From positions 1 to 52,349 of the IMG/VR virus record IMGVR_UViG_3300045257_000113: DNA of 52,349 bases; one strand, written 5' to 3'. Source of the DNA: a virus. Its lineage: Duplodnaviria; Caudoviricetes. The notes under the pieces were generated by a model that worked only from the letters and a program-made list of their open reading frames with translations, was not told the origin of the DNA and did not search any database. This document shows positions 1 through 52,349 of this stretch, one piece after another (positions within the stretch are counted from its first letter, which is position 1; each line of letters starts with the position of its first letter). The translations under genes were made by a program, and so were the position numbers.

Positions 1-2
1 AC

Positions 3-650
3 CCGCTATGCGATACCACTAATGAGGGCGTAAAGATCAACTACTGCCCCTGCCGCTGCCCGCTCGACGATCTCGACGAGTACGGCCACTGCAAACATTT
101 GGTGGGCCACACGAACACGATGGGTCTGCCGCGAGACGTGCCGCTGGCCTTGAACGACTTGCTTCAGAGTCCTCACTTCGAGCCGATTGGTCCGCTGGAG
201 CGCAAGAGTTTCTCGACAGGGCAGAACTTCGACACGGGCTATAAGCAGACCCTCGGCGACTTCACGAAGCGCGGAGGCAAGGTGGTGCGGAGCCTGCCGA
301 TCCAGCCCGGCGACATCATTGTGAACCCCACGCACTGGCAGGAGGGGCATAACATCCCGAAGCATCTCGCTGACAAGTGGGTGTCTTCGCGGGTGTACCG
401 ACCGACCGCTCAGGTGCCACTTGCTGAGCGTCCTCCGGTTGGTGAAGAGGATTCGGACGAATACGAGGCGAAGGTGCTCGTGAAGCCAACCGCTCCCAAG
501 CCTGACGCGACGGCGCTGATTCTCGAAAAGATCCTCGACCGTCTCGAAAAGATGGACAGCAAGCCCAAGCGGGTGCAGAAGCGAAAGACTCAGAAGAAGA
601 CAAAGAAAGAGCCGACCGCTGATGAAGAACTAACGGCCTCAGTGGAGTAA
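3..650 (+). CDS. Hypothetical protein, 5'-truncated, Cys/His-rich N-terminus, Lys-rich C-terminus
   Basis: The frame of ORF 99..650 is open back to base 3 (PLCDTTNEGVKINYCPCRCPLDDLDEYGHCKHLVG...). Confidence 0.75.
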   Translation, partial: PLCDTTNEGVKINYCPCRCPLDDLDEYGHCKHLVGHTNTMGLPRDVPLALNDLLQSPHFEPIGPLERKSFSTGQNFDTGYKQTLGDFTKRGGKVVRSLPIQPGDIIVNPTHWQEGHNIPKHLADKWVSSRVYRPTAQVPLAERPPVGEEDSDEYEAKVLVKPTAPKPDATALILEKILDRLEKMDSKPKRVQKRKTQKKTKKEPTADEELTASVE

Positions 651-654
651 ATCC

Positions 655-1638
655 GTGAGCGTAAAAAGCAATCAGTACAGTTCCGGTGGGCTCACTCAGG
701 ACACCGCTCGTGGTCCGTCTCAGGCTCTCTGGGATGATTGCCCTCTTGAGGACATGATTCAGTCGTTCGGCGGTGGCGTCGGCACGGCTGGGTATCTGGT
801 GCAGGACGACTTCTGTCCCATAGCGACCCCTTCTGTCCTTGCTGCGATTGGTCAATTGGGCCAATGGGCTACGTGGGCTGCCACGGGAACCACGATCACG
901 GATGGCGCCAGCGAAGGCGGTGTGGCCAAGATCAATGGCACCACCACCAACAAGGCTTGCATCCTCACCAGCAATGCGGGCATGTTCCGCATGGTGGGGG
1001 CCACAGCGAACTTCAGCCTGTACGGCAAGCTGTGGTTTGAATGCCGTCTGGCGCTAGGTTCGGTGGCAGCTAGTCAGCAGGGCGTCTTTATTGGGTTGGC
1101 CGACAACACGGGTTCCCAGATCAACTCTGTGGACACGACGATCATCGCCGCAGGCGGCAACACCCTCACCACGACGAAGAACGTCTTTGGCTTGTTTAAC
1201 CGGACAACGACTTGCCCCAACGACTTCAGCGTTGTTTACCAGCCGGCCGCGGGTACGGCGGTTTACCCGACGAACCTTACTACGCTGGTCAACACGGTGG
1301 TCGGGACGCCGATGGTTGCCTGGGCGGCCGGTACAGATCAGAACGCAACGGGCTTCGTGAAGCTCGGCTTCGTGTTCGATCCAACCGTGTCCAATCTGCC
1401 CAAAGTCATCAGTTCGGCGTCGACAGGCCAGACGGCGGGCACGCTGAACAAGCCGCTGATTCAGTTCTTTGTTAACGGGCAACTGGCACCGGCCTTCTTG
1501 ACCTCGACGAACCTTCAGGCCACGGCGTTCCCGGTCAACTGCTGCTGGAGCCCGGTGATCGAGTATTTCAACGTCGCTGGCGCCACGGCCCCGATCTACG
1601 TGGACTGGATTCGGATTGCCCAGCTCGCAACTATTTAA
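655..1638 (+). CDS. Virion structural protein (beta-rich, possible capsid decoration)
   Basis: 327 aa, rich in Thr/Gly/Ala, ends ...IYVDWIRIAQ, lies just downstream of the capsid gene; GGAG SD. Confidence 0.6.
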   Translation: MSVKSNQYSSGGLTQDTARGPSQALWDDCPLEDMIQSFGGGVGTAGYLVQDDFCPIATPSVLAAIGQLGQWATWAATGTTITDGASEGGVAKINGTTTNKACILTSNAGMFRMVGATANFSLYGKLWFECRLALGSVAASQQGVFIGLADNTGSQINSVDTTIIAAGGNTLTTTKNVFGLFNRTTTCPNDFSVVYQPAAGTAVYPTNLTTLVNTVVGTPMVAWAAGTDQNATGFVKLGFVFDPTVSNLPKVISSASTGQTAGTLNKPLIQFFVNGQLAPAFLTSTNLQATAFPVNCCWSPVIEYFNVAGATAPIYVDWIRIAQLATI

Positions 1639-1647
1639 GGAGCAGTC

Positions 1648-1986
1648 ATGAGCCACAAGGTTGAAGATAAAGAAGAGGCCCCCAAGCACGAGACTCACAA
1701 GCATGAGGCCTATAAGGCCGAGCCCCCCAAGGCCGAACCTCACAAGATCGGCGACAAGGTGAAGAACAAGGATGGTCTGGAGTGCCTCGTGGTCAACGTG
1801 GACAAGGACATGGTGTGCATCGACGACAGGGTGATCTCGGCCGATGGGCTGAGCGAGGAGAAGCCCTCGTCGTACAGGGCGTGGCATAAAGCTTCGGAGG
1901 TGACAGGTGCCAGCGAAAAGCCGACAGCAGCAAAAGTGGGCGTTCGCGGTCAAGGGGGCGAAGTGGGCTCGAAAGCATCACTTTGA
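1648..1986 (+). CDS. Hypothetical protein
   Basis: AAGGAG SD and coding-like composition; 3' end overlaps the next gene. Confidence 0.7.
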   Translation: MSHKVEDKEEAPKHETHKHEAYKAEPPKAEPHKIGDKVKNKDGLECLVVNVDKDMVCIDDRVISADGLSEEKPSSYRAWHKASEVTGASEKPTAAKVGVRGQGGEVGSKASL

Positions 1987-2059
1987 CACCAAAGGTAAGC
2001 TTCCTACTCGCGTGCGAAAGAAAGCGGCGAGAAAGACAAAGAAGAGGAGCAAGCGATGA
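1907..2059 (+). CDS. Small basic phage protein MPAKSRQQQKWAFAVKGAKWARKHHFDTKGKLPTRVRKK... (50 aa, not in ORF track)
   Basis: GGAGGTG SD before the GTG at 1907; the stop overlaps the next ATG (ATGA); resembles the common MPxKSxxQxxW small head-region phage proteins. Confidence 0.7.
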   Translation: MPAKSRQQQKWAFAVKGAKWARKHHFDTKGKLPTRVRKKAARKTKKRSKR

Positions 2060-2283
2060 AGAAGGGCAAAGCAAAGAGTCACACGGGCAAGATTCGTCAC
2101 GGCGACATGGGCAGCCTCATGGATGGTCACGGCAGCCCTGATCCGCTGGCCTCGAAGGAATACAAGGCCCACAATGCCGAGCACGGAATGCCCCACGGCT
2201 TGAGCCCGCAGGGTGAGTACGACAATGGCGGGGAAGAATCGGAAGCCGCTGGCACAGGCGGAAACTGCACGTATCACGAGTGA
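2056..2283 (+). CDS. Hypothetical protein
   Basis: GAGGAG SD, translationally coupled to the upstream ORF. Confidence 0.65.
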   Translation: MKKGKAKSHTGKIRHGDMGSLMDGHGSPDPLASKEYKAHNAEHGMPHGLSPQGEYDNGGEESEAAGTGGNCTYHE

Positions 2284-2303
2284 GCCGACCTTGAGGAATT
2301 AAG

Positions 2304-2939
2304 ATGGCAGCTTTTCAGGACTATGCCGGCAATTCCGCGACCGCTGCTGGTGGTCATTACCGAATCGGCTTCACCACAGGAGCCGTAACGGGTTTGACGG
2401 CCAACCAGTATTTCTTTGGCTGGCGCTGGAACGTGAACGCCTGGTCTTGCCGTATGAGGCAGATCAAGGTCACGGCCAACATGAACGTGGCCTTCGGTAC
2501 AGCGCAAATATCGGATGTGGCCCTATGGCGCTGCCAGGGTTGGTCGGTGGCTCCCACGGCTGGCACAGCCATCACCATGCCCACGACGAACAATCAGGTG
2601 ATGGCGGACCAGACTGTTGGCGCGAGCATGGCGCAGTTCAGCAGCTTTATTTCTACGGCAACCTTTGCTGGACTAGCTGCTATCGCGTCTACAGGCGCTC
2701 TGACCACTGGTTCGCCGACCGTTGACGCCAACCCGCTGGCCTACGACGTCTTCAACATCACCGCACTTGGATCGGCGGACAGGGTGGTTCTGTACGATAC
2801 GACTTTCGGCATCGACTACCCGCTCACCTTCGGCAACCTGGAAGGATTCCTGTTGTCCGTGCCCACAGCGCAGGGCGCCACAGGTAAGGTGCTCTATTAC
2901 GTCGATCTGGTCTTCCAGGCAACCAACACGGCGTTTTGA
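2304..2939 (+). CDS. Putative virion structural protein
   Basis: 211 aa, beta-rich Ala/Thr/Gly composition, in the head-tail operon. Confidence 0.55.
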   Translation: MAAFQDYAGNSATAAGGHYRIGFTTGAVTGLTANQYFFGWRWNVNAWSCRMRQIKVTANMNVAFGTAQISDVALWRCQGWSVAPTAGTAITMPTTNNQVMADQTVGASMAQFSSFISTATFAGLAAIASTGALTTGSPTVDANPLAYDVFNITALGSADRVVLYDTTFGIDYPLTFGNLEGFLLSVPTAQGATGKVLYYVDLVFQATNTAF

Positions 2940-3739
2940 TGGCTGAGAGTACTCTTTCTCTCAAATTGGTGGACATTCAGGCGAAGCTCGGGACATTCGC
3001 CGGTTGGGGCACAGATCCCACGGGATGGGACAGCAGGATGCAGGCGATAATCGATGACTCGACGCAGAGCGGCCTACGCCGCTTTTATTATCCGGCTCCC
3101 CTGGAAGGCGAGGCGCTCACGTATGACTGGAGTTTCCTGCGACCGCTGGCGACGCTGGCTTTGGCAAAGGGAGCCCAGAGCATTCCGCTGCCGGACGATT
3201 ATGGTGGGTGGGATGGAACGATCTCGGTAAAGACGGCATCGACAGTATCGCAGCCGTGGAGGGTGGAATGGTCGAACGCACCGCGAATCAGGGATATGTA
3301 CAGCGTGACTCCGCTGATGAACGGGCCGCCGATGTATGTGGCGGTCGAGTCGCTCAAGGGCACGACGCTCAATGCGGGGCAGAGATCGCAATTGATCGTG
3401 TTCCCGCAGGCCGATCAGGCTTACACGCTTCAGGGGACGTACTTTGTAAACCCCGACTATCTGACGGGTGCATTCCCATATGCACTTGGTGGCCCGGAGC
3501 ATATCGAAACCATCCTCGAAAGTTGCCTGGCAGTCATGGAGGAGCGGCTTGACGACATGAGCGGGGCGCACGCGGCAGCCTTCAACCGGAGGTTGGCGGC
3601 GAGTATCGGGATGGATCGCAAGAAAAAGCCGATCAAGTACGGCGAGAACCGGGACAGATCGGATGGGCAGGACTGGGATCGAGGGGACGTGCACTATTAT
3701 GCCCCAGCGGCTACCTACAACAGCCAAGGATTCAACTAA
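2939..3739 (+). CDS. Head-to-tail adaptor / tail tubular protein A-like
   Basis: Helical N-terminus, YDWSFL motif, LPDDY, beta middle and helical C-terminus typical of podovirus adaptors; position fits. Confidence 0.65.
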   Translation: MAESTLSLKLVDIQAKLGTFAGWGTDPTGWDSRMQAIIDDSTQSGLRRFYYPAPLEGEALTYDWSFLRPLATLALAKGAQSIPLPDDYGGWDGTISVKTASTVSQPWRVEWSNAPRIRDMYSVTPLMNGPPMYVAVESLKGTTLNAGQRSQLIVFPQADQAYTLQGTYFVNPDYLTGAFPYALGGPEHIETILESCLAVMEERLDDMSGAHAAAFNRRLAASIGMDRKKKPIKYGENRDRSDGQDWDRGDVHYYAPAATYNSQGFN

Positions 3740-4191
3740 TGAATAAGCGAGCGCTAGACCGCTTTCTCGAAGGTATGCCATCCGATCCGGTCATCCTGAC
3801 TGCTTCGGCCAATGTGGGTATGCGTGAGACTTATCGCCTGATCGTGCTCAAGGCGGCAGCAGGCTTGACTGTGACGCTGCCCAAGGCCACTGGCGCGGGT
3901 ACGCGGCTTCTCTTCGCCGTGGGCACGACTCTTACCAGCAACACCTACGTCATCTCGCGCGCCATTGCTGCTGACGTGATGCAGGGTATTGGCTGGGTGA
4001 GCTTCGGCACGACGAACGTCAACGGCTTCATCCCCGGCGCTGCGGACAACACGATCACCATGAACGGCACGACCTGCGGAGGGTACAAGGGCGACACCGT
4101 GGAATTGTTCGATACGGCCCTCAATTTGTGGTCTGTCCGGTTGTTCTTCCAGGCGACGACCTCGGCGGCCACTCCCTACTCGACCGTGTGA
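3739..4191 (+). CDS. Putative virion structural/decoration protein
   Basis: VTLPKATGAG and ITMNGTTCGGYKGD beta-sandwich-like pattern seen in phage head-region proteins. Confidence 0.55.
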   Translation: MNKRALDRFLEGMPSDPVILTASANVGMRETYRLIVLKAAAGLTVTLPKATGAGTRLLFAVGTTLTSNTYVISRAIAADVMQGIGWVSFGTTNVNGFIPGAADNTITMNGTTCGGYKGDTVELFDTALNLWSVRLFFQATTSAATPYSTV

Positions 4192-4194
4192 GTT

Positions 4195-4542
4195 ATGTCC
4201 CGTTACCGAAAAGCAGTTCAAACTCTGCGAAAGGAAGGCTTTGTGAGCGAGCAGACCAATGTTCAAGACGTGGCGGTGGTGGATAACACGCCGAAAATCC
4301 AGGGCTTGCCTCTGACACTGTTGTTCGACCCGGACACTCAACAGGTCCACCTGGTTTTCAAGCCGGAAGACTATAAGACCTGGGAGTTTGTACTGGCCAC
4401 TCTCGGCATGGCGACGGAGAAGGCCAAGTTGGTCCAGCAGGTGAACCATGCCGCCAGCATGCAGCAGGCCATGATCCAGCAGCAACAGGCTGCACAGATT
4501 GCTCAGTCGCTTCGGTCTCCAAACGGTGGTCGGCGATATTGA
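4195..4542 (+). CDS. Hypothetical protein, Gln-rich C-terminus
   Basis: ORF packed in operon. Confidence 0.65.
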   Translation: MSRYRKAVQTLRKEGFVSEQTNVQDVAVVDNTPKIQGLPLTLLFDPDTQQVHLVFKPEDYKTWEFVLATLGMATEKAKLVQQVNHAASMQQAMIQQQQAAQIAQSLRSPNGGRRY

Positions 4543-4555
4543 TGCTTCGAGCGCT

Positions 4556-4622
4556 GGGTTGCCCGCTATGCGGTCTCCTTAACCTGGTCAGCTCGGGAGA
4601 AGCGCCGCGGGCTACCCCTTTT
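4556..4622 (+). other. Intergenic long irregular hairpin followed by a U-tract
   Basis: GGGTtGCCCGC...GCGGGCtACCC outer stem, TCTCC/GGAGA inner stem, then CTTTT. Confidence 0.5.
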
Positions 4623-4633
4623 AGAAGGCACTC

Positions 4634-5236
4634 ATGTACCTCGACGAACGTAGCGATGCCGCATTTGGAATCAGCAATGCCGCGGGCATGGCTACGGGTC
4701 TGGTATTCCCGACCAACATTCCCACGATTGTTCCTCCAGAGAACCAGCCGCCAGGCCAGGGCGTGGTAGCCAAGGGCGATGGATTGATCCGCCTTGGCTC
4801 GCCGGATGGCGGTACAGCGCCGGCTGGCGTGCTCATTATTCCCTTTGGGACAGGTGGGGCAGGCGCGCAGTTCATGCTTCAGCTCATTGGCTGGTACGCA
4901 TCAAGCTCGAATTTACTCTGGGGAGCGGGGCAGGCGTACAACACCAAGCTTTGGATACCGATACTTCAGGCGCAATACACGATCACGCTGGGGCAAGAGG
5001 TTGGTGATCCCCAGGCGGACATTCAGACCCAGTACAACTTTGCTCAGACCATCGTGCAGACTTACGGACCATCCTTCTGGAACGCCAACTCCACACAGGT
5101 CGATGAGTGGTTCCTGAACGCCCTCAATGGCCAGACTGGCATGATTAAGCACCGTGTCTCGGGCGCTCGCTTTCTAGAGTTTGGCTATTCGCTCATCACA
5201 GCAACCGGGGCCAATTCACTTTGCGGCAAGATTTAG
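4634..5236 (+). CDS. Putative virion structural protein
   Basis: 200 aa ORF between the adaptor and nozzle genes. Confidence 0.5.
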   Translation: MYLDERSDAAFGISNAAGMATGLVFPTNIPTIVPPENQPPGQGVVAKGDGLIRLGSPDGGTAPAGVLIIPFGTGGAGAQFMLQLIGWYASSSNLLWGAGQAYNTKLWIPILQAQYTITLGQEVGDPQADIQTQYNFAQTIVQTYGPSFWNANSTQVDEWFLNALNGQTGMIKHRVSGARFLEFGYSLITATGANSLCGKI

Positions 5237-5245
5237 GAGGAATGG

Positions 5246-7960
5246 ATGCCTCCTCCTCGACCTATCATTCCCAAAGAATCGTACATCGACCTTCACTTCC
5301 CGCTTGCGGGCATCGACTTGTCCACGGCCTTCGACGAGCAGCCCAACCGGCCGCTGCCAACGGGCCAAGGATATGCCCGTACGACACCTGTAGGGGTCAA
5401 CGTACGTGCGTACGAGCCGACCACACAGCGAGCCCGTGGGGGCCAGCGGCCGGGCCTCCAGAAGTACGTACAGGGTCAACTCAACGGCAATGCCCACATT
5501 CAAGAGTTGAACGTCATCGTGGCCACGTCGGGGAACATCCCCGGCTCAGGGACTTTGGTGCCGTCGCTGTTCTTCTTTGACTTATCCGGCAACGTGGGCC
5601 TGAGCAATGGGGCGAGTACAGTTTGGGCTTACCCTTGGGGGCAACTGGTAAAGACCACCATCGCGGGCATCGGTACGGCTTCTGGTGGGCCAACGATGAT
5701 GGTCATTGACGGCAGGATCATTGGACCCCCGCCTACAAGTTGGCAATGGTCCTTGCTTCAGGCAGGCGGCTTACTCTTGGCCAATCCTGTTACGCTTCCT
5801 CAGCCGGCGAGCAGCATCAAGGAACGAGACGCCACGGTTTGTACGGACGGCACCAATTACTACCCGGTCGGTCTGTCGGTAGTGGTGACGAGCGTTTACA
5901 CCTTTGCGTGGTGCGCTCAGGGCGTGGATGCCGTGGGCAATGTGCTCTGGTCCACGCAGAACACGATTGCCACGACCTCTTCACCGAGCATGGTCAACGG
6001 AGATGACGCTATCCCCTGCGCCGCGATCTCGGGCAAGCTTTACGCCTGGTTTGGCACACTCGGCATCGTCTCGCTCAACTCGGCTACAGGTGGAAGCTTG
6101 GCGACATTGGCCACGGCTGCCGCGATCCAGCCAGCCGGGTACACGGTGATGTCGTCGGATGACGCTAGGGCTGCCCTGACAGGCGGGGCTATGATGGCCA
6201 CGCCGGGCACCAATTTGGCTTTGATGCTCCAGAAGGGGGACAACAGCGCCTACGGGGTAGCCCTGATTGCTCGAGCTGGCGGGGCGGTGGTGACATTGGT
6301 AGGGTTGGCGCCGCAGGCTACCAACGTGCCGCTCTGGATTTCTTCGGACGGCACCGATGTCTACGTGATGAGCCGGACAGTGAGCGTGTCGCCCGGCACG
6401 GCGGTTGTCCAGAAGCTTTCAGGCACGACTGGGGCGGTTCTATGGACTTCGACGCCGTTCTCGGTGGGCGGGACAGTCTGTTACTTTGCCGAGAGCACGG
6501 TGGTTCTGACCAACGGCGGGCTCGACTCGATCTCGCTGAACCCGGCAACTGGGGCCAAGGTGGGGGCGGGGATTGGGGCCAACATGCTGGCCCTTCAGGA
6601 CGGCGGGAACTACACGGGACCGGGCATTCCGGTTCAGGGGACAGGAGCAAATCAGGCCAATGCCAGCACGAAACAGATCCTTGTGGGCGTGGCGGGTGGA
6701 ACGGTAAAGGTTGCGTATGGTGGACTTTGGCAGAACGTCACAAACGGTGCGACGGCGCTTAACACGATTGTTGATGTCATACGCTCGGCGGACAACAACG
6801 GGCGGCTTTACTTCTGCGATACGACTAATTTTAAACTCTATGATCCACCGACTAATAGCGTTCTTCCGTGGACGGCAACGCAAGGGTCGCTACCAGTGGA
6901 TAGTAACGGAGCGTTGCCGCGGCTGATCTGTAACTGGCGTGGCAGGCTTTGCCTGGCGGGCATCCCTGGTCTGCCCTACAGCATCTTCATGTCGGCTCAG
7001 GGGGACGCTACGAACTGGAATTACTTCCCCAACCAGATCACCCCAACGCAGGCTGTGGCCTTTACCCCTGGAAACCTGGGAGTCATGGAAGACGTGGTGA
7101 CGGGGCTGATCCCCTTCACCGATGATGTGCTGTACATTGGCATGGACCACATGCTCTACCGGCTAACCGGCGATCCGATGGACGCGGGCCGACTAGAGAA
7201 GGTGAGCAGCATCATCGGCATGGCCTGGGGGAACGCCTGGACGCGAGATCCTTATGGCAACATTTACTTTGTGAGCAACCGCTGCGGCATCTACAAGCTT
7301 GCTCCCGGTGAGCAGCCCATGCGCATCAGCCAAGCAATTGAGCAACTTTTGAGCAACATTCCCCTGAATGCCGTGGTGATCCGCATGGCCTGGGACGATC
7401 AGTCTCAAGGCGTCCACGTCTTCATTACGCCTTTCTCTGCCCCTGCGCCGGCTGTCCACTTCTTCTGGGAATGGCGTACGGGCGGTTGGTTCATGGAAGT
7501 GATGGCCGACAACACGATGAACCCGCTCTGCTGCCTGAGCTTCTTTGGGGACAACCCTTCGGATCGGGTATGCTTGATTGGTTCCTGGAATGGGTACGTC
7601 CGGAGTTTCCAGCTCAACGCGCCGGATGACGACGGGACGGCGATAGCGAGCAAAGTGACCATCGGGCCGTTCTTGACTAAAATCACCGATGACGTGATGC
7701 TCAAAGAGGTCCAGGGGGTCATGGGAGCTACCAGTGGTCCAGTTACATACGCGGTGCGAGTTGGTAGTACGGCTGAACTTGCTTTGGGTAACTCCCCCGT
7801 GGTCTCAGGGACGTGGGGATCGGCGCGAAACCTATCCAATTATGTTCGTCGAGCGGGGCACGCTGTTTATGTGGATTTGTCGGCCAACAACCCCTGGGCG
7901 CTTGAGACCATTCGACTGCTCGTGGCGCCTTTAGGAAAAGTGCGAAGGCGAGGTATGTGA
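5246..7960 (+). CDS. Tail nozzle / tail tubular protein B-like beta-propeller protein
   Basis: 904 aa; N-terminal FPLAG...NVR...RGGQRPG; blades such as WRGRLCLAG, IFMSAQGD..NW, VTGLIPF and NIYFVSNRCGIY; AGGAGG SD. Confidence 0.7.
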   Translation: MPPPRPIIPKESYIDLHFPLAGIDLSTAFDEQPNRPLPTGQGYARTTPVGVNVRAYEPTTQRARGGQRPGLQKYVQGQLNGNAHIQELNVIVATSGNIPGSGTLVPSLFFFDLSGNVGLSNGASTVWAYPWGQLVKTTIAGIGTASGGPTMMVIDGRIIGPPPTSWQWSLLQAGGLLLANPVTLPQPASSIKERDATVCTDGTNYYPVGLSVVVTSVYTFAWCAQGVDAVGNVLWSTQNTIATTSSPSMVNGDDAIPCAAISGKLYAWFGTLGIVSLNSATGGSLATLATAAAIQPAGYTVMSSDDARAALTGGAMMATPGTNLALMLQKGDNSAYGVALIARAGGAVVTLVGLAPQATNVPLWISSDGTDVYVMSRTVSVSPGTAVVQKLSGTTGAVLWTSTPFSVGGTVCYFAESTVVLTNGGLDSISLNPATGAKVGAGIGANMLALQDGGNYTGPGIPVQGTGANQANASTKQILVGVAGGTVKVAYGGLWQNVTNGATALNTIVDVIRSADNNGRLYFCDTTNFKLYDPPTNSVLPWTATQGSLPVDSNGALPRLICNWRGRLCLAGIPGLPYSIFMSAQGDATNWNYFPNQITPTQAVAFTPGNLGVMEDVVTGLIPFTDDVLYIGMDHMLYRLTGDPMDAGRLEKVSSIIGMAWGNAWTRDPYGNIYFVSNRCGIYKLAPGEQPMRISQAIEQLLSNIPLNAVVIRMAWDDQSQGVHVFITPFSAPAPAVHFFWEWRTGGWFMEVMADNTMNPLCCLSFFGDNPSDRVCLIGSWNGYVRSFQLNAPDDDGTAIASKVTIGPFLTKITDDVMLKEVQGVMGATSGPVTYAVRVGSTAELALGNSPVVSGTWGSARNLSNYVRRAGHAVYVDLSANNPWALETIRLLVAPLGKVRRRGM

Positions 7961-9000
7961 TGCCTTACGGAAACTACGGTGGTTACGGTCATCCGGGCGG
8001 AAGCTACTCTTCCAACCAGAGCAACAATGCTTCCAGCGGATCGTCTTCAGGGTCGAGCAGTTCCTTCCTTGTGCCTGGAGCGCAGGCTGACTACGGCCAA
8101 CTTCTGGCCATGAACGAGCAGAACTACAAACAACTGCTTCCGCTCTACTCGCAAGGACAGGCCGCGATTGGGCAGGGTGTCGGCGCTGCCGAGAACACGC
8201 TTGGCCTGGGCGGAGCTCTAGGAGGGAGCAACTGGGGCGTGGCGCAACCTGCGGCCACAGCCATCCAGCAGCAATTTGCCGCGACAGGTGGGCAGATTAA
8301 GCAAGGGTTGGCCTCGTCTGGTCTGGGTAACTCGACGATGCTCGGGAACATGGAAAACCAGAACACCCTCTTTGAAGGACAGGCCCTCGGTGGGCTTGGG
8401 GCGCAGCTTGCTCAGACGGCGGCCGGCTACCAGATGCAGGGGCTTGGCATGGGCAACCAGCTCACGCAAGGGCTCTTGGGCAACCTTGCTGGATACCGCT
8501 TCGGCAATACGGCGGGCAATTTGCTGGGCACGCAGAGCGCCAACCAGTCGCTGAACAATACCCGTGGAAGCAGCGGCGGCAATCAAGGCTCGCCAGCGGG
8601 AGGTGGCCGTGGCGGGTATGGCGGCGGTGGAAGTTCTGGTAATCCGGTTGCTGGGGCAGGAGGCGGATTTGGTGGAGGCTTCGGCGGCGGGGCAGGTCTG
8701 CCGAGTTTTGGTGGCCCGCCTGTTTCTACGGCAAGCGGAAATCTGATCGGTGGAGGCAACTTCGGGGATGGATTCACGGGCGGGTATGGCGGGTACGGCA
8801 ATTACGCAGGGCAAGGGCTGCAAAGGAATAATCCGGGGGGCACGACTCAAGGCGCAGGTGAAGGCAGTGGCGAAGGCGGCCCAAACTACGCCATGCAGGA
8901 CGCCTTGCAGTTTTCTCAGCCCGGCTTCGACATCAACCGAGCGCCAGGCATTGTGGCGGAGCAAACACGCATGGCTTACCCAGGACAATCCAAACCATGA
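7960..9000 (+). CDS. Putative DNA ejection/pilot protein (Gly/Gln/Ser-rich)
   Basis: Low complexity, LASSGLGNST-type segment, directly after the nozzle as in podoviruses. Confidence 0.55.
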   Translation: MPYGNYGGYGHPGGSYSSNQSNNASSGSSSGSSSSFLVPGAQADYGQLLAMNEQNYKQLLPLYSQGQAAIGQGVGAAENTLGLGGALGGSNWGVAQPAATAIQQQFAATGGQIKQGLASSGLGNSTMLGNMENQNTLFEGQALGGLGAQLAQTAAGYQMQGLGMGNQLTQGLLGNLAGYRFGNTAGNLLGTQSANQSLNNTRGSSGGNQGSPAGGGRGGYGGGGSSGNPVAGAGGGFGGGFGGGAGLPSFGGPPVSTASGNLIGGGNFGDGFTGGYGGYGNYAGQGLQRNNPGGTTQGAGEGSGEGGPNYAMQDALQFSQPGFDINRAPGIVAEQTRMAYPGQSKP

Positions 9001-9860
9001 GCCGACCAAAGGTTCACTTCATCAGCGGCCTTCCCCGCAGCGGTTCGACGCTGCTCTGTAACCTTTTAGGCCAGAACCCACGCTTCCGGGTTGCGGGCAC
9101 ATCCGGGTTGGTGGATACTTTGGTCGAGGTTAGAAACAAGTGGGACCGGATACCGGAGTTCCGGGCGATGAAACCGCCGATGTCTGAGCGAAAGAAGATC
9201 CTTGCTCTGCGTGGTCTGTTCGACAACTACTTTGCTGGCCACTTGGAGGGGGACGAGAAGTACGGCGATGAAAGCACCCCCTGGATGGGGCACGTCCACT
9301 TCGACAAGTCTCGCTCGTGGCTCGGTCACATGGAAATGCTCGAAATGATCTTGGCAGGGCCAGCGAAAGTCATCGTCTGCGTCCGCGATGTCCGCGACGT
9401 GCTGGCCAGCCTGGAGAAGCTTTGGCGGAAGAACTCGGCGACTCGGCAGCTTCCCTTCGAGCGCGACCACTACATGCAGTGCCAGTCCTTGGCAGGCCGC
9501 TTAGCTCTCTGGACGGCGCACGACGGCATCGTGGGCCTGGCGTACAGCCGGATCAAGGATGCGATTCAGCGGGGGTACAGGGATCGGATGCTGTTTGTGC
9601 AGTACGAGCTTTTCACCAGTTTTCCGACAACTACGTTGCGACGGATTTACCAGTTTGTTGGTGAGCCTTGTCCGGCAGACGGGTTTCACAGTTCATCGAA
9701 TGTGGAGCAACTCACCCACGAAAACGACCTGGCTTACGACTTCCCTGGCCTGCATGAAATCCGCCCAAAGATCGAACCGCAGCCTTCCGACTGGGAGGAA
9801 TCGCTGGGGGAAGCGGGAAGACCGTTTGGCGTCTTGAATAAGCTTTGGGAGATGTCATGA
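8997..9860 (+). CDS. PAPS-dependent sulfotransferase (Sulfotransfer_3-like)
   Basis: 5'-PSB loop FISGLPRSGSTLL, 3'-PB motif VRDVRDVLAS, and LFVQYE...IYQFVG. Confidence 0.9.
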   Translation: MSRPKVHFISGLPRSGSTLLCNLLGQNPRFRVAGTSGLVDTLVEVRNKWDRIPEFRAMKPPMSERKKILALRGLFDNYFAGHLEGDEKYGDESTPWMGHVHFDKSRSWLGHMEMLEMILAGPAKVIVCVRDVRDVLASLEKLWRKNSATRQLPFERDHYMQCQSLAGRLALWTAHDGIVGLAYSRIKDAIQRGYRDRMLFVQYELFTSFPTTTLRRIYQFVGEPCPADGFHSSSNVEQLTHENDLAYDFPGLHEIRPKIEPQPSDWEESLGEAGRPFGVLNKLWEMS

Positions 9861-10477
9861 GGAAGCAGGTAGCGATCTGGTTTTCACCGACTCTCTGTGG
9901 CTGTGTGCTGGAACGCACCTACACCTGGACGGTAAGCCGGTTCCTGCGCGAGCGGATCGAAGCATTTTGCCGAGATGATGCTAAGCTGCTCGACCTTTGG
10001 GCGAGACACATTTACGAGATCGGGCATTACGATCAGGTCGTCACAACCTACGAAATTGTGCGGCGATGCGAGCGACACGGCTGCTTTCCCGATGGTACGG
10101 CCCTATCCAAAGCGTTGCTGCGCTGGGGGCAAAACTGCGTTCGTCCGGTGCAGTGCTGCAAATGCTCACTGTCTCATTGCTTTGAGAAGTCCGACGAGCC
10201 TGGACACGTCTATGACTTCATCCCGCTCGACCATCCTATGTACACGCGGCGCTGTGAGCGGCATGCTTACCTGACCGATCACGTCGAGCATTACCATACC
10301 GTGCTGGCTGAAGCGCGCGCTCCGGCCTTGGCTTTGAGGAAGTTCCGCGAGGAATTGGGCTACCTTGATTTCACGGTGATGGCTGAACCCATTCCAGAGG
10401 TCGTGTTTAACGGTGGGCGCATTCTGGATACGACGGACGTTGGCTATAACCGGCTCCAGGAGGTCCTGAGCAAATGA
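9857..10477 (+). CDS. Hypothetical protein with two CxC...CxxH repeats (possible fibre assembly chaperone)
   Basis: CGC...RRCERH and CKC...RRCERH; ATGA overlap with the sulfotransferase stop. Confidence 0.6.
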   Translation: MRKQVAIWFSPTLCGCVLERTYTWTVSRFLRERIEAFCRDDAKLLDLWARHIYEIGHYDQVVTTYEIVRRCERHGCFPDGTALSKALLRWGQNCVRPVQCCKCSLSHCFEKSDEPGHVYDFIPLDHPMYTRRCERHAYLTDHVEHYHTVLAEARAPALALRKFREELGYLDFTVMAEPIPEVVFNGGRILDTTDVGYNRLQEVLSK

Positions 10478-10683
10478 CATCAGACATAGTGACCAACGAA
10501 ATGCGGCCAAGCGCATGCGCTTGCGTCATCACGTTTCAGTTCGAGCGGGACAAACCTGACAAATGCACGGTCGTCAAGCATGAGCCTTGCGACAAGCATC
10601 CCTTGACGCTTGGCGATATAAATGATCACCCGGTTATCGTGGAAAGTCGCGCCAGGAATCGGCTCCAGGAGGTTCTGAGCTGA
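10474..10683 (+). CDS. Small protein with a single CxC...CxxH unit, paralogue of the upstream gene
   Basis: CAC...PCDKH; same C-terminus NRLQEVLS; AGGAGG SD. Confidence 0.65.
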   Translation: MTSDIVTNEMRPSACACVITFQFERDKPDKCTVVKHEPCDKHPLTLGDINDHPVIVESRARNRLQEVLS

Positions 10684-12593
10684 TGGCCACGACCACGCTG
10701 CGCCGCATCCATGCAGCTACTACCTACACGACGGGCACAGCCGGCGATTCGGATGTGGCCACGATTGGGGATATCTCCGAGAGCCATCCAGTAGGCACCC
10801 AGGATGTTTACCTGACTGTCCGCTCGGTGGGCACGTACTCGAACCTCCTGATTCGGACCACAGCCGATGCGACCACTGCCGACTCAACCTTCACGTTTCA
10901 GGCTGCTACAACCAACCTTAGCCAAAGCACAGTCGTCACTCATGCAGTTCCCGGTGAGTACGAGGACACGACGCACACAGACGTTGTGAGTGCTGGGCAG
11001 GTAATCAATCACCATGCGCTCAATGGTGGTGGAGGGTCATTCACCAAATCGGTGCAGGGGATGCTATTCGCTGCCACGGTCAACACGTCCGCCTGGATAG
11101 GCGGGTACAACCACGTAAATAGCACCAATTCTGCGACGTTATTTGACAGGCTTGGCGGGGCCTCGGGAGTGAATCAAGCGTCCGAAGTGGCCAACATGCA
11201 GATCCAGTTCCAGACAGCCGGAACACTCAAAAATGGTTGCATCAATGCGTCGGCCAATGCCACCGGCGACTCAACGATCAGCACGCGCATCAACAGCGGC
11301 AACGGTACGATTGCGATACCCACTACCACCAATGCCAGCGGGCAGTCTGAAGACACGTCGCATTCGGATGCGGTTGCGGTAGGGGATCTGGTCAATTGGA
11401 AGATGGTCACTGGCGTACTTGGCCCCAAAGCCAACGGTCTCTGGGCGTGTGTGTTCGAGACTACCGATGGCTCGCAGATGGTTGGGGCTCAGACAGCGGC
11501 AGGGTCCCAGAACACGTCCTTCGCAACCAACGTGACTAGCTACGTCGGCTTGCAGGGAAACCTGGCCGGGCAAGTGACAGAGAACGATTGCAAGACCAAG
11601 ATCGGCGTCATCGGTACGTTGTCACGATATGAGACTTACGTGGACTCGGACGCCATAACGAATACTAGCGCAGTTAGGATCAGGAAGAACGGCGCCAACG
11701 GCAACGGACTTCTGTCGATCCCCGGCAGCCAAGCCGCTGCTTGGATAACAGATACGAGCGACAATGATGCCCTGATTGCTACGGACGAACTGGACTGGCA
11801 AGTTATTGGGGGGACAACGGGAGCCGGGCCGCTCAAACTATGCTTCATAGGTGCCAAGCTTTTTGGGCTGGGAGAGACCTACCCGGTTTGGGACGCCAAG
11901 AGCAATTCAGGGTATCAGGCGGCGACTTCAAGTTTGTCGTGGTCTCACACCTGGAACGGGGCAGACCGCTTCCTGGCCATTAACATCGAACTACTCTCAG
12001 TCACCGACACGGTTACGGCCATGACCTACGGTGGGGCAAACTGCACTTTTGTTGGGGCGCAGAATGTCATCGGGGGCACAGGGCGGGTTGAGATGTGGCG
12101 GATCTGCCAGAAAGACACGGGAGCCCCAGCAGCCGGGGCGAACACGATTAGCGTGACGATCTCGGGAAGTTTAGCGTGTGCGGGAACGGCGGTGAGTTAC
12201 ACCGGAGTCAGCCAGGGCAGCCCGACTGAAGCTTTCAACAGTAACAGCGGCATCAACGTCGGAGCCGCGAACGCCACCGTTACCGTGACGCCGATCACAG
12301 ATAAGACCGTGGTCATTGCCGCCTGTGCTACAAATGACGCAACTGCTACGGCCAATCAGACAGGTCGTAATGACGTAACGGGCGCGGCGGGAAGTGGGAT
12401 AGACGAGGATTCAGGGGCAACCCCTATCTCTCCGGCTGCCGCTCAGACAATGACTGTGGCCGTGGCTGCTTTGAAAGCCTGGACGATAGCCGGGTACGCC
12501 ATTAGGCCGCTCTTGGCGGCAGATTTGACTTACGTTCCGCAGCCCATGCCTTGGTTTTTCGAGGAGACTGTCGAGGAACTGGTTTACGGATGA
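10683..12593 (+). CDS. Putative tail fibre / receptor-binding protein
   Basis: 636 aa, Thr/Ala/Gly-rich beta domains with internal repetition (EDTTHTDVV / EDTSHSDAV / TDTSDNDAL). Confidence 0.6.
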   Translation: MATTTLRRIHAATTYTTGTAGDSDVATIGDISESHPVGTQDVYLTVRSVGTYSNLLIRTTADATTADSTFTFQAATTNLSQSTVVTHAVPGEYEDTTHTDVVSAGQVINHHALNGGGGSFTKSVQGMLFAATVNTSAWIGGYNHVNSTNSATLFDRLGGASGVNQASEVANMQIQFQTAGTLKNGCINASANATGDSTISTRINSGNGTIAIPTTTNASGQSEDTSHSDAVAVGDLVNWKMVTGVLGPKANGLWACVFETTDGSQMVGAQTAAGSQNTSFATNVTSYVGLQGNLAGQVTENDCKTKIGVIGTLSRYETYVDSDAITNTSAVRIRKNGANGNGLLSIPGSQAAAWITDTSDNDALIATDELDWQVIGGTTGAGPLKLCFIGAKLFGLGETYPVWDAKSNSGYQAATSSLSWSHTWNGADRFLAINIELLSVTDTVTAMTYGGANCTFVGAQNVIGGTGRVEMWRICQKDTGAPAAGANTISVTISGSLACAGTAVSYTGVSQGSPTEAFNSNSGINVGAANATVTVTPITDKTVVIAACATNDATATANQTGRNDVTGAAGSGIDEDSGATPISPAAAQTMTVAVAALKAWTIAGYAIRPLLAADLTYVPQPMPWFFEETVEELVYG

Positions 12594-12646
12594 AGGCAAA
12601 TCGGATACACTTTTAGGAACTGAGCCGACCAAGAAAGTCATGCCAA

Positions 12647-13117
12647 ATGGCTCGCGTATACACGGTCTCCTTCGAGAACGTCACGATCACGGCGGTTCAA
12701 GACCTCATTTCGCTAAAGGGCAGCACGGGAAAAACCTGTCGCTTACTCCGGCTTTGGCTTGGAGCGACAAACACGACGCTTCAGACTGCCCAAAGCTTGC
12801 GCCTCAATGTCAAATATTCGAGCGCTACGTTTACGGCTGGCTCAGTCGGCACAGCTCCTACCCCGCGTCCTGTGGACCCCGGCGATGCCGCGGCTTCTTT
12901 CACGGCCCGCGCCAATGACACCACTCAGGGAACCACAAGCGGTGCTTTCACAAACCTTAATCCCCAGGGCGTCCACAATTATGCAGGCTGGGACTGGCCA
13001 TTCAAGAACCCGCCTGCATTCGGTCTCAATGAAGCAATCATCTTTGAACTGCTGTCAACGGTGTCAGGTACGTGTGCTTTCAGCGGTGGTGCCGAAGTCG
13101 AAGAAACAGGCAGTTAA
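12647..13117 (+). CDS. Putative tail-associated structural protein
   Basis: 156 aa beta-rich ORF between two fibre-like genes. Confidence 0.55.
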   Translation: MARVYTVSFENVTITAVQDLISLKGSTGKTCRLLRLWLGATNTTLQTAQSLRLNVKYSSATFTAGSVGTAPTPRPVDPGDAAASFTARANDTTQGTTSGAFTNLNPQGVHNYAGWDWPFKNPPAFGLNEAIIFELLSTVSGTCAFSGGAEVEETGS

Positions 13118-13128
13118 AAGGAGCCTTG

Positions 13129-13359
13129 ATGTATACCACAGAGCGAAGTGGGCATGAGGTTGTCGTTTCTTTTGCCGATACCGGCAAGGTCGCAGCCCGT
13201 GTCACCACACATAGCGAGAAAGTGAACACAACTGGTGAACCGACCTACAAAAAGCTTCCGCAAGAAGAATGGGTTGTCCACTTTACAGGTCTAAAATTCA
13301 CTGGCTCCGGGCTAGCCGAGTTCTTGAAACTGCTTCCTTCGTGGGGAGTGCTTGAATAA
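13129..13359 (+). CDS. Hypothetical protein
   Basis: AAGGAG SD before the ATG (MYTTERSG...). Confidence 0.65.
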   Translation: MYTTERSGHEVVVSFADTGKVAARVTTHSEKVNTTGEPTYKKLPQEEWVVHFTGLKFTGSGLAEFLKLLPSWGVLE

Positions 13360-13370
13360 GCAGGTGAGCC

Positions 13371-15281
13371 ATGCCGAAGGTCATTCGGACGGTAACGCCC
13401 GTCTGGCGCAAACGGCTTGGCTGGCACCCTGGCGAAACAGTAGCGGTAGCGGCAGTCGCCGACAACCTGCCGTGGTTTAAGAGACCGACTCTTCTTCCGC
13501 CCGACCCTCTTCCCTTCGATGGTTTACGGTCCCTCGGCTGGTTAATTGGCAGTGAGCAAGGACAAGGCGGCGACACCCTCCCTTGGCTTGTCCATAGGCC
13601 GATTCTTTATCCGGCAGATCCATCGTTAGATCCTGGGCCACCACGAGGTTGGCTGTTTAGCACAATGGTTGCGCCGCCAGCAACCAGTGCCGATTTCAGT
13701 TGGTGGCGCAGACCAATTGTTCTCTATCCCGATCCTCCGCCATTCGAGCGCCCGCCGCCCTGGAATCCCGGCGTCTTCATGACGGTCCTGACGTTCACCG
13801 GCTCGCCACCGGCAACGACCTGGCGCCCTCCGGCCGGTGTCACCTCAGTCTACGTCGATGCCTGGGGAGCAGGCGGTGGGGGCGGATCTAGTTCTCCATC
13901 TGGCCTTGGCGGTGGCGGCGGTGGCGGTGGCGCCTATGCTCGCGGGCTCGTCTCGGTCAATCCAGCACTTCCTTACGTCGTGCAACCCGGCAATGGCGGG
14001 TTTGGTGGAAGTAACCCGCAAACTGGGGGCCAAGGCGACAATGCTATTTTCGGCGATGTCTCGACCGTAATGGCCAAAGGCGGCGGACCAGGAGGTGGCG
14101 GGAATGCTGGTGTGGCCGGTGGTGGCGGCGTAAGGGGCACGGCTTCTGGAAGCGTTGGCAATATCACCACGATTGATGGCGGCAATGGTGGCAGCGGCGT
14201 CTCAAATCCTGGTGGCGGTGGAGGTAGTTCGGCTGGCAACACGGCTGTCGGCGCGGTAGGCGGTGACTCGTCAGGTGCCACAGAAGGCGCTGGCGGTATC
14301 GCTCCGTTTCCTGGCGGCAATGGCGGAAGCGGCGGTAAGGTTCAGCAGACGGGACATGACGGTACTGTTCCTGGTGGTGGTGGTGGTGGTGGTGGTCTGC
14401 CGATAGCCGGTTGGGCCAATGGCGGCGCGGGGGCCAATGGCAAGATCGTTCTGACATTTGCTTCTTCATCTCCTTCCTACCCGGATCAATTCGAGTGGAT
14501 GCTGAAGTGGAAGCCGCTCTTTCCACCGGACTTTGAATACCTCGGTGCTCAGCACAGCCTGGCATTCATCTTCAGCACGATGGCGCCGCCACCGCCATAC
14601 GTAGAGACTTACGGCTGGGTGCAACATCGTCCCAGCGACGATTCTTTTGCTAAGAAGTTTGAGGCTCTGCCCACGCAGATTACCTGGCGGGCAATGTTTA
14701 GTCCTCAGCAAGCGCCGCCAGCAGCCCCAGAAGGATATGCGTGGATCAGACGGGTGCCCAAGGAAGGCTCGTTCTCCGTGCCATTCGAGCCTCTCCCCAA
14801 TCAGGTGACGTGGCGGCCGATGTTTAGCCCTCAGCAGGGACCGCCGTCTTATGTCGAGACATACGCCTGGATAAATCGAAAGCCCAACGAGAACTCCTTC
14901 TGGCAGCCCCAGCCGCCGCTTGTGCTGCCTCCGCCGTGGATAGGATGGTTTGTTCCCCAAGTCTCGCCTTCCTTAGCCCTGAGTGGTATCGGCCTCATTA
15001 GCCGCGATCCCCAGGCCGACGAGCGCACGCGCCGCCATCTCGATCAGGTGTCGAGTTTGCTCAACTCACTGTTGACGCAGGGCTACATCGTGGCAACGGG
15101 GGTGCAGGCATTCAAAATCGTGGGTGGGGGCGTTAGTATGAACCGAGCGCCCAACGTTATGGACGACGCGGCCCACGGCTTCCCGGTGGGCGTCTTGTGG
15201 GTCCAGACGAGTCCAGCGGTGCATGTGTGGGTAAATGTCAGCAACGCGGTGGGGGCAGCAGTCTGGCAGCTTCTCGTGTGA
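13371..15281 (+). CDS. Glycine-rich tail fibre-like protein with Trp/Pro-rich repeats
   Basis: Central TW.PPAGVTSVYVDAWGAGGGGG...GANGKIVLTF glycine-rich phage domain flanked by ~40-aa W/P repeats. Confidence 0.7.
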   Translation: MPKVIRTVTPVWRKRLGWHPGETVAVAAVADNLPWFKRPTLLPPDPLPFDGLRSLGWLIGSEQGQGGDTLPWLVHRPILYPADPSLDPGPPRGWLFSTMVAPPATSADFSWWRRPIVLYPDPPPFERPPPWNPGVFMTVLTFTGSPPATTWRPPAGVTSVYVDAWGAGGGGGSSSPSGLGGGGGGGGAYARGLVSVNPALPYVVQPGNGGFGGSNPQTGGQGDNAIFGDVSTVMAKGGGPGGGGNAGVAGGGGVRGTASGSVGNITTIDGGNGGSGVSNPGGGGGSSAGNTAVGAVGGDSSGATEGAGGIAPFPGGNGGSGGKVQQTGHDGTVPGGGGGGGGLPIAGWANGGAGANGKIVLTFASSSPSYPDQFEWMLKWKPLFPPDFEYLGAQHSLAFIFSTMAPPPPYVETYGWVQHRPSDDSFAKKFEALPTQITWRAMFSPQQAPPAAPEGYAWIRRVPKEGSFSVPFEPLPNQVTWRPMFSPQQGPPSYVETYAWINRKPNENSFWQPQPPLVLPPPWIGWFVPQVSPSLALSGIGLISRDPQADERTRRHLDQVSSLLNSLLTQGYIVATGVQAFKIVGGGVSMNRAPNVMDDAAHGFPVGVLWVQTSPAVHVWVNVSNAVGAAVWQLLV

Positions 15282-15288
15282 GGTGAGC

Positions 15289-15528
15289 ATGACCTGCAAA
15301 GAGTTTTGGGAGATTTCATCCAAGGGGCCTGTTGCCTTACTTCCTTCGGAGATTTTTTGGTGTTTTAGTCACTACGACTCTTGCAGTGCGTGTCGAAATG
15401 AAGTGATTAAGGCCAGGGACGCCACCACGGGAGCGGTCAGAGAAAGAATCGAATGGGAAGCGTCTTATTCTATCGCAAAAATGGCGCGAGCAAAGGCTTT
15501 AGATCCGGAGTTGCAACATGTCCGTTGA
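15289..15528 (+). CDS. zf-HC2 (anti-sigma zinc finger)-like small protein
   Basis: MTCKEF...HYDSCSAC fits MxC...HxxxCxxC; GAGGTG SD. Confidence 0.6.
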   Translation: MTCKEFWEISSKGPVALLPSEIFWCFSHYDSCSACRNEVIKARDATTGAVRERIEWEASYSIAKMARAKALDPELQHVR

Positions 15529-16837
15529 CTATGCCCTCGACGATCCTCTCCCGCCGACAGCCTTGATGCAGGATGCCCAGCAGGGTAACGTGTCGCAGAG
15601 CCAGGTCCCCGCCTTTGCGGACTCGCCTAGAGGCCCGACTGCCCCAGCTCAGAGTTTCGATCAGTACATCCAGTCTGCCCCCTTCGGCCAAGCCGACATT
15701 CAGCGCATCAACCAACTTCAGGCCGGCCTCTCGGGGCTCGACAAACAGGTGATGTCTGGAGAACTCCACCCCGTTGAGGCGCAGGCCCCAAAGCGAGAGA
15801 TCATGGGGCAGCTTGGCCCCTTGCTCCAAAAGAAGCAGCAATCCCAGCAGAAGATGATGCAAGAACAGGCGCAGCAGGCCATGCACGCGGCGGCGATGCA
15901 GGCTGGGGTTGAGAACGTCAACCGGCAGGTGCAGGCAGAGGCTATTCCTTCGCTCATCAGGACGCATACCGATCCGGTGACGGGCGAGACCATGCACCTT
16001 GTTCGAGATCACAAGGGGGATGTTGAGGAACTGAAATTTGAGCGGGAGGCGGCCAACAAGGACCGCATCACGCAGTCCCAGGCCGAGCCGGTTGCGGAAG
16101 AAGGACCGCCAGCCGGAACAGGAGATCAGCCAGACGGTTCGTTTATCCAGCGGATTCGCAACGGCGATCAGTACGAGTTTCACCGCTTCACACCGCGCCC
16201 AGGCGGCGGGTTTGAGACCCAGCCGATTGGGCAAGGCCAGCAAATGCCAGGCGGTCAACTCTCGGCTGGGGCGTTGCAAGAGATCTTCCGCCGTGCCGAC
16301 CAGGCTGTGCCTCAGCCCAAAGGTCAGGGGCCGGGAGGTAGGTTTCTTAACCCACGCATGGCGGCACTGGCGCAGCAACAGAGGAGAGCGGCAGTCGAGT
16401 CGCTGGCTCATTCGATGGTTAACGATGCCCAGCGCGTCCAGGAACATCAGCGGCACGAGACTTCGATGTCGGCAGAACGACAGCGGGCCGAAGCAGAGCG
16501 GCGTTCCCAGATGCAAGAAAAGTTGCAGGAGCAACAACGGCAGAAGCACAAGGACCATGTCGAGGACTACCTGAAGCACGAGAAGGCTTTGACGCGGACA
16601 GAGGATGGCAAGGTTCATTACCCGACGCATGAAGAGATCGTTCAGCACATGAAGAACGCCGAAAAGGCAAAGACGGAATTGGAGGGCCAGAGGCCGGCCG
16701 CCGAAGCTCCAGAGCAAAAACAGAAGTTTGATGATCTCGTGAAGACGCTGATCGCTGCCCCACCAGCTCCTACGGTGCAACCCAAACCGCCGTCAACGCA
16801 TGTCATTCGAGATCCGGGCGAAATGCCTGGGTTCTAG
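15518..16837 (+). CDS. Putative internal virion / ejection protein (Gln-rich coiled coil)
   Basis: 439 aa, helical and Gln/Glu-rich, immediately before the giant protein. Confidence 0.55.
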   Translation: MSVDYALDDPLPPTALMQDAQQGNVSQSQVPAFADSPRGPTAPAQSFDQYIQSAPFGQADIQRINQLQAGLSGLDKQVMSGELHPVEAQAPKREIMGQLGPLLQKKQQSQQKMMQEQAQQAMHAAAMQAGVENVNRQVQAEAIPSLIRTHTDPVTGETMHLVRDHKGDVEELKFEREAANKDRITQSQAEPVAEEGPPAGTGDQPDGSFIQRIRNGDQYEFHRFTPRPGGGFETQPIGQGQQMPGGQLSAGALQEIFRRADQAVPQPKGQGPGGRFLNPRMAALAQQQRRAAVESLAHSMVNDAQRVQEHQRHETSMSAERQRAEAERRSQMQEKLQEQQRQKHKDHVEDYLKHEKALTRTEDGKVHYPTHEEIVQHMKNAEKAKTELEGQRPAAEAPEQKQKFDDLVKTLIAAPPAPTVQPKPPSTHVIRDPGEMPGF

Positions 16838-16840
16838 CAC

Positions 16841-19800
16841 ATGGACGACACCGACACACAAGTTGCTGATTTGCCGGCTCAGACGCCAGAAACTCCTGAA
16901 CCACCACAGGGGGTATTCTCTGCCAAGCCCTGGGAAGAAGTTGCCCCCAAGTTCAAAGAGGCGTTTCCTGCTCTTGACGAAGGCGAGATGAAGCGGCGTT
17001 ACGAGCAAGCTACGCTTCTTGCCCAGACCAGAGCACACTTCAATCAGCAAGGTTATAACCCCGGCGAGTTTGTTGCCAGGCGTGGACTGCCGTTCTCGTC
17101 GGCGGCAATTGGCGCCATGACGGATAGCGATTACACGTCTGCCAAGAAACGCTTCGAGGAAGGCAATCCGCAAAAGGGCGATGAGTTGTCCATCGCCAGT
17201 TATGAGCGATTGAAACGGCTGGATGCGGAAACAGAATCAACTGCTGGAGGATTTGCGGCATCCAAGGCTTTGCAAGGCGGGGCTATCGCGGGCGAGTATT
17301 TTGCTGGCATGGGGGCACTCAGGGCACTCGGCTTATTGCCGCAAGCGGCTGCTGGGGCGAGCCTGGCTTCCCGCGCTGCCAACTTTGCGGGACGGGCCGC
17401 TGCAACAACGGCCACGATGCCTTCAGCCATCCTTCCGGAATGGACCCAGAAGAACATTGAAGCGGGACGAAGTGCTACGGATCTCACTGGTCTGCCCTCG
17501 GCCGTCGCCAAGGGCCTCCTCTTTAATGCCATTCTCGAAGGCACTGGTGGCATAGCAAACAAGCTGCTTCCTGGCGGTGGATTAGCGAGGGCCGCAGGCA
17601 GGGTTCCTACTGCCGCTGCCGGTGGTGTCGCGGCTCAGCAAGTTGCCGACTTTGCTGGCGGCATGATGCAATATGCTTCCGGATTGAAAGGCGACTTCGG
17701 GGCTTTCTTTGAAGGCGACTGGGGAGATGCCGGGAAACGCTTGGCAGCACAGTTTGTTGGCTTTGCCGCCTTTGCTGCCCTTCACGAAGGCTTGGCGGCT
17801 GGCAGACGAGTGCTCGACGAGGCCAAGGAAGAGTTCCAGAAGCAGAAGGGGCTTGGATACTCGTCGGAAGAAGCCCTTCGGTTGGCATACAAGAAGCTTT
17901 CACCGCAAGACGCCTACCGCCGCGCATCTGCCGACATGCACCCGGACAGAAATCCTGGCGAGTCGGAAGCGGCGACTAAGGCAACCAAGGATCTAAACGG
18001 GGCCTATGACGACTACAAGGCGGCCGTCAAGAAAGGCGATGAGGCAGGTGCCAAAGCGGCGGCTGGGCGGATAGATGCGATCCATCAGGCTTGGAATGCC
18101 CGTCCCAAGCCGCAAGCTGCCCAGAAGCCCTCTGAACAAGCCCCGGAAGCGACTGGTGGCGAACAGTACCACGGAATGACCGTCAAAAGGGTCAACGCCG
18201 AAGAGTACCGCCAGCAGAGTCGTTCGGACCAGGAATTGGGGACGGCCAAGGTCCACGGCAACGTAATCTACCTGTCTGACGAGGTGGAACCGGGCAAAGA
18301 TACGGCTACGGTGATGCACCAGGCACTTCTTGAGCATAAGGCTGAGTCGAGAGGGCTGTCCGACGATCAAGCCGAACAGCTGATGATTGCTCATGAGCAC
18401 CACGAAGGCAAAAGGGGGACCGGCGCAGGGGAAGGGAAGGTGGTCCCCGCTAGCGTTTATGCAGATGGCGGAAACGGTGTTGGAAGAACTCAGACTGGCC
18501 AGGTGGTCCGGCTTGTCGATGGAGCAGAGGTCCGAGTTAAGCTTGATCCAACATTCGTTGAGGGAGGCAATCACCAGGCTCTCAAGTACATCCCCAAAGG
18601 AGAAATCTGGGTCGAAAAGACGCTGGCGGGTAAACACCCGCGCGAAGTGGCACTTACGGTTCACCACGAAGCGCTCGAAAGCGAGTTGATGCGCAAGGGT
18701 GCGTCCTACAAGAAGGCTCACCAGAAGGCTTCGCTGTCGGAGTTTGCGCTGCGAAGCGGTCAACAAGGTACGATGACTTCTCAACCACCGCCAACCGCAG
18801 CCGCTCCGGCAGCACCTCACCCCCTGGACGCCTTGGCCAAACGAGCGCAGTCAGGCCGTCCAGTTTCCATTGATGAAGTTGCCGACGCTGCCGGTCTTAA
18901 CGACCGCGAGTACGACCTGCTCATGGAAATGGGTAAGGGCAAGAGGCTGGAAGAGGCAGGACAGGCTATCAGCCTCAATAACCGGCAGCGGGCTCATCAA
19001 ATCGCTGGCGACATTGCCGAGAAGCTTGGCCTAGACCGCTCCCTGTCCAAACAGGTCGAGGATGCCGTTGCCGAACCTGGACTCAAGAAAGATGCGATCA
19101 AGCCCTTGGAAGGTGCAGCTTTCTCCGAAAAGGACATGAGGACCGATCCGGCACTTAAAGCAGAATTGAAACGCGCCAAGGCTCCCCGAAGTGAAGAGGA
19201 ACGCATCTTACAAAGGATGAACAAGCTTGGTCGTAGAATAGAGAGAGAGGCCCGCCAAAACGGCGGTGATTTGACCGATGAACAACACGAACGGTTTGCA
19301 TCCGAGAGTCAACGCCTTGCTGGCGAGCTTGAAGCAGCACGCGCCGAACGAGGGACCATCGAGCCGTCACCCGTTCGACGTGAGCCCAGCGGCCAATTAC
19401 AAGGCGGCAACCCGCCTCTTGGGGCTGCGGGTCCGCAACAAGAAGATCTCGGGCAGCAAGGGGCCGGCAATCCCCCAAGCCGTGCTCAAGCCCCCCGTAA
19501 CAAGCTAAGACAGCCAGGCCAGAAGGGGTCGGGCCGCAAGGGTCAACTTGACATCGGGGCCATCTTCGCCGCTATCAAGGGACCGCCCAAGCCCCAACCC
19601 GCACCAGTCCCGCCATCCAATGAGCCACGTCTGAAGTTCGGCCTACAGCGGACCTTCCCGGCACTGACGAAGCTCAGCCCGCGCACGGGGGCAGCCTTTG
19701 CTCGAGCGGCGAACGCCAAGGCCACGCTGGAGGCAACCAAGAACTACATGGAGCATGCGCTGAAGATAGCCGGCGAGACCATCGCTCACATGAAAGAAGA

Positions 19801-21805
19801 CAGCCCCAAGGACCTTCTGAGCGGCGCTGCGATTATGCAGACCCGCATGGATCTGGAGAGAGCAGCGGCGCAACAGGACGTGGCTCGCCTTCACCAGCAA
19901 CTCAACCAGAAGATCCAGGCCCTTATCGCCAAGAACCCCGCCATCACCCCAGCAGAGATCGCCACGGCCTTGAAGAACGAGATGGCGGCCTTTCAGGAAG
20001 CCAGGAGGCACGCTGGCACTGTCGCGGACCTGATAGGCAAGCCAGGTTCCCCTTTACAGACGCGAGCCGATTATAACCGCGTTATGGGGCACCTGGGGAC
20101 ATTTTTGCAGGATGCTCGCGGGATCTGGACGCCGAAGGTCGAGGGTTACTTCACGGACCTAACAGGACATCCGCCGTCCGGGCGCAACCAGATTCCCGGC
20201 TTTCCCGTCACGGCCATAGCGGTAGACGACCAGGGTCAGCCGCTTGGCAAGGGCGTGGTCCGGACTGGTAACACACTGGCCAATGAACGGCTGCGCAAGG
20301 GTGGCTACACGAAACACGCGGAACTTGAAGAAGACGCCTACGATCTCAGTCTCAAACGGATGATGGAGCGAACGCTTTCCCAGCGCATTCCTGAAGCAAT
20401 GCGAGCTGTGGCCGTGCGGACAGGAGTGCAGGAGGGCGTCATCAAGGTTGTCAAGAAAGGGGAGCAGCCGCCTCAGTTGTGGGAAGAATTAATGCTTAAG
20501 CCCGCCAAGGGCATTCCCGAATTGCCTGCTGGCGAGCGATACTTTACGCATCCCGGCGCGAAAAAGGACATAACACAAGCCCTGAACATTGAGTCAACAG
20601 CAGGTGAGAAGGTTGGCGAAGCGATCAGCACCGCTCTCGGTGGTGGCACAATCCCCGGCAAGTTCCTCGGACGCCTGACCCAGATAACCTTACTCACCCC
20701 GACCGAACTCATGGTCCATCTTGGCGGGAATATCCCCACGGCGCTGTTCAAGGAAGGGATGGGTTTCCCGGTATCCAGCGTCGGCCGTTGGCTGGTGGGC
20801 ATGTGGCACGCCTTCAAGGGAGATCCGCAGTTTCTTGAGAAGCTGATGAAGGTTGCCGAGATCGGAGCATCCTTCGAGCATCGAGAAGGCACAGGACTCT
20901 TTGCCAACCATCCCCTCGACCCGACCTATCTAATCAATAAGGTCTCGACTGCCCTCATCGACTTGGGGCAGGACTCGATGCGCGTCATGGCGGCGGATGC
21001 CTGGGACCGCATGGTAGCGTCTGGGCGCAAGCAACAATCGGAGAGTCTCAAGCGAGACTTCATCAACCAGATCCTTGGCAATTATTCCAAGAATGGCGGG
21101 AATGCTTTTCTGACGCTGCTCAAGGAATTGCACATTCAGCCCTTCGCCACGGCCGCGAGCACGTTCACCGAACAGGGCGTGCGAGCAGGCTACTTCGTCG
21201 GTAACTCGCCGAATCCGACGTGGGCCAAGTTCCTGCTCAACACAGCCTTGCAAATGGCCAAGCTTGCCCCTCTGTTTGTTCTGGGACCTTTCCTGAACTG
21301 GAAGAATCACGGCGAGTGTTTTCCCGCCGATGCCCCGCCATTTGCCATAAAGACTGGAGAAGGCAAGTACGTGGACCCTCTGGGCGTCTTTGGTGGTCGT
21401 CGCGGGTATCGAGCAACAGGGGCCGAAGCCTTAGCAGAGGGCAAGCCAGAGCGAGCATTGGGCGACATCGGTCATGCTGGCATTCATTTGGTTGCTGGCC
21501 CTGCTCCTGATTTCGTCAAGACCGCCATGACAGGCAGCAATCTCCAGGGTACGCAGCTTGCGGCCAAAGTCTCGACGGCAAAGACCGTCACCGGAATCAA
21601 CAAGGCTGCTCAGCGTGGATCGCCGCCAGCCAACTCCAGCCAGGCATGGGAAAATCTGAAGGCTGCCATCATTAACTCCAACTCGCTGCTGAAGACATTC
21701 TTCCCCCAGACGACGACCGAGAAGAACAAGTCTTTGAGCGAGCGGTTCCAGGGGATGATTCCCTTTGGAGAAAAGGGACACGCGCCCAAGGCAAAGAAGC
21801 GGTAA
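16841..21805 (+). CDS. Giant internal virion/ejection (polyvalent) protein with J-domain, zincin-like domains and HTH
   Basis: 1654 aa at the end of the morphogenesis block; Ala/Gly hydrophobic N-terminal helices; AYRRASADMHPDRNPG; IPKGEIWVE...HHEALE; LNDREYDLL...LEEAGQ...RQRAHQI. Confidence 0.75.
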   Translation: MDDTDTQVADLPAQTPETPEPPQGVFSAKPWEEVAPKFKEAFPALDEGEMKRRYEQATLLAQTRAHFNQQGYNPGEFVARRGLPFSSAAIGAMTDSDYTSAKKRFEEGNPQKGDELSIASYERLKRLDAETESTAGGFAASKALQGGAIAGEYFAGMGALRALGLLPQAAAGASLASRAANFAGRAAATTATMPSAILPEWTQKNIEAGRSATDLTGLPSAVAKGLLFNAILEGTGGIANKLLPGGGLARAAGRVPTAAAGGVAAQQVADFAGGMMQYASGLKGDFGAFFEGDWGDAGKRLAAQFVGFAAFAALHEGLAAGRRVLDEAKEEFQKQKGLGYSSEEALRLAYKKLSPQDAYRRASADMHPDRNPGESEAATKATKDLNGAYDDYKAAVKKGDEAGAKAAAGRIDAIHQAWNARPKPQAAQKPSEQAPEATGGEQYHGMTVKRVNAEEYRQQSRSDQELGTAKVHGNVIYLSDEVEPGKDTATVMHQALLEHKAESRGLSDDQAEQLMIAHEHHEGKRGTGAGEGKVVPASVYADGGNGVGRTQTGQVVRLVDGAEVRVKLDPTFVEGGNHQALKYIPKGEIWVEKTLAGKHPREVALTVHHEALESELMRKGASYKKAHQKASLSEFALRSGQQGTMTSQPPPTAAAPAAPHPLDALAKRAQSGRPVSIDEVADAAGLNDREYDLLMEMGKGKRLEEAGQAISLNNRQRAHQIAGDIAEKLGLDRSLSKQVEDAVAEPGLKKDAIKPLEGAAFSEKDMRTDPALKAELKRAKAPRSEEERILQRMNKLGRRIEREARQNGGDLTDEQHERFASESQRLAGELEAARAERGTIEPSPVRREPSGQLQGGNPPLGAAGPQQEDLGQQGAGNPPSRAQAPRNKLRQPGQKGSGRKGQLDIGAIFAAIKGPPKPQPAPVPPSNEPRLKFGLQRTFPALTKLSPRTGAAFARAANAKATLEATKNYMEHALKIAGETIAHMKEDSPKDLLSGAAIMQTRMDLERAAAQQDVARLHQQLNQKIQALIAKNPAITPAEIATALKNEMAAFQEARRHAGTVADLIGKPGSPLQTRADYNRVMGHLGTFLQDARGIWTPKVEGYFTDLTGHPPSGRNQIPGFPVTAIAVDDQGQPLGKGVVRTGNTLANERLRKGGYTKHAELEEDAYDLSLKRMMERTLSQRIPEAMRAVAVRTGVQEGVIKVVKKGEQPPQLWEELMLKPAKGIPELPAGERYFTHPGAKKDITQALNIESTAGEKVGEAISTALGGGTIPGKFLGRLTQITLLTPTELMVHLGGNIPTALFKEGMGFPVSSVGRWLVGMWHAFKGDPQFLEKLMKVAEIGASFEHREGTGLFANHPLDPTYLINKVSTALIDLGQDSMRVMAADAWDRMVASGRKQQSESLKRDFINQILGNYSKNGGNAFLTLLKELHIQPFATAASTFTEQGVRAGYFVGNSPNPTWAKFLLNTALQMAKLAPLFVLGPFLNWKNHGECFPADAPPFAIKTGEGKYVDPLGVFGGRRGYRATGAEALAEGKPERALGDIGHAGIHLVAGPAPDFVKTAMTGSNLQGTQLAAKVSTAKTVTGINKAAQRGSPPANSSQAWENLKAAIINSNSLLKTFFPQTTTEKNKSLSERFQGMIPFGEKGHAPKAKKR

Positions 21806-21866
21806 GGTTACCGCAGGGTTTAAGCTGGAAACCACCGAAGCACCGACGCGGAGGCGAGAACGCAGA

Positions 21867-22424
21867 ATGGCGGAAGAAATGAACGGAGCATCGCAAAAAA
21901 GCATTCTCATCGCTCTGGGCATTGTGGCCACGGCCACCATATTCGGCTCTGCGCTGTCCGCTCCAAACGCCGCGCAGATCATCGGGTTTGGTTCCTTGGT
22001 CTGCGTTTCCCTCCTTGGCTTGCTTCAGCAGATTCGCAATAGCGCCAAGCTGGATGTGGCTGCTCAGAAAGTCGACGTGGCTGCCGTAAAAACAGAGGAA
22101 GTCAAGCAAGCGCTCGCCAAGTCCGACAAAAAGGTTGAAGAGGTGAAGCAGGCCCTCCTCGTATCAGACAAAAAGACGGATGTGCAGATGGCGGACCTGG
22201 CCAAGGTTGCCACGGCCACACACACGCTGGTCAACAACAAGATGGCCATTCAGTTGAAGATCAGCGCCACGGCCTTGCGTCAAGTGGCTAACCTCATGAA
22301 AGCCTCCAGTACCTCCGGTTGGCAGGAAGCCGAAAAGGCGGCAGGAGATGCTGACGCCTTATTGGCCGATCATGAGGCGAAGCAGGACAAGGTCGATGCC
22401 GTAACCGAAAAGCTGTCCGGATAG
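21867..22424 (+). CDS. Membrane protein, two TM helices plus coiled coil (holin/lysis-module candidate)
   Basis: Two hydrophobic stretches; tandem EEVKQALxxSDKK repeat. Confidence 0.5.
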   Translation: MAEEMNGASQKSILIALGIVATATIFGSALSAPNAAQIIGFGSLVCVSLLGLLQQIRNSAKLDVAAQKVDVAAVKTEEVKQALAKSDKKVEEVKQALLVSDKKTDVQMADLAKVATATHTLVNNKMAIQLKISATALRQVANLMKASSTSGWQEAEKAAGDADALLADHEAKQDKVDAVTEKLSG

Positions 22425-22435
22425 TCGTACAATAC

Positions 22436-22503
22436 CCCCTGAGCGCTGACGGGGCGCTCTACGGGGCGGATCAGGGAGACAGGGGAACCAGATCCGCTCT
22501 TTT
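22436..22503 (+). terminator. Two adjacent hairpins, the second followed by TCTTTT (possible terminator)
   Basis: GAGCGC/GCGCTC and GCGGATC/GATCCGC stems. Confidence 0.4.
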
Positions 22504-22525
22504 CACTTCCCCAAGGAGAAATCCA

Positions 22526-22813
22526 ATGGCAAAGACACTTGCTGAAACGCTCACCGCCTGCGGATGCGATCCAGCCGAGCATAAGCCTGCGCTGGACCAT
22601 TTATCGCAGAATCCTGCCGTCAAGCGCTTCCACGAACTTGTAAAGAAGGGCGATCCCGCATCCGCAGCCGAAGGCGACAAGATCGCCAAGATGTGTGTGG
22701 TTACGCTCTTGCACTTCTTTGAGGCCGCCCACGAGGGCAACAAGGCCCACGGCACCAAAGACTCGCATATTGTAAAGCTCGCCCTTGAACACCTACCGCA
22801 CATCCTGAAGTAA
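22526..22813 (+). CDS. Hypothetical protein
   Basis: AAGGAG SD. Confidence 0.7.
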   Translation: MAKTLAETLTACGCDPAEHKPALDHLSQNPAVKRFHELVKKGDPASAAEGDKIAKMCVVTLLHFFEAAHEGNKAHGTKDSHIVKLALEHLPHILK

Positions 22814-22824
22814 AGGAGACTCCA

Positions 22825-23208
22825 TTGACTACTCTACTTATGCTCCCCGGCCTGGGACTGCCCTTGGCTCCTACGGCTGGCGTGAAGGGAGCCTTTGTTC
22901 CACCTCCCACGGCTCCCTACCTGCCGCCTCAGAACGTAGCGGTGACAACGTTGGACCGTACTGAAGGCGGCATCGACTTTTACAATATGACCATCCCTGG
23001 TGGCTTCTTCGGGTCGAACGACTTCCAGTTTGGCGTGCCAGCGGGAACGCCTGCCGGCAAGGTTGCCTTGGCTGCTGGCTATATCCTGTCCTGGAGCAAG
23101 TTTTACTCGACGGTCGTGGCACCGTTCCTGATGAGCGGCGACTATGCTTCAGGGGTTGCTGCGTGTTCTTGGTTCTCGGTGAATATCCAGCCGCTTTACG
23201 GAGTGTAA
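22825..23208 (+). CDS. Hypothetical protein
   Basis: AAGGAG SD, TTG start. Confidence 0.65.
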   Translation: MTTLLMLPGLGLPLAPTAGVKGAFVPPPTAPYLPPQNVAVTTLDRTEGGIDFYNMTIPGGFFGSNDFQFGVPAGTPAGKVALAAGYILSWSKFYSTVVAPFLMSGDYASGVAACSWFSVNIQPLYGV

Positions 23209-23210
23209 CC

Positions 23211-23393
23211 ATGACTGTATGGGTAGTTGTCTGGGTCGTTCTTATGATGTTTTGGCTGTTCTTCGGCTGCTGGTGGGGGTGGAACCCGGCCGCTCCCGCT
23301 GGGCTGGGTAACACGCTCATCCCCTGGCTGTGCGTGCTGATTCTCGGCCTCATCGTCTTCGGTGCTGTCAACCCTGGCGTGGGACTAAGGTGA
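23211..23393 (+). CDS. Small two-TM membrane protein (holin candidate)
   Basis: MTVWVVVWVVLMMFWLFFGCWWGW...LIPWLCVLILGLIVFG; GGAG SD. Confidence 0.6.
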   Translation: MTVWVVVWVVLMMFWLFFGCWWGWNPAAPAGLGNTLIPWLCVLILGLIVFGAVNPGVGLR

Positions 23394-23396
23394 CGC

Positions 23397-23504
23397 ATGG
23401 AAATCATTCTGGCTGCCGGCATCGGCTTCTTGATTGGCGTCGTCGCGTGCTACGTCCACAAGGTTGTCCGAGAAAACATCGGCGAACCGTGGCCTAGGGA
23501 GTGA
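23397..23504 (+). CDS. Single-TM peptide (35 aa, not in ORF track)
   Basis: MEIILAAGIGFLIGVVACYVHKVVRENIGEPWPRE; AAGGTG SD. Confidence 0.5.
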   Translation: MEIILAAGIGFLIGVVACYVHKVVRENIGEPWPRE

Positions 23505-23507
23505 TTA

Positions 23508-23651
23508 ATGCTGACGTTTTGGATCGGACTTGGCTGCTTCCTGATCGGCCTGATCGTTGGTGTGCCGGTTGGGAGCAGATTGGAATTGGCGCGCATGGCT
23601 ATGTGGATAGCCGACAAGAAAAAAGAGCGGGCAGCAAAGCTGATAAGATAA
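23508..23651 (+). CDS. Single-TM peptide (47 aa, not in ORF track)
   Basis: MLTFWIGLGCFLIGLIVGVPVGSRLE...; GGGAG SD. Confidence 0.5.
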   Translation: MLTFWIGLGCFLIGLIVGVPVGSRLELARMAMWIADKKKERAAKLIR

Positions 23652-23655
23652 GAGC

Positions 23656-23829
23656 ATGTTTACAGTCACGTTAAACCTGAACGTCACGATTGGCGTCTCG
23701 ACCCCGCTCATGGCCATGCTCATGCAGTTGCTCGGGGACCCAGAGAAGATTCAGGAATTAACCGACAAGCTCAAAGCATCTGGCGATGCTCTTTCGGCGG
23801 CAGTTGCCGCTAATGCCCCCAAACCCTAA
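23656..23829 (+). CDS. Hypothetical helical protein (57 aa), paralogue of the next gene
   Basis: DPEKIQELTDKLKASGDALSAAVAANAP aligns with the C-terminus of the next gene. Confidence 0.65.
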   Translation: MFTVTLNLNVTIGVSTPLMAMLMQLLGDPEKIQELTDKLKASGDALSAAVAANAPKP

Positions 23830-23840
23830 AGGAGAAATTT

Positions 23841-24062
23841 ATGGGAGACCTTGGACCTCTTACCGCACAAGTCACGGCCAATACGGACGTGGAAGGTTCA
23901 GCCGTCACGCTGATTAACGGCCTGGCTGCTCAGATCATCGCGTTGAAGAATGATCCCGTGGCCCTGCAAGCACTGGCCGACAAGCTGAAGGCATCTGCTG
24001 ATGCCTTGGCGACCGCAGTTACGGCAAACACGCCAGCGCCGTCCTCGAAGAAGAAACCCTGA
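23841..24062 (+). CDS. Hypothetical helical protein
   Basis: AAGGAG SD; DPVALQALADKLKASADALATAVTANTP. Confidence 0.75.
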   Translation: MGDLGPLTAQVTANTDVEGSAVTLINGLAAQIIALKNDPVALQALADKLKASADALATAVTANTPAPSSKKKP

Positions 24063-24091
24063 ACTACTGCATGGGCGTAGCAGTAGCCTCG

Positions 24092-24126
24092 GAGCCGTCT
24101 CAGTGTGGAACGGAGACGGCTCTTTT
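24092..24126 (+). terminator. Rho-independent terminator
   Basis: Perfect 10-bp stem GAGCCGTCTC/GAGACGGCTC followed by TTTT; preceded by a CTACTGC/GCAGTAG hairpin. Confidence 0.7.
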
Positions 24127-24157
24127 CATGCGCGGACATTCGGGGTAGAGTAAGTGC

Positions 24158-24403
24158 ATGGCACCACTCATCCACCCTGAAACGCTCTACAACGACTTGG
24201 ATCTTTGCATCCTGTTCGGCTTTTCGGCCGATGATCTAGCAGAGGCGCGGAAGTCGGAAGTTCTTCGCTTCTCACTTTACCGCATGGCCCCGCTCTACCT
24301 CGGCGAGTGGGTGATGGACTGGCTCTCGACGATGGACGAGTACGCCGGGGTTTACCAGTTGTCGAGCTACGGGCTGAGGCAGGCGGTTAGGGATTCGGCA
24401 TGA
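24158..24403 (+). CDS. Hypothetical protein (possible AlpA/excisionase-like HTH)
   Basis: Y..DL..LFG.S...L..AR....L......LYLGEWVMDWL pattern. Confidence 0.45.
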   Translation: MAPLIHPETLYNDLDLCILFGFSADDLAEARKSEVLRFSLYRMAPLYLGEWVMDWLSTMDEYAGVYQLSSYGLRQAVRDSA

Positions 24404-24413
24404 GGGGTTCCTA

Positions 24414-24551
24414 GTGTGGTGTGTAGGCTGCTGATTCAACGAGAATGGCGAACACGTGTATCGTGTCTTCGACAGCCAAAGAGAAGCCGAGATTTATGCT
24501 GGTAAGCTGCGGGCCAGCGGCCAGCGAAAAGTTTATCTCTGGGAATTGTGA
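24414..24551 (+). pseudogene. Small ORF with an in-frame TGA at codon 7 (pseudogene or recoded)
   Basis: GAGGGG SD + GTG; MWCVGC*FNENGEHVYRVFDSQREAEIYAGKLRASGQRKVYLWEL; VFDSQREAEIY resembles VFDTLEEANAY in the neighbouring gene. Confidence 0.4.
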
Positions 24552-24641
24552 TCCGGGCATGAGCCGAGACAACTACTGCGACCTGCTCGCGTCACTGTGC
24601 GGCTACGCTTTTCTCGCCTTGCTCTTTTGGGCAGCTTGCCG

Positions 24642-24854
24642 ATGAAACACGTGGTAATAATCGAGTACCTCAAGCCAGCCTGCTTGGAGAAGACGGACTG
24701 GAAGGTGTTCGACACCCTGGAAGAGGCGAATGCGTACCTCGACGACTGCAAGGCGCAGGTTGCGGAGTTTGAGCCTTTGAAGTCGGCAATCGTCGGGTAT
24801 CAGGTGCTGGCGGTCGAGTCCGTAGAAGAACCTAAAAGCAAGGAGGACGTATGA
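24642..24854 (+). CDS. Hypothetical protein
   Basis: MKHVVIIEYL...; coupled start/stop overlaps. Confidence 0.6.
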   Translation: MKHVVIIEYLKPACLEKTDWKVFDTLEEANAYLDDCKAQVAEFEPLKSAIVGYQVLAVESVEEPKSKEDV

Positions 24855-25042
24855 CGAATGGCGTAACCGATGAGCAAATCGACAGACTTGCCACTGACAT
24901 TACCGAGTGCATTTTCACAGCAGGGTTTCACCACGCAGACCGACTTTCTCTGTTCGAGCTTGAACAGTGCGTCGGCAGTTGGAACAAGGAAGAGCTGACC
25001 CAGGCGGTCAAGAGCCTGCTACAGGGGGCGCTACAAAAATGA
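24851..25042 (+). CDS. Hypothetical protein, paralogue family A
   Basis: AGGAGG SD; TDEQIDRLATDITECIF...DRLSLFE...GSWNKEELTQAV. Confidence 0.75.
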   Translation: MTNGVTDEQIDRLATDITECIFTAGFHHADRLSLFELEQCVGSWNKEELTQAVKSLLQGALQK

Positions 25043-25302
25043 TTGGGGATGGCCTTGAGGCATATCGACGGGAGTTGCTGGGAATACCGGGAGTGATTCA
25101 GGCAAATGTCGGGCAATGCACCCCGTCTCATCCTGTCAAAATCTGGTTCCGAGTGTGGTGGAAAAACGAGACTGTGGAATTGAGGTCTGCCCTTTCAAGG
25201 TGCGAAGAGGCAATTGAGCAGATCAGAAAGATTGTCGCAGACAGCATGGCCCTTGAAGACGTGAAGCCGCAGACTTGGAGAGACAGACCGCCGCTGCTTT
25301 AA
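25039..25302 (+). CDS. Hypothetical protein
   Basis: ATGA coupling; ends WRDRPPLL. Confidence 0.6.
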   Translation: MIGDGLEAYRRELLGIPGVIQANVGQCTPSHPVKIWFRVWWKNETVELRSALSRCEEAIEQIRKIVADSMALEDVKPQTWRDRPPLL

Positions 25303-25314
25303 GGAGAACCCGCG

Positions 25315-25482
25315 ATGACTGATGAGCAACTCGACCAATTATCGAGCGACATTGCTGACTGCCTGTTCGGCCAAGGCGATAGGCTGAGCGTGTTTGAGGC
25401 GGACATCCTAAAGGGATCGTGGAACAAAGAAGAATTAACCCAGGCCGTCAGAGACGTGCTACAGGGGTCACTTCAGAAATGA
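25315..25482 (+). CDS. Hypothetical protein, paralogue family A (55 aa, not in ORF track)
   Basis: AAGGAG SD; MTDEQLDQLSSDIADCLFGQGDRLSVFEADILKGSWNKEELTQAVRDVLQGSLQK. Confidence 0.75.
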   Translation: MTDEQLDQLSSDIADCLFGQGDRLSVFEADILKGSWNKEELTQAVRDVLQGSLQK

Positions 25483-25664
25483 CTTATCTAACCAAACTCA
25501 AGTACGCAGACGCAGCCGAGCACTTGCCGGCCCATGGAGAATTGATCCAGGATGGCGACGGCGAGAAGCCGCTTGCCACAGTCTGCAAGATTCACGTGGA
25601 CACGGCGGAAGAATTGGCACGACTCAAGCAGCTTATTAAGACGGCTAACGAGGCAAATTCGTGA
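25479..25664 (+). CDS. Hypothetical protein
   Basis: ATGA coupling with the upstream stop. Confidence 0.55.
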   Translation: MTYLTKLKYADAAEHLPAHGELIQDGDGEKPLATVCKIHVDTAEELARLKQLIKTANEANS

Positions 25665-25719
25665 TCGCGTTTCGCATCCTCTTTGTGTTTGCCGACCCTT
25701 TTCTTTTAAGGAGTTTCTC

Positions 25720-26055
25720 ATGCTCGAACGACGTGATTTTCTGACCAAGTGTGGTTCTGTGCTTGGAGCTGGGTTTGTTGCTGGCGGAATGGCCGCTGCC
25801 GAGCCGGGTAAGGAAGAAAGCAAGCCGGAAGAGCCGGTTGATGCTTCTGTGCAGTCACTACTCGACGATTTGAAGAACAAGCCGGGTAGCCTCGTAGAGC
25901 AGGGCATTGGGCGCGTCCTGCGTGTAGTGCATGACCTGCATGACAATGGCGGCGGTGTGCTGGACTATGGTGCCGCTGTCAGAATCGTGAGCAAATCACT
26001 TTCGATTCTGAACGAAGAGCATCGTCTTTTGAGGCGATTGGTGCCTCTGGAGTAA
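25720..26055 (+). CDS. Protein with a twin-arginine (Tat) signal peptide
   Basis: MLERRDFLTKCGSVLGAGFVAGGMAAA; AAGGAG SD. Confidence 0.65.
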   Translation: MLERRDFLTKCGSVLGAGFVAGGMAAAEPGKEESKPEEPVDASVQSLLDDLKNKPGSLVEQGIGRVLRVVHDLHDNGGGVLDYGAAVRIVSKSLSILNEEHRLLRRLVPLE

Positions 26056-26058
26056 CAG

Positions 26059-26385
26059 GTGGCCTCGTTCATAATCCTCTTTGTACTGCCGTCAATGAGC
26101 GACATCAGCCGTTTCCCCAGTCCTGCCGAGTGCTCGGCGTACGCTTCGTTTTACCACGAACGAATCGCCTGGACTAAATACCACATTTTCCCCACGCTGG
26201 CCGAGAAAAGAAGGCTAGTATACGAACTCGAAGATGAGCGGGAGTATTGGTACAAGTTCTTTGCCGCGCGTGACGTGCAGTTGCAGGATCATTGCCGCCG
26301 TGAAGCCTTGCTCTGGCTCTGGGTTCGATTGGGGCCGGATTACGGCAAGGCTCTCAGGGCCACTAAACCAAAGGAGACTGTCTAA
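26059..26385 (+). CDS. Hypothetical protein with a hydrophobic N-terminus
   Basis: ORF fills the operon gap; stop overlaps the next start. Confidence 0.55.
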   Translation: MASFIILFVLPSMSDISRFPSPAECSAYASFYHERIAWTKYHIFPTLAEKRRLVYELEDEREYWYKFFAARDVQLQDHCRREALLWLWVRLGPDYGKALRATKPKETV

Positions 26386-27542
26386 TGCAAAAACTTTTGG
26401 CGTTCCTGGCACTTCTTTTTCTTCCCGGTCTGGCGGCTGCTCAGCACGGCAAGGGCTACAAGCCCAATCCGCCAGCGGTGCGGGCTCAGATGCACGCAGA
26501 CGCATTTGCCCGACACGGCAACCGCATCGCCGCTCTTGTGCGCCAGACGGCACCGCCAGCCGAGTTCGATTGCGTGACTCTGGGATGGGTGCCACCGATC
26601 CGAGATCAAGGCCAATGCGGTTCTTGCTGGCTGGTGAGTGCTGCCGACTGCCTGACGTGCTGCTTCATCAAGGGCGGGCTGGGGAAGGCAGACGATAGCT
26701 TCAAGATCAGCGACCAGTACGGAATGGACTGCCACACGGACTGGGGCGGGTGTAACGGCGGTGATGAGGCAAATCCCATCGACTGGTGCAAGAAGACCGG
26801 CTTCCCTGCTGAGCGCTGGGTGAACAACGGCACTCCTCAGAACGATTACCCAGCGTACACGGCCTCGGAGAGTTCTTGTCGGCTGAAGCAAGGCACGAAG
26901 CTTTGGCAGATAGCCGACTGGGGCTACGCTACCTCAGACCAATCGCAGCGTGGCGTCACCGTGGCCGAGTTCAAGGCCGCGATGTACCAGTATGGGGTGC
27001 TCTCGGTAGCCCTGGACGCGGGCGGTGAGTTCGGTAGCTACTCCGGGCAAGGCATCATTAACAGCATGGGCGACAGCATCGACCATGCGATTACGGCCGT
27101 GGGCTGGTCAGATGCGAAACAGGCTATTCGCGTTCGGAACCAGTGGAACGTCGATTGGGGCGACAAGGGGTATGGCTGGATTGCCTACTCTGCCGTGCCG
27201 CACATCGTCGAGGTCATCTGGGTATCGGCCGGGGTGATACCCCCCAAGCCGCCTGACCCGCCAAATCCGCCTGGGCCTGGGGGCACGATCACGCTCAGCG
27301 GGGACACCAAAGCTGGGACGTACCAGCTTGTTCCGTCCGGTAGTGAGATCGTACCGGCAGGGACGAATGCGAAACTGCTTGAACTGCAAATGAAGATCAA
27401 GGAACTCGAAGACTTGCTGAACCCGCCAAAGACAAAGCAGACCAAGGAACCACCAAAGGTCGAGCCAGCCCCGGACAAACCGGCGCCGGTCAAGAAGGAC
27501 GCTATGATCGACAGGCGGCCTCGGTACTTCTTGGCGGCATGA
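26385..27542 (+). CDS. Secreted papain-family (C1A) cysteine peptidase
   Basis: Sec signal peptide; PIRDQGQCGSCW (catalytic Cys), GCNGG, DHAITAVGW (His), VRNQW..WGDKGY (Asn). Confidence 0.92.
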   Translation: MQKLLAFLALLFLPGLAAAQHGKGYKPNPPAVRAQMHADAFARHGNRIAALVRQTAPPAEFDCVTLGWVPPIRDQGQCGSCWLVSAADCLTCCFIKGGLGKADDSFKISDQYGMDCHTDWGGCNGGDEANPIDWCKKTGFPAERWVNNGTPQNDYPAYTASESSCRLKQGTKLWQIADWGYATSDQSQRGVTVAEFKAAMYQYGVLSVALDAGGEFGSYSGQGIINSMGDSIDHAITAVGWSDAKQAIRVRNQWNVDWGDKGYGWIAYSAVPHIVEVIWVSAGVIPPKPPDPPNPPGPGGTITLSGDTKAGTYQLVPSGSEIVPAGTNAKLLELQMKIKELEDLLNPPKTKQTKEPPKVEPAPDKPAPVKKDAMIDRRPRYFLAA

Positions 27543-27576
27543 AGGCATCACCGCAGGCTGGTACGCTGGAGACGAA

Positions 27577-27861
27577 ATGACGGATGAAGCAGATTTCCTG
27601 ACTGGCGCGACTGAGTATTGGAGTAACACCTTCCTTGCTCAGATGGCGCATTTCTTCAGCGCCGCCACGGTGATGCTGCTCGGCGACCACTGGCACTGGG
27701 CCGGTTGGTTTTGTCCCACGCTTCTCGTATCCTGGGGGTTGGGCAAGGAGTTCATCTTTGACCCGGCTATCGAGGGTCAGGAGTTCTGGGGCAGTGTTCT
27801 TGACTTCAGCTTTTACATGATCGGTATGGTGTGTGCCGGTCTGGTGATCTGGTTGACATGA
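27577..27861 (+). CDS. Multi-TM membrane protein
   Basis: About three hydrophobic helices; AHF...KE..D...D motif. Confidence 0.65.
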   Translation: MTDEADFLTGATEYWSNTFLAQMAHFFSAATVMLLGDHWHWAGWFCPTLLVSWGLGKEFIFDPAIEGQEFWGSVLDFSFYMIGMVCAGLVIWLT

Positions 27862-27870
27862 AAGGAAGTA

Positions 27871-27972
27871 GGCGGCTGCCGGTCTCGCGGCCGGTAAGGA
27901 CTTTTCCCACGGGAGTATCCAGCTCTGAAACCAGAAAGAGCATCGCCAGGTGTAAGAACTGGCCGGCCGCCT
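27871..27972 (+). ncRNA. tRNA-like cloverleaf with non-canonical loops
   Basis: 8-bp closing stem GGCGGCUG/CGGCCGCC, a 6-bp/4-nt arm, an expanded anticodon-position arm, a long extra arm, and a 5-bp arm abutting the closing stem. Confidence 0.5.
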
Positions 27973-27982
27973 TATCTCAACC

Positions 27983-28147
27983 ATGAAATGGCCCATCATC
28001 ATTGGCGGCATCCTCGGCCTCGGCTCGCTCATGATCTGGGTTGACCCGGTGATCGGCTCGGTGAGCCTCGGCGTGATCGCTGTCCTGGTGGTGATCTTGG
28101 CTCTGATTAACCAACCCTGTGGACCTACTTATGGCGATGGTGGATAA
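27983..28147 (+). CDS. Small two-TM membrane protein (54 aa, not in ORF track)
   Basis: MKWPIIIGGILGLGSLMIWVDPVIGSVSLGVIAVLVVILALIN...; TAATG coupling to the next gene. Confidence 0.6.
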   Translation: MKWPIIIGGILGLGSLMIWVDPVIGSVSLGVIAVLVVILALINQPCGPTYGDGG

Positions 28148-28557
28148 TGTTTGACCTGGAGAAATTGACGCCGGCACCGTGGCGAGTGTGCCCGACCAGA
28201 GGCGAGGAAGATCCCGAGAGCGGAGCCGATACGCTGATTGAGACGACTGCCGATGTCCAGTATAAGGCCGTTGTTTTCATGGGTTGGTACGACGGACTGC
28301 ACCTTGGCTGCACAAAGCCAGACGCCGCTTTCATCGCCCTGGCCCGCAATGCTTTCGATGTGATGATGCGGCGGGGTTGGAATCCGCTAATGACAAGCAA
28401 CGGTTGGAGCGTAAGTGACTTCCATCGCAAACGCGTGTATGACAAGGCAAGAACGTTTCGAGACTGGGTTTTGGAGCAAGAGTGGCCCGATCCATTCACC
28501 GCCCTCGTAGAAGCCGACCGCTGGATGAAGGAACAAGAGGCAAGCAAACAACAATGA
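28147..28557 (+). CDS. Hypothetical protein (TPxPW...DAAFIAxARN phage domain)
   Basis: LTPAPWR and DAAFIALARN, Ead/Ea22-like motifs. Confidence 0.7.
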   Translation: MFDLEKLTPAPWRVCPTRGEEDPESGADTLIETTADVQYKAVVFMGWYDGLHLGCTKPDAAFIALARNAFDVMMRRGWNPLMTSNGWSVSDFHRKRVYDKARTFRDWVLEQEWPDPFTALVEADRWMKEQEASKQQ

Positions 28558-28652
28558 TCCAGTATTCGTCAAAAATGTGGCCTGGCATCCGGCAACCCGG
28601 AGAAAGCCAGCTCATTTATCGTGTAGTACCTGACTCTTTGAAAGGAGAATTT

Positions 28653-28958
28653 GTGAACGCAACGACTTTGAAAGGCGACGTGGACTCGGTGTTTGCCAAG
28701 ATCGAGGGCCTGCGGGTGTTTCGGCTGTTCCCGCACAAACTGGCGTGGGTCAAGCAGGTCCACGCAGCGATCCTGACCGACATCGACGCCATCGCTACCA
28801 CGATCCCGGTCGGCAGTCCTTGGACCGTGATTGCGGACGCAATCATCACGTTCATCGAAGGCAAGTACCCGCAGTGGAAGATGGAGCTCGAATGGCTCAG
28901 GACCATAATCGACGCGCTGTTCGCCACGGCGCCGACAACCACCTTGCCAGCGGCGTAA
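28653..28958 (+). CDS. Hypothetical protein
   Basis: GAAAGGAG SD before the GTG at 28653. Confidence 0.65.
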   Translation: MNATTLKGDVDSVFAKIEGLRVFRLFPHKLAWVKQVHAAILTDIDAIATTIPVGSPWTVIADAIITFIEGKYPQWKMELEWLRTIIDALFATAPTTTLPAA

Positions 28959-28976
28959 CCTTGAAAGGAGCCTCTC

Positions 28977-29153
28977 ATGGCGAAGAAAAAGAAAGACTGC
29001 CCGGACGAACCGGCACCGAATAATTGTCCGTGTTGCGGTGAGTCCGAGCCTTGCGTGGATTGCGGGCCGATATGCAAGTGTGGCTGCTTGATGGTGTGTA
29101 ACGGTTGCGATCAATGCTGCTGCCACTGCACTTGCCCCATGCCGGCGAAGTAG
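28977..29153 (+). CDS. Metallothionein-like Cys-rich peptide (58 aa, 16 Cys; not in ORF track)
   Basis: GAAAGGAG SD; MAKKKKDCPDEPAPNNCPCCGESEPCVDCGPICKCGCLMVCNGCDQCCCHCTCPMPAK. Confidence 0.7.
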   Translation: MAKKKKDCPDEPAPNNCPCCGESEPCVDCGPICKCGCLMVCNGCDQCCCHCTCPMPAK

Positions 29154-29191
29154 GGTAGTATCGACTTTGTAAGGTGCTTTTCCATTGTCCC

Positions 29192-29307
29192 GGCCCCTAC
29201 TTGTGGTAGGGGCCACTTTACTTATGGCGGCTGGGTTGGATTCCACAAGTACCCCGGCTAGGCCGGATGAGACTTCCGGCTAATGTGAGGCACATCGGCC
29301 AGCCGCC
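29192..29307 (+). ncRNA. Candidate structured RNA with alternative/kissing pairing
   Basis: 9-bp hairpin 29192-29214; 9-bp stem GGCGGCTGG/CCAGCCGCC enclosing hairpins; TACTTGTGG is complementary to CCACAAGTA. Confidence 0.45.
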
Positions 29308-29328
29308 TTCTCTTTGAAAGGATTTCCC

Positions 29329-29772
29329 ATGCGTTTTTTGCTCGTTCTCGTGGCGCTGGTAATGTTCTCGGCCGACTCGCAGGCTCAGCTTCTCAGGCGG
29401 CGCTCTGCCTCTGCGTGTGCTTCGGGTTCCTGCTCTGCTGGGCCGTCTGTCGGTGTCTCGGTGCAGGCTGGGACGATTTACCCGGGGCCGACCCCTACGG
29501 CGACTGACGATCCCATCTTCAAGTCCAACCGAGATATGCAGATTGGCAGCTACAAGATCACCAGCGAAAGTGGAATCGTGGCGACTGTGACCATCCTGAA
29601 GCCTCTGCCGCAAGGTGAGTACACGATTACGAAGCCGATAGCCGGGGGCGGAGGAAATGCTTTTCCTCCAGCACCTGCTGGGGGCGTCGAGGTTCAAGCG
29701 GAGGCTGACTCTGGGAGCGGTCGGAAGCTATTCCACCGGCTGAGGGCTCGGAGGGCTGCTAGGGGGTGTTAA
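29329..29772 (+). CDS. Secreted protein with an Arg-rich C-terminus
   Basis: Signal peptide MRFLLVLVALVMFSADSQA, CASGSC motif, ends RKLFHRLRARRAARGC; GAAAGGA SD. Confidence 0.7.
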   Translation: MRFLLVLVALVMFSADSQAQLLRRRSASACASGSCSAGPSVGVSVQAGTIYPGPTPTATDDPIFKSNRDMQIGSYKITSESGIVATVTILKPLPQGEYTITKPIAGGGGNAFPPAPAGGVEVQAEADSGSGRKLFHRLRARRAARGC

Positions 29773-29834
29773 TCGCATTTGAATGGTTGTAGGACTGGAC
29801 CTGCCAACAGCGGCAGACAAACGGCCTTACTCGG

Positions 29835-29865
29835 ACCCCGGCTGCTTATGTGGCCGGGGTTTTTC
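29835..29865 (+). terminator. Rho-independent terminator at the convergence of the late (+) and early (-) arms
   Basis: ACCCCGGCTGC-TTAT-GTGGCCGGGGT followed by TTTT. Confidence 0.8.
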
Positions 29866-29868
29866 GTT

Positions 29869-30753
29869 TCAAACGCCGCACATTCCTTGACACTCTTCCG
29901 TCAGGCCGAAGCTTTTCTCTTTCGGCTTCAGCTCCACCATATCCAGCGGCACCATCGAGCGGTGCAGGTACAGTTCCCCGACCATGCCTTCCTTGCCGAA
30001 CTTCTCGAATGCGTTCCGCCGAGCGGCGGAACGCATTGCGTAATCGAACTCTACCGCGTTTTGCCACTCTTCAGGGTTGGCCTTGATCGAAGCCCACTCG
30101 GCATCAGAGTGAAACGGACAGCCAATGCAGGCTGAACGAGGAACATGACGACCCGGATAGTTTGCTTCCAACCAATCTAGGCAGTCTTGGCGGGTGTAGC
30201 CGTGCTCGATAAAGCTGCCTTGCTTCATGATCGTTACATCCGTGATTAGCGGGTAGCGGTGAACCTTCCAGGGTTCGCGTGACTGCCTCATGCGATGCAT
30301 CTCGTCGTAGCTGATGCCAAACCACTGCTCAATTACGACCTCGCGGGGTGATCGTTGACGAGGCTTGAGACCAAGAATGTGCCGCTTAATGAACAACTCG
30401 ATAGGCTCGATCTTGTATTCCGTGGTGCATTGACGGCGAACAATGCCCTGGCTGTCGTCCTTGTTTTTAACAAAGAACGGCATCGACGCAAAGCGTCGAT
30501 GGTCCGCAGACTTTCGATGCTCTCGAAAAGAAATGCTTTCTTCACGCAGGTTGCCAGCGCTAACGACGTGGATTGGTATACCATACTTTGCTGCTTCTTC
30601 TATCAGCCATGCCAAATGGACGTAGACGGCTTTTGGTTCCCACTCGGTATCGGCGAAGATAGCGGCATCGAGTTTCGGCAAGTCACCCTTGCAGGACATG
30701 AGCAGCGCCGTGCTTGATTGCACACCGGCCCCAAGTGACAGCACCTTAATCAT
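29869..30753 (-). CDS. PAPS-reductase-like adenine nucleotide alpha-hydrolase (PP-loop) family protein
   Basis: VLSLGAGVQSS PP-loop, IFADTEWEP, RQCTTEYKIEPI, SACIGCPFH, C-terminal ECQGMC. Confidence 0.85.
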   Translation of the reverse strand: MIKVLSLGAGVQSSTALLMSCKGDLPKLDAAIFADTEWEPKAVYVHLAWLIEEAAKYGIPIHVVSAGNLREESISFREHRKSADHRRFASMPFFVKNKDDSQGIVRRQCTTEYKIEPIELFIKRHILGLKPRQRSPREVVIEQWFGISYDEMHRMRQSREPWKVHRYPLITDVTIMKQGSFIEHGYTRQDCLDWLEANYPGRHVPRSACIGCPFHSDAEWASIKANPEEWQNAVEFDYAMRSAARRNAFEKFGKEGMVGELYLHRSMVPLDMVELKPKEKSFGLTEECQGMCGV

Positions 30754-30787
30754 GAGTATCCTTTCAGGACCGCCTGGGTGATCTCAC

Positions 30788-30973
30788 TCAGGCGGTTTTT
30801 GTTTCGTCTCGTGCCGAATAACCTTCGACAACTACTTCAGATTTTCGATTCTTGACTTTCCAAACCTTCATGGGGGACTTTTCCACTTGCCGCTCACTGT
30901 CCCAAACCACAAGCGACACCTTGGCTTCCTGGTTTTGTTTCTGAAGCAGGCTGATCAATTTTTGTACTGTCAT
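30788..30973 (-). CDS. Hypothetical protein
   Basis: MTVQKLISLLQK, a common phage N-terminus. Confidence 0.65.
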   Translation of the reverse strand: MTVQKLISLLQKQNQEAKVSLVVWDSERQVEKSPMKVWKVKNRKSEVVVEGYSARDETKTA

Positions 30974-31192
30974 CTAGTCCTTCTCTCCTTTCAGGGCGGC
31001 TTCGAGATCGTTATTCAGCAATAACTGGATGGTTTTTTTACCGAGCACTTCGACGCATTCCTTGGAGAGCGGCGAAGGTAGCACGTCGTTGACTACCTCG
31101 GCCTGCCAATAGTATATCCGAATCAAGCAGGCTCGCAGCCGATCCCGCTCGGCTTCCAGGTCGTTGATCGTGGACATCAGCATGTCGTGCAT
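30974..31192 (-). CDS. Hypothetical protein
   Basis: GAAAGGA SD. Confidence 0.65.
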   Translation of the reverse strand: MHDMLMSTINDLEAERDRLRACLIRIYYWQAEVVNDVLPSPLSKECVEVLGKKTIQLLLNNDLEAALKGEKD

Positions 31193-31210
31193 CGGTCGGT
31201 CCTTTCAAAA

Positions 31211-31291
31211 GGCGACGGCTAGTGTTTCACCTTCAGTTAGAGGACTTGAAGCGTCCGTAGTCGTCCTACGGCACCATGCCTAACCGTCGCC
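31211..31291 (-). ncRNA. Candidate multibranch structured RNA
   Basis: 12-bp closing stem GGCGACGGUUAG/CUAGCCGUCGCC (one G-U on the - strand) enclosing CCGUAG/CUACGG and CUUCA/UGAAG hairpins; followed by UUUU. Confidence 0.5.
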
Positions 31292-31294
31292 AAG

Positions 31295-31672
31295 TCACTG
31301 CGAAATCGGTTCGAGGTCTTCCAGGGTGATCGTTACTCCAGACTTGGCCGCGCGGATATACGTTACCGGACCAAGTTCCACCGTTTCCTTACGGTCGTCC
31401 AAGAGGAGACCACATTTACTTAGGCCGTCGTTTATGACCTTCCAAATGGCTTCCGGGTCTGGGCCTTTCTTGCGAGGTCCTAATTCTATTTGCAGGCTCA
31501 CTCGCCGCTTGCCTCTGGCTTTGGGAACATCCTGCCCGAAGTAAGCGATTAGTTCATAATCTCCCTGCTTCAACTTGCTCCGTCGGCGAGGGTCGGTGCT
31601 GAGCAAACGATTCACTGTGATGGGCTGGTAATTTGGAATGTGGAACGAGTGCTGTGTTTCCGGTATCTTCAT
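31295..31672 (-). CDS. rusA: RusA-like Holliday junction resolvase
   Basis: PITVNR...GPDPEAIWKVINDGLSKCGLLLDD...VTITL pattern (DxxN..K...D.L..G...DD, degenerate). Confidence 0.65.
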   Translation of the reverse strand: MKIPETQHSFHIPNYQPITVNRLLSTDPRRRSKLKQGDYELIAYFGQDVPKARGKRRVSLQIELGPRKKGPDPEAIWKVINDGLSKCGLLLDDRKETVELGPVTYIRAAKSGVTITLEDLEPISQ

Positions 31673-31674
31673 GG

Positions 31675-31875
31675 CTAGTACACCTTTCCCGGATGCCGGC
31701 ATTGTTCCAAATCGCGATAGTGCTTGTGCCACTCTTCCAGCCGCTCCATCGTGATCGGCTCTGTTGGCTTCTTGCCGAGCAACTGCTGCTTGAGATTGAT
31801 GACGAGGCTGTTCATCCAGGTCATGGCTTCGGAGTGGGTACACAGTCCTTGCGGTTCTGCGATGCGCTTTGTCAC
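31675..31875 (-). CDS. Hypothetical protein
   Basis: GAGGAG SD, GTGA coupling. Confidence 0.55.
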   Translation of the reverse strand: MTKRIAEPQGLCTHSEAMTWMNSLVINLKQQLLGKKPTEPITMERLEEWHKHYRDLEQCRHPGKVY

Positions 31876-32051
31876 GGCTTCTCCTCTACGATCTCAACTG
31901 CTCGGCCACGGCGGGTCTTGTACTTTGTGCCGCAAGTCGGGCAGGTGAAAATCAAGACTTCATTCCAATGCGCATGGACGTAGGCGGGGAACACGTATCG
32001 CCTTTTGCATTTGCACTCGAAGCTGCGCTCGGCTTTATTTTTCGTCTTCAT
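31872..32051 (-). CDS. Zinc-ribbon protein (59 aa, not in ORF track)
   Basis: MKTKNKAERSFECKCKRRY...FTCPTCGTKY; GAGGAG SD. Confidence 0.65.
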   Translation of the reverse strand: MKTKNKAERSFECKCKRRYVFPAYVHAHWNEVLIFTCPTCGTKYKTRRGRAVEIVEEKP

Positions 32052-32060
32052 TTCGGCTCC

Positions 32061-32231
32061 TCAGTTCGAGTAGCACTCACAAGGACCAATTCCGCCGCAG
32101 TAAAAACAGGCACTAGGGTCTGACGCTTTCTCCGGCTTTGGCTTTGCGATCAGCGGCTTCCAGTGGGTTGGAAGGTAATAGACGTACATGCTGCCGTCAC
32201 AGACGTACCACAGCCGACCTTGACGCTTCAC
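32061..32231 (-). CDS. Hypothetical protein with a PTHW motif (56 aa, not in ORF track)
   Basis: MKRQGRLWYVCDGSMYVYYLPTHWKPL..., DUF551-like THW motif. Confidence 0.55.
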   Translation of the reverse strand: MKRQGRLWYVCDGSMYVYYLPTHWKPLIAKPKPEKASDPSACFYCGGIGPCECYSN

Positions 32232-32261
32232 CCAAATACCCCCACGCTTGCGATTCCGTCA

Positions 32262-32579
32262 TCAGATTTTTAGCCACGATAATTCTCCTCGCTTCTCCTT
32301 GGGGCACCGGAGCCATTCATCGACGCGGGCTTTTGCTTCCCCTGACTGGAGACCCATGCGATTCTCGACAATCTCCCAGAGGCGAGACCGCGGGATGGCT
32401 CCGTTGTGAATGCGGGTATGGCACTGGCAGTCCAGCAACGGGTCCAGGCCGACCCACAGAATATTCTCGGGCAGATTGCATTCTGAACCGCCTCCCATGC
32501 CACGGTGATAGATATGGTGCTTGCAACGGGCACGGCACCAGCAACCACAAACCTCGCAATTCCCAGCCATCAGGATCAC
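32262..32579 (-). CDS. HNH endonuclease
   Basis: CEVC...HHIYHRGMGGG...ENIL...CQCHTRIH. Confidence 0.75.
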   Translation of the reverse strand: MILMAGNCEVCGCWCRARCKHHIYHRGMGGGSECNLPENILWVGLDPLLDCQCHTRIHNGAIPRSRLWEIVENRMGLQSGEAKARVDEWLRCPKEKRGELSWLKI

Positions 32580-32606
32580 GATTGCTCTCCGGTAAGGATC
32601 TTGAAA

Positions 32607-32693
32607 TCGGCTGGCGCCGCTGCGCTACGACGATCTTACCTAGCACGGTTCGGCACGACGCTTTTCAGCGGGTTCCGTGCGTTGACCAGCCAA
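32607..32693 (-). ncRNA. Candidate multibranch structured RNA
   Basis: UUGGCUGG/CCAGCCGA closing stem, GCACGG/CCGUGC, CGCU-GAAA-AGCG (GNRA tetraloop), GUCGU/GCGGC. Confidence 0.5.
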
Positions 32694-32696
32694 AAA

Positions 32697-32957
32697 TCAG
32701 CCTTCTCCAGTCAGGATCTTCACCGCCACGCGTACCAGCGGTGGCAGGGTGTCTGCTTCGTTTGCCTTCAGGCCCTCAAGCACGATCACGGCGTTCTTGA
32801 TCCGCGATTCGAGGTCGGCGGCTTTGGCTTGGTAGTTGGTCCGCGTGCGGGGTCTAGCGGGCTTGGCACGATTCACCTTCGGATAGCCCGTCGCGTTAAC
32901 CTCGCGGTTCAATTTGTCCGCTTCTGTTGCTAATCGGTTGTCTGCTGGTTCGCTCAT
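32697..32957 (-). CDS. Hypothetical protein
   Basis: AAGGAG SD. Confidence 0.65.
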   Translation of the reverse strand: MSEPADNRLATEADKLNREVNATGYPKVNRAKPARPRTRTNYQAKAADLESRIKNAVIVLEGLKANEADTLPPLVRVAVKILTGEG

Positions 32958-33103
32958 GATTTCTCCTTGGCTGCCGCATCACAAACTTCCTCGATGCAAT
33001 TACGCAGCATGTCCCATTCGATTACGTCCCAGCCATCGGCCTCGACGTACTCTTCGAGAGCCTCAGCCAAATCCTTCACAGCTTTACTTAATCGGTCGGT
33101 CAT
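32954..33103 (-). CDS. Small acidic protein (49 aa, not in ORF track)
   Basis: MTDRLSKAVKDLAEALEEYVEADGWDVIEWDMLRNCIEEVCDAAAKEKS; GAGGA SD. Confidence 0.55.
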   Translation of the reverse strand: MTDRLSKAVKDLAEALEEYVEADGWDVIEWDMLRNCIEEVCDAAAKEKS

Positions 33104-33998
33104 TGGTCCTCACAGTCGCGCCATTCGGCGCTGGTTGGGGTTCGTTGATCCATCCCGCATATTCGTCGCGGAAGAGCGGTCCTGAAACACTTGCCCACTC
33201 TCGCACGTCTTTGAACTTCGGCACAATGCGCCAGTCACATCCGAGCTTCAGGGAAACTACGGCGGCTCCGTAAATTCCAGGAAAGCACTGGGCACAACCA
33301 ATGCAGTCTTCGTGCCCCTTCACGGCTTTGCGATCCCTTTCCCCGACGACGACAACTTTGCGGCCCTTTGCTCGCCGCTTCAGGTACTCGGCAATGATCC
33401 TTGCCCCGCCCGTATTTGACGGCCTGCCCAGCGCGGGAAAGCCGTGCGTCACGAGCGCCGCCACGTCAGACGCGCCCTCGACTATCGAGATCGGCCCTGG
33501 CAGCTTCCACCAGTTCTCAGGGACGAAGACGCCGTTCGATGTGCCGGCCAAGGTCTTCTTGCGCCCATCCGCATACCGTCGCGTGATGCCGATGATTTTG
33601 CAGTCTGCACCACGCGACGGGAAGGAATAAAACATCTCGCCCGAACGATCCCAGCCGACGCCGACGTTCAGGGAGGCGAGCGATTCAAACGAGACGCCAA
33701 GTTTGTCAGCCAAGTGTCGCCGTTCTCCAGCAGCGGCCGAATCATTGAACATCTTCATGGCCAGCGCCGTTACGTCCTTGACCTTGCGAACGGGCTTGTC
33801 GTAGCGCGGCAGCACAGCGGGGATGTCGTGAACATCATGGAGCCAGCCTTCACCGCATGGAGACGGCCGAAGCGACTCAATGCGCATACACCGGGCCAAC
33901 TCGCCATCGGCTGTCCGTGTGCAGTAGTCCGGCTTGTCGCACACGACGCAAGGCCGACTTGCCGACACCCGGACCCATTCTGTTTTTGTGCGTGTCAC
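33084..33998 (-). CDS. Zinc-finger + Toprim-domain (primase-like) protein
   Basis: PCVVCDKPDYC...C zinc finger; IVEGASDVAAL..G..ALGRPS; VVVVGERD. Confidence 0.8.
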   Translation of the reverse strand: MTRTKTEWVRVSASRPCVVCDKPDYCTRTADGELARCMRIESLRPSPCGEGWLHDVHDIPAVLPRYDKPVRKVKDVTALAMKMFNDSAAAGERRHLADKLGVSFESLASLNVGVGWDRSGEMFYSFPSRGADCKIIGITRRYADGRKKTLAGTSNGVFVPENWWKLPGPISIVEGASDVAALVTHGFPALGRPSNTGGARIIAEYLKRRAKGRKVVVVGERDRKAVKGHEDCIGCAQCFPGIYGAAVVSLKLGCDWRIVPKFKDVREWASVSGPLFRDEYAGWINEPQPAPNGATVRTNDRPIK

Positions 33999-34180
33999 TT
34001 TGCCTCCTTGCGGGCTTCAGGACAGGTTTTCGTATGGGGCCTATGGCACATCCGCTGAGGCTCGCTTCCACGCGCCAATAGGACGCCCACAGGCTCAGCA
34101 TCCAGCGCGATTCTTTTGCCGTAGTAGCCTGTCACCCAGAATATCTTGGCTCCGCAGTCAGGGCAGTTTTCAGGTTCCAT
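33995..34180 (-). CDS. Small zinc-binding protein
   Basis: CPDCGAKIFW...GKRIALDAEP...HTKTCP; AAGGAGG SD. Confidence 0.7.
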   Translation of the reverse strand: MEPENCPDCGAKIFWVTGYYGKRIALDAEPVGVLLARGSEPQRMCHRPHTKTCPEARKEAK

Positions 34181-34685
34181 GTTTTGCCTCCTTGCGGGCT
34201 TTCTTGTGCTTATCCAGCACGGTTTCAATCTGATCGACAGCCGCTTCTTGGCACCAGCCGGAAAGGTCACGCGCTCTGCACATTTCTTGTCCTTCGCCCA
34301 TCACCAGAGCAAGTCTTGTGGCAACCTGCCCCGTGCCACCGGTAAAGATCGCCTTGGCAATGAGCTTGGCAAGGTCGAGATTCGGACTAACTTTTCGCGC
34401 CACGTTTGGCCTCTTTCTTGTACCTGCCGCAGAGGATGCCTTGCGGTGCTGCTCGACTAACGCTTCTATCTGTTCGGCCGCATTTCTCCCGAGCGCATAA
34501 GCCGCGTTGAGCACGCGACACATATAGTCGGCATTGTCACTTTGAAGCGACGATTGCCAGGGCGGGAACCATTCAAACACTGCGATGGGTTCGGCCTCGA
34601 ATGACAATTGGAGTTTCTTGTCTCTGGTCCAGTGCCACTTCCAAACCGTTTCCGGCTTAGCCACTTCCTCTTGGGTTGGTTTCAC
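34170..34685 (-). CDS. Hypothetical protein; C-terminal domain resembles paralogue family A
   Basis: LAKLIAKAIFTGG...ATRLAL...LSGWCQEAAVDQIETVL. Confidence 0.65.
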   Translation of the reverse strand: MKPTQEEVAKPETVWKWHWTRDKKLQLSFEAEPIAVFEWFPPWQSSLQSDNADYMCRVLNAAYALGRNAAEQIEALVEQHRKASSAAGTRKRPNVARKVSPNLDLAKLIAKAIFTGGTGQVATRLALVMGEGQEMCRARDLSGWCQEAAVDQIETVLDKHKKARKEAKHGT

Positions 34686-34891
34686 GACTTCTCTCCCGCT
34701 TCGGCAATGATGGCTCGCAAGTTGCTACATCCATAATGGGTTCTTGGATCACCGCCGCCTGCTTCAACCGCACACTCGAGCATATCCAGGGCCTCCTTGC
34801 ACACCTTGAGCAATTTCGGGGCAGCGCCATGCAGCGGACAATACACGATCTCTGCGCCTGGAAAACAACGGCAAGGTTTGGTCGGTTTCAT
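34682..34891 (-). CDS. Hypothetical protein
   Basis: CRC...YCPLHGAAPKLLKVC phage motif. Confidence 0.65.
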   Translation of the reverse strand: MKPTKPCRCFPGAEIVYCPLHGAAPKLLKVCKEALDMLECAVEAGGGDPRTHYGCSNLRAIIAEAGEKS

Positions 34892-34921
34892 GACTGTGTA
34901 CTCCGTGGGGTTCAGTCGTCC

Positions 34922-35224
34922 TCAACCTGCCGCTTGGATAGCACTGATCCTGCGCTGGATGGCCAGCAAGATCGAGCCGGGGCTGTCCTTGAGGCCGAAC
35001 TTGGCTGAGAGGCCGCCGCAAATGGTCAGCGCCAAGGCCCGGCCGCGAAGCTGGCTGTGCGACAGTCCCTTGTGACAGCCGAAGTTCTTGCCACACGTTC
35101 TTTGCAGGTAGCCATTGCACGTCGGACAGCGAAACGCTTTGAGCAGCTCAGCCCAGACATCCTCGCTGGCTTGCGACAGATAAATCAGGGTCGGCGCTAT
35201 TTGTCTTTTGGTTTTCGTGGCCAT
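34922..35224 (-). CDS. Hypothetical zinc-ribbon protein
   Basis: AGGAG SD; CPTC...C....H. Confidence 0.6.
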   Translation of the reverse strand: MATKTKRQIAPTLIYLSQASEDVWAELLKAFRCPTCNGYLQRTCGKNFGCHKGLSHSQLRGRALALTICGGLSAKFGLKDSPGSILLAIQRRISAIQAAG

Positions 35225-35234
35225 TGCTGCTCTC

Positions 35235-35441
35235 CTAAAACGGCAGCGACACATCGGGCGCTGGTTCCAACGGTACGGGGTAATCCTCGACTTCTCTCTC
35301 CGTGCTCTCCAGGCGGTGCGGAGTAATCGGGTGCCTGGTGCGATCTCGCATGAACCGCCGCCAGGCTGCGCGCTCCCAGAACCGCCAGGTGGCGATCACG
35401 CGGTTGTCGTCAGTTTTCGCTTCGACGGTCCAGCAGGTCAT
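35235..35441 (-). CDS. Hypothetical protein
   Basis: GGAGG SD, ATGA coupling, ends LPF. Confidence 0.6.
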   Translation of the reverse strand: MTCWTVEAKTDDNRVIATWRFWERAAWRRFMRDRTRHPITPHRLESTEREVEDYPVPLEPAPDVSLPF

Positions 35442-36334
35442 TTGCTTCCCTCCGGTTTGCAGTGGCCAAAGTGGCTTCGATAGCAGCGGCTATAATCGCC
35501 ATCCACAGTCCATTCAACCCGCACAGGGCGGTTCTCGATCAACTCGAAGCTCCCACCGCCCTGGTCGGCATCTAAAGCAAACCATGCCCCATTCTCAGTG
35601 AGAACCCAGAGGATGTCACCCTGGCATCGGTCACACTTCGCCTTGCGCGGCGCTGGGGCAGGCTTGGGCTGGGCTCTGACGATCTTTTCCAGGTCGCTGT
35701 AGAAACATTTCAGATGGTTCTTGGCGCTATTTACAACTATCTCCTGAGCCGACCGAAGCCTGCTTTGGCGAACTACTACCTCGATGAATGTTTCGCGCAT
35801 CTTGGCTGCTTTTTCGAGTAACTGTTCTTCCGGCTTGGGCGGCTCCCAGCCCGCCTCTCGCTTTGGTGCCGTGGTTCCTTTTGTCTTCTTGCGCAGCTTC
35901 CGGCAAATCTTGCAATCCTTGTTTTTCTTCTTGTCGTGAAACCCCTTCATCCGGCAGTCGCGGCAAGTAACCTTCCAAGACTCAACCGCTACTGGAGGAG
36001 GCTCGGACTTGTTCTCTTCTGAAATTGGCTCCATGTAAGAACTTAAGGCGTCATCCAAATGCGCCAGTGTCGCATTTGCATCTATTTCTGGTTCCTTAAT
36101 CCGCCTGAGCCATCGCTGCACAGTTCTCGGGTGCAATCCCAGTTTGCTCACGGTTGGCAACCATTCTGTATGAGGAATCCTTTTTCTGAGCCTTTCCAGT
36201 TTAGCCGCCAGCCTCTCGCTGTACCGCAGCAGGGATTTACCGGCATTGCAATACTGGGCACAATCTTCCTCGATGGATCGCATCAGCTCCTCTGTCGTTT
36301 CCTCTTTTTGCTGAACAGCAGCGGGCGGGCTCAT
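35438..36334 (-). CDS. DUF3102-like DNA-binding protein with a C-terminal zinc domain
   Basis: LERLRKRIPHTEWLP...LHPRTVQRWL; the C-terminal CDRC..ILW...ALD...HFGHC matches the 33995..34180 protein; start uncertain. Confidence 0.55.
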   Translation of the reverse strand: MSPPAAVQQKEETTEELMRSIEEDCAQYCNAGKSLLRYSERLAAKLERLRKRIPHTEWLPTVSKLGLHPRTVQRWLRRIKEPEIDANATLAHLDDALSSYMEPISEENKSEPPPVAVESWKVTCRDCRMKGFHDKKKNKDCKICRKLRKKTKGTTAPKREAGWEPPKPEEQLLEKAAKMRETFIEVVVRQSRLRSAQEIVVNSAKNHLKCFYSDLEKIVRAQPKPAPAPRKAKCDRCQGDILWVLTENGAWFALDADQGGGSFELIENRPVRVEWTVDGDYSRCYRSHFGHCKPEGSK

Positions 36335-36347
36335 TGGCAAAACGTGT

Positions 36348-36620
36348 TTAGCGTCCAAGGGGCACCGCCTTCCCCTTAAAGACTTCCCGCATAACTTGGC
36401 GAGACGTAGCCCTGAATCCTTCAACACCTATCTCGTTGAACGCATTTCTCAGCTTGTCGGCATCCCATCGGCTCTCAATCAGCCAAGCAAAGTTCCGTGA
36501 GTCGAGCGATTCATCACATTCGCTTCTGGCGATCTGCCGCAAGCGGGCATGGCGTTTGGGCCAGTCGCCATCAAAAGGCCAGTAAACCGTGACGAGCCAG
36601 AACAGTTTCTTTGGAAGCAT
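36348..36620 (-). CDS. Hypothetical protein
   Basis: GGAG SD before MLPKKLFW. Confidence 0.55.
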   Translation of the reverse strand: MLPKKLFWLVTVYWPFDGDWPKRHARLRQIARSECDESLDSRNFAWLIESRWDADKLRNAFNEIGVEGFRATSRQVMREVFKGKAVPLGR

Positions 36621-36640
36621 CCATCGTCTCCAAACAGAAA

Positions 36641-36721
36641 GAGCCTGATCCCGCTTCCTTGTCGCCCGCCGCGATGCACCGCAATGGAAGTGCTCGAAGC
36701 CAAGGAAGCGGGGCCAGGCCC
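36641..36721 (-). ncRNA. Long-stem structured element (RNase III-site-like)
   Basis: Perfect 12-bp CCCGCUUCCUUG/CAAGGAAGCGGG plus an 8-bp outer stem with G-U pairs on the - strand; followed by UUUC. Confidence 0.55.
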
Positions 36722-36787
36722 ACAATTATCATAGTGGCCCATTGCGTTAAGTTGCGTCGTCGGCGAAGACAACAGGAACAGTAGAAC

Positions 36788-37024
36788 CTAAACACGCTCG
36801 GGATGCAAGTGCTTTTTCTTCGCTGCTTCAAGAGCAGCTTCCCAGGTGGGGCCGGAGATGTCCGTGAATCTTGGCCAGTGCGTGGCATTAACTGCCCTAT
36901 CCGGATTCGCACTGAATAGGCGAATCGTGCAGCGGTTCTCGAATCCCTCCGACAGCAGCACCGCCCGCGCGTTCTCTCCGAACAGTCGGCGGACCTCGTC
37001 GTCAGCGGCGCAGTGGCTAAGCAT
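36788..37024 (-). CDS. Hypothetical protein
   Basis: Coupled ORF, ends GPTWEAALEAAK. Confidence 0.6.
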   Translation of the reverse strand: MLSHCAADDEVRRLFGENARAVLLSEGFENRCTIRLFSANPDRAVNATHWPRFTDISGPTWEAALEAAKKKHLHPERV

Positions 37025-37259
37025 CGGTCTTCCTTTCCTGGGTAACGGCCAGGGCTTCGGGATCGGCCATGATCGCTGCTAAGTCTTGAGCAGCTTGAAT
37101 CGCGTATCCCAAAATCTGCAACGCTGAACGGGTCGCCAAAAGGCTGTCGCAAAATCGCAGGCATGACCGGCAACCCATCGTGTGCCGAATCATGGCGGCA
37201 ATTGTAGCCCTGCTTTGGTTGCCCTTACCGCGCATCGCTTGGAACTCTTCACAGGTCAT
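37017..37259 (-). CDS. zf-HC2 (anti-sigma zinc finger)-like small protein
   Basis: MTCEEF...HTMGCRSC; AGGAGG SD. Confidence 0.6.
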   Translation of the reverse strand: MTCEEFQAMRGKGNQSRATIAAMIRHTMGCRSCLRFCDSLLATRSALQILGYAIQAAQDLAAIMADPEALAVTQERKTDA

Positions 37260-38119
37260 GGGATTGCCTCCTGGGGCTGTTTGAGCGGTTTCTTTCGGAC
37301 CGATCCTAAAGTTTTTTCGTATTCACTGGGCGGCAAGTGCCGCATGCTGTCGATCTTCAGCGCGGCACAGGCTCGCTTCAGGCCATCAGGGGTGATCTCC
37401 CGCTTTTCGATTTCGGCCGAGAGTTCGTCGTACTGGGCCTGGGTGATGTATTGGCCGTTCTCGATGATCTCGCCATCGCTGGTTGTCGCTGGTGTGGCCT
37501 GCTCGATCTTACCTGTCATCTCGCCGAGCAGCTTGCGGAACTTCGGGTAGAACTCTTCGAGGGCGGCTCGGAGCTTGGCCGTGAAATCGTCCTCAGTCAC
37601 GCGCACGAGCAAAGCCGGCAAGCCTGGGGCGTAGGAAACGAAGTCTACCCACTTCCGCCCGGTAACGATCAATTCACCGTGAACCTGGGGCTTGTACTCG
37701 GCTGGAAGGATCTGCCCCGCCATGAGGTACTCGGCATGAGTCGAAGCATTCGGACATTTCAGCTCGAGCGCTCCGTCACCGTTTACCAGTCCGTCTGGAG
37801 AGCAGCCGAACCGCTTGTCATCCGTCATGCAGAATCCACCGTTGGTGACATTGACGCTGTGATGAGCGGCATACCACCGACGCGCCGACTCTTCGCACTC
37901 TTGCCCCCAGCGCACGGCCCGATTGGTAAACGACTCGGCGTGTTCTGGATAGTAGGGGCTCGTCACGTCGCCGATCAGTTGGGCGGCATACTTCGTCCAC
38001 TGCTTCGATAACTCGCCCTTGGCCGGCGTGATGATCTTGTCGAACTCGCTCGCCGTGGGGATGCCGCGGCGAAGCGTATGCCAGGTTGGCGAGCCTTGCT
38101 CAACGTCGTAAAAGATCAC
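37256..38119 (-). CDS. YqaJ / lambda-exonuclease family nuclease
   Basis: EQGSPTWHTLRRGIPTASEF, GCSPDGLV, LELKCP, YKPQVHG; GTG start overlaps the ERF stop. Confidence 0.92.
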   Translation of the reverse strand: MIFYDVEQGSPTWHTLRRGIPTASEFDKIITPAKGELSKQWTKYAAQLIGDVTSPYYPEHAESFTNRAVRWGQECEESARRWYAAHHSVNVTNGGFCMTDDKRFGCSPDGLVNGDGALELKCPNASTHAEYLMAGQILPAEYKPQVHGELIVTGRKWVDFVSYAPGLPALLVRVTEDDFTAKLRAALEEFYPKFRKLLGEMTGKIEQATPATTSDGEIIENGQYITQAQYDELSAEIEKREITPDGLKRACAALKIDSMRHLPPSEYEKTLGSVRKKPLKQPQEAIP

Positions 38120-38877
38120 TTCTTGCCTGCCTTCCTCTTCGCCGCCTGCCACTCGGCGCGGTACTGCCCCATGATCGTCTCGTATTGAACCTTGGTCAGA
38201 TTCTCCAAGGCATCGAGCTTGAGCCACTTGAAATAGTCTGCCCGGTCAAAGGCAAGCGTGCGGAGAAGGTCGTCAACTTCCTTGAGTTGGTTTTCATCCG
38301 CCATTGCTGTGCGGTTTCCATCATTGTCCTCGCCGGCAATCGTCAGGTTGAAGATCCAGGTCACAAGCCGGCGCTGCCCGTAGCTCCCTGTTGAGACGGC
38401 CCCTTGCACTGCGTTCATTCCGCCAATCGGGTTCCCCTTGGGACCGATCCCATCAACCGGCAGATCAACCTGTGCGTGGTCGATGTGGCCTTCGACGTGG
38501 CGGATCGTACAAATCGTCCGCTTGTGATTTGGTAGCGGCGAGTCGGCCTCGCTAAATGACAGGCTGAAGCCATGCCTGGTGTAAACCGGCTTGGCTACCT
38601 TCTGGACCGTCTCCAGCTTGGCGTACATGGATTTGGTTTGGTCGTTCGTAGCGTCACGGACAACGATTTCCATTTCGGCCTGGGCGTCACGCATCGAACA
38701 GTTGTAGGCGGCCAGTGCACGAGCCGCTTCGAGCCGCTCATGCAAGCCGACGAGTTTTTCCAGTTCAGCGGCCGGCAGTTTCAATTCGACGGCTCGTTCG
38801 ATAATCGCCAGGCTGCCCTTCTGATGGACAGGCGGCTTGTCGGGCAAGGCATCAGTTACTTCTGGTTCTACTGTCAT
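38116..38877 (-). CDS. erf: ERF-family single-strand annealing protein
   Basis: YAKLETV...HGFSL, QGAVSTGSYGQRRL...FNL..GEDNDG. Confidence 0.85.
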   Translation of the reverse strand: MTVEPEVTDALPDKPPVHQKGSLAIIERAVELKLPAAELEKLVGLHERLEAARALAAYNCSMRDAQAEMEIVVRDATNDQTKSMYAKLETVQKVAKPVYTRHGFSLSFSEADSPLPNHKRTICTIRHVEGHIDHAQVDLPVDGIGPKGNPIGGMNAVQGAVSTGSYGQRRLVTWIFNLTIAGEDNDGNRTAMADENQLKEVDDLLRTLAFDRADYFKWLKLDALENLTKVQYETIMGQYRAEWQAAKRKAGKK

Positions 38878-38894
38878 GGGTTGGCCTCGTGGGG

Positions 38895-39215
38895 TTAGGC
38901 GGTTGGTTGTTCTTGTAACGCTTTGACTTCGTGATCGGCGAGAATCTTGCCGTAGCGCAGAAGCGAGTCGATCATCCATTCATAGCCGCAGAACCCAGCC
39001 GACTTCTTGCGGATCTGCGCTGCGTCCGATTTGCTGACTTCGCGAACTCGGACGCACGCACACCAGCCATCGGACCATCGGTAAGTGTGCGAGCCGATTA
39101 ACTCGGCTGGTATGTCACGCAGACTGCGGATCACAGCCCATAGTCGATCTTCACCGGACCATTTGCCATTCCACGACGGCGCGGAAGGCATGGTCAACGA
39201 AAAACAAACGAGCAT
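38895..39215 (-). CDS. Phage hypothetical protein
   Basis: MP..SWNGKWSG...YRWSDGW...GFCGYEWMIDS; GGAGG SD. Confidence 0.75.
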   Translation of the reverse strand: MLVCFSLTMPSAPSWNGKWSGEDRLWAVIRSLRDIPAELIGSHTYRWSDGWCACVRVREVSKSDAAQIRKKSAGFCGYEWMIDSLLRYGKILADHEVKALQEQPTA

Positions 39216-39238
39216 GGTTGGCCTCCAGGGTTAGAGAA

Positions 39239-39309
39239 AGTGGACATCCGGCGTTGACCCGGAACCCCCGCTTAGCAGCGGAATGCTACTGCCCTTACAC
39301 CATGCCCAC
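39239..39309 (-). tRNA. tRNA-like gene with a 4-nt (anticodon-deleted) loop; no encoded CCA
   Basis: GUGGGCA/UGUCCAC acceptor, U8, GUGU/GCAU D-stem with GG in the loop, CCGCU-GCUA-AGCGG, GGGU variable region, UCCGG-GUCAACG-CCGGA T-arm. Confidence 0.65.
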
Positions 39310-39317
39310 AAATCGAG

Positions 39318-39680
39318 TCAATCACGGTATCGGTCAGGGTCGGGCTCACTTGCCTCTGCGTGCTCAGCCACGTACTGTTGCAGCCGGTCAATCAGATTAT
39401 CGTCATTGTCGATTTGCTTGAGCATCGCGCGGCGCTCTTCATCCGTGGCAGTACGGCCGATCTCACCAATGGCCGTATGAAGCACACGGATGTTTTGCAG
39501 TTCGATCTCGCCGCCCTCAGCAGGGTCGCCAGGGTCGCTAGAATGCGGCTGGTACATGGTCGCTGGCGTGAACTCGCTGATCGAGTAATCCAGGCCAAGG
39601 GTAATGGAGCAGAGTTCCCCGCGAAACTCGAACTCCTCGTCTTCCCATTCCAGGTGTCCAGAAAATGCTGGTCGTTTCAT
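39318..39680 (-). CDS. Acidic hypothetical protein
   Basis: GGGAG SD, ATGA coupling. Confidence 0.7.
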   Translation of the reverse strand: MKRPAFSGHLEWEDEEFEFRGELCSITLGLDYSISEFTPATMYQPHSSDPGDPAEGGEIELQNIRVLHTAIGEIGRTATDEERRAMLKQIDNDDNLIDRLQQYVAEHAEASEPDPDRYRD

Positions 39681-39865
39681 GCTCCGCTCCCTTCTGCTGG
39701 CTCATCTTGGTAGTACCGCTCCTCGATCTCCTGCGAGCTGAGTAGCGGCTGTCCATGGCTCTCACGCCAGTCGTTGATCGCTTGGGCGCGTTGCAGGATC
39801 TTCTCGTCCTCGACGATCTTGGCACGGGCTAGTTCCTGCCGGTTGCGTTCATCGGTCAGAGACAT
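39677..39865 (-). CDS. Hypothetical protein
   Basis: GAGGAG SD. Confidence 0.65.
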   Translation of the reverse strand: MSLTDERNRQELARAKIVEDEKILQRAQAINDWRESHGQPLLSSQEIEERYYQDEPAEGSGA

Positions 39866-40046
39866 TCGATTCCTCCTCGGAGTGAAACGCCAGCATTTGC
39901 CTCAAAAAAACACGCTCGGTAGCAAACTCGGCTCCATTGTGGGACCAGTGCTCAAGCTTCACCAAAAGCTGCGCTGCGAATAGTCGCCATTGCCTACTCT
40001 CTCGTTGCAGCGATGCTACCAGGTCGCCTAGGGTCATGTCGGTCAT
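39849..40046 (-). CDS. Hypothetical protein
   Basis: AAAGGAGG SD before MTDMTLG. Confidence 0.6.
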   Translation of the reverse strand: MTDMTLGDLVASLQRESRQWRLFAAQLLVKLEHWSHNGAEFATERVFLRQMLAFHSEEESNVSDR

Positions 40047-40068
40047 TGGTCCTCCTTTGGGCGCGGTG

Positions 40069-40323
40069 TTAAATCTCACGCTCAATGCGTCCACCATCAG
40101 CGGGATTGCCGATCAAGAGCCAGCGCGAGCCATCGCTGCCGATCACGCGCAGCCGCTCATCGTCAATGACCTCGACCCCCACAATCGTAGCTTGTTGTTC
40201 TTCCCCCGTTACCGGACCGGGCAGGGTGAATGCTACGGGCAAATCCCAGTTGTCCGGGTCTTGTACCTTGGAGAGCATCACCATGCCCTCTTCGACTTTG
40301 CACGTTCGGTTCTGCCAGATCAT
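40069..40323 (-). CDS. Hypothetical protein
   Basis: GAGGA SD. Confidence 0.65.
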   Translation of the reverse strand: MIWQNRTCKVEEGMVMLSKVQDPDNWDLPVAFTLPGPVTGEEQQATIVGVEVIDDERLRVIGSDGSRWLLIGNPADGGRIEREI

Positions 40324-40373
40324 GGCGTTCCTCGCGGTGTTAAATCACTCTCGACGAAAGCGGCCTTCCCTTC

Positions 40374-40765
40374 GGCATCCCTATCCTAAACAGGGCTTTG
40401 CTCTGGCTGGTGATTCCTCTAGCCGTTTCCGAGCACGTCACTGTAGCAAAGAGAGGGCGCCGGCTTATGCCTTTAGGGATGCCATTAGGACCCAGGACGT
40501 AGGCCGCATTGCAGGATCAACTACCTGCCCGGAGCTCTGGGATTTCGCCGTGCCTCTACACCCGCGCTGGGTAACAGCGCGTCTACTTCCACGGGTCGGG
40601 CCAATCCGTGGCGCGGTCCGCTTTTCGCCGGCAGCGGTCCGTGATCTTAACCGTGGCAGCACAGGTCCAAGATTTGGCTTGCAATGTGTTGTGAACATGA
40701 TAAGCTGATCTCGTCTGTGCTTGCCGCACCGAACTCGGGCCAGGGGTATTACCAACCTCTGGCCC
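40374..40765. ncRNA. Candidate large structured non-coding region
   Basis: No credible ORF; dense stems, including GGCATCCCTA/TAGGGATGCC, CTTTGCT/AGCAAAG, GCAGG/CCTGC, CGCGCTG/CAGCGCG, CCACGG/CCGTGG, AGCACAG/CTGTGCT and GGGCCAG/CTGGCCC. Confidence 0.5.
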
Positions 40766-40794
40766 TTCCGTTTTATCCTCACCTTAAAGCAAAA

Positions 40795-41013
40795 TCAAGT
40801 CGAACTGCCCGGCTCTGGCAATGGGTCAAGCCCGGCTGCCAGTTCGGTCACGAACTTTGCCATTTGCCGCCGCACTGCTTGGATGGGCCATTCGCACCCG
40901 TCAAGCACGAAAGCTTCGGCTTCCCCGCCTATGTTGATCTGCCAGGGCTTTAGCGGCCACGCTGGGCTATTGCGGAACCAATCCTCAACGGCTTGTTCTA
41001 ATGTGCGTTGCAT
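40795..41013 (-). CDS. Hypothetical protein
   Basis: GAAAGGGG SD before MQRTLEQ. Confidence 0.6.
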   Translation of the reverse strand: MQRTLEQAVEDWFRNSPAWPLKPWQINIGGEAEAFVLDGCEWPIQAVRRQMAKFVTELAAGLDPLPEPGSST

Positions 41014-41032
41014 GGATTCCCCTTTCAGGGTT

Positions 41033-41067
41033 AAAACCCCCTGCCCTCTCGGCTGAGCGGCAGGGGG
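41033..41067 (-). terminator. Rho-independent terminator candidate
   Basis: CCCCCTGCC/GGCAGGGGG 9-bp stem followed by TTTT on the - strand. Confidence 0.6.
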
Positions 41068-41081
41068 CGAACATGAGGAAG

Positions 41082-41807
41082 TTACTCGGCAAATTGCTCT
41101 GCCACGCGCTGAAGGACGCCATCCATGATGTACTGTTGCCCGGTGCAGCAGCGGCCCCACCATGTCCCATAGGCGTTATCCAGGACGCATTCCCCGATTC
41201 CCTTGAGTTTGTCCGCGAGCCAATTGGTGACGCGCCACCATTCGTAAATCTCGGCTTCGTGCTCGCAAGCATTATCACTCACAGCGTCTCGGTAGTCCTT
41301 GAGGCCGTCAATCGTTTCATCGTCCATATTGGCGAGCAGGGCAAGGCGCAGCGTTTCGATGGTCTCATTATCTCGGCAATCGATTGAAGCGTCAGTAAGC
41401 AATTCGACCATTGCCTCACGGCTGAGCGCCCAGGGGTCAGGGTCAGGCTTGTCGATTCCTTTGTCTTCGAGCCATTCCCAGCATTGCTCAACGGTCCAGT
41501 CGGAAGAATCGACTGTCCGGTTGGCCACGCTGTCATAGTCCCACTCGCGGGCCATTTCGCCGGATAGCTCGCCGCTCATGCCGGCCTTGAGCAAATCATC
41601 CACAAGGCAGGAATCGCAGTGCAGGATATCCCGGTCCTGGTAGATTTCGGCGAGTTCTTCGATGCGGATTGCCCGGCGTTCTTCGGGAGTCGCCTTGCGC
41701 CAAGTCTGGCGGTCGGTGCGGATGCGAAGCTTGTCGCCGTGCGAATCACCCTTGTAGGTGATGCTCGTGCCACGCGGCCAGAGCTGTTTTGTGTGCGTTT
41801 CGGTCAT
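41082..41807 (-). CDS. Acidic early hypothetical protein
   Basis: GGAGG SD; C-terminal EIYEWWRVTNWLADKL...WWGRCCTGQ. Confidence 0.75.
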   Translation of the reverse strand: MTETHTKQLWPRGTSITYKGDSHGDKLRIRTDRQTWRKATPEERRAIRIEELAEIYQDRDILHCDSCLVDDLLKAGMSGELSGEMAREWDYDSVANRTVDSSDWTVEQCWEWLEDKGIDKPDPDPWALSREAMVELLTDASIDCRDNETIETLRLALLANMDDETIDGLKDYRDAVSDNACEHEAEIYEWWRVTNWLADKLKGIGECVLDNAYGTWWGRCCTGQQYIMDGVLQRVAEQFAE

Positions 41808-41890
41808 AATTCAGATCCTCCCATGTTCTAGGTACACTAAGGCGAAGTTTACCCGGCTACAACAGGTAGCGGGGTGTCAAATTGCGTGTG

Positions 41891-42175
41891 TCATTTAGGC
41901 TTAAGCTTTATGGCGTCGTATCCGCATTTTGTGCATTCCCAGCCAGTGTCTAGTTCTCCAAGGCAGATCGGGCAGAAGTCCTGTTTTACCAGCTCCTTGC
42001 CTAATTTGCCGGGGCTTTGTTCGTCCAAAATTGCTTCTTCGTCTCCAGTCCACCATTCACGGTCACATTCGTGACAATGCTTCATGACGTTTCCTGGCTT
42101 GATTTCCAGGCGTGAGAGCTTGCCCACTGTTTTGCACCAAACGCAGCTGCCAGCGGTCTTTTCCCATTCCGGCAT
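41891..42175 (-). CDS. Double zinc-ribbon protein
   Basis: CVWC, CHEC, CPIC and CTKC motifs; GAGGA SD. Confidence 0.65.
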   Translation of the reverse strand: MPEWEKTAGSCVWCKTVGKLSRLEIKPGNVMKHCHECDREWWTGDEEAILDEQSPGKLGKELVKQDFCPICLGELDTGWECTKCGYDAIKLKPK

Positions 42176-42182
42176 GTCGTCC

Positions 42183-42353
42183 TCATTTCGCGTGATAAAC
42201 AGCATGGATCTTGCGTCCGCAGTAGAGAGTTGCGTCAATAGTCTGGTTAGGCAGGATGTGCTCTACCAGCCACGCAACAGCGTCACGAAGCGAGCTGAAG
42301 TCAGGGCCGACACGGTAAGAGCCCTGCCTAATGGTCCATTTCTTCATGTTCAT
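42183..42353 (-). CDS. Hypothetical protein (56 aa, not in ORF track)
   Basis: MNMKKWTIRQGSYRVGPDFSSLRDAVAWL...; AAGGG SD. Confidence 0.5.
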   Translation of the reverse strand: MNMKKWTIRQGSYRVGPDFSSLRDAVAWLVEHILPNQTIDATLYCGRKIHAVYHAK

Positions 42354-42432
42354 TTCCCTTTCAATTCAGAGTGAGTAGGGGTATAGGCCACTTTGGGGCG
42401 TCCAAACGCCTTGGCGGGCCTGTTTTGGCGAT

Positions 42433-42783
42433 TCAGGCTAATAATTCGAGCTGTTCGGCCGCGTCAGACACCTTGCGGTTCAACTCGGCCAACGCCTCAG
42501 CCTTCATATCGTCGTAATATCCGCCCGGTTGCTTGAAGTCGGCCTCAGAGCGATACGAGCAGCAGCCAAGGTAGTCATCGCCCTCAAATTCGTTCCAATG
42601 GGCACTAACGCGGATTGTGCACCATGCCCATTCGTTGCCCGATTCGAGCTGATCTTCAATCCATTTCTCGGCTTTGCTGTCTTCCTCAGGGCTGATCGCA
42701 GAGCAATTGCCTTTGATCGATGCATCCTCAGGCAAGCACTCAAGCCTAAACTCTACTTCGGCTTCCGTCAATTTGCGGACCAT
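42433..42783 (-). CDS. Acidic early hypothetical protein
   Basis: GGGAG SD; WAWC..V.A.W...G.DYLGCCSY...YYDDM. Confidence 0.75.
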   Translation of the reverse strand: MVRKLTEAEVEFRLECLPEDASIKGNCSAISPEEDSKAEKWIEDQLESGNEWAWCTIRVSAHWNEFEGDDYLGCCSYRSEADFKQPGGYYDDMKAEALAELNRKVSDAAEQLELLA

Positions 42784-42829
42784 GTATCACTCCCTCATAT
42801 TCAAGGCGACTCCCAGACTGCACAGCGCA

Positions 42830-42878
42830 GCCCTTGCTTGACCCGCCCGCAACCGATGTCCAGGCGGGTAGCAAGAGC
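42830..42878 (-). other. 18-bp bulged hairpin (RNase III-site-like)
   Basis: GCUCUUGCU/AGCAAGGGC plus ACCCGCCUG/CGGGCGGGU, with G-U pairs on the - strand. Confidence 0.5.
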
Positions 42879-42882
42879 AGAG

Positions 42883-43074
42883 CTAAACCCGCTCAATTGA
42901 CCTCAGCACAATCCCCGTACCAGGAATGGCGTCGTACAGGATATGCAAACCCCACAGCGTAGACCGATGGTGCAATAGGACATAGCCACGCTGCCAACCG
43001 CAGATGACGTTCCAGCCATGCCGCTTGGCCCGCTGCACAGCATCAGACACACTCCAAGCCCCGCGAATGCTCAT
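42883..43074 (-). CDS. Hypothetical protein
   Basis: GGGGAG SD. Confidence 0.5.
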   Translation of the reverse strand: MSIRGAWSVSDAVQRAKRHGWNVICGWQRGYVLLHHRSTLWGLHILYDAIPGTGIVLRSIERV

Positions 43075-43099
43075 GTTCTGTACTCCCCAAGGGCGACCA

Positions 43100-43318
43100 C
43101 TAAACCAACCACGCCAACAACAGCGCGGTCACCACGCACGCTACCAACTCCCATACCCAAGAGCGGCCACAGCAGCCCTTGTGCAAGGCTCGGTACTGCG
43201 CCCGCACTGCATCCAAGCGACGTAGGTCATCCCACTCAAAGTCAGCATACACGTCCGCTGTGGCCGGCAGCGATACTGGCTCGCTCATGTTGTCCATCGC
43301 ACACCCCACTGTTAGCAC
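43100..43318 (-). CDS. Hypothetical protein with a C-terminal TM helix
   Basis: First ORF of the - arm; start uncertain. Confidence 0.4.
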   Translation of the reverse strand: MLTVGCAMDNMSEPVSLPATADVYADFEWDDLRRLDAVRAQYRALHKGCCGRSWVWELVACVVTALLLAWLV

Positions 43319-43576
43319 ACTGGCTCATCCCCCTTCCCCGCAACCACTTGCGGCGAACTGGTGGTTTGCCTCTACCCTTAGCCGCGCTGTCAAACCGACC
43401 GTTTGCCTCTTCTTGTCGCGATCCAATCACCGCTGTCCGCTGGCTGTGCAAACTGAGCCATACCGTCGGGGGGTGCTGGTAGGGTGGTCGGGGGGACTTA
43501 TCCCCTGTCGCACTACGGACTTACCACGGAACCGGTTAGCCATTTAGGGTGGTCGCAGATGGGACCCGATGGACGA

Positions 43577-43608
43577 TTGCTGCGCTTTTGCTGCGCTTTT
43601 GCTGCGCT
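43577..43608. repeat. Tandem 11-bp repeat TTGCTGCGCTT x3
   Basis: Seen directly in the divergent intergenic region. Confidence 0.85.
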
Positions 43609-43639
43609 AGGGACAAATGAGAATGTCGGCATTGGGAGT

Positions 43640-43711
43640 TGTATCACAAATAGGGCTATACTGGACCATTTGGTTTGTGATACACTTTGGGGAGCAGGCA
43701 TTTGTGATACA
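43640..43711 (+). promoter_or_regulatory. Three copies of the 11-bp site TGTATCACAAA (one forward, two reverse) around a TATACT -10 element
   Basis: 43640-43650, 43674-43684 and 43701-43711; TATACT at 43657-43662; the last copy abuts the SD of the RHH gene. Confidence 0.7.
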
Positions 43712-43721
43712 GGAGAAAGTG

Positions 43722-44321
43722 ATGAGCGAGGTGTTGCATTTGCGTTGGGAGAAGGATGAGGAGATAGCCGCGAAGAAGGCGGCTGATCGGTGCGGGGAGA
43801 AATATTCGTCATGGCTTAGACGGGTGATTGGAGAGGCAGCCGCTCGTGGGGACGAGGTGCTATGCGCGGTGGTTCAGGATTCTAAGAGCTATGAGCCGGT
43901 GGTTGCTGTGGAAAAGATACCAAGGCAGCTTGACGATGCTATGCCGGACAAGTTGCCGCCGAGCTACGCGCCTGGATCGACTGGTCAGCCGAACATTGAG
44001 GGAACCAGGTTTAGACAGAAGGAGCGTGGTCAGTTGTGTGCGCGTTGCAGGCGGATTGGTGCGCCAGCGTGTCCTGCTTGTCGGAAGCTGGTAGAATTGG
44101 GGCATGGAGATACTGGACCCTCCGGGGCTACTACTGGATTACAGATGGGTGCAGGAGAACCCCCAGGAGCCGGTGCCGTGCCCGTGGCAGGAGGAGCCGT
44201 TGAGGAACCTACGGTCGTTCTACAAGGACAATCCGCGGGGGTTTCTGGAGCAGATGGTGCGGTTAGAGACGGCATATTCGGCGGAGAAGGCGGAAGCGGC
44301 GAAGAGGGCGGGGCCGGCTGA
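43722..44321 (+). CDS. Ribbon-helix-helix DNA-binding protein with a CxxC...CxxC zinc motif
   Basis: VLHLRW.KDE...AKKAADRCG..YSSWLRRVI RHH pattern; AGGAG SD; CARC...CPAC. Confidence 0.6.
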   Translation: MSEVLHLRWEKDEEIAAKKAADRCGEKYSSWLRRVIGEAAARGDEVLCAVVQDSKSYEPVVAVEKIPRQLDDAMPDKLPPSYAPGSTGQPNIEGTRFRQKERGQLCARCRRIGAPACPACRKLVELGHGDTGPSGATTGLQMGAGEPPGAGAVPVAGGAVEEPTVVLQGQSAGVSGADGAVRDGIFGGEGGSGEEGGAG

Positions 44322-44403
44322 GCCGGCGAACTTGCCCAAGGACGAGGGGACGGAGCGGATCGAAGAGGTGATCGACAGGTTTATTGAGGACATGAAGAGC
44401 TAG
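44104..44403 (+). CDS. Possible terminase small subunit
   Basis: 99-aa helical protein upstream of TerL; call rests on position only. Confidence 0.35.
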   Translation: MEILDPPGLLLDYRWVQENPQEPVPCPWQEEPLRNLRSFYKDNPRGFLEQMVRLETAYSAEKAEAAKRAGPAEPANLPKDEGTERIEEVIDRFIEDMKS

Positions 44404-44406
44404 TTC

Positions 44407-44530
44407 GGGCATGTGGGGGAAGTCGAGACCCGGCCATTTGTTGGAGATGGCTGCACAGCGGCAGAGGCTCCACTAGATACGCCTATGCAGTAAGACTGTG
44501 CGTGCAGGCTTGACACGCCTGCCGTGCCTG
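44407..44530 (+). ncRNA. tRNA-like cloverleaf with a very long extra arm
   Basis: GGGCAUG/CGUGCCU acceptor-like stem, U8, GGG/CCC, GCCAU/AUGGC with a 9-nt loop, GCACAG/CUGUGC arm, and GCAGGC-UUGACAC-GCCUGC directly abutting the acceptor 3' strand. Confidence 0.5.
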
Positions 44531-44589
44531 GGCGCCTTGGAGAGACGGGTGGAAGCTGAGCGCAGGCGAGTGGAACGCGAGAAGCAGGC

Positions 44590-45054
44590 ATGATTGACAA
44601 ACTCGTCACATCGTTTGCTGAAATCGTGCAGGACTGTATTCTAGATCTGGGGCGACTTCGGCCGACTCTGGTAGAGCAGATGCTTAGAGCCGATCCGGTG
44701 CTCTGCGTCCTTTTGAAAAAGGAACGGGTGTGTTTTGACGAAGGAAGGCTTGAAGATCCTATTTGTGCCACAGTCAAGTATCGCGTTTTGGCGCGACGGA
44801 TTCACAATGCCGCGCAGTGTGTAAGGATTTTGAAAGCTAGGCAGCGCAGGGCGGTTCGGCTTCTCATGGGAAGCTTGCGTGATTCGTTCTTGGTTGCTTG
44901 CCCCGGTGCCGATCCCTGGCAGTATCGCTTATGGATTTCCCGGACATGGATGATGCAAACGGTCGTGGACTATGATAGCGCAGTTGAGGTTTTGGTAGAC
45001 TGCGTTTATGAATTCCGCAGAACAGACGCGGTATCACCACCTGGTTCCGCGTGA
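44590..45054 (+). CDS. Hypothetical protein
   Basis: 154-aa ORF overlapping the TerL start. Confidence 0.55.
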   Translation: MIDKLVTSFAEIVQDCILDLGRLRPTLVEQMLRADPVLCVLLKKERVCFDEGRLEDPICATVKYRVLARRIHNAAQCVRILKARQRRAVRLLMGSLRDSFLVACPGADPWQYRLWISRTWMMQTVVDYDSAVEVLVDCVYEFRRTDAVSPPGSA

Positions 45055-46852
45055 TCCTCTGGAGAACGCGCTGTGGCGGCGAAAGCTGCACCGAAAGTGC
45101 CGGGAGCACCCTGAGTATCGCCGGGCGGTCCAGGAGATGTGCCGGCGAGACATCCTGTTCTTCGTCAATGCGTTCGTGTATCAGTTCAATCCTAAAGCAA
45201 AGGGGGACGAGCCCAAGTTTGGCCCGTTCTGCACCTGGGACTTCCAGGACGAAGCCCTGCTTAGTTTGGTGGAGTCAATCCACGACCAGCAGGACACGGT
45301 GATCGAGAAGTCGCGGGAGATGGGGGCGTCATGGATCTGCCTGATCGTAATGCTCTGGTATATCTTGTTCCGTCCGGGAGTTCAATTTTTATTGGTCTCA
45401 CGGGATGTGGACTCTGTAGACTGCAAGAGTCCGGACAGCCTCTTTTGGAAATTGCGCTACATGCTCAGGCACCTGCCAGATTGGTTGGCGCCCCGCATGA
45501 CGGATCAGAGCATGTACTTATGCAATGAGATCCTTCAGAGCTACATCACTGGGGAAGCGTCCACGAAAAAGGCGGGCATCGGCGGGCGAGCCACAGCGAT
45601 TTTCCTGGATGAGTTCAGCCTAGTTAACGATGCCCAAGAGATCTACGATCACACGTCGGATACGGCCTCCTGTCGGATCTTCAATTTCACCCATAGGGGA
45701 GAGAACACATGCGCGAGCCGGTTGTGCAAGATGCCGTTGATCAAGAAGATCGTGATGCACTGGTCACAGCATCCCAGGAAGAATCCGGGGCTTTATCGGT
45801 ACAATGCCGAAAAGCGGGCTACCGAATCGCTGGACTCACATTACGAGTATCCGCCGGATTTCCACTTTGTTATGGATGGGACACCCGTTGGCGGGCCTTT
45901 CCCCGGACTGAGGAGTCCGTGGTACGACAAGGAAGTTCCCCGGAAGGGGTCGAACCGGGCGGTGGCGATGGACCTGGACATCAACCCCGAAGGGGCGACG
46001 AGCCAGGTCTTTGACCCGTTGGTGATAGCACAGCTTATTCGCTCGGGAGCTAGACCGCCCTCGTGGGAAGGAGATTTGATTTATGATGACAAAACTGGCG
46101 AGCCAGAGCGCCTCGATAAGCGAGCTGGCGGACTCATTAAGCTCTGGTGTCCCCTGGACGCTTATGGTCGCCCAGGCAAAGCCAGGTATATATTCGGTAC
46201 GGATACGAGCACAGGCAAAGGCGCTTCGCCGACGGTGTTTTCGGTTCTTAACGAGGACACCGGCGAGAAAGTCCTCGAATACACCAACTCGCGCATCTAC
46301 ATCCACCACGCAGCGCCCTTAGCCGTGGCGCTCTGCAAGTTTTTCTACAATGCCTTGATGATCTGGGAAGACAAGGGGCCGGGAGAGACGTTCGGTTTGC
46401 TTGTCCTCGATTTGGGATACGGCAACTGCTATATTCGCCAGGACGACCATCGGCTGGACAAGAAGATGTCCAGTGGGCCGAAATACGGCTGGGTGCCCAA
46501 TCCTGCCAATATACGGACCTTGATAGAAGACTACTCCGAAGCTCTCAGAAGGCGCGAGTACGTCAACTACTCAGCCAGGGCCTTGCAGGAATGCAACGCC
46601 TTCATGTACGACAAGAGCGGGTACGTGATGCACTCAGGGATGAAGACGGGGGACGAGTCGGGCATTGGGGTCAACCACGGGGATCATGTGGTGGCGGACG
46701 CGCTGACGTGCAAGTTGGCCAAGCGGAAGGCGCGAGTGAAGAAAAACGAACCTCGGCCGGTTCCTCTGCTATCCTTGGAGTGGCGCAGGGATTATGCTAA
46801 GAGGCAGGCAGAGGGCGAAGAGGCGGCCATTGTTTGGGATGCGATAGCATAA
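45008..46852 (+). CDS. terL: Terminase large subunit
   Basis: Walker A IEKSREMGASW, Walker B AIFLDE, nuclease YIFGTDTSTG and HGDHVVADAL. Confidence 0.95.
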   Translation: MNSAEQTRYHHLVPRDPLENALWRRKLHRKCREHPEYRRAVQEMCRRDILFFVNAFVYQFNPKAKGDEPKFGPFCTWDFQDEALLSLVESIHDQQDTVIEKSREMGASWICLIVMLWYILFRPGVQFLLVSRDVDSVDCKSPDSLFWKLRYMLRHLPDWLAPRMTDQSMYLCNEILQSYITGEASTKKAGIGGRATAIFLDEFSLVNDAQEIYDHTSDTASCRIFNFTHRGENTCASRLCKMPLIKKIVMHWSQHPRKNPGLYRYNAEKRATESLDSHYEYPPDFHFVMDGTPVGGPFPGLRSPWYDKEVPRKGSNRAVAMDLDINPEGATSQVFDPLVIAQLIRSGARPPSWEGDLIYDDKTGEPERLDKRAGGLIKLWCPLDAYGRPGKARYIFGTDTSTGKGASPTVFSVLNEDTGEKVLEYTNSRIYIHHAAPLAVALCKFFYNALMIWEDKGPGETFGLLVLDLGYGNCYIRQDDHRLDKKMSSGPKYGWVPNPANIRTLIEDYSEALRRREYVNYSARALQECNAFMYDKSGYVMHSGMKTGDESGIGVNHGDHVVADALTCKLAKRKARVKKNEPRPVPLLSLEWRRDYAKRQAEGEEAAIVWDAIA

Positions 46853-46856
46853 GGAG

Positions 46857-47039
46857 TTGACCATGAATCCGGAGAAGAGAAGTCCGCAGATCACGGGCGA
46901 TGAGCAGGTTATGCTTAACGTGGCGATGGAAGTGCTCAAGATGGCGAGGACGGATTTAGGCGATTTGGAAGAAGCGGCCGAAGGGTTTCTTTGCCAGATG
47001 TTCGCAAGATTAGAGCGACCAGGAAAGCGCGATGAGTGA
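46857..47039 (+). CDS. Hypothetical protein
   Basis: AAGGAG SD, between TerL and portal. Confidence 0.55.
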   Translation: MTMNPEKRSPQITGDEQVMLNVAMEVLKMARTDLGDLEEAAEGFLCQMFARLERPGKRDE

Positions 47040-48892
47040 AGAAGGTCAGCCGGGAAATAGATGTCAGTCGTCTTTGTCAGGCCGTGCAGCGTTCCCGGTT
47101 GGCGCTACGCAAGCCTCGCGAGGTCATGCGCGACATCGCCCGCCAGGTGGCCGGCGAATACTACTCCGAAGAAGGCGCCAAGAAGCAAGTCATCCTGAAC
47201 CTCCTGTCGATGTACCAGTCGATCATCGGCCGCACCCTCATCCCGCACAACCCGCGGTTCATGCTCTCGACCTTCCAGAAGTCGATCAAGCCAGCGGTAT
47301 CGGCTATGCAGGGCTGGACGAACAAGGAGATCGAGCGGATCAAGTTTGCCGAGACAGCCCGGCGCATCGTGACGAGTGCGCTGTACTCGGTGGGGTTCGG
47401 CAAGGTGGCGATTGCCAGTCCTGCCGATGCGGCGCACGCTGCCTGGAACCTTCAGGCGGGTGACGTGAACTTCTGGGACATCGACCTCGACGACATGGTT
47501 TGGGACATGCACGCCCGCAAGTGGTCTGAGGTTTCCTTTATCGGCCATCGCATCCGGGTTCCCCTGGATGCGGTCAAGGACTCGAAGCTTTATGACAAAG
47601 CCAGAAAATTTCTTGAAGCATCGAACGATCCGATTTTCAATGCCGAGGGCGGTGATGAGCGAATATCAATGCTAGCTCGGACCTACCTCGAAGCAGACGG
47701 GCCGGAATTTCAGGATATGGTGGATTTATGGGAGATCTACCTTCCCCGCCACCGAACCGTCCTCACGCTGGCTGAGGGGCAATTGACGGGCGCCTACGCC
47801 ATGAACACGGCCAAGATGGGTGCATTGCGCGAGCAGGCGTGGGTTGGGCCAGATCGTGGACCCTACCATGTCCTGGGCTACGGGATGATCCCTGGAAACA
47901 TCCTGCCCAAGGGGCCGATGCAGGACCTCTTCAACCTGCACAGTACGACGAACATTGCCTTGCGCAAGTTAGTCCGCGCCATCGACCGCTTGAAGCAGGT
48001 CACGATGGTTAGGAATGGCATGGACGCGGACGGCAAGAGTGTGATCGAGGCCAACGATGGTCAGGCCATCGGCGTGCAAGACCCGTCGAGCATTGTGCAA
48101 GTGGTCATGGGAGGTGAGAATGTCCAGCTTCTTACCGGCATCGCCAATGCCTTCAAGGACTGGTTCGATTTCCTGGGAGGCAACCTATCGCTCCTGGGTG
48201 GCCGCGCTCCTCAGAGCCGGACTGCCACACAGGACAAGATGCTCGATGAAAACGCCAACGCGGGGGTCGCGGACCTCCAGCAGACGACGACGGACTACAT
48301 CTCGGACATAGGGCGGTCGATGTGCTGGTTCTGGTGGAACCACCCCAAGAAGGTGATGAAGGTCAAGCACTCCGTACCGGGCCTGTCGGACATGGAGATC
48401 ACGCGGCGGGTTTTTCCAGCCGGCGCCAATCGTCCCAACGGTCAGCCGCGGTTGCTTCAGCGCAATGGGCGGTTTGAGGATTTAGACATCGCGGTAGACC
48501 CGTACTCGCTCCAGCACTCCAGTCCGCAGCAGCGCTTCCAGCAGCTCAGTGCGGTGGTCGAGCGGATCATGCTGCCGATGCTTCAACTCATGGTCCAGCA
48601 GGGCAAGAACATCGACATCGACTTCTTCTTGAAGAAGGCTGCCGAGTACCTCGACCAACCGGACCTTGGCGAGTTGGTCAACATTACCGAGCCGCCGCAG
48701 ACGGATGAGGCTCCAGCAAGCGGCGGCCAACCGAAGATGCCGCAGAACACGAACCGAGAGTATACTAGGAACAACGTCAGTCAGCGCACGCCGCAGAGTG
48801 ATAGCCAGAACTTGACGGCTTCGATGCTGGGAACCGACATGGGTGGCAGTCCGAACAGAAACGGTAAGACTGCGGGGGCAGGTGTGGGATGA
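47036..48892 (+). CDS. Portal protein
   Basis: 618 aa following TerL; G.GKV, VDLWEIY and RTATQ motifs typical of P22/T7-like portals. Confidence 0.85.
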   Translation: MKKVSREIDVSRLCQAVQRSRLALRKPREVMRDIARQVAGEYYSEEGAKKQVILNLLSMYQSIIGRTLIPHNPRFMLSTFQKSIKPAVSAMQGWTNKEIERIKFAETARRIVTSALYSVGFGKVAIASPADAAHAAWNLQAGDVNFWDIDLDDMVWDMHARKWSEVSFIGHRIRVPLDAVKDSKLYDKARKFLEASNDPIFNAEGGDERISMLARTYLEADGPEFQDMVDLWEIYLPRHRTVLTLAEGQLTGAYAMNTAKMGALREQAWVGPDRGPYHVLGYGMIPGNILPKGPMQDLFNLHSTTNIALRKLVRAIDRLKQVTMVRNGMDADGKSVIEANDGQAIGVQDPSSIVQVVMGGENVQLLTGIANAFKDWFDFLGGNLSLLGGRAPQSRTATQDKMLDENANAGVADLQQTTTDYISDIGRSMCWFWWNHPKKVMKVKHSVPGLSDMEITRRVFPAGANRPNGQPRLLQRNGRFEDLDIAVDPYSLQHSSPQQRFQQLSAVVERIMLPMLQLMVQQGKNIDIDFFLKKAAEYLDQPDLGELVNITEPPQTDEAPASGGQPKMPQNTNREYTRNNVSQRTPQSDSQNLTASMLGTDMGGSPNRNGKTAGAGVG

Positions 48893-49320
48893 GCGAAGCA
48901 GACGTGACCCGCGATGCCTTGGACGAGTTCTACAAGGGCTTGTACAAGCGAGAACGCAACACCGGCAGGGCCGGCAACGGCAACCGTCCCTGGTCCAAGC
49001 CGCTGGCTTCGGAGGCCCTAGCAGTCAACCCCAAGCAGATCAAAGAGGCGGTGGAAGATGCTCGTGTTAAAGGCGTACCCACTGACTTTGATGGGGCTGG
49101 AAGGCCACTCTTTCGAGATCGGAAGCACCGCCGTCAGTACATGCAGGTATACGGGTTTTATGATCGGGACGGTGGTTATGGAGATGCCCAGCGTGGAACC
49201 ACCAGAGGGCAGGACAAAGAGCCTGATATTCCGGATTATCGGCATCTTGATGAGGCTGCTGCGCCGCCCGGTGTAGAGGTTCGCAAGGAAGGGGTGAGGT
49301 ACTTCATCGCCAATGGCTAA
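48889..49320 (+). CDS. Hypothetical head-region protein
   Basis: GRPLFRDRKHRRQYM...GFYDRD pattern, between portal and scaffold. Confidence 0.65.
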   Translation: MSEADVTRDALDEFYKGLYKRERNTGRAGNGNRPWSKPLASEALAVNPKQIKEAVEDARVKGVPTDFDGAGRPLFRDRKHRRQYMQVYGFYDRDGGYGDAQRGTTRGQDKEPDIPDYRHLDEAAAPPGVEVRKEGVRYFIANG

Positions 49321-49933
49321 CGAGATCCATTTCACTGGCAGCCTGTCGGTCTTCAAGCCTGCTGTCATGGCGCAGGCTACGGGGATGTCGTTCAATGACC
49401 TGATCGCCTCAATGACCGGCAACGTCGCTATCGGCCCGACCTCGATCCTTGTTGCCTTGGCGGGCACGGCTATTCCGCTTGGCCAAGTCACACAGCCCCA
49501 CTGGGCGGCCTTCTACTCGAACCCGCTCTACAACACGATCACGCAAGGCGCAGCCACGACGATCACGGGCGCCGCCAACAACGGCTCCGGACTGGTGCGG
49601 ATAACCGACACGGCTCACGGCTACATCACCGGCGACTTCGTGACGATTGCTGGTGTGGGTGGAACGGTAGAGGCCAACGGCAATTGGCCGATCACGGTCA
49701 TTACGGCGAACACGTTCGATCTGGTGGGCAGCGCCTTTGCAGTCGCATACACGAGCGGCGGGACAGCGGTTCTTAATTCTTCGATCCAGCTTAGGAACGG
49801 GTCTGCGGGAGCGAGCTTGGGGCAGTTGTTCCCTGGAGAAGCTGCTATTTTGCCGCTTCTGGTGGGCTCCACGCCTTACGCTTACGCTAGCCCGACGCTT
49901 CAGAATTTGGACTACGCAATCTTTTCATGGTGA
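49313..49933 (+). CDS. Virion protein with an inserted E1-FCCH-like beta domain
   Basis: ITGA....VRIT.TAHG..TGD.VTIAGVGG..EANG.W.ITV...NTFDL...YTSGGT. Confidence 0.65.
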   Translation: MANEIHFTGSLSVFKPAVMAQATGMSFNDLIASMTGNVAIGPTSILVALAGTAIPLGQVTQPHWAAFYSNPLYNTITQGAATTITGAANNGSGLVRITDTAHGYITGDFVTIAGVGGTVEANGNWPITVITANTFDLVGSAFAVAYTSGGTAVLNSSIQLRNGSAGASLGQLFPGEAAILPLLVGSTPYAYASPTLQNLDYAIFSW

Positions 49934-49936
49934 TTT

Positions 49937-50176
49937 GTGGACCCAGAAGTGCGTGACTGGATGCGGGCAATGAGGCAGAGTTTCTATTTGCTAGCGGGCA
50001 AAGTTCCTAATCCCCTTGTCGTTTCCGCAGCCATGTATCAGAAGATTTGCAAGGAGGTGGAACGTGGCAAAGACTTCCTGGGACCGGAGTTTTACCAAAT
50101 GCCGCCCACTTTCAGGGGTATCCCGATTGTGGCGGAAGAGGAAGAATGCGAGCCAATAGTCGTGACTGCCTCTTGA
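49937..50176 (+). CDS. Hypothetical protein
   Basis: TFRGIPIV motif; fills the operon gap. Confidence 0.55.
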   Translation: MDPEVRDWMRAMRQSFYLLAGKVPNPLVVSAAMYQKICKEVERGKDFLGPEFYQMPPTFRGIPIVAEEEECEPIVVTAS

Positions 50177-50201
50177 CAGTACGCCAAACGCTGTTGACAA
50201 T
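50173..50201 (+). promoter_or_regulatory. Sigma70-type promoter upstream of scaffold/capsid
   Basis: TTGACA (50173-78), 17 nt spacer, GACAAT (50196-201); a second TTGACA at 50194. Confidence 0.55.
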
Positions 50202-50248
50202 GCCAGAGTTACGTCACTAGTCAGAGCAGACCAAGTTATGGCTAGATC

Positions 50249-51292
50249 GTGGCCGACGAGCCGGAAGGCGTTGCTCTCATAACAGAGCCTCCGAAGGTCG
50301 AAGATCCTTACGACCTGGGAGACACGGAACTGCATCTGCGCCATGAAACGGAACCACTAGTTGGCGAAGGGCCAAAGGCTCCCGAGTCCACGCCGACAGA
50401 GGAGCCTCTTCCAACCGAGCCTTACCGCGACAAGAACGGCAAGCTGCACGATCCGGTAACGGGCGCCTTCCTTCCCGAGCCAGTCGAGCCTTCCCCGCCT
50501 TCACATCCCGCATGGCTTGCTCAGCAGGCCGCCGACCTTGGGTTTGACGAGGAAGATCTTGCCCAACCTACGGCGACCTTGACGAAGCAAGTCAACCGCC
50601 TCTTGAGACAGCGCGACCAACTCAGAGCAGATCAAAGCACACAGCGGACGCTCGAAGAGGGGCGGGTCAAGCCACAACCGCCAGCCGCAGAACCGGCTGA
50701 CGAATACGAGCAATACAAGGAAGAGGTAGCCCCGCAGATCCTCGACCTGCTCAGGAAGCAGGACGCCAAGATCAAGGCTCTCGAAGCATTGGGACAGAGG
50801 CTTTCTTCAGTCGAGCAATTCCAGGAGCAGCGCAAGCACGAGTCGCGGACGCAGTGGATCGACCGACTTGTGGCTGACGACGGTCGCGAAGCTCTCTTTG
50901 GCAAAGGCCCGATCGCGCAGCTCAAACCAAATTCTCCCGAGTTGTTTCGCCGCCAGGCTGTGGTAGATCAAGCCCGGCGCATGACAGGCGAGAAGGCCGA
51001 GCCGAAGGATTGGATACCCAAGATCCCCGAAGCAATCGAACTCCTCTTTGGAGCCAAGCCGACAGCGCCGCCGACTCCGGCCCCAACGGCTTCCAAGCAA
51101 AAGAAGACAGGCCAGCGCATCACCCCCGAGCAATGGGAAGCGGCAGCCCTCCAGCCCCCAAGTCACCGTAACGGGGCAGCCGAACCCAAGGGCGAGCAGA
51201 AGGCGATAGCTGCTCTGGACGCCAAGATGCGCGAGGCTGGGATTCACCCAGATCAACACGACGACGCCGAAGAACTCGAAACCCTCTTATAA
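50249..51292 (+). CDS. Capsid scaffolding protein
   Basis: Acidic Pro-rich N-terminus, coiled coil, directly before the capsid gene. Confidence 0.7.
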   Translation: MADEPEGVALITEPPKVEDPYDLGDTELHLRHETEPLVGEGPKAPESTPTEEPLPTEPYRDKNGKLHDPVTGAFLPEPVEPSPPSHPAWLAQQAADLGFDEEDLAQPTATLTKQVNRLLRQRDQLRADQSTQRTLEEGRVKPQPPAAEPADEYEQYKEEVAPQILDLLRKQDAKIKALEALGQRLSSVEQFQEQRKHESRTQWIDRLVADDGREALFGKGPIAQLKPNSPELFRRQAVVDQARRMTGEKAEPKDWIPKIPEAIELLFGAKPTAPPTPAPTASKQKKTGQRITPEQWEAAALQPPSHRNGAAEPKGEQKAIAALDAKMREAGIHPDQHDDAEELETLL

Positions 51293-51322
51293 AGGCTTGC
51301 TGACCAGGAAAGTGCAATTTAG

Positions 51323-52349
51323 ATGGCCGTCATACAAGCCGAAAATGTCGTAGACTTCGTAAACGACACAATCAAGGATCTGGGCAAGCCCCACTTCACG
51401 GATATTTCGAGTCCCCTTCAGCGCCATACGGCGATGAAGAACCTCCTGCGCAAGAACCGAGCCGAATTGGAATCCGGCCAGGGCATCCAGTTCAACGTCT
51501 TGGTCTCGCAGTCTAACGCCTTCCGCAACGTGGCGCTCGCCGAGAGCGATAACGTCAACCAGGTTGACGGCATGGTGCAGGCTTCCACGGTCTGGCGCAA
51601 CTCGCAGACTTCGTACATGATTATCGGCCAGTTGATGGCCATGAACCGCGAGCCGGCCCGCATCGTGGATTTCGTCAAGCAGCAGCGCCTCATGGCGCTT
51701 ATCAGCTTGGCGGACGGCATGGAGCAGAACTTCTGGGCGGCGCCCTCCTCGACCGACGCCAAGACGCCGCTGGGCGTGCCGTACTGGATCTCGAAGAACG
51801 CCACGAAGGGCTTCAACGGTGGACCCATCGGTGCTTACACGACCAAGGCTGGCCTACCGAATACGACCTACCCGATGTGGGCAAACTGGACGTTTCCGTA
51901 CACGACGGTCTCGCGCGACGACTTCATTCGCGGTGCCAGGGAAGCGGCCACGAAGACGGACTTCCTGCCCCCGGTTGATGGCATCCCGACCCCGAACACG
52001 GGTGACGAGTACGGCTTCTACTCGAACTATGCGGTGATCCAGCCGCTTGAAGAAGCACTCGAAAGCCAGAATGACAACCTTGGCCCGGACATAGCTTCGC
52101 AGGACGGCAAGACGTTGTTCCGCAGAGTGCCTGTGACATGGGTGCCGTGGCTGGAGAGGGATACGACCAATCCGTTCTATGGTATCAATTGGGGATGGTT
52201 TAAGACGTACATTCTGCGAGGGTGGTGGCTCAAGGAAACGAACATTCCTTACACCCCAGGCCAGCATACGGTGGCGTCTCATTTTCTAGATTTGACCTAC
52301 AACTTCGTCTCCAAGAACCTCAGATGCCACTTTTGCGGTTCCAACGGCA
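51323..52349 (+). CDS. Major capsid protein, 3'-truncated (absent from the ORF track because it has no stop)
   Basis: 342 open codons, MAVIQAENVVDFVNDTIKDLGKPHFTDISSPLQRH...NPFYGINWGWF...LRCHFCGSNG; follows the scaffold gene; size fits an HK97-fold capsid. Confidence 0.85.
   Translation, partial: MAVIQAENVVDFVNDTIKDLGKPHFTDISSPLQRHTAMKNLLRKNRAELESGQGIQFNVLVSQSNAFRNVALAESDNVNQVDGMVQASTVWRNSQTSYMIIGQLMAMNREPARIVDFVKQQRLMALISLADGMEQNFWAAPSSTDAKTPLGVPYWISKNATKGFNGGPIGAYTTKAGLPNTTYPMWANWTFPYTTVSRDDFIRGAREAATKTDFLPPVDGIPTPNTGDEYGFYSNYAVIQPLEEALESQNDNLGPDIASQDGKTLFRRVPVTWVPWLERDTTNPFYGINWGWFKTYILRGWWLKETNIPYTPGQHTVASHFLDLTYNFVSKNLRCHFCGSNG

What the first reader, a model, noticed from the sequence alone, without database searches (positions are those of the whole stretch)
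4556..44530. Genome-wide set of structured intergenic RNAs, several of them tRNA mimics
Seen: many of the larger intergenic gaps are filled almost exactly by a GC-rich fold: 4556-4617(+), 27871-27972(+), 29192-29307(+), 31211-31291(-), 32607-32693(-), 36641-36721(-), 39239-39309(-), 40374-40765, 42830-42878(-) and 44407-44530(+). G-U pairs mostly fall on the transcribed strand. Four share a GGCG/GGCUG...CAGCC/CGCC closing stem, and most are followed by a short U-rich tract and then the next start. Many are multibranched, unlike terminators. Inference: this is the best candidate for an undescribed system, a panel of phage ncRNAs. They could be tRNA-like punctuation cut by RNase P/Z or RNase III, or released decoys for host tRNA-targeting defences or tRNA-binding proteins.
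Basis: partly seen in the sequence, partly recalled or inferred. Interest (0 to 1): 0.8.

Follow-up and report, generated by a model that had tools for sequence, protein, structure and literature searches.

The report
Phage intergenic hairpins plus one tRNA-mimic
The gaps between genes of this uncultivated soil phage do hold unusually stable RNA folds, but most look like ordinary terminator-type stem-loops, and only one is a real tRNA look-alike, part of a small family of phage tRNA-shaped RNAs that lack a normal anticodon loop.

Summary
Observation partly confirmed. Intergenic gaps fold better than coding sequence (23 gaps mean z -1.02 vs 159 coding windows +0.06, p 5e-5; 22/182 vs 54/3000 windows). 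Seven of the 9 short listed elements have z <= -2.67 on the transcribed strand. They start 3-13 nt after a stop codon in 7 of 10, and 7 of 10 carry a strand-specific U-rich tail.

They are not one system. I see simple terminators, long hairpins, three branched folds with a shared GGCGRC...GYCGCC bracket, two weak ones (32607-32693, 44407-44530), and a 470-nt non-coding stretch whose fold signal lies on the opposite strand.

"Several tRNA mimics" fails. Only 39239-39309(-) is tRNA-like: Rfam tRNA 24 bits, below the cut-off of 29, with none in coding controls. A family-specific model finds no second copy in the window.

That one element is well supported. Four other viral contigs carry tRNA-shaped relatives, with 35/35 acceptor and 22/22 D-stem pairs kept through compensatory changes, and none of the five has a 5-bp/7-nt anticodon arm.

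The phage has no close relatives and no RNA data were available, so function is inferred.

The parts
39239..39309 (-). 71-nt tRNA-like RNA. It has a 7-bp acceptor stem, a D arm, a T arm with loop GUCAACG, and a long stem capped by a 4-nt loop (6 nt in ARAGORN's parse) where the anticodon arm should be. It starts 8 nt after the upstream stop and ends 23 nt before the next start.
   Evidence: Rfam RF00005 scores 24.0 bits over the full model 1-71, with no such hit in coding controls. Relaxed ARAGORN calls these exact borders with a 2-nt 'anticodon'. Relatives in 4 viral contigs show compensatory changes.
27871..27972 (+). Branched fold: an 8-bp GC-rich closing stem and four predicted hairpins, followed by a UUAUCUC tail. 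It lies between two small membrane-protein genes.
   Evidence: z is -3.16 on the sense strand and -0.46 on the antisense strand. Closing stem P is 0.88 in context. It matches the bracket motif. No homologue was found.
29192..29214 (+). Simple 10-bp hairpin, terminator-like, with a weak tail.
   Evidence: Listed by the terminator scan and seen in the fold.
29226..29307 (+). Branched fold with a 9-bp closing stem and a UUCUCUUU tail.
   Evidence: z is -3.89 for 29192-29307. It matches the bracket motif. The closing stem has only P 0.29 in context.
31211..31291 (-). Y-shaped fold with a 12-bp closing stem and a UUUU tail. It starts 3 nt after the stop of a RusA-like gene.
   Evidence: z is -4.35. 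Closing stem P is 0.98. Bracket motif. Tail. RusA assignment.
32607..32693 (-). Weakly supported fold upstream of an HNH endonuclease gene.
   Evidence: z is -1.68, with 12/200 shuffles as good. HNH assignment.
36641..36721 (-). Long imperfect hairpin of 31 pairs with a UUUCUGUU tail. A candidate terminator and/or double-strand RNase site.
   Evidence: z is -4.87. P is 0.98. Tail has 6 T of 8.
42830..42878 (-). 49-nt hairpin of 21 pairs with no U tail. A candidate processing or stabilising hairpin.
   Evidence: z is -6.56 sense and -4.16 antisense. Tail has 3 T of 8.
4556..4617 (+). 62-nt irregular hairpin with a CUUUU tail, in the virion-gene block.
   Evidence: z is -2.67 sense and -4.44 antisense. 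P is 0.98. Tail.
40324..40794 (+). 471-nt stretch with no convincing ORF. The fold signal is on the + strand, antisense to the flanking genes, and it ends in a +-oriented terminator-like hairpin at 40737-40765.
   Evidence: z is -3.11 on + and -1.22 on -. Terminator scan. ORFs have no family match. No direct repeats.
44407..44530 (+). Listed element that is not better than chance.
   Evidence: z is -1.45, with 21/200 shuffles as good. No U tail.
24091..24123 (+).
   Evidence: Fold of 24063-24157; gap z -2.28.
41037..41068 (-).
   Evidence: Fold of 41014-41081(-), z -2.51; gap z -2.86.
29833..29862 (+). Terminator at the convergent junction of the rightward and leftward gene blocks.
   Evidence: Terminator scan; fold.
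30766..30799 (+). Strong hairpin with its U tail on the + strand, although it lies between leftward genes.
   Evidence: Terminator scan; z -4.88 on + and -4.20 on -.

Best explanation
The listed regions are a mixture, not one system.

(1) Most are cis-acting stem-loops that punctuate the phage's long operons. They sit just after stop codons on the transcribed strand and are followed by a short U-rich tract. They most likely act as partial intrinsic terminators or attenuators, as 3'-end protecting hairpins, or (for the long ones) as processing hairpins. The same genome also has textbook terminators of this polarity. Three elements (27871, 29226, 31211) are branched variants with a GC-rich GGCGRC/GYCGCC closing stem next to the U tract.

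(2) One element, 39239-39309 on the minus strand, is a true tRNA-shaped RNA embedded in the early operon. It keeps a 7-bp acceptor stem, a D arm, and a T arm that abuts the acceptor strand. The anticodon arm is replaced by a longer stem with a 4-nt loop (6 nt in ARAGORN's parse), so it cannot decode.

I infer that it folds into the tRNA L-shape and is cut out of the transcript by the host's tRNA-processing enzymes (RNase P at the 5' end, a 3' tRNA-end nuclease after the discriminator base). That would release a small non-decoding RNA and, as a side effect, split the operon mRNA. Related copies lie in non-coding tRNA islands of other phages, so the released RNA, rather than the mRNA cut, is probably the selected product.

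Shown: the structure statistics, strand polarity, tRNA-model similarity, and covariation among five sequences. Inferred: termination, processing, release, and any trans function.
For: Structure enrichment in gaps.

Strand-specific U tails in 7/10 elements against 1/10 on the other side.

Sense-strand preference of z-scores in 7/9, and of G-U pairs (31 vs 18).

Canonical terminators with the same polarity in this phage (24091-24123, 29833-29862, 41037-41068) and in the syntenic relative L035.

Heterogeneity:
- No common internal structure among the bracket elements.
- No Rfam family for any gap except tRNA.

tRNA-like element:
- RF00005 scores 24.0 bits over the full model. E is 0.0022 on its own gap and 0.061 over 20 gaps times 4227 families.
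- 0 tRNA hits in 20 coding stretches of equal total size.
- Relaxed ARAGORN gives the same borders.
- An exact 18-nt T-arm search in viral contigs gave 9 loci. Four of them match the whole family model: 99.3, 48.8, 27.2 and 27.1 bits.
- On the alignment of the window element with its closest relative, 16/16 pairs hold, and 4 acceptor pairs changed on both sides. Slid controls pair at only 37-53%.
- Over the five sequences, 35/35 acceptor pairs and 22/22 D-stem pairs are standard, with 2-4 pair types per acceptor position.
- None of the five has a 5-bp stem with a 7-nt loop in the anticodon position.
- Free MFE gives a cloverleaf for the G001 and G002 relatives (exact) and nearly for G003; it does not for the window element or G004.

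Contexts:
- Between same-strand ORFs in the window and in G003.
- 133 nt downstream of a canonical tRNA (66.2 bits) in G004.
- Among odd tRNA-like sequences in G001.
Against: - No transcript data exist for this phage, so no termination, cleavage or release has been seen.
- The U tracts are short (3-6 U of 8). Branched stems are not the classical terminator form, and the consensus scan does not call them.
- Next genes start 10-27 nt downstream, so full termination would silence them.
- The tRNA score is below Rfam's cut-off (24 vs 29 bits). Two whole-window searches with speed filters missed the element.
- In +-60 nt context the thermodynamic model does not predict the element's acceptor stem (P 0.00).
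- The family has only five sequences. All were found through an identical T arm, so T-arm conservation is by ascertainment.
- The covariance model misaligned the 5' end of one member (G001); its acceptor stem was set by hand.
- The positionally equivalent gap of the nearest syntenic relative is a plain hairpin, not tRNA-like.
- Two listed elements are not significant at all.
Confidence: 0.6

Rival explanations
1. The gap folds are one coordinated panel of phage non-coding RNAs, several of them tRNA mimics. They would act as RNase P/Z or RNase III punctuation, or be released as decoys for host tRNA-targeting defences.
For: - Gap folds are real and strand-specific.
- One element is truly tRNA-like and has relatives.
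- Three share a bracket motif above chance.
- GGTGTAAG occurs in both the tRNA-like element and the 27871 element: 3 matches against 0.79 expected, with 6/100 shuffles as high.
- Phage tRNAs countering tRNA-targeting defences are in print (PMC10264068 and PMC11555353; search listing and start of abstract only).
Against: - Only 1 of 20 gaps hits the tRNA model.
- The family model, run with filters off, finds no second copy; the next best hit is 12.9 bits, in coding sequence.
- The bracket elements share no internal structure.
- No tRNA-processing or tRNA-repair enzyme, nor any other RNA enzyme, is recognisable among 99 ORFs.
- Canonical terminators account for several of the best-folding gaps.
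Confidence: 0.08
2. Nothing functional beyond ordinary terminators. The tRNA-like element would be a decaying tRNA pseudogene, and the branched folds chance products of GC-rich sequence.
For: - Perfect long-range inverted repeats of 8 bp or more are common: 75 observed against 61 expected, and 62 of them lie in coding sequence.
- Coding windows can fold as well as the gaps.
- The tRNA score is below the cut-off.
- Two listed elements are not significant.
- 29226-29307 and 39239-39309 lose their closing stems in context.
Against: - Acceptor and D stems stay fully paired through many compensatory changes in five otherwise dissimilar sequences. Decay would not preserve that.
- All five have non-canonical anticodon arms, rather than a random mix.
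- The bracket motif and its intergenic placement exceed chance.
- The strand-specific U tails exceed chance.
Confidence: 0.17
3. The three GGCGRC...GYCGCC branched elements (27871, 29226, 31211) are a phage-specific family of cis-regulatory RNAs. Examples would be binding sites for a phage or host protein, or sites that control read-through. They would be distinct from plain terminators.
For: - Bracket count of 6 against 1.48+-1.31, with three of the six in gaps that make up 6.75% of the genome.
- All three lie within 3.5 kb.
- All are followed by UU.
- Closing stems are stable in context for two of the three.
Against: - No shared internal sequence or structure.
- A GC-rich stem base before a U tract is what any terminator has.
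- No homologues to test covariation.
- One of the three loses its closing stem in context.
Confidence: 0.12

Closest known systems
Rho-independent (intrinsic) terminators and attenuators inside phage operons
   Same: The stem-loop has a GC-rich base, lies on the transcribed strand right after a stop codon, and is followed by a U-rich tract. Textbook examples occur in the same genome and in relative L035.
   Different: Several stems are branched or very long (up to 124 nt). The U tracts are short and interrupted. The next gene starts 10-27 nt later, so at most partial termination is compatible with expression. The consensus scan does not call them.
Intercistronic RNase III processing hairpins of T7-like phages (recalled from memory, not from a call)
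   Same: Long imperfect hairpins of 21-31 predicted pairs between genes of one operon (36641-36721, 42830-42878, 4556-4617). After a cut they would leave a protective 3' hairpin.
   Different: There is no sequence or family match, no evidence of cleavage, and no known host. Two of the three also have terminator-like tails.
tRNA (Rfam RF00005) and phage-encoded tRNAs
   Same: Cloverleaf with a 7-bp acceptor stem, a D arm with a GG-containing loop, and a 5-bp T stem with a 7-nt loop directly abutting the acceptor strand. The full-length model match scores 24 bits. Relatives lie next to real tRNA genes.
   Different: - The anticodon arm is not 5 bp plus 7 nt in any of the five family members.
- The T loop starts with G instead of U.
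- The score is below the Rfam cut-off.
- ARAGORN does not call it by default.
- No encoded CCA end.
Non-decoding tRNA-like RNAs: tmRNA tRNA-like domain, bacterial Y-RNA tRNA-like module, mascRNA, T4 stable 'species' RNAs (all recalled). Also RNase P substrates other than tRNA: phage M3 RNA, P1/P7 C4 RNA, operon mRNAs (passages of PMC11143913).
   Same: It has the acceptor/T-arm part of the tRNA shape that RNase P and the 3'-end enzymes recognise, but no usable anticodon. In the window it is embedded in a longer transcript.
   Different: No sequence or Rfam match to any of these families. Here the complete cloverleaf is kept, including a D arm. Processing is not shown.
Catalogue of 10,006 candidate structured RNAs in viruses and phages, including 'tRNAs or tRNA-like structures' and terminators (PMC10690425; abstract and passages read)
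   Same: Same kind of object (structured intergenic RNAs of IMG/VR phage contigs) and the same classes: tRNA-like, terminators, and folds upstream of genes.
   Different: I could not establish whether this family is in that catalogue. The four contig numbers do not occur in the 6 supplementary files that could be searched, and 3 files were not searched.

Membership tests
tRNA (Rfam RF00005), for 39239-39309(-) | Score at or above the curated gathering threshold (29 bits) | tested here: not met
   24.0 bits over the full model 1-71. Missed by the filtered whole-window searches.
tRNA (Rfam RF00005), for 39239-39309(-) | Cloverleaf: 7-bp acceptor stem, D arm, and a 5-bp T stem with a 7-nt loop abutting the acceptor 3' strand | tested here: met
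   ARAGORN drawing, Rfam alignment, and pairs kept in relatives.
tRNA (Rfam RF00005), for 39239-39309(-) | Anticodon arm of 5 bp with a 7-nt loop carrying U33 and a 3-nt anticodon | tested here: not met
   ARAGORN parses a 6-nt loop with a 2-nt 'anticodon'. RNAfold gives 7 bp plus a 4-nt loop. The Rfam alignment needs deletions.
tRNA (Rfam RF00005), for the other nine listed elements | Any match to the tRNA model or to tRNA finders | tested here: not met
   No tRNA hit at E <= 10 in the 19 other gaps. ARAGORN finds 0. The family model finds nothing above 12.9 bits.
Intrinsic terminator (consensus: GC-rich hairpin, loop 3-8 nt, at least 5 U in 8 nt) | Match to the consensus scan | tested here: inconclusive
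   Met by 29192-29214, 29833-29862, 30766-30799 and 40737-40765. The branched or long elements cannot meet the loop criterion. Their tails have 4-6 U of 8 in 7/10.
Intrinsic terminator | RNA 3' ends formed at the U tract | not testable with these tools
   No RNA run holds this phage.
RNase III-type processing hairpin | About 20 bp or more of near-continuous double-stranded RNA | tested here: met
   Predicted pairs: 31 (36641-36721), 21 (42830-42878) and 21 (4556-4617). This is prediction only; cleavage is not testable here.
Any described RNA family (Rfam 15: ribozymes, riboswitches, Y-RNA-like, tmRNA, phage sRNAs) | Covariance-model match | tested here: not met
   0 at gathering threshold. 0 at E <= 5 on the whole window. 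Only weak chance-level hits besides tRNA on the 20 gaps.
One paralogous RNA family for the bracket elements (27871, 29226, 31211, 32607) | Shared consensus structure beyond the closing stem | tested here: not met
   The consensus fold keeps only 9 closing-stem pairs, with covariation term 0.

The most novel reading that the evidence does not exclude
39239-39309(-) and its four relatives define an undescribed family of phage-encoded tRNA-shaped RNAs that lack an anticodon. They keep acceptor, D and T arms, have a T loop beginning with G, and carry a capped stem where the anticodon loop should be. The host's tRNA-processing enzymes would cut them out. The released RNAs would act in trans, for example as decoys or competitors for host factors or defence nucleases that recognise the tRNA elbow or acceptor end rather than the anticodon. 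When placed between cistrons, as here, they would also serve as tRNA-type punctuation of the operon mRNA.
Probability: 0.3. Interest if true: 0.7.

Novelty: new variant of a known kind. Interest (0 to 1): 0.45.

Why it matters
The broad claim of a new system of many tRNA mimics does not hold, and that saves follow-up effort. Most of these gaps are ordinary operon punctuation.

The one real tRNA look-alike is worth a closer look. Phage tRNAs are now seen as tools against host defences that cut or deplete tRNAs. A conserved tRNA shape that cannot decode would point to a function through shape alone: processing signal, decoy, or enzyme competitor. It is small, has clear predicted ends, and can be tested directly with RNase P, RNase Z and CCA-adding enzyme in vitro.

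The 470-nt non-coding stretch, with its fold signal on the opposite strand and its own terminator, is a second, unexplained lead: a possible antisense RNA.

Tried and rejected
- Close relatives for covariation of the gaps. None were found.
  - Best protein identities were 47% terminase, 36% ERF, 34% protease and 48/47/39% YqaJ in viral, metagenome and genome collections.
  - GenBank phages gave no DNA match, no protein match to the 904-aa ORF, and terminase matches only at about 22% identity.
  - blastn of 20 gaps against 170 fetched loci (1.36 Mb) gave nothing below E 0.08.
- Expression data. No RNA holder was listed; the only run holding the stretch is a DNA soil metagenome that may be the source.
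- Syntenic relative L035. Its gaps are simple terminator hairpins. The gap in the position of the tRNA-like element is not tRNA-like, and the adjacent proteins are not similar.
- MITE or mobile-repeat reading of the bracket elements. Rejected because they share no internal similarity.
- Self-cleaving ribozymes, riboswitches and Y-RNA-like RNAs. No Rfam hit.
- attP or tRNA integration-site remnant. No integrase among 99 ORFs.
- Hidden ORFs in 40324-40794. The ORFs there have no Pfam or PHROG family and look like out-of-frame junk. No repeats suggest iterons.
- Search for homologues of the 27871 element by its 17-nt hairpin. Two chance matches only.
- Search for more family members through the D-arm motif. 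Nine loci were returned, but only the already known contig matches the whole model. The combined D/T pattern found only that contig.
- Conserved protein neighbour of the tRNA-like family. None: the contexts are portal, holin/scaffold/endonuclease VII, and recombination genes.
- Catalogue supplement check. No occurrence of the four contig numbers in 6 files; 3 files could not be searched.
- My crude gene caller failed on the 67% GC locus L003, so its gaps were not used.
Full report
WHAT THE WINDOW IS

It is a 52,349-bp IMG/VR virus record, classed linear and about 69% complete. It comes from soil, judging by the only run that holds it.

The gene layout is as follows.
- Rightward virion and lysis genes run to 29772. 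They include an SU10-type adaptor, a sulfotransferase and a papain-like protease.
- A leftward early block runs from 29869 to 43318. It includes a PAPS-reductase-like gene, a RusA-like gene, an HNH endonuclease, a YqaJ exonuclease and an ERF annealing protein.
- Rightward genes resume at about 43722 and include the terminase at 45008-46852.

GenBank phages gave no DNA match, no protein match to the 904-aa ORF, and terminase matches only at about 22% identity.

The best relatives in viral, metagenome and genome collections share only 34-48% protein identity. Two loci (L035, L003) are syntenic at about 40-48% amino-acid identity. So orthologous gaps cannot be aligned.

CHECKING THE OBSERVATION

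I folded each short listed element on both strands against 200 dinucleotide shuffles.
- Seven of nine have sense-strand z between -2.67 and -6.56.
- 32607-32693 (-1.68) and 44407-44530 (-1.45) do not beat chance.
- Sense z is more negative than antisense in 7 of 9. The contrast is clearest for 27871-27972 (-3.16 vs -0.46) and 39239-39309 (-2.87 vs -1.01).

- 23 same-strand gaps have mean z -1.02, against +0.06 for 159 length-matched coding windows (p 5.3e-5).
- 6/23 gaps versus 2.5% of coding windows have z <= -2.

A grid scan of 3,484 windows of 90 nt gave approximate z <= -2.5 in 22/182 mostly intergenic windows, against 54/3000 coding-only windows (odds ratio 7.5, p 6e-11). So the enrichment is real.

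Several cautions apply.
- Coding sequence also holds strong folds.
- A perfect closing stem of 8 bp or more is not rare: 75 observed against 61.3+-6.5 in shuffles, and 62 of them lie in coding sequence.
- 'Multibranched' is only an MFE prediction, made for 5 of 10 elements.

ANATOMY SHARED BY THE ELEMENTS

- Seven of ten begin 3-13 nt after the upstream stop codon. Seven end 10-27 nt before the next start.
- Seven of ten have at least 4 U in the 8 nt after the stem on the transcribed strand. Only one of ten does on the opposite side (P 2e-5).
- The GGCGRC...GYCGCC bracket occurs 6 times against 1.48 expected. Three of the six are the gap elements 27871, 29226 and 31211. These three, plus 32607, share nothing inside the bracket.
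- In +-60 nt context the closing stems keep P 0.85-0.98, except 29226-29307 (0.29) and 39239-39309 (0.00).

- 24091-24123(+), 41037-41068(-) and 29833-29862(+).
- Two hairpins have their U tail on the + strand although they lie in the leftward block: 30766-30799 and 40737-40765.
- The gaps of relative L035 are also simple terminator hairpins.

A GC-rich stem base, a U tail and strand polarity are what terminator-type stem-loops have. I therefore read most of the list as partial terminators or attenuators, as 3'-end protecting hairpins, or (for the long ones) as processing hairpins.

The three long hairpins (36641-36721, 42830-42878, 4556-4617; 21-31 predicted pairs) are also plausible substrates of a double-strand RNase, as in T7-like phages (recalled). 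None of this is shown, because no RNA run holds this phage.

THE tRNA CLAIM

The standard searches gave the following.
- ARAGORN finds no tRNA.
- Rfam finds nothing at gathering threshold or at E <= 5 on the whole window.
- With the laxer filters used for short input, the gap 39216-39317 gives a full-length match to the tRNA model at exactly 39239-39309(-). It scores 24.0 bits (cut-off 29), with E 0.0022.
- It is the only tRNA hit among 20 gaps, where E is 0.061 over 4227 families.
- Twenty coding stretches of the same total size give no tRNA hit.

Relaxed ARAGORN calls the same borders. It draws a 7-bp acceptor stem, a 4-bp D stem, a T arm abutting the acceptor strand, and a 6-nt 'anticodon' loop. 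At that threshold it also makes 44 other calls, mostly in coding sequence.

FINDING RELATIVES OF THE tRNA-LIKE ELEMENT

An exact search for the 18-nt T arm in viral contigs returned 9 loci.

I built a covariance model from the window element and its closest match, using the acceptor, D and T stems only.
- It scores four of the nine loci over their full length: 99.3, 48.8, 27.2 and 27.1 bits. The other five match only the T arm.
- On the two-sequence alignment all 16 pairs hold. Four acceptor pairs change on both sides and one changes on one side. Slid controls pair at only 37-53%.
- For one member (G001) the model chose a wrong 5' register, and I set the acceptor stem by hand.
- With that correction, the five sequences have 35/35 standard acceptor pairs with 2-4 pair types per position, and 22/22 standard D-stem pairs.
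- Free MFE folding gives a cloverleaf for two relatives and nearly for a third.

In the anticodon position none of the five has 5 bp plus 7 nt. RNAfold predicts:
- 7 bp plus a 4-nt loop in the window element;
- 6 bp plus a 6-nt loop in G003 (a 7-bp plus 4-nt-loop pairing is my own reading of the sequence, not a tool output);
- 4 bp plus 8 nt in G004;
- 4 bp plus 4 nt in G001;
- 7 bp plus 4 nt, with an extra arm, in G002.

Default ARAGORN misses all of these elements.

Three caveats apply. There are only five sequences. T-arm identity is by ascertainment. Two further pattern searches found no new member.

CONTEXT OF THE FAMILY

- In the window and in G003 the element lies between two same-strand ORFs, a few nucleotides after a stop codon and about 20 nt before the next start.
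- In G004 it lies 133 nt downstream of a canonical tRNA (66.2 bits), in a non-coding island of about 650 nt.
- In G001 it lies among other odd tRNA-like sequences.
- Neighbouring proteins differ: recombination genes here, portal in G003, and holin/scaffold/endonuclease VII in G004. No protein is shared with the window.

The family also occurs where there is no mRNA to punctuate. I therefore infer that the released RNA is itself the product, and that cutting the operon mRNA is a side effect in the window.

The same family model, run over the whole window with filters off, finds only this element. The next best hit is 12.9 bits, in coding sequence. So the other listed elements are not members.

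THE 40324-40794 STRETCH

- It has no ORF with a family match and no direct repeats.
- On the strand of the flanking genes it folds no better than shuffles (z -1.22). On the + strand z is -3.11, with 0 of 100 shuffles as good.
- It ends in a + oriented terminator-like hairpin at 40737-40765.

A + strand (antisense) RNA of up to about 400 nt is the simplest reading. I found no promoter and no homologue, so it stays unexplained.

COMPARISON WITH WHAT IS KNOWN

- Structured intergenic RNAs of phages, including 'tRNAs or tRNA-like structures' and terminators, have been catalogued at scale from IMG/VR (PMC10690425; abstract and passages read). I could not tell whether this family is listed there, because only 6 of its supplementary files could be searched.
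- RNase P is known to cut phage and operon RNAs that are not tRNAs (passages of PMC11143913).
- Phage tRNAs that counter tRNA-targeting defences are in print (PMC10264068, PMC11555353, PMC12409363, PMC12851939; search listing and start of abstract only).
- Non-decoding tRNA-like RNAs exist elsewhere: the tmRNA tRNA-like domain, the bacterial Y-RNA module, mascRNA and T4 stable RNAs (recalled). None matches here by Rfam.

VERDICT

The 'panel of tRNA mimics' reading is mostly not supported.

What remains is a set of ordinary operon stem-loops, one well-supported non-decoding tRNA-like RNA with relatives in other phages, and one unexplained antisense-structured non-coding stretch.

Noticed in passing
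window 43577-43722: The divergent control region between the leftward and rightward blocks has two notable repeats. An 11-nt unit is repeated 2.9 times at 43577-43608. A 12-nt perfect inverted repeat lies at 43640-43651 / 43700-43711, with a third similar copy between the two arms. These look like operator sites around a promoter for a repressor-type switch.
   Followed up: partly
window 30766-30799 and 40737-40765: Two strong hairpins inside the leftward gene block have their U tails on the + strand. They could stop antisense or read-through transcription coming from the rightward block.
   Followed up: partly
window 51323-52348 and 655-1638; L003 7798-9967: In the syntenic relative L003, homologues of the window's last gene and of its second gene are adjacent. 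The two ends of the record are therefore probably contiguous (circularly permuted or nearly complete genome), despite the 'linear, 69% complete' label.
   Followed up: no
window 47371-47460 (+), 22291-22380, 25501-25590, 33541-33630: These coding windows have fold scores as extreme as the best gaps. The top window of the whole scan lies in the portal gene, with approximate z -4.6.
   Followed up: no
L229 (G001), reverse-complement coordinates 1218-1363 and about 1655-1748: The relative phage record G001 has a cluster of odd tRNA-like sequences that default ARAGORN misses. One is called tRNA-Pro with a 52-nt intron when introns are allowed. Another gives a weak tRNA-Sec-like Rfam hit (21.4 bits).
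   Followed up: partly
window 27831-27986 (+): An ORF runs through the 27871-27972 fold and ends in TGA overlapping the ATG of the next gene. The only in-frame start-like codon after the ribosome-binding motif is CTG at 27876. It is probably not a gene, but the frame is open.
   Followed up: no
window 8997-9860 and 29869-30753: A sulfotransferase gene lies among the tail genes. A PAPS-reductase-like gene lies at the end of the early block. The pair could point to sulfur-related modification chemistry.
   Followed up: no
window 39187-39194 vs 39299-39306: The 5' part of the tRNA-like element is complementary (8 nt, perfect) to the start-codon region of the downstream gene. An alternative pairing could therefore mask that start.
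   Followed up: no

Follow-up and report, generated by a model that had tools for sequence, protein, structure and literature searches.

A divergent J-domain motif in a giant phage protein and the probable borrowing of the host chaperone DnaK

J-domain proteins and polyvalent proteins of phages

J-domains stimulate DnaK through their HPD tripeptide. Sec63 and Pam18/Tim14 are membrane-tethered J-proteins of translocation motors, and the C-terminal J-domain of HopI1, a type III effector of Pseudomonas syringae, engages plant Hsp70. The ejection or internal core proteins of podoviruses include gp14-gp16 of T7 and gp7, gp20 and gp16 of P22, and we know of none that carries a J-domain. Among phages, the first J-domain protein to be characterized was Rki, encoded by gene 057w of the T4-like phage RB43, according to the available text of its report (PMC3486835). 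As far as the accessible portions of PMC3486835 and PMC7824862 extend, the known phage J-domain proteins are small free-standing genes only, namely Rki and sporadic DnaJ-domain genes. The genes of polyvalent proteins stand among late virion genes in the available text of the founding paper (Iyer et al. 2017, PMC5512222), and their products are proposed to be packaged and to enter the cell along with the DNA. Enzymes and DNA-binding domains are known in injected or polyvalent phage proteins; a chaperone recruiter goes unmentioned in the accessible main text of that paper, where the terms 'DnaJ', 'J domain', 'J-domain' and 'Hsp70' do not occur.

Here we describe a giant protein (P0001), translated with no interrupting stop codon from an open reading frame in a 52,349-nucleotide stretch of viral DNA (hereafter the window), whose variable middle region has a J-like module as its first cargo element (Table 1). 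Like Rki in the available part of its report, it would be a phage protein that aims a J-domain at host DnaK at the start of infection; Rki, however, is small, free-standing, early and made after entry, whereas the giant protein is late and would arrive pre-made. It resembles the polyvalent proteins, as set out in the accessible text of PMC5512222, in its giant size, its place among late virion genes and its combination of a scaffold with exchangeable cargo. A sequence-only reading of this DNA knew of no description of Hsp70 recruitment by a J-domain for an ejectosome, and our own literature search yielded no case of a J-domain in an ejection protein; Barriot et al. 2020 (J Mol Biol 432:3771) may list such architectures. 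Nor did the literature searched, parts of it in excerpt, hold a description of a fusion between a polyvalent protein and DnaJ. The one candidate for a DnaJ domain together with an internal virion protein was a zinc-finger DnaJ piece of a DNA polymerase, which is irrelevant here.

Table 1. The giant gene, its parts and its upstream neighbours in the window (residue numbers refer to the giant protein)
Feature	Position	Strand	Basis or remark
Giant open reading frame (P0001), 1654 aa	16841..21805	+	last large gene of the late/structural operon; six-frame self match, homologues
Conserved N-terminal module, residues 26-316 (126-316 Ala/Gly-rich)	16916..17788	+	common to P0002 and P0003
Moderately hydrophobic segment (residues 300-321), the last one, ending ~20 residues short of the J-like module	17738..17803	+	Kyte-Doolittle
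Variable middle (cargo) region, residues 317-930	17789..19630	+	family comparison
Modelled J-like module	17864..18100	+	AlphaFold2
DnaJ-profile core, residues 357-390 (profile positions 19-51 of 63)	17909..18010	+	Pfam, PDB, hhalign, HMM
HPD tripeptide (H367, P368, D369)	17939..17947	+	translation
Part of the middle region common to 7 family members, residues 623-889	18707..19507	+	phmmer, E 3.7e-27 to 1.8e-5
Conserved C-terminal module, residues 931-1654, family signature	19631..21802	+	239 cluster representatives
439-aa open reading frame directly upstream of the giant gene	15518..16837	+	tblastn, ORF layout in related contigs
Tail-fibre-like 636-aa open reading frame with glycine-rich domain, upstream of the giant gene	13371..15281	+	Pfam, PHROG

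The J-like module in sequence and in models

By sequence comparison, the J-domain likeness of the segment is partial, yet above chance. The Pfam DnaJ model (PF00226) matches a 90-aa piece with E 5e-6 and 27.0 bits, the whole protein with E 6.7e-4 and 20.1 bits, and a six-frame scan of the record with 24.8 bits and E 1.2e-6; all these scores lie below the curated cut-off of 27.8 bits, so that the Pfam match named as a check in the sequence-only reading exists but stays short of the threshold. All 15 PDB sequences retrieved at E <= 1 are J-domain proteins (best E 0.0055). Comparison with 62 small J-domain proteins gave a probability of 96.1% over 39 columns with hhalign (E 3.2e-9), and an HMM built from the same 62 scored 27.3 bits (E 2.5e-8, HMM positions 54-101). 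These alignments are confined to a stretch that runs from the C-terminal half of helix II through the HPD loop into helix III; none of Pfam, hhalign and the HMM extended it to the start of helix II or to helix I, and MAFFT placed the residues upstream of the matched core in two different ways. The match to helix II, HPD and helix III first read from the letters is therefore borne out by translation and profiles, with helix II represented by its C-terminal half alone.

What is kept within this core (where residues 358-390 read AYRRASADMHPDRNPGESEAATKATKDLNGAYD) comprises Y-R-R on helix II, an HPD-R-N-P-G loop and the helix III lysine K383, which corresponds to DnaJ K48; the likeness to the J-domain of DnaJ/Hsp40, for which the E. 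coli DnaJ-DnaK complex 5NRO in the available text of PMC8215388 is the reference, thus includes A-Y-R-R before and R-N-P-G after the tripeptide. In an alignment to E. coli DnaJ (1bqz) anchored on HPD as residues 33-35, R360/R361 correspond to K26/R27 and K383 to K48. Five basic residues of the J-domain position DnaJ on DnaK according to the accessible part of PMC8215388 (R22, K26, R27, K48 and K51), and three of them are kept (R360, R361 and K383), with Q356 in place of R22 and N386 in place of K51. The same alignment puts small residues at conserved core positions (L28 to A362, F47 to T382). On these comparisons the segment is a divergent and N-terminally eroded J-domain relative that retains the Hsp70-activating signature. 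It differs from DnaJ in that helix I finds no match, that the models give it a far longer third and fourth helix, and that the module is embedded at about residue 340 of a 1654-aa phage protein.

The modelled helices span residues 342-352, 355-365 (helix II), 375-398 (helix III, after an HPD loop at 366-374) and 401-420 (a fourth helix). Similar helices were obtained with AlphaFold2 from the single sequence and from a 66-row alignment of J-domains, the latter model having a mean pLDDT of 78.4 with blocks of 82-94 over residues 355-414, and its construction on a J-domain alignment being counted as a caveat. In both models HPD sits between helix 355-365 and the antiparallel helix 375-398, as a J-domain would have it, but the overall shape is that of a generic antiparallel bundle in which helices three and four are long. 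Foldseek returned nothing at E <= 0.001 with either model, the best J entry being DNAJB6 at rank 16 (E 2.2), and VIA-align, run against 48,161 representative chains and Foldseek's 281 best chains, listed helical bundles of a generic kind (Z up to 9.9) and no J-domain in its top 50.

A complex model of the J-like module with E. coli DnaK 1-605 and ATP, the E. coli chaperone serving as a stand-in that may not be the host's, scored 0.62, against 0.00 for the best of three controls; among solved complexes 116 of 157 reach the mark for this measure, among mismatched pairs 2 of 215. The runs share at least 90% of their contacts, and the partner pLDDT is at least 82. On the DnaK side the modelled interface comprises residues 208-217, 381-392, 413-421 and 477-480, regions that are those named for the solved DnaK-J complex in the available text of PMC8215388. 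On the partner side it involves R360/R361, H367-R370 and helix III, with K383 paired to D477 and residues 367-370 in contact with the DnaK linker at 390-392. The predicted docking resembles that of DnaJ in lying over the DnaK linker, NBD 208-217 and SBD-beta 416-421/477, and the model thus supports a placement of the J-like module on the canonical J site of DnaK, with a score that may stem from the model's prior exposure to the solved DnaK-J complex. The recruitment of Hsp70 proposed by the sequence-only reading gains from the retained signature, from the recurrence of J-domains in the protein family described below and from this controlled complex model; the fold searches did not recover the J fold.

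The same data bear on whether the segment could be a decayed remnant, derived from a J-domain, deprived of its fold and of its action on DnaK, and now serving as a helical linker or bundle. The partial match with scores under the cut-off, the replaced core residues, the resemblance of the models to generic three-helix bundles and the absence of J-domains from the fold searches would all fit such a history. However, the segment has kept the functional surface (Y-R-R, HPD-R-N-P-G and K383) and lost the core, which is the reverse of neutral decay; the kept residues are modelled on the DnaK site, where the controls scored 0.00; and three other members of the same protein family have J-domains with HPD intact. 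We therefore consider decay improbable.

The region preceding the module (residues 126-316) is 41% Ala+Gly, in agreement with the Ala/Gly-rich stretch noted before, but its hydrophobicity proved weak: the 19-residue Kyte-Doolittle mean in the N-terminal half of the protein peaks at 1.35 (residues 300-321), under the usual transmembrane range. A membrane tether, which the comparison with membrane-bound J-proteins had implied, accordingly fared poorly. No close relative of the J-bearing stretch was found: a word-index search with residues 325-440 among 641 candidates (proteins of 909-2895 aa) retrieved the query only, a metagenome scan with residues 317-645 gave 160 pattern matches and no relatives, and a viral-contig scan with the whole protein gave 6 pattern matches and no relatives. 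Residues 317 to ~620 had no relative among the family proteins compared, and an Atlas search with residues 446-645 met only viral clusters without names.

A family of giant proteins with exchangeable cargo

The giant protein belongs to a family of giant phage proteins whose C-terminal module matches 239 cluster representatives at E <= 0.001 and 48 at E <= 1e-30. In the following, counts out of 151 refer to members among the matches listed, of the 239 representatives, and 50 members were scanned with Pfam. The N-terminal module was found by phmmer in 78 of the 151 proteins and in 76 of the 100 with at least 1500 aa, and members share an organization in which an N-terminal Ala/Gly-rich module and a C-terminal module of ~720 aa frame exchangeable cargo. 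Neither module has a Pfam model, the C-terminal module has no relative in the PDB, and tblastn with the giant protein or with a second C-module protein (P0035) gave no match to isolated phages in INPHARED (50,697 phage records). With 239 representatives, no isolate, no Pfam model for either module and no solved structure, this is therefore a sizeable uncharted group of phage proteins.

Six different cargo families were recognized with Pfam among the 50 members: ddrB-ParB in three (P0002, P0013 and P0046), GGDEF in four, sigma-70 region 4 in four, LPD38 in one (P0003), an Sbno-type helicase in one and DnaJ in four. DdrB-ParB, LPD38, GGDEF and helicase are among the domain types treated in the accessible text of PMC5512222, and in this respect the relatives strengthen the likeness to polyvalent proteins. 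The giant protein itself differs from these in having no second recognizable domain and no metallopeptidase: Pfam detected no zincin-like metallopeptidase, LPD or DdrB-ParB in it, and no second domain at E <= 0.1, whether the whole protein or four separate pieces were scanned. The part of its middle region that recurs in other members (residues 623-889) aligns in one of them (P0025) with residues 1004-1265, which hold a Sigma70_r4 helix-turn-helix at 1059-1110 (25.6 bits), and gave no match of its own to Sigma70_r4 or any other Pfam family. Assignment of the giant protein to LPD38 (PF18857) found no support: the record has no match at E <= 10 (nor have the control genomes), 13 C-module sequences gave none, and hhalign of the C-terminal module against P0003 gave a probability of 0.75%. 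The sole link to LPD38 is a language-model likeness of the C-terminal module (score 0.96), with 21 of its 30 nearest named clusters bearing LPD38.

J-domains recur within this family. Four of the 151 members, the giant protein included, match the J-domain HMM at E <= 2.5e-8, the next best match being at 0.043, and two of the four pass the Pfam DnaJ cut-off (P0049 with 65.2 bits and P0104 with 33.4 bits). The survey for further J-domains suggested by the sequence-only reading thus succeeded within the same giant family, and HPD is intact in all four J-bearing members; no close relative was found to carry the segment of the giant protein itself. In three of the four, the J-domain comes ~25-135 residues after the N-terminal module. 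That at least four members have one suggests that certain phages come equipped with an adaptor of their own for host Hsp70. Since only 4 of the 151 members have one, a J-domain is not needed for the core function of the family.

This distribution also bears on a role in the producing cell, where DnaK would act late to keep the protein soluble or unfolded until the particle is built, with no part in entry. For the free-standing DnaJ-domain genes of jumbo phages, the available text of PMC7824862 predicts a role in bringing host Hsp70 to folding and assembly, the giant gene lies in a late operon, and a protein of 1654 aa with a 41% Ala+Gly region might need such help. Yet 147 of the 151 members do without a J-domain while having the same N- and C-terminal modules, and the J-domain occupies the slot that elsewhere holds ParB-like, GGDEF and helicase domains, which are sensible only in the next host. 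An assembly aid of this kind seems to us of low probability.

The gene neighbourhood points in the same direction as the cargo. Terminase and a portal-like gene lie at 45008-48892 and an SU10-type adaptor at 2936-3739, and fibre-like genes are followed by the giant gene at the end of the late structural operon, all on the same strand, in an order kept in related contigs of ~50 kb. The 636-aa open reading frame matches Pfam Gly_rich_2 (1.9e-11) and a PHROG of tail fibre assembly (2.8e-9), and its C-terminal part has a match in four of five related loci. The ORF layout beside the giant gene was compared across five loci (L005-L009), and the 439-aa open reading frame is conserved in position and weakly in sequence (tblastn in L006, L007 and L009, E 2e-17 to 4e-9). 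No PHROG family matched either this neighbour or the giant protein.

The sequence-only reading had called the giant protein an ejection protein, and as one of a known type it was not recovered: no likeness to ejection or core proteins was found with PHROG, with the PDB for the C-terminal module or with tblastn against INPHARED. It resembles the podovirus ejection proteins in being large, in its place in the structural operon of a probably short-tailed phage and in that, if delivered, it would have to get through the tail channel to reach its site of action in the cytoplasm or envelope; it differs from them in showing no detectable sequence similarity (PHROG; 50,697 phage records). Might it, then, never be delivered, being a structural tail or tape-measure-like protein or a late protein outside the virion, with a J module unrelated to entry? 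The lack of a match to a known ejection or internal core protein leaves room for this, and long helical Ala/Gly-rich tail-module proteins can be tape measures. Against it stand the position of the gene after fibre-like genes at the operon end, the SU10-type adaptor, which points to a short-tailed phage, the absence of tail tube, sheath and tape-measure families from the structural genes scanned, and the enzymatic and DNA-binding cargo of the relatives, which is typical of injected polyvalent proteins. A tape-measure protein was judged unlikely, and non-delivery as a whole would come as a considerable surprise. The position at the end of the late operon and the polyvalent cargo of the relatives instead suggest that the giant protein is delivered with the DNA.

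How the J-like module might be used

With a divergent J-domain motif in the giant protein, the phage probably borrows the host chaperone DnaK for this protein. The best explanation of the data, which we favour tentatively, is that the module recruits host DnaK in cis, to handle the giant protein that carries it. A polyvalent-like protein would be packaged and delivered with the DNA, and its first cargo element, at residues ~342-420, would be the J-like module with its Hsp70-acting parts retained. The module would settle across the interdomain linker of host DnaK in its ATP-bound state; docking would trigger ATP hydrolysis and clamp DnaK onto nearby stretches of the same polypeptide, and once the long protein had come through the narrow tail channel, DnaK would pull, hold or refold it together with its cargo. 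That the protein is packaged and injected, that the module acts in cis, and when it does so, are what we infer. If so, the system bears on the means by which very long proteins, obliged to exit the capsid in unfolded form, are drawn out, refolded or made active in the new cell.

Local action of this kind has to be weighed against host take-over in trans, in the manner of Rki, in which DnaK would be diverted or occupied, so that sigma-32 is stabilized, heat-shock proteins are induced or a DnaK-dependent function is blocked. Such action, itself a rather doubtful prospect, could set in at the first moment of infection, with the protein arriving ready-made. In the available text of PMC3486835, the J-domain protein Rki binds DnaK, is produced early, does not serve as a generic co-chaperone and stabilizes sigma-32, and the accessible text of PMC5512222 proposes that polyvalent cargo modifies the host at entry. 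When viral contigs were screened with the J-domains of all four family members, 33 pattern matches yielded two loci, and the closest viral match to the segment is a free-standing J-domain protein of 164 aa (L003); the other locus (L004) has no long open reading frame across its J-domain match. The DnaK docking model fits action in trans as well as in cis. On the other side, no client-specifying domain is recognizable with Pfam beside the module, and the J-domain's position right after the N-terminal module in three of four members suggests a link to the topology of the protein itself. Moreover, the injected protein, with perhaps a single copy or a handful in each cell, would face a chaperone present in abundance, which favours local action in cis. 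We thus regard take-over in trans as somewhat unlikely.

A more specific form of action in cis would make DnaK an import motor. The J-module, beside the Ala/Gly module, would stand at the cytoplasmic mouth of the entry channel, an arrangement that would have arisen several times in the family, and repeated clamping by DnaK would ratchet the unfolded giant protein, and perhaps a bound leading end of the DNA, inward. We hold this version to be decidedly unlikely; if true, viruses of bacteria would possess their own equivalent of the Pam18/mtHsp70 and Sec63/BiP motors. By analogy, the module resembles Sec63, Pam18 and DjlA in that a J-domain may lie beside a hydrophobic, possibly membrane-associated segment and direct Hsp70 locally at a channel; it differs in having no sequence relation to them beyond the J-domain and in the weakness of its hydrophobic segments, with their maximum of 1.35. 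DjlA is a DnaK partner of E. coli in the accessible text of PMC8215388. A ratchet like that of Sec63 or Pam18 is one of at least three readings that fit the same data.

HopI1 offers another analogy, as an injected protein whose J-domain seizes the Hsp70 of the recipient, in the way the giant protein may do; it differs in that it is an effector of bacteria that works inside eukaryotic cells, in its secretion route and in the unrelated remainder of the protein. For experiment, the J-module provides a simple handle in a single H-to-Q change. Bare HPD tripeptides as such are frequent in the family, with 64 occurrences in the 151 proteins, 31 of which belong to an unrelated motif of the C-terminal module.

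A J-domain relative within the giant protein

On re-translation of P0001, the giant late-operon protein of the window, residues 358-390 and the HPD tripeptide (H367-P368-D369) read as in the sequence-only reading, which had taken them for part of a J-domain. The Pfam DnaJ profile indeed aligned to residues 357-390, but at half length (profile positions 19-51 of 63) and with scores of 27.0 bits (E 5e-6; 90-residue piece) and 20.1 bits (whole protein), all P0001 scores being below the cut-off of 27.8 bits. A six-frame scan of the window gave this segment as the single DnaJ site (24.8 bits). J-domain proteins made up all 15 matches at E <= 1 in a PDB sequence search with residues 325-440 (best E 0.0055), and profile-profile comparison of the segment with 62 small J-domain proteins yielded a probability of 96.1% (E 3.2e-9) over 39 columns. 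In each alignment helix II was matched over its latter half only, and beyond it just the HPD loop and helix III; the residues upstream were placed differently in two MAFFT runs. By sequence, the segment is a J-domain relative, though a partial and divergent one.

When P0001 was aligned with E. coli DnaJ and anchored on the HPD (residues 33-35 of DnaJ), the HPD and Y25/K26/R27, R36/N37 and K48 were found to be retained (as Y359/R360/R361, R370/N371 and K383), R22 and K51 had become Q356 and N386, and the core residues L28 and F47 had become A362 and T382. Because the Y-R-R, HPD, R-N and K positions are kept and L28 and F47 of the core are lost, the predicted Hsp70-acting surface is better preserved than the core. 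Two AlphaFold2 models, from the single sequence and from a 66-row J-domain alignment (mean pLDDT 78.0 and 78.4, with low confidence over the N-terminal 30 residues of the piece), contained the same helices (342-352, 355-365 and, after the HPD loop, the long 375-398 and 401-420). In the models the HPD is predicted to sit where two antiparallel helices are joined by a loop, so that a J fold is possible, yet overall this is not a textbook J-domain. Foldseek with both models returned no match at E <= 0.001, VIA-align listed generic helical bundles (Z up to 9.9), and no J-domains came up in these fold searches. The long Ala/Gly hydrophobic region described ahead of the motif holds in composition (41% Ala+Gly at residues 126-316), but its hydropathy is moderate; the last and strongest hydrophobic stretch (300-321) has a Kyte-Doolittle mean of 1.35, below the value expected of a membrane span.

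In the viral-contig survey, the segment was most similar to a free-standing 164-residue J-domain protein on contig L003 (45% identity across 44 residues), whose helix II/HPD stretch reads …AYRKASAKYHPDRNP….

A modular family with variable cargo

P0001 has only two modules in common with its closest relatives, an N module (residues 26-316; also in P0002 and P0003) and a C module (931-1654; also in P0002, at 33% identity). An exhaustive C-module search returned 239 cluster representatives at E <= 0.001, of which 48 remained at <= 1e-30. The family set examined comprised 151 proteins (150 among the matches listed, and P0003; median length 1710 residues), and the N module was detectable in 78 of them, including 76 of the 100 with at least 1500 residues. 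The sequence between the modules, here called cargo, is variable: P0001 residues 317 to ~620 have no relative among the 151 proteins, and residues 623-889 are common to 7 members. Pfam scans of 50 members gave, for this middle region, the cargo domains in the table. The family as a whole has no PHROG family, no solved relative and no member in isolate phages (tblastn, phage records).

Features of the window and of related proteins
Feature	Location	Strand	Basis
P0001 ORF, 1654 residues	16841-21805	+	translated ORF
HPD tripeptide of P0001	17939-17947	+	translation
Two similar stretches in P0001	18176-18775	+	
P0001 residues 623-889	18707-19507		
C-module HPD-motif site	about 20513-20530	+	
Motif near C-module end	21500-21620	+	
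SU10-type adaptor	2936-3739	+	gene scan of window
Large terminase	45008-46852	+	gene scan of window
Portal-like gene	47036-48892	+	gene scan of window
Head/packaging genes	45008-52349	+	
Structural genes at record start	1-5236	+	
Sulfotransferase	8997-9860	+	Pfam Sulfotransfer_3, 9.5e-18
Papain-family cysteine peptidase	26385-27542	+	Peptidase_C1, 6.4e-29
PAPS-reductase-like gene	29869-30753	-	PHROG 424, 1e-41
206-aa ORF	49313-49933		E1_FCCH-like, weak (2.2e-7)
Free-standing J-domain protein	L003, 2888-3382	+	
ddrB-ParB	cargo of P0002, P0013, P0046		Pfam
GGDEF	cargo of P0003, P0111, P0044, P0090		Pfam
Sigma-70 region 4	cargo of P0104, P0025, P0063; P0011 just below cut-off		Pfam
LPD38	cargo of P0003		Pfam
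Sbno-type helicase	cargo of P0083		Pfam
DnaJ	four members (P0049, P0104, P0021, P0001)		Pfam

An HMM derived from the 62 small J-domain proteins and run on the 151 family proteins matched these same four DnaJ-bearing members at E <= 2.5e-8 (next best match, 0.043), and the HPD is intact in all four. Pfam DnaJ scores exceeded the cut-off in P0049 (65.2 bits) and P0104 (33.4 bits) but not in P0021 (25.6 bits); the HMM matched the whole domain in these three and its second half only in P0001. The domain lies within about 25-135 residues after the N module in P0001, P0104 and P0021 and directly ahead of the C module in P0049, and none was found in five related viral loci. With 4 of 151 members carrying one, the J-domain counts as optional cargo in the family, neither a one-sequence fluke nor a core part. 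That the P0001 segment is the decayed remnant of a J-domain is improbable.

Both free-standing phage J-proteins (PMC3486835; PMC7824862) and polyvalent phage proteins (PMC5512222) are already known. The terms "DnaJ", "J domain", "J-domain" and "Hsp70" are absent from the main text of the paper on polyvalent proteins (PMC5512222), and we found in the literature no virion, ejection or polyvalent phage protein described as containing a J-domain, although surveys and supplementary lists may include such fusions.

Several other features of the family were observed. A C-module motif, Y/F-V/A-H-P-D, occurs in most relatives, and 31 of the 64 HPD tripeptides counted across the 151 proteins belong to it; it is unrelated to the J-domain HPD, and P0001 has F-T-H-P-G at this site (residues 1225-1242). 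Close to its end, the C module also has a short G-P...T-A-x-T-G-x-N-x-x-G motif, which aligns with the LPD38 match of P0003 (2254-2282). HMMs did not confirm LPD38 membership of the P0001 C module (hhalign probability against the P0003 region, only 0.75%); language-model likeness in the Atlas, which sets the C module beside LPD38-bearing clusters (0.96), is the sole pointer to LPD38, and a distant link is possible. P0104, P0025, P0063 and P0011 all carry a sigma-70 region 4 helix-turn-helix in their cargo, and P0001 residues 623-889 are homologous to the stretch bearing it, with no Pfam match of their own; a DNA- or RNA-polymerase-directed function of the putatively injected protein is conceivable. 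Residues 446-645 contain two similar stretches, ending ...TVMHQALLEH... and ...TVHHEALESE..., which suggest that an unassigned domain with paired His/Glu was duplicated internally; Pfam gave no match, and in the Atlas only viral clusters without names came up, apart from a weak lead to Peptidase_M78 (0.80).

Probable delivery and possible action on host DnaK

Injection with the DNA has been proposed for polyvalent proteins (Iyer et al. 2017, PMC5512222). The P0001 family has the same architecture, with varied cargo including ddrB-ParB and LPD38, two domains described as confined to phage-type polyvalent proteins (PMC5512222). Phage genes for such proteins lie among late virion genes (PMC5512222), and the P0001 gene, which comes after the adaptor and fibre-like genes and shares the + strand with the large terminase and portal-like genes, fits this placement. 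The order in the window is SU10-type adaptor, fibre-like genes, a 439-aa ORF and the P0001 gene; five related viral contigs have the same order, with giant ORFs of 1716-2139 residues, and relatives of the giant gene lie on contigs of about 49-53 kb. From the polyvalent-like architecture and the late-operon context we infer that P0001 is packaged and injected, and we consider it very improbable that the giant protein is not delivered into a cell at all. The record itself (linear, 52,349 bases, estimated completeness 69%) looks circularly permuted or cut inside the head module, because the head genes run off one end and structural genes restart at the other.

A J-domain docks on ATP-bound Hsp70, triggers hydrolysis and clamps Hsp70 on a nearby polypeptide (PMC8215388). 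Since the nearest client of a J-domain fused in a very long protein is that protein, we tentatively favour, at somewhat less than an even chance, action in cis: on reaching a new cell, the J-module would recruit host DnaK to the giant protein itself, and DnaK would pull on, hold or refold the protein and its cargo. The boldest form of this idea is the motor at the entry channel proposed in the sequence-only reading. On the same data, the module might instead divert host DnaK, for which the phage J-domain protein Rki is a precedent (PMC3486835); this is rather unlikely. Folding and assembly help, as predicted for jumbo-phage DnaJ genes (PMC7824862), would place the action in the producing cell and is improbable.

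The complex of the segment with E. coli DnaK 1-605 and ATP, in which this DnaK is a stand-in for that of the phage host, was predicted with a score of 0.62 against 0.00 for the best of three controls. It thereby passed a mark that 116 of 157 solved complexes attained, as against 2 of 215 mismatched pairs. Contacts agreed between runs to at least 90%, and partner pLDDT was at least 82. The modelled interface comprises DnaK 208-217, 381-392, 413-421 and 477-480 and, on the segment, R360/R361, H367-R370 and helix III, with K383 adjoining D477. These DnaK regions coincide with those of the solved DnaK-J complex, which include E206/D211/E217, L391, P419 and D477 (PMC8215388). Because a similar complex is already solved, the pass of the model shows likeness to the DnaK-J complex, not proof that the segment binds.

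Other genes of the record

The sulfotransferase gene lies within the tail/fibre block and the PAPS-reductase-like gene on the opposite strand; the two may form a small sulfur/sulfation tool kit of the phage. The E1_FCCH-like match falls in a 206-aa ORF, and the cysteine peptidase gene is found a few kb downstream of the P0001 gene.

Follow-up and report, generated by a model that had tools for sequence, protein, structure and literature searches.

A Putative tRNA-Derived Element without an Anticodon in a Phage Early Operon: Processing Signal or Relic?

The window analyzed here, an IMG/VR virus record of 52,349 bases from an uncultivated soil phage that is estimated to be 69% complete, carries a 71-nt tRNA-like cloverleaf on its minus strand, between two early open reading frames (ORFs) and upstream of a set of recombination genes. 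All stems of this element are paired, and its anticodon loop is reduced to four nucleotides. From its sequence we conclude that the element derives from a tRNA rather than from a chance fold, and that it cannot decode, because its loop (4 nt, or 6 nt in an alternative register) has no anticodon frame. The best reading, which we hold tentatively, is that it resembles the t-elements of organelles and may mark an early transcript for processing by RNase P and RNase Z; that it is the unselected remnant of a dead tRNA gene is nearly as likely.

Results

Anatomy of the Element

Read on the minus strand, the element shows the four arms of a tRNA, with a short spacer before it and a short trailer behind it.

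39239..39309, minus strand: tRNA-like cloverleaf of 71 nt, with 39239 as the discriminator U; recognized by reading of the sequence, Rfam model RF00005, ARAGORN with pseudogene thresholds (-ps), and a three-stem scan
39303..39309, minus strand: 5' strand of the acceptor stem, paired with 39240-39246; 7 bp, one G.U
39283..39300, minus strand: D arm; 4-bp stem with two G.U, 10-nt loop with A14, A15, GG, and A21
39268..39281, minus strand: anticodon arm; 5-bp stem and 4-nt loop GCUA (39273-39276), 14 nt against the usual 17
39247..39263, minus strand: T arm; 5-bp stem and 7-nt loop GUCAACG (G54, U55, C56, A57, A58)
39310..39317, minus strand: spacer of 8 nt from the stop codon of the 120-aa ORF to G1 of the element; position -1 is U
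39216..39238, minus strand: U/C-rich trailer of 23 nt, in which a Shine-Dalgarno sequence, GGAGG (39222-39226), precedes the ATG of the 106-aa ORF by 6 nt

The acceptor stem (GUGGGCA/UGUCCAC) is followed by U8 and G9, the D stem (GUGU/GCAU) encloses the loop AAGGGCAGUA, and a single base, U at position 26, precedes the anticodon stem (CCGCU/AGCGG); a 4-nt variable region (GGGU) leads on to the T stem (UCCGG/CCGGA) with its closing pair G53-C61. Pair 1-72 is G-C, and the 3' end consists of the discriminator U, CCA not being encoded. Pairing is complete in the four stems (21 of 21 pairs; 7 + 4 + 5 + 5 bp), with three pairs of the G.U type; these three, located in the acceptor and D stems, become C.A mismatches if the opposite strand is read.

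Bases of the tRNA core and elbow are retained at U8, A14, A15 with U48, G18-G19, A21, G53-C61, U55, C56, A57, and A58. The sole exceptions to the conserved core are G54, which stands in place of U54/T54, and the loss of three bases from the anticodon loop; all departures from a canonical tRNA are confined to unpaired positions. The loop GCUA has no U33/R37 frame and falls short of the canonical 7 nt, and the segment from the D stem to the T stem is three bases shorter than in the shortest normal tRNA, whichever register is chosen for the anticodon arm. U54 is near-universal in tRNA; a G at this position should weaken the T loop. The features that the earlier note on this DNA had listed, among them a GCUA loop exactly three nucleotides short and a G at position 54, are all present on the minus strand from 39309 to 39239. 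Its description of the element as tRNA-derived, non-decoding, and fully paired likewise agrees with the RF00005 alignment given below, the length of the loop, and the 21 of 21 pairs.

Detection and Chance Expectation

A structure of this kind could have no tRNA-related function, being either an intercistronic rod-shaped hairpin (an RNase III-type site or an mRNA stabilizer) or a cloverleaf that arose by chance; we regard this reading as improbable. The alignment to the tRNA family argues against it: positions 1-71 of RF00005 align over their full length to exactly 39239-39309 on the minus strand, with 24.0 bits against a gathering score of 29. The E-value of this match is 0.0022 in a search space of 101 nt × 2 strands × 4227 families, or approximately 3e-4 when rescaled (our own arithmetic) to the tRNA family alone and both strands of the whole window; by the same kind of rescaling, some 24-bit matches are expected by chance across very many windows, a point in favor of coincidence. 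The match emerges only in the 101-nt search, where the filters are lax. A search of the whole window at the gathering score reported no family, an 801-nt E-value search around the element did not place tRNA among its matches, and a genome search with the RF00005 model gave 0 candidates at a first look. The only other match listed in the 101-nt search was to a microRNA family (E = 3.9), and no Rfam family apart from tRNA, Y RNA and tmRNA included, matched credibly.

ARAGORN, which the earlier note had put forward as a check, gave a divided answer. At default settings it was silent over the whole window (0 tRNA genes, no tmRNA). With pseudogene thresholds it called the element, as 'tRNA-?(ct)', in a register that differs by one base in the anticodon arm, where the loop UGCUAA has 6 nt, nucleotide 26 is absent, and the variable region is down to 3 nt. 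The specificity of this relaxed mode is poor: of 100 dinucleotide-shuffled versions of the window, 16 gave a call (0.16 matches per shuffled window), which again speaks for coincidence. Elsewhere in the window the same mode reported a second candidate, 'tRNA-???', of 94 nt at 16141-16234 (minus strand); it overlaps long ORFs (15518-16837, plus strand) and is most likely a false positive.

A more restrictive scan for three stems (a 7-bp acceptor; a 5-bp anticodon stem, its loop free to vary from 3 to 9 nt; and a 5-bp T stem closed by a 7-nt loop; at most one G.U per stem) returned a single match in the window, the element itself. In 300 dinucleotide-shuffled windows, nine matches were obtained (0.03 per window), distributed over eight shuffles, and a U-C-R-A T loop was present in just one of the nine; over 298,225 bases of other phage loci there were 0 matches. 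The rarity of such matches among shuffles, the presence of the D-loop and T-loop contact bases, and the exact fit of the element to an intergenic gap on the transcribed strand all weigh against a rod hairpin or a chance cloverleaf.

Predicted Folding

The 71-mer is more stable than its shuffles (z = -2.87; 1 of 200 shuffles was equally good); its 141-nt context shows no such excess of stability (z = 0.17). As a simple hairpin function would have it, the fold of lowest energy is an extended rod: a nearest-neighbor model places the rod at -31.3 kcal/mol and the cloverleaf at -26.0 kcal/mol, a difference of 5.3. In the ensemble, pair probabilities are high for the acceptor (0.95-1.0) and the anticodon stem (0.97-1.0) and at most 0.02 for the D and T stems (approximately 0 for the D stem). 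This preference for the rod is not decisive, because two genuine tRNAs were folded as controls and one of them likewise did not adopt a cloverleaf as its minimum-energy structure. Support for a three-dimensional tRNA shape is indirect.

The centroid fold of the 141-nt context contains an additional pairing, in which positions 39300-39307 (the acceptor 5' strand plus U8-G10) can form 8 bp with positions 39210-39217, the region of the start codon of the 106-aa ORF, on the minus strand. Through this pairing, translation of the 106-aa ORF could be linked to the way in which the element folds or is processed, or the pairing could be due to chance (the context z-score being 0.17).

Sample and Assembly

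The region occurs in a single public run, a DNA data set from a soil metagenome and probably the source sample; no RNA run contains it. The earlier note had allowed that the short loop might be an assembly error. This does not appear to be the case: an independently built Logan contig of that run, which is a second assembly and not an independent sample, is identical from 38700 to 39900, with no differing letter, no gap, and a word depth of 8.6. Because the two assemblies agree, the short loop is not a slip of one assembler.

Operon Setting and Neighboring Genes

Codon-position G+C patterns indicate that the minus-strand genes from approximately 42.8 kb down to approximately 28 kb are tightly packed, most of them abutting or overlapping. 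This early run has two clear gaps, one of 102 nt at 39216-39317 and one of approximately 470 nt at 40324-40794. The 71-nt element nearly fills the first, on the same strand as the operon, and lies upstream of an Erf/exonuclease recombination module.

39318..39680, minus strand: upstream ORF, 120 aa, acidic, of no known family
38895..39215, minus strand: downstream ORF, 106 aa, from a widespread family of hypothetical phage proteins without a convincing match to solved structures
38116..38979, minus strand: Erf-like single-strand annealing protein (Pfam ERF, 2.4e-08; phrog_155, 9.7e-24)
37256..38227, minus strand: YqaJ/RecE-like recombination exonuclease (Pfam YqaJ, 1e-23; phrog_149, 4e-36)
29869-30753, minus strand: PAPS-reductase-like gene at the distal end of the early operon (phrog_424, 1e-41)

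The true start of the Erf-like gene is probably an internal ATG downstream of 38895, and a RusA-like resolvase is encoded farther along the operon. No relatives of the 120-aa ORF were found in viral, metagenome, or genome collections. The 106-aa ORF has homologs at 23 + 77 + 2 loci, with at most 55% identity, and none of 46 related proteins carries an informative name; the family has invariant Trp/Gly-rich motifs and matches no Pfam or PHROG family. An AlphaFold model of the 106-aa protein is confident (pLDDT 91.5) and shows an alpha/beta fold. Comparison of this model with solved structures gave nothing at E ≤ 0.001 (Foldseek against the PDB) and a best Z of 3.9 in a wide VIA-align search; a sequence-profile search of the PDB gave a best E of 0.11, and all matches in the Atlas scored below 0.8.

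A consensus scan predicted no promoter-like or terminator-like site in the gap at 39216-39317, so read-through transcription is the default expectation. An intrinsic terminator in the element itself was rejected as well: there is no T-run after the T-arm hairpin, and the scan lists no terminator in the gap. The gap does not appear to be coding, as no minus-strand ORF spans it and the two plus-strand ORFs that cross it lack the codon-position G+C pattern of real genes. A phage attachment site (attP) or tRNA-fragment integration core was also discarded, because the cloverleaf is whole and stands in mid-operon, and because a scan of 40 early-region ORFs gave no match to an integrase family.

Two other places in the early run drew attention. 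The longer gap, at 40324-40794 (minus strand), contains no ORF with the codon-position G+C pattern of its neighbors; no credible Rfam family and no blastn match in GenBank phages were found for it, and folding gave a z-score of only -1.2. A regulatory region, an origin, or an unrecognized RNA could lie here. At 41033-41068 (minus strand), directly after a 241-aa ORF, there is a G+C-rich hairpin with arms of 9-10 nt followed by TTTT; in sequence it resembles an intrinsic terminator, placed within the early operon, and it is absent from the consensus terminator scan. A 72-aa ORF with its own ribosome-binding site begins just after this hairpin, at 41013.

Search for Relatives

In the collections searched, nothing closely related to the phage turned up (the best match of the large terminase has 47% identity, that of Erf 36%), and no relative of the element was recovered. 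Exact-pattern scans of IMG/VR, one with a 28-mer covering the T arm and acceptor and one with a pattern of D loop plus T loop, gave 0 matches each. Neither the 71-mer (blastn, E ≤ 10) nor its 1-kb surroundings (blastn) had a match among 50,697 GenBank phage records; the element is therefore not a recent duplicate of a common phage tRNA.

A covariance model built from the element (R1) detected no second copy in the window and, at E ≤ 1, matched none of 25 related viral records searched in full. Its single match in another 84 loci (189,019 bases), in locus L078 (14 bits, E = 0.49), was dismissed as noise on account of its location on the opposite strand, the mismatches in its stems, and a 21-nt insert.

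The surroundings of the 106-aa homologs offer few parallels. Their upstream regions are unrelated to the window, and another window gene is common to only 6 of 104 such loci. Among 102 loci scanned with ARAGORN (default and -ps) and the three-stem scan, one alone bears tRNAs; loci L104-L110 were searched with R1 only. The tRNA-bearing locus, L046, lies on a metagenome contig of 31% G+C and encodes a genuine tRNA-Glu(UUC) and tRNA-Tyr(GUA) at 1319-1485 (plus strand), which end 15 nt upstream of a 106-aa homolog on the same strand. This single coincidence is suggestive; it shows that a tRNA can lead the 106-aa gene.

Discussion

A Possible Processing Signal

In the reading that we tentatively prefer, a phage tRNA gene would have given rise to an element without decoding ability, which is presumably transcribed within the minus-strand early polycistronic RNA. 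The acceptor stem, the T arm, and the elbow formed by the D and T loops would still present the shape that is recognized by the tRNA-maturation enzymes of the host. RNase P may then cut at the 5' end, between 39310 and 39309; the 3' cut, at the discriminator (39239) or immediately beyond it, may be made by RNase Z or a different nuclease that matures 3' ends. Such cuts would set the small early genes upstream apart from the message that follows, for the 106-aa protein, Erf, and exonuclease, and that message would keep a short leader with its Shine-Dalgarno sequence; through this tRNA-like punctuation, the two halves of the operon could gain independent ends and stabilities, and the cloverleaf shape would be maintained by selection.

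Several details of the anatomy match such a signal. The element lies on the strand of the operon and fits the gap; it also has a U at -1, G1 paired with C72, and a trailer that is rich in U and lacks CCA, three features favored by RNase P and RNase Z. Other observations count against a signal: G54, the predicted preference for the rod, the ordinary stability of the 141-nt context, and the score below the Rfam cut-off. Of the functions that had been proposed in the earlier note, the processing signal fits this anatomy, and the decoy drew no support from the present analysis. In plant mitochondria, according to Forner et al. (2007, PMC1920247), non-canonical cloverleaves direct cuts by RNase P and RNase Z that make mRNA ends.

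Signal or Relic

The principal alternative is a tRNA gene that died on losing part of its anticodon loop and gaining G54, and that persists as an unselected relic, with any cleavage being incidental. Much of what is seen accords with this history. The score is below threshold (24.0 against 29 bits) and default ARAGORN is silent; the two defects lie in the most functionally critical loops; the element is a single copy in one genome, with no conserved relatives found; and tRNA genes do occur at such a site in another phage locus (L046). Set against this are the 21 of 21 intact stem pairs and the tertiary-contact bases, which are kept everywhere except at position 54, together with the lack of a blastn match in GenBank phages at E ≤ 10 and the tight packing of the operon, which suggests that useless DNA is not long tolerated there.

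The loop itself also counts against simple decay. By enumeration, no single deletion of three adjacent nucleotides turns a canonical Y-U-NNN-R-N loop into GCUA; judged by sequence, the loop change and G54 amount to at least two or three events from a working tRNA, with 42 paired positions spared and no single simple deletion to explain the loop. By our own arithmetic, the chance that random changes all miss the stems (29 of the 71 nt are unpaired) ranges from approximately 0.17 for two changes to 0.03 for four. The intact stems are a hint of constraint, weak as evidence and short of proof. One copy, in a phage for which no relatives are known, cannot by itself decide between signal and relic.

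A more ambitious version of the processing reading, which we consider rather unlikely, makes the element a selected, anticodon-less tRNA mimic, one of a recurrent class of phage look-alikes, not described in the open-access literature and preprints surveyed, that would be excised from early transcripts by host tRNA-maturation enzymes. Such a mimic would punctuate the message or, after release and possibly with a CCA tail, would occupy host factors that bind the tRNA body.

A Decoy for tRNA-Directed Defenses

Anticodon nucleases read the anticodon loop, and a tRNA-like element without a cleavable 7-nt loop, located in an early operon, invites comparison with antiphage defense. The element might, once processed, titrate a host defense or toxin directed at tRNA, either an anticodon nuclease or an enzyme whose target is the acceptor or CCA end; it has no anticodon loop through which it could itself be inactivated. 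In support, phage tRNAs have been proposed or shown to counter tRNA-targeting defenses, both those that escape anticodon nucleases (van den Berg et al. 2023, PMC10264068) and the tRNA-Lys of T5 acting against PARIS (Burman et al. 2024, PMC11464382). The answers described there are working, cleavage-resistant replacement tRNAs, not non-decoding decoys. They resemble the element in being phage-encoded and in having an altered anticodon loop; they differ in that they keep a 7-nt loop and decode, whereas the element, lacking an anticodon, could have an effect only through binding. With the loop that anticodon nucleases read missing here, affinity should be poor. CCA is not encoded, and a Pfam scan of the 40 early-region ORFs found no tRNA-repair, ligase, kinase, CCA-adding, or tRNA-related family (0 of 40). 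A decoy or sponge is, in our estimation, very improbable.

Comparison with Known tRNA-Like RNAs

With canonical tRNAs (RF00005), the element shares a 71-nt cloverleaf of four arms, the core bases, the 4-nt variable region, and the discriminator base; it differs in its 14-nt anticodon arm (17 nt in tRNAs), in G54, in a score below the cut-off, and in the lack of decoding. Non-decoding cut sites for RNase P and RNase Z inside longer transcripts are represented by mascRNA (from MALAT1) and by the tRNA-like units of the TMERs of murid gammaherpesvirus; these belong to eukaryotic or animal-virus systems and have no sequence relationship to the phage element. Some Y RNAs are phage-encoded; in these a long Ro-binding helix replaces the anticodon arm and an rsr gene is found nearby. 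YrlA, a tRNA-like Y RNA of bacteria and phages (Chen et al. 2014, PMC4201824), resembles the element as a non-decoding tRNA mimic. Where Y RNAs have their helix, the phage element has a short closed arm in the place of the anticodon arm.

The t-elements are the precedent for the preferred reading as a processing signal. Like the phage element, they are non-canonical cloverleaves with a good acceptor and T arm that stand directly beside protein-coding genes (Forner et al. 2007, PMC1920247); they are part of a longer transcript, as the phage element would be. They are organellar and have mapped RNA ends, and the phage element was read from DNA; the T loop of the latter also departs from GGTTCRANYCC, the conserved motif used to find t-elements (PMC1920247). 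A survey of the open-access literature and preprints found tRNA-like processing elements in organelles and archaea and none for phage genomes.

If the element is merely a dead tRNA gene, it is ordinary. If its shape has been selected, phages would be using the tRNA-trimming enzymes of their hosts to cut their own early messages, a mechanism known from organelles and from a few eukaryotic and animal-virus RNAs, and the sub-threshold 'broken tRNAs' of phage genomes would deserve annotation as RNA elements.
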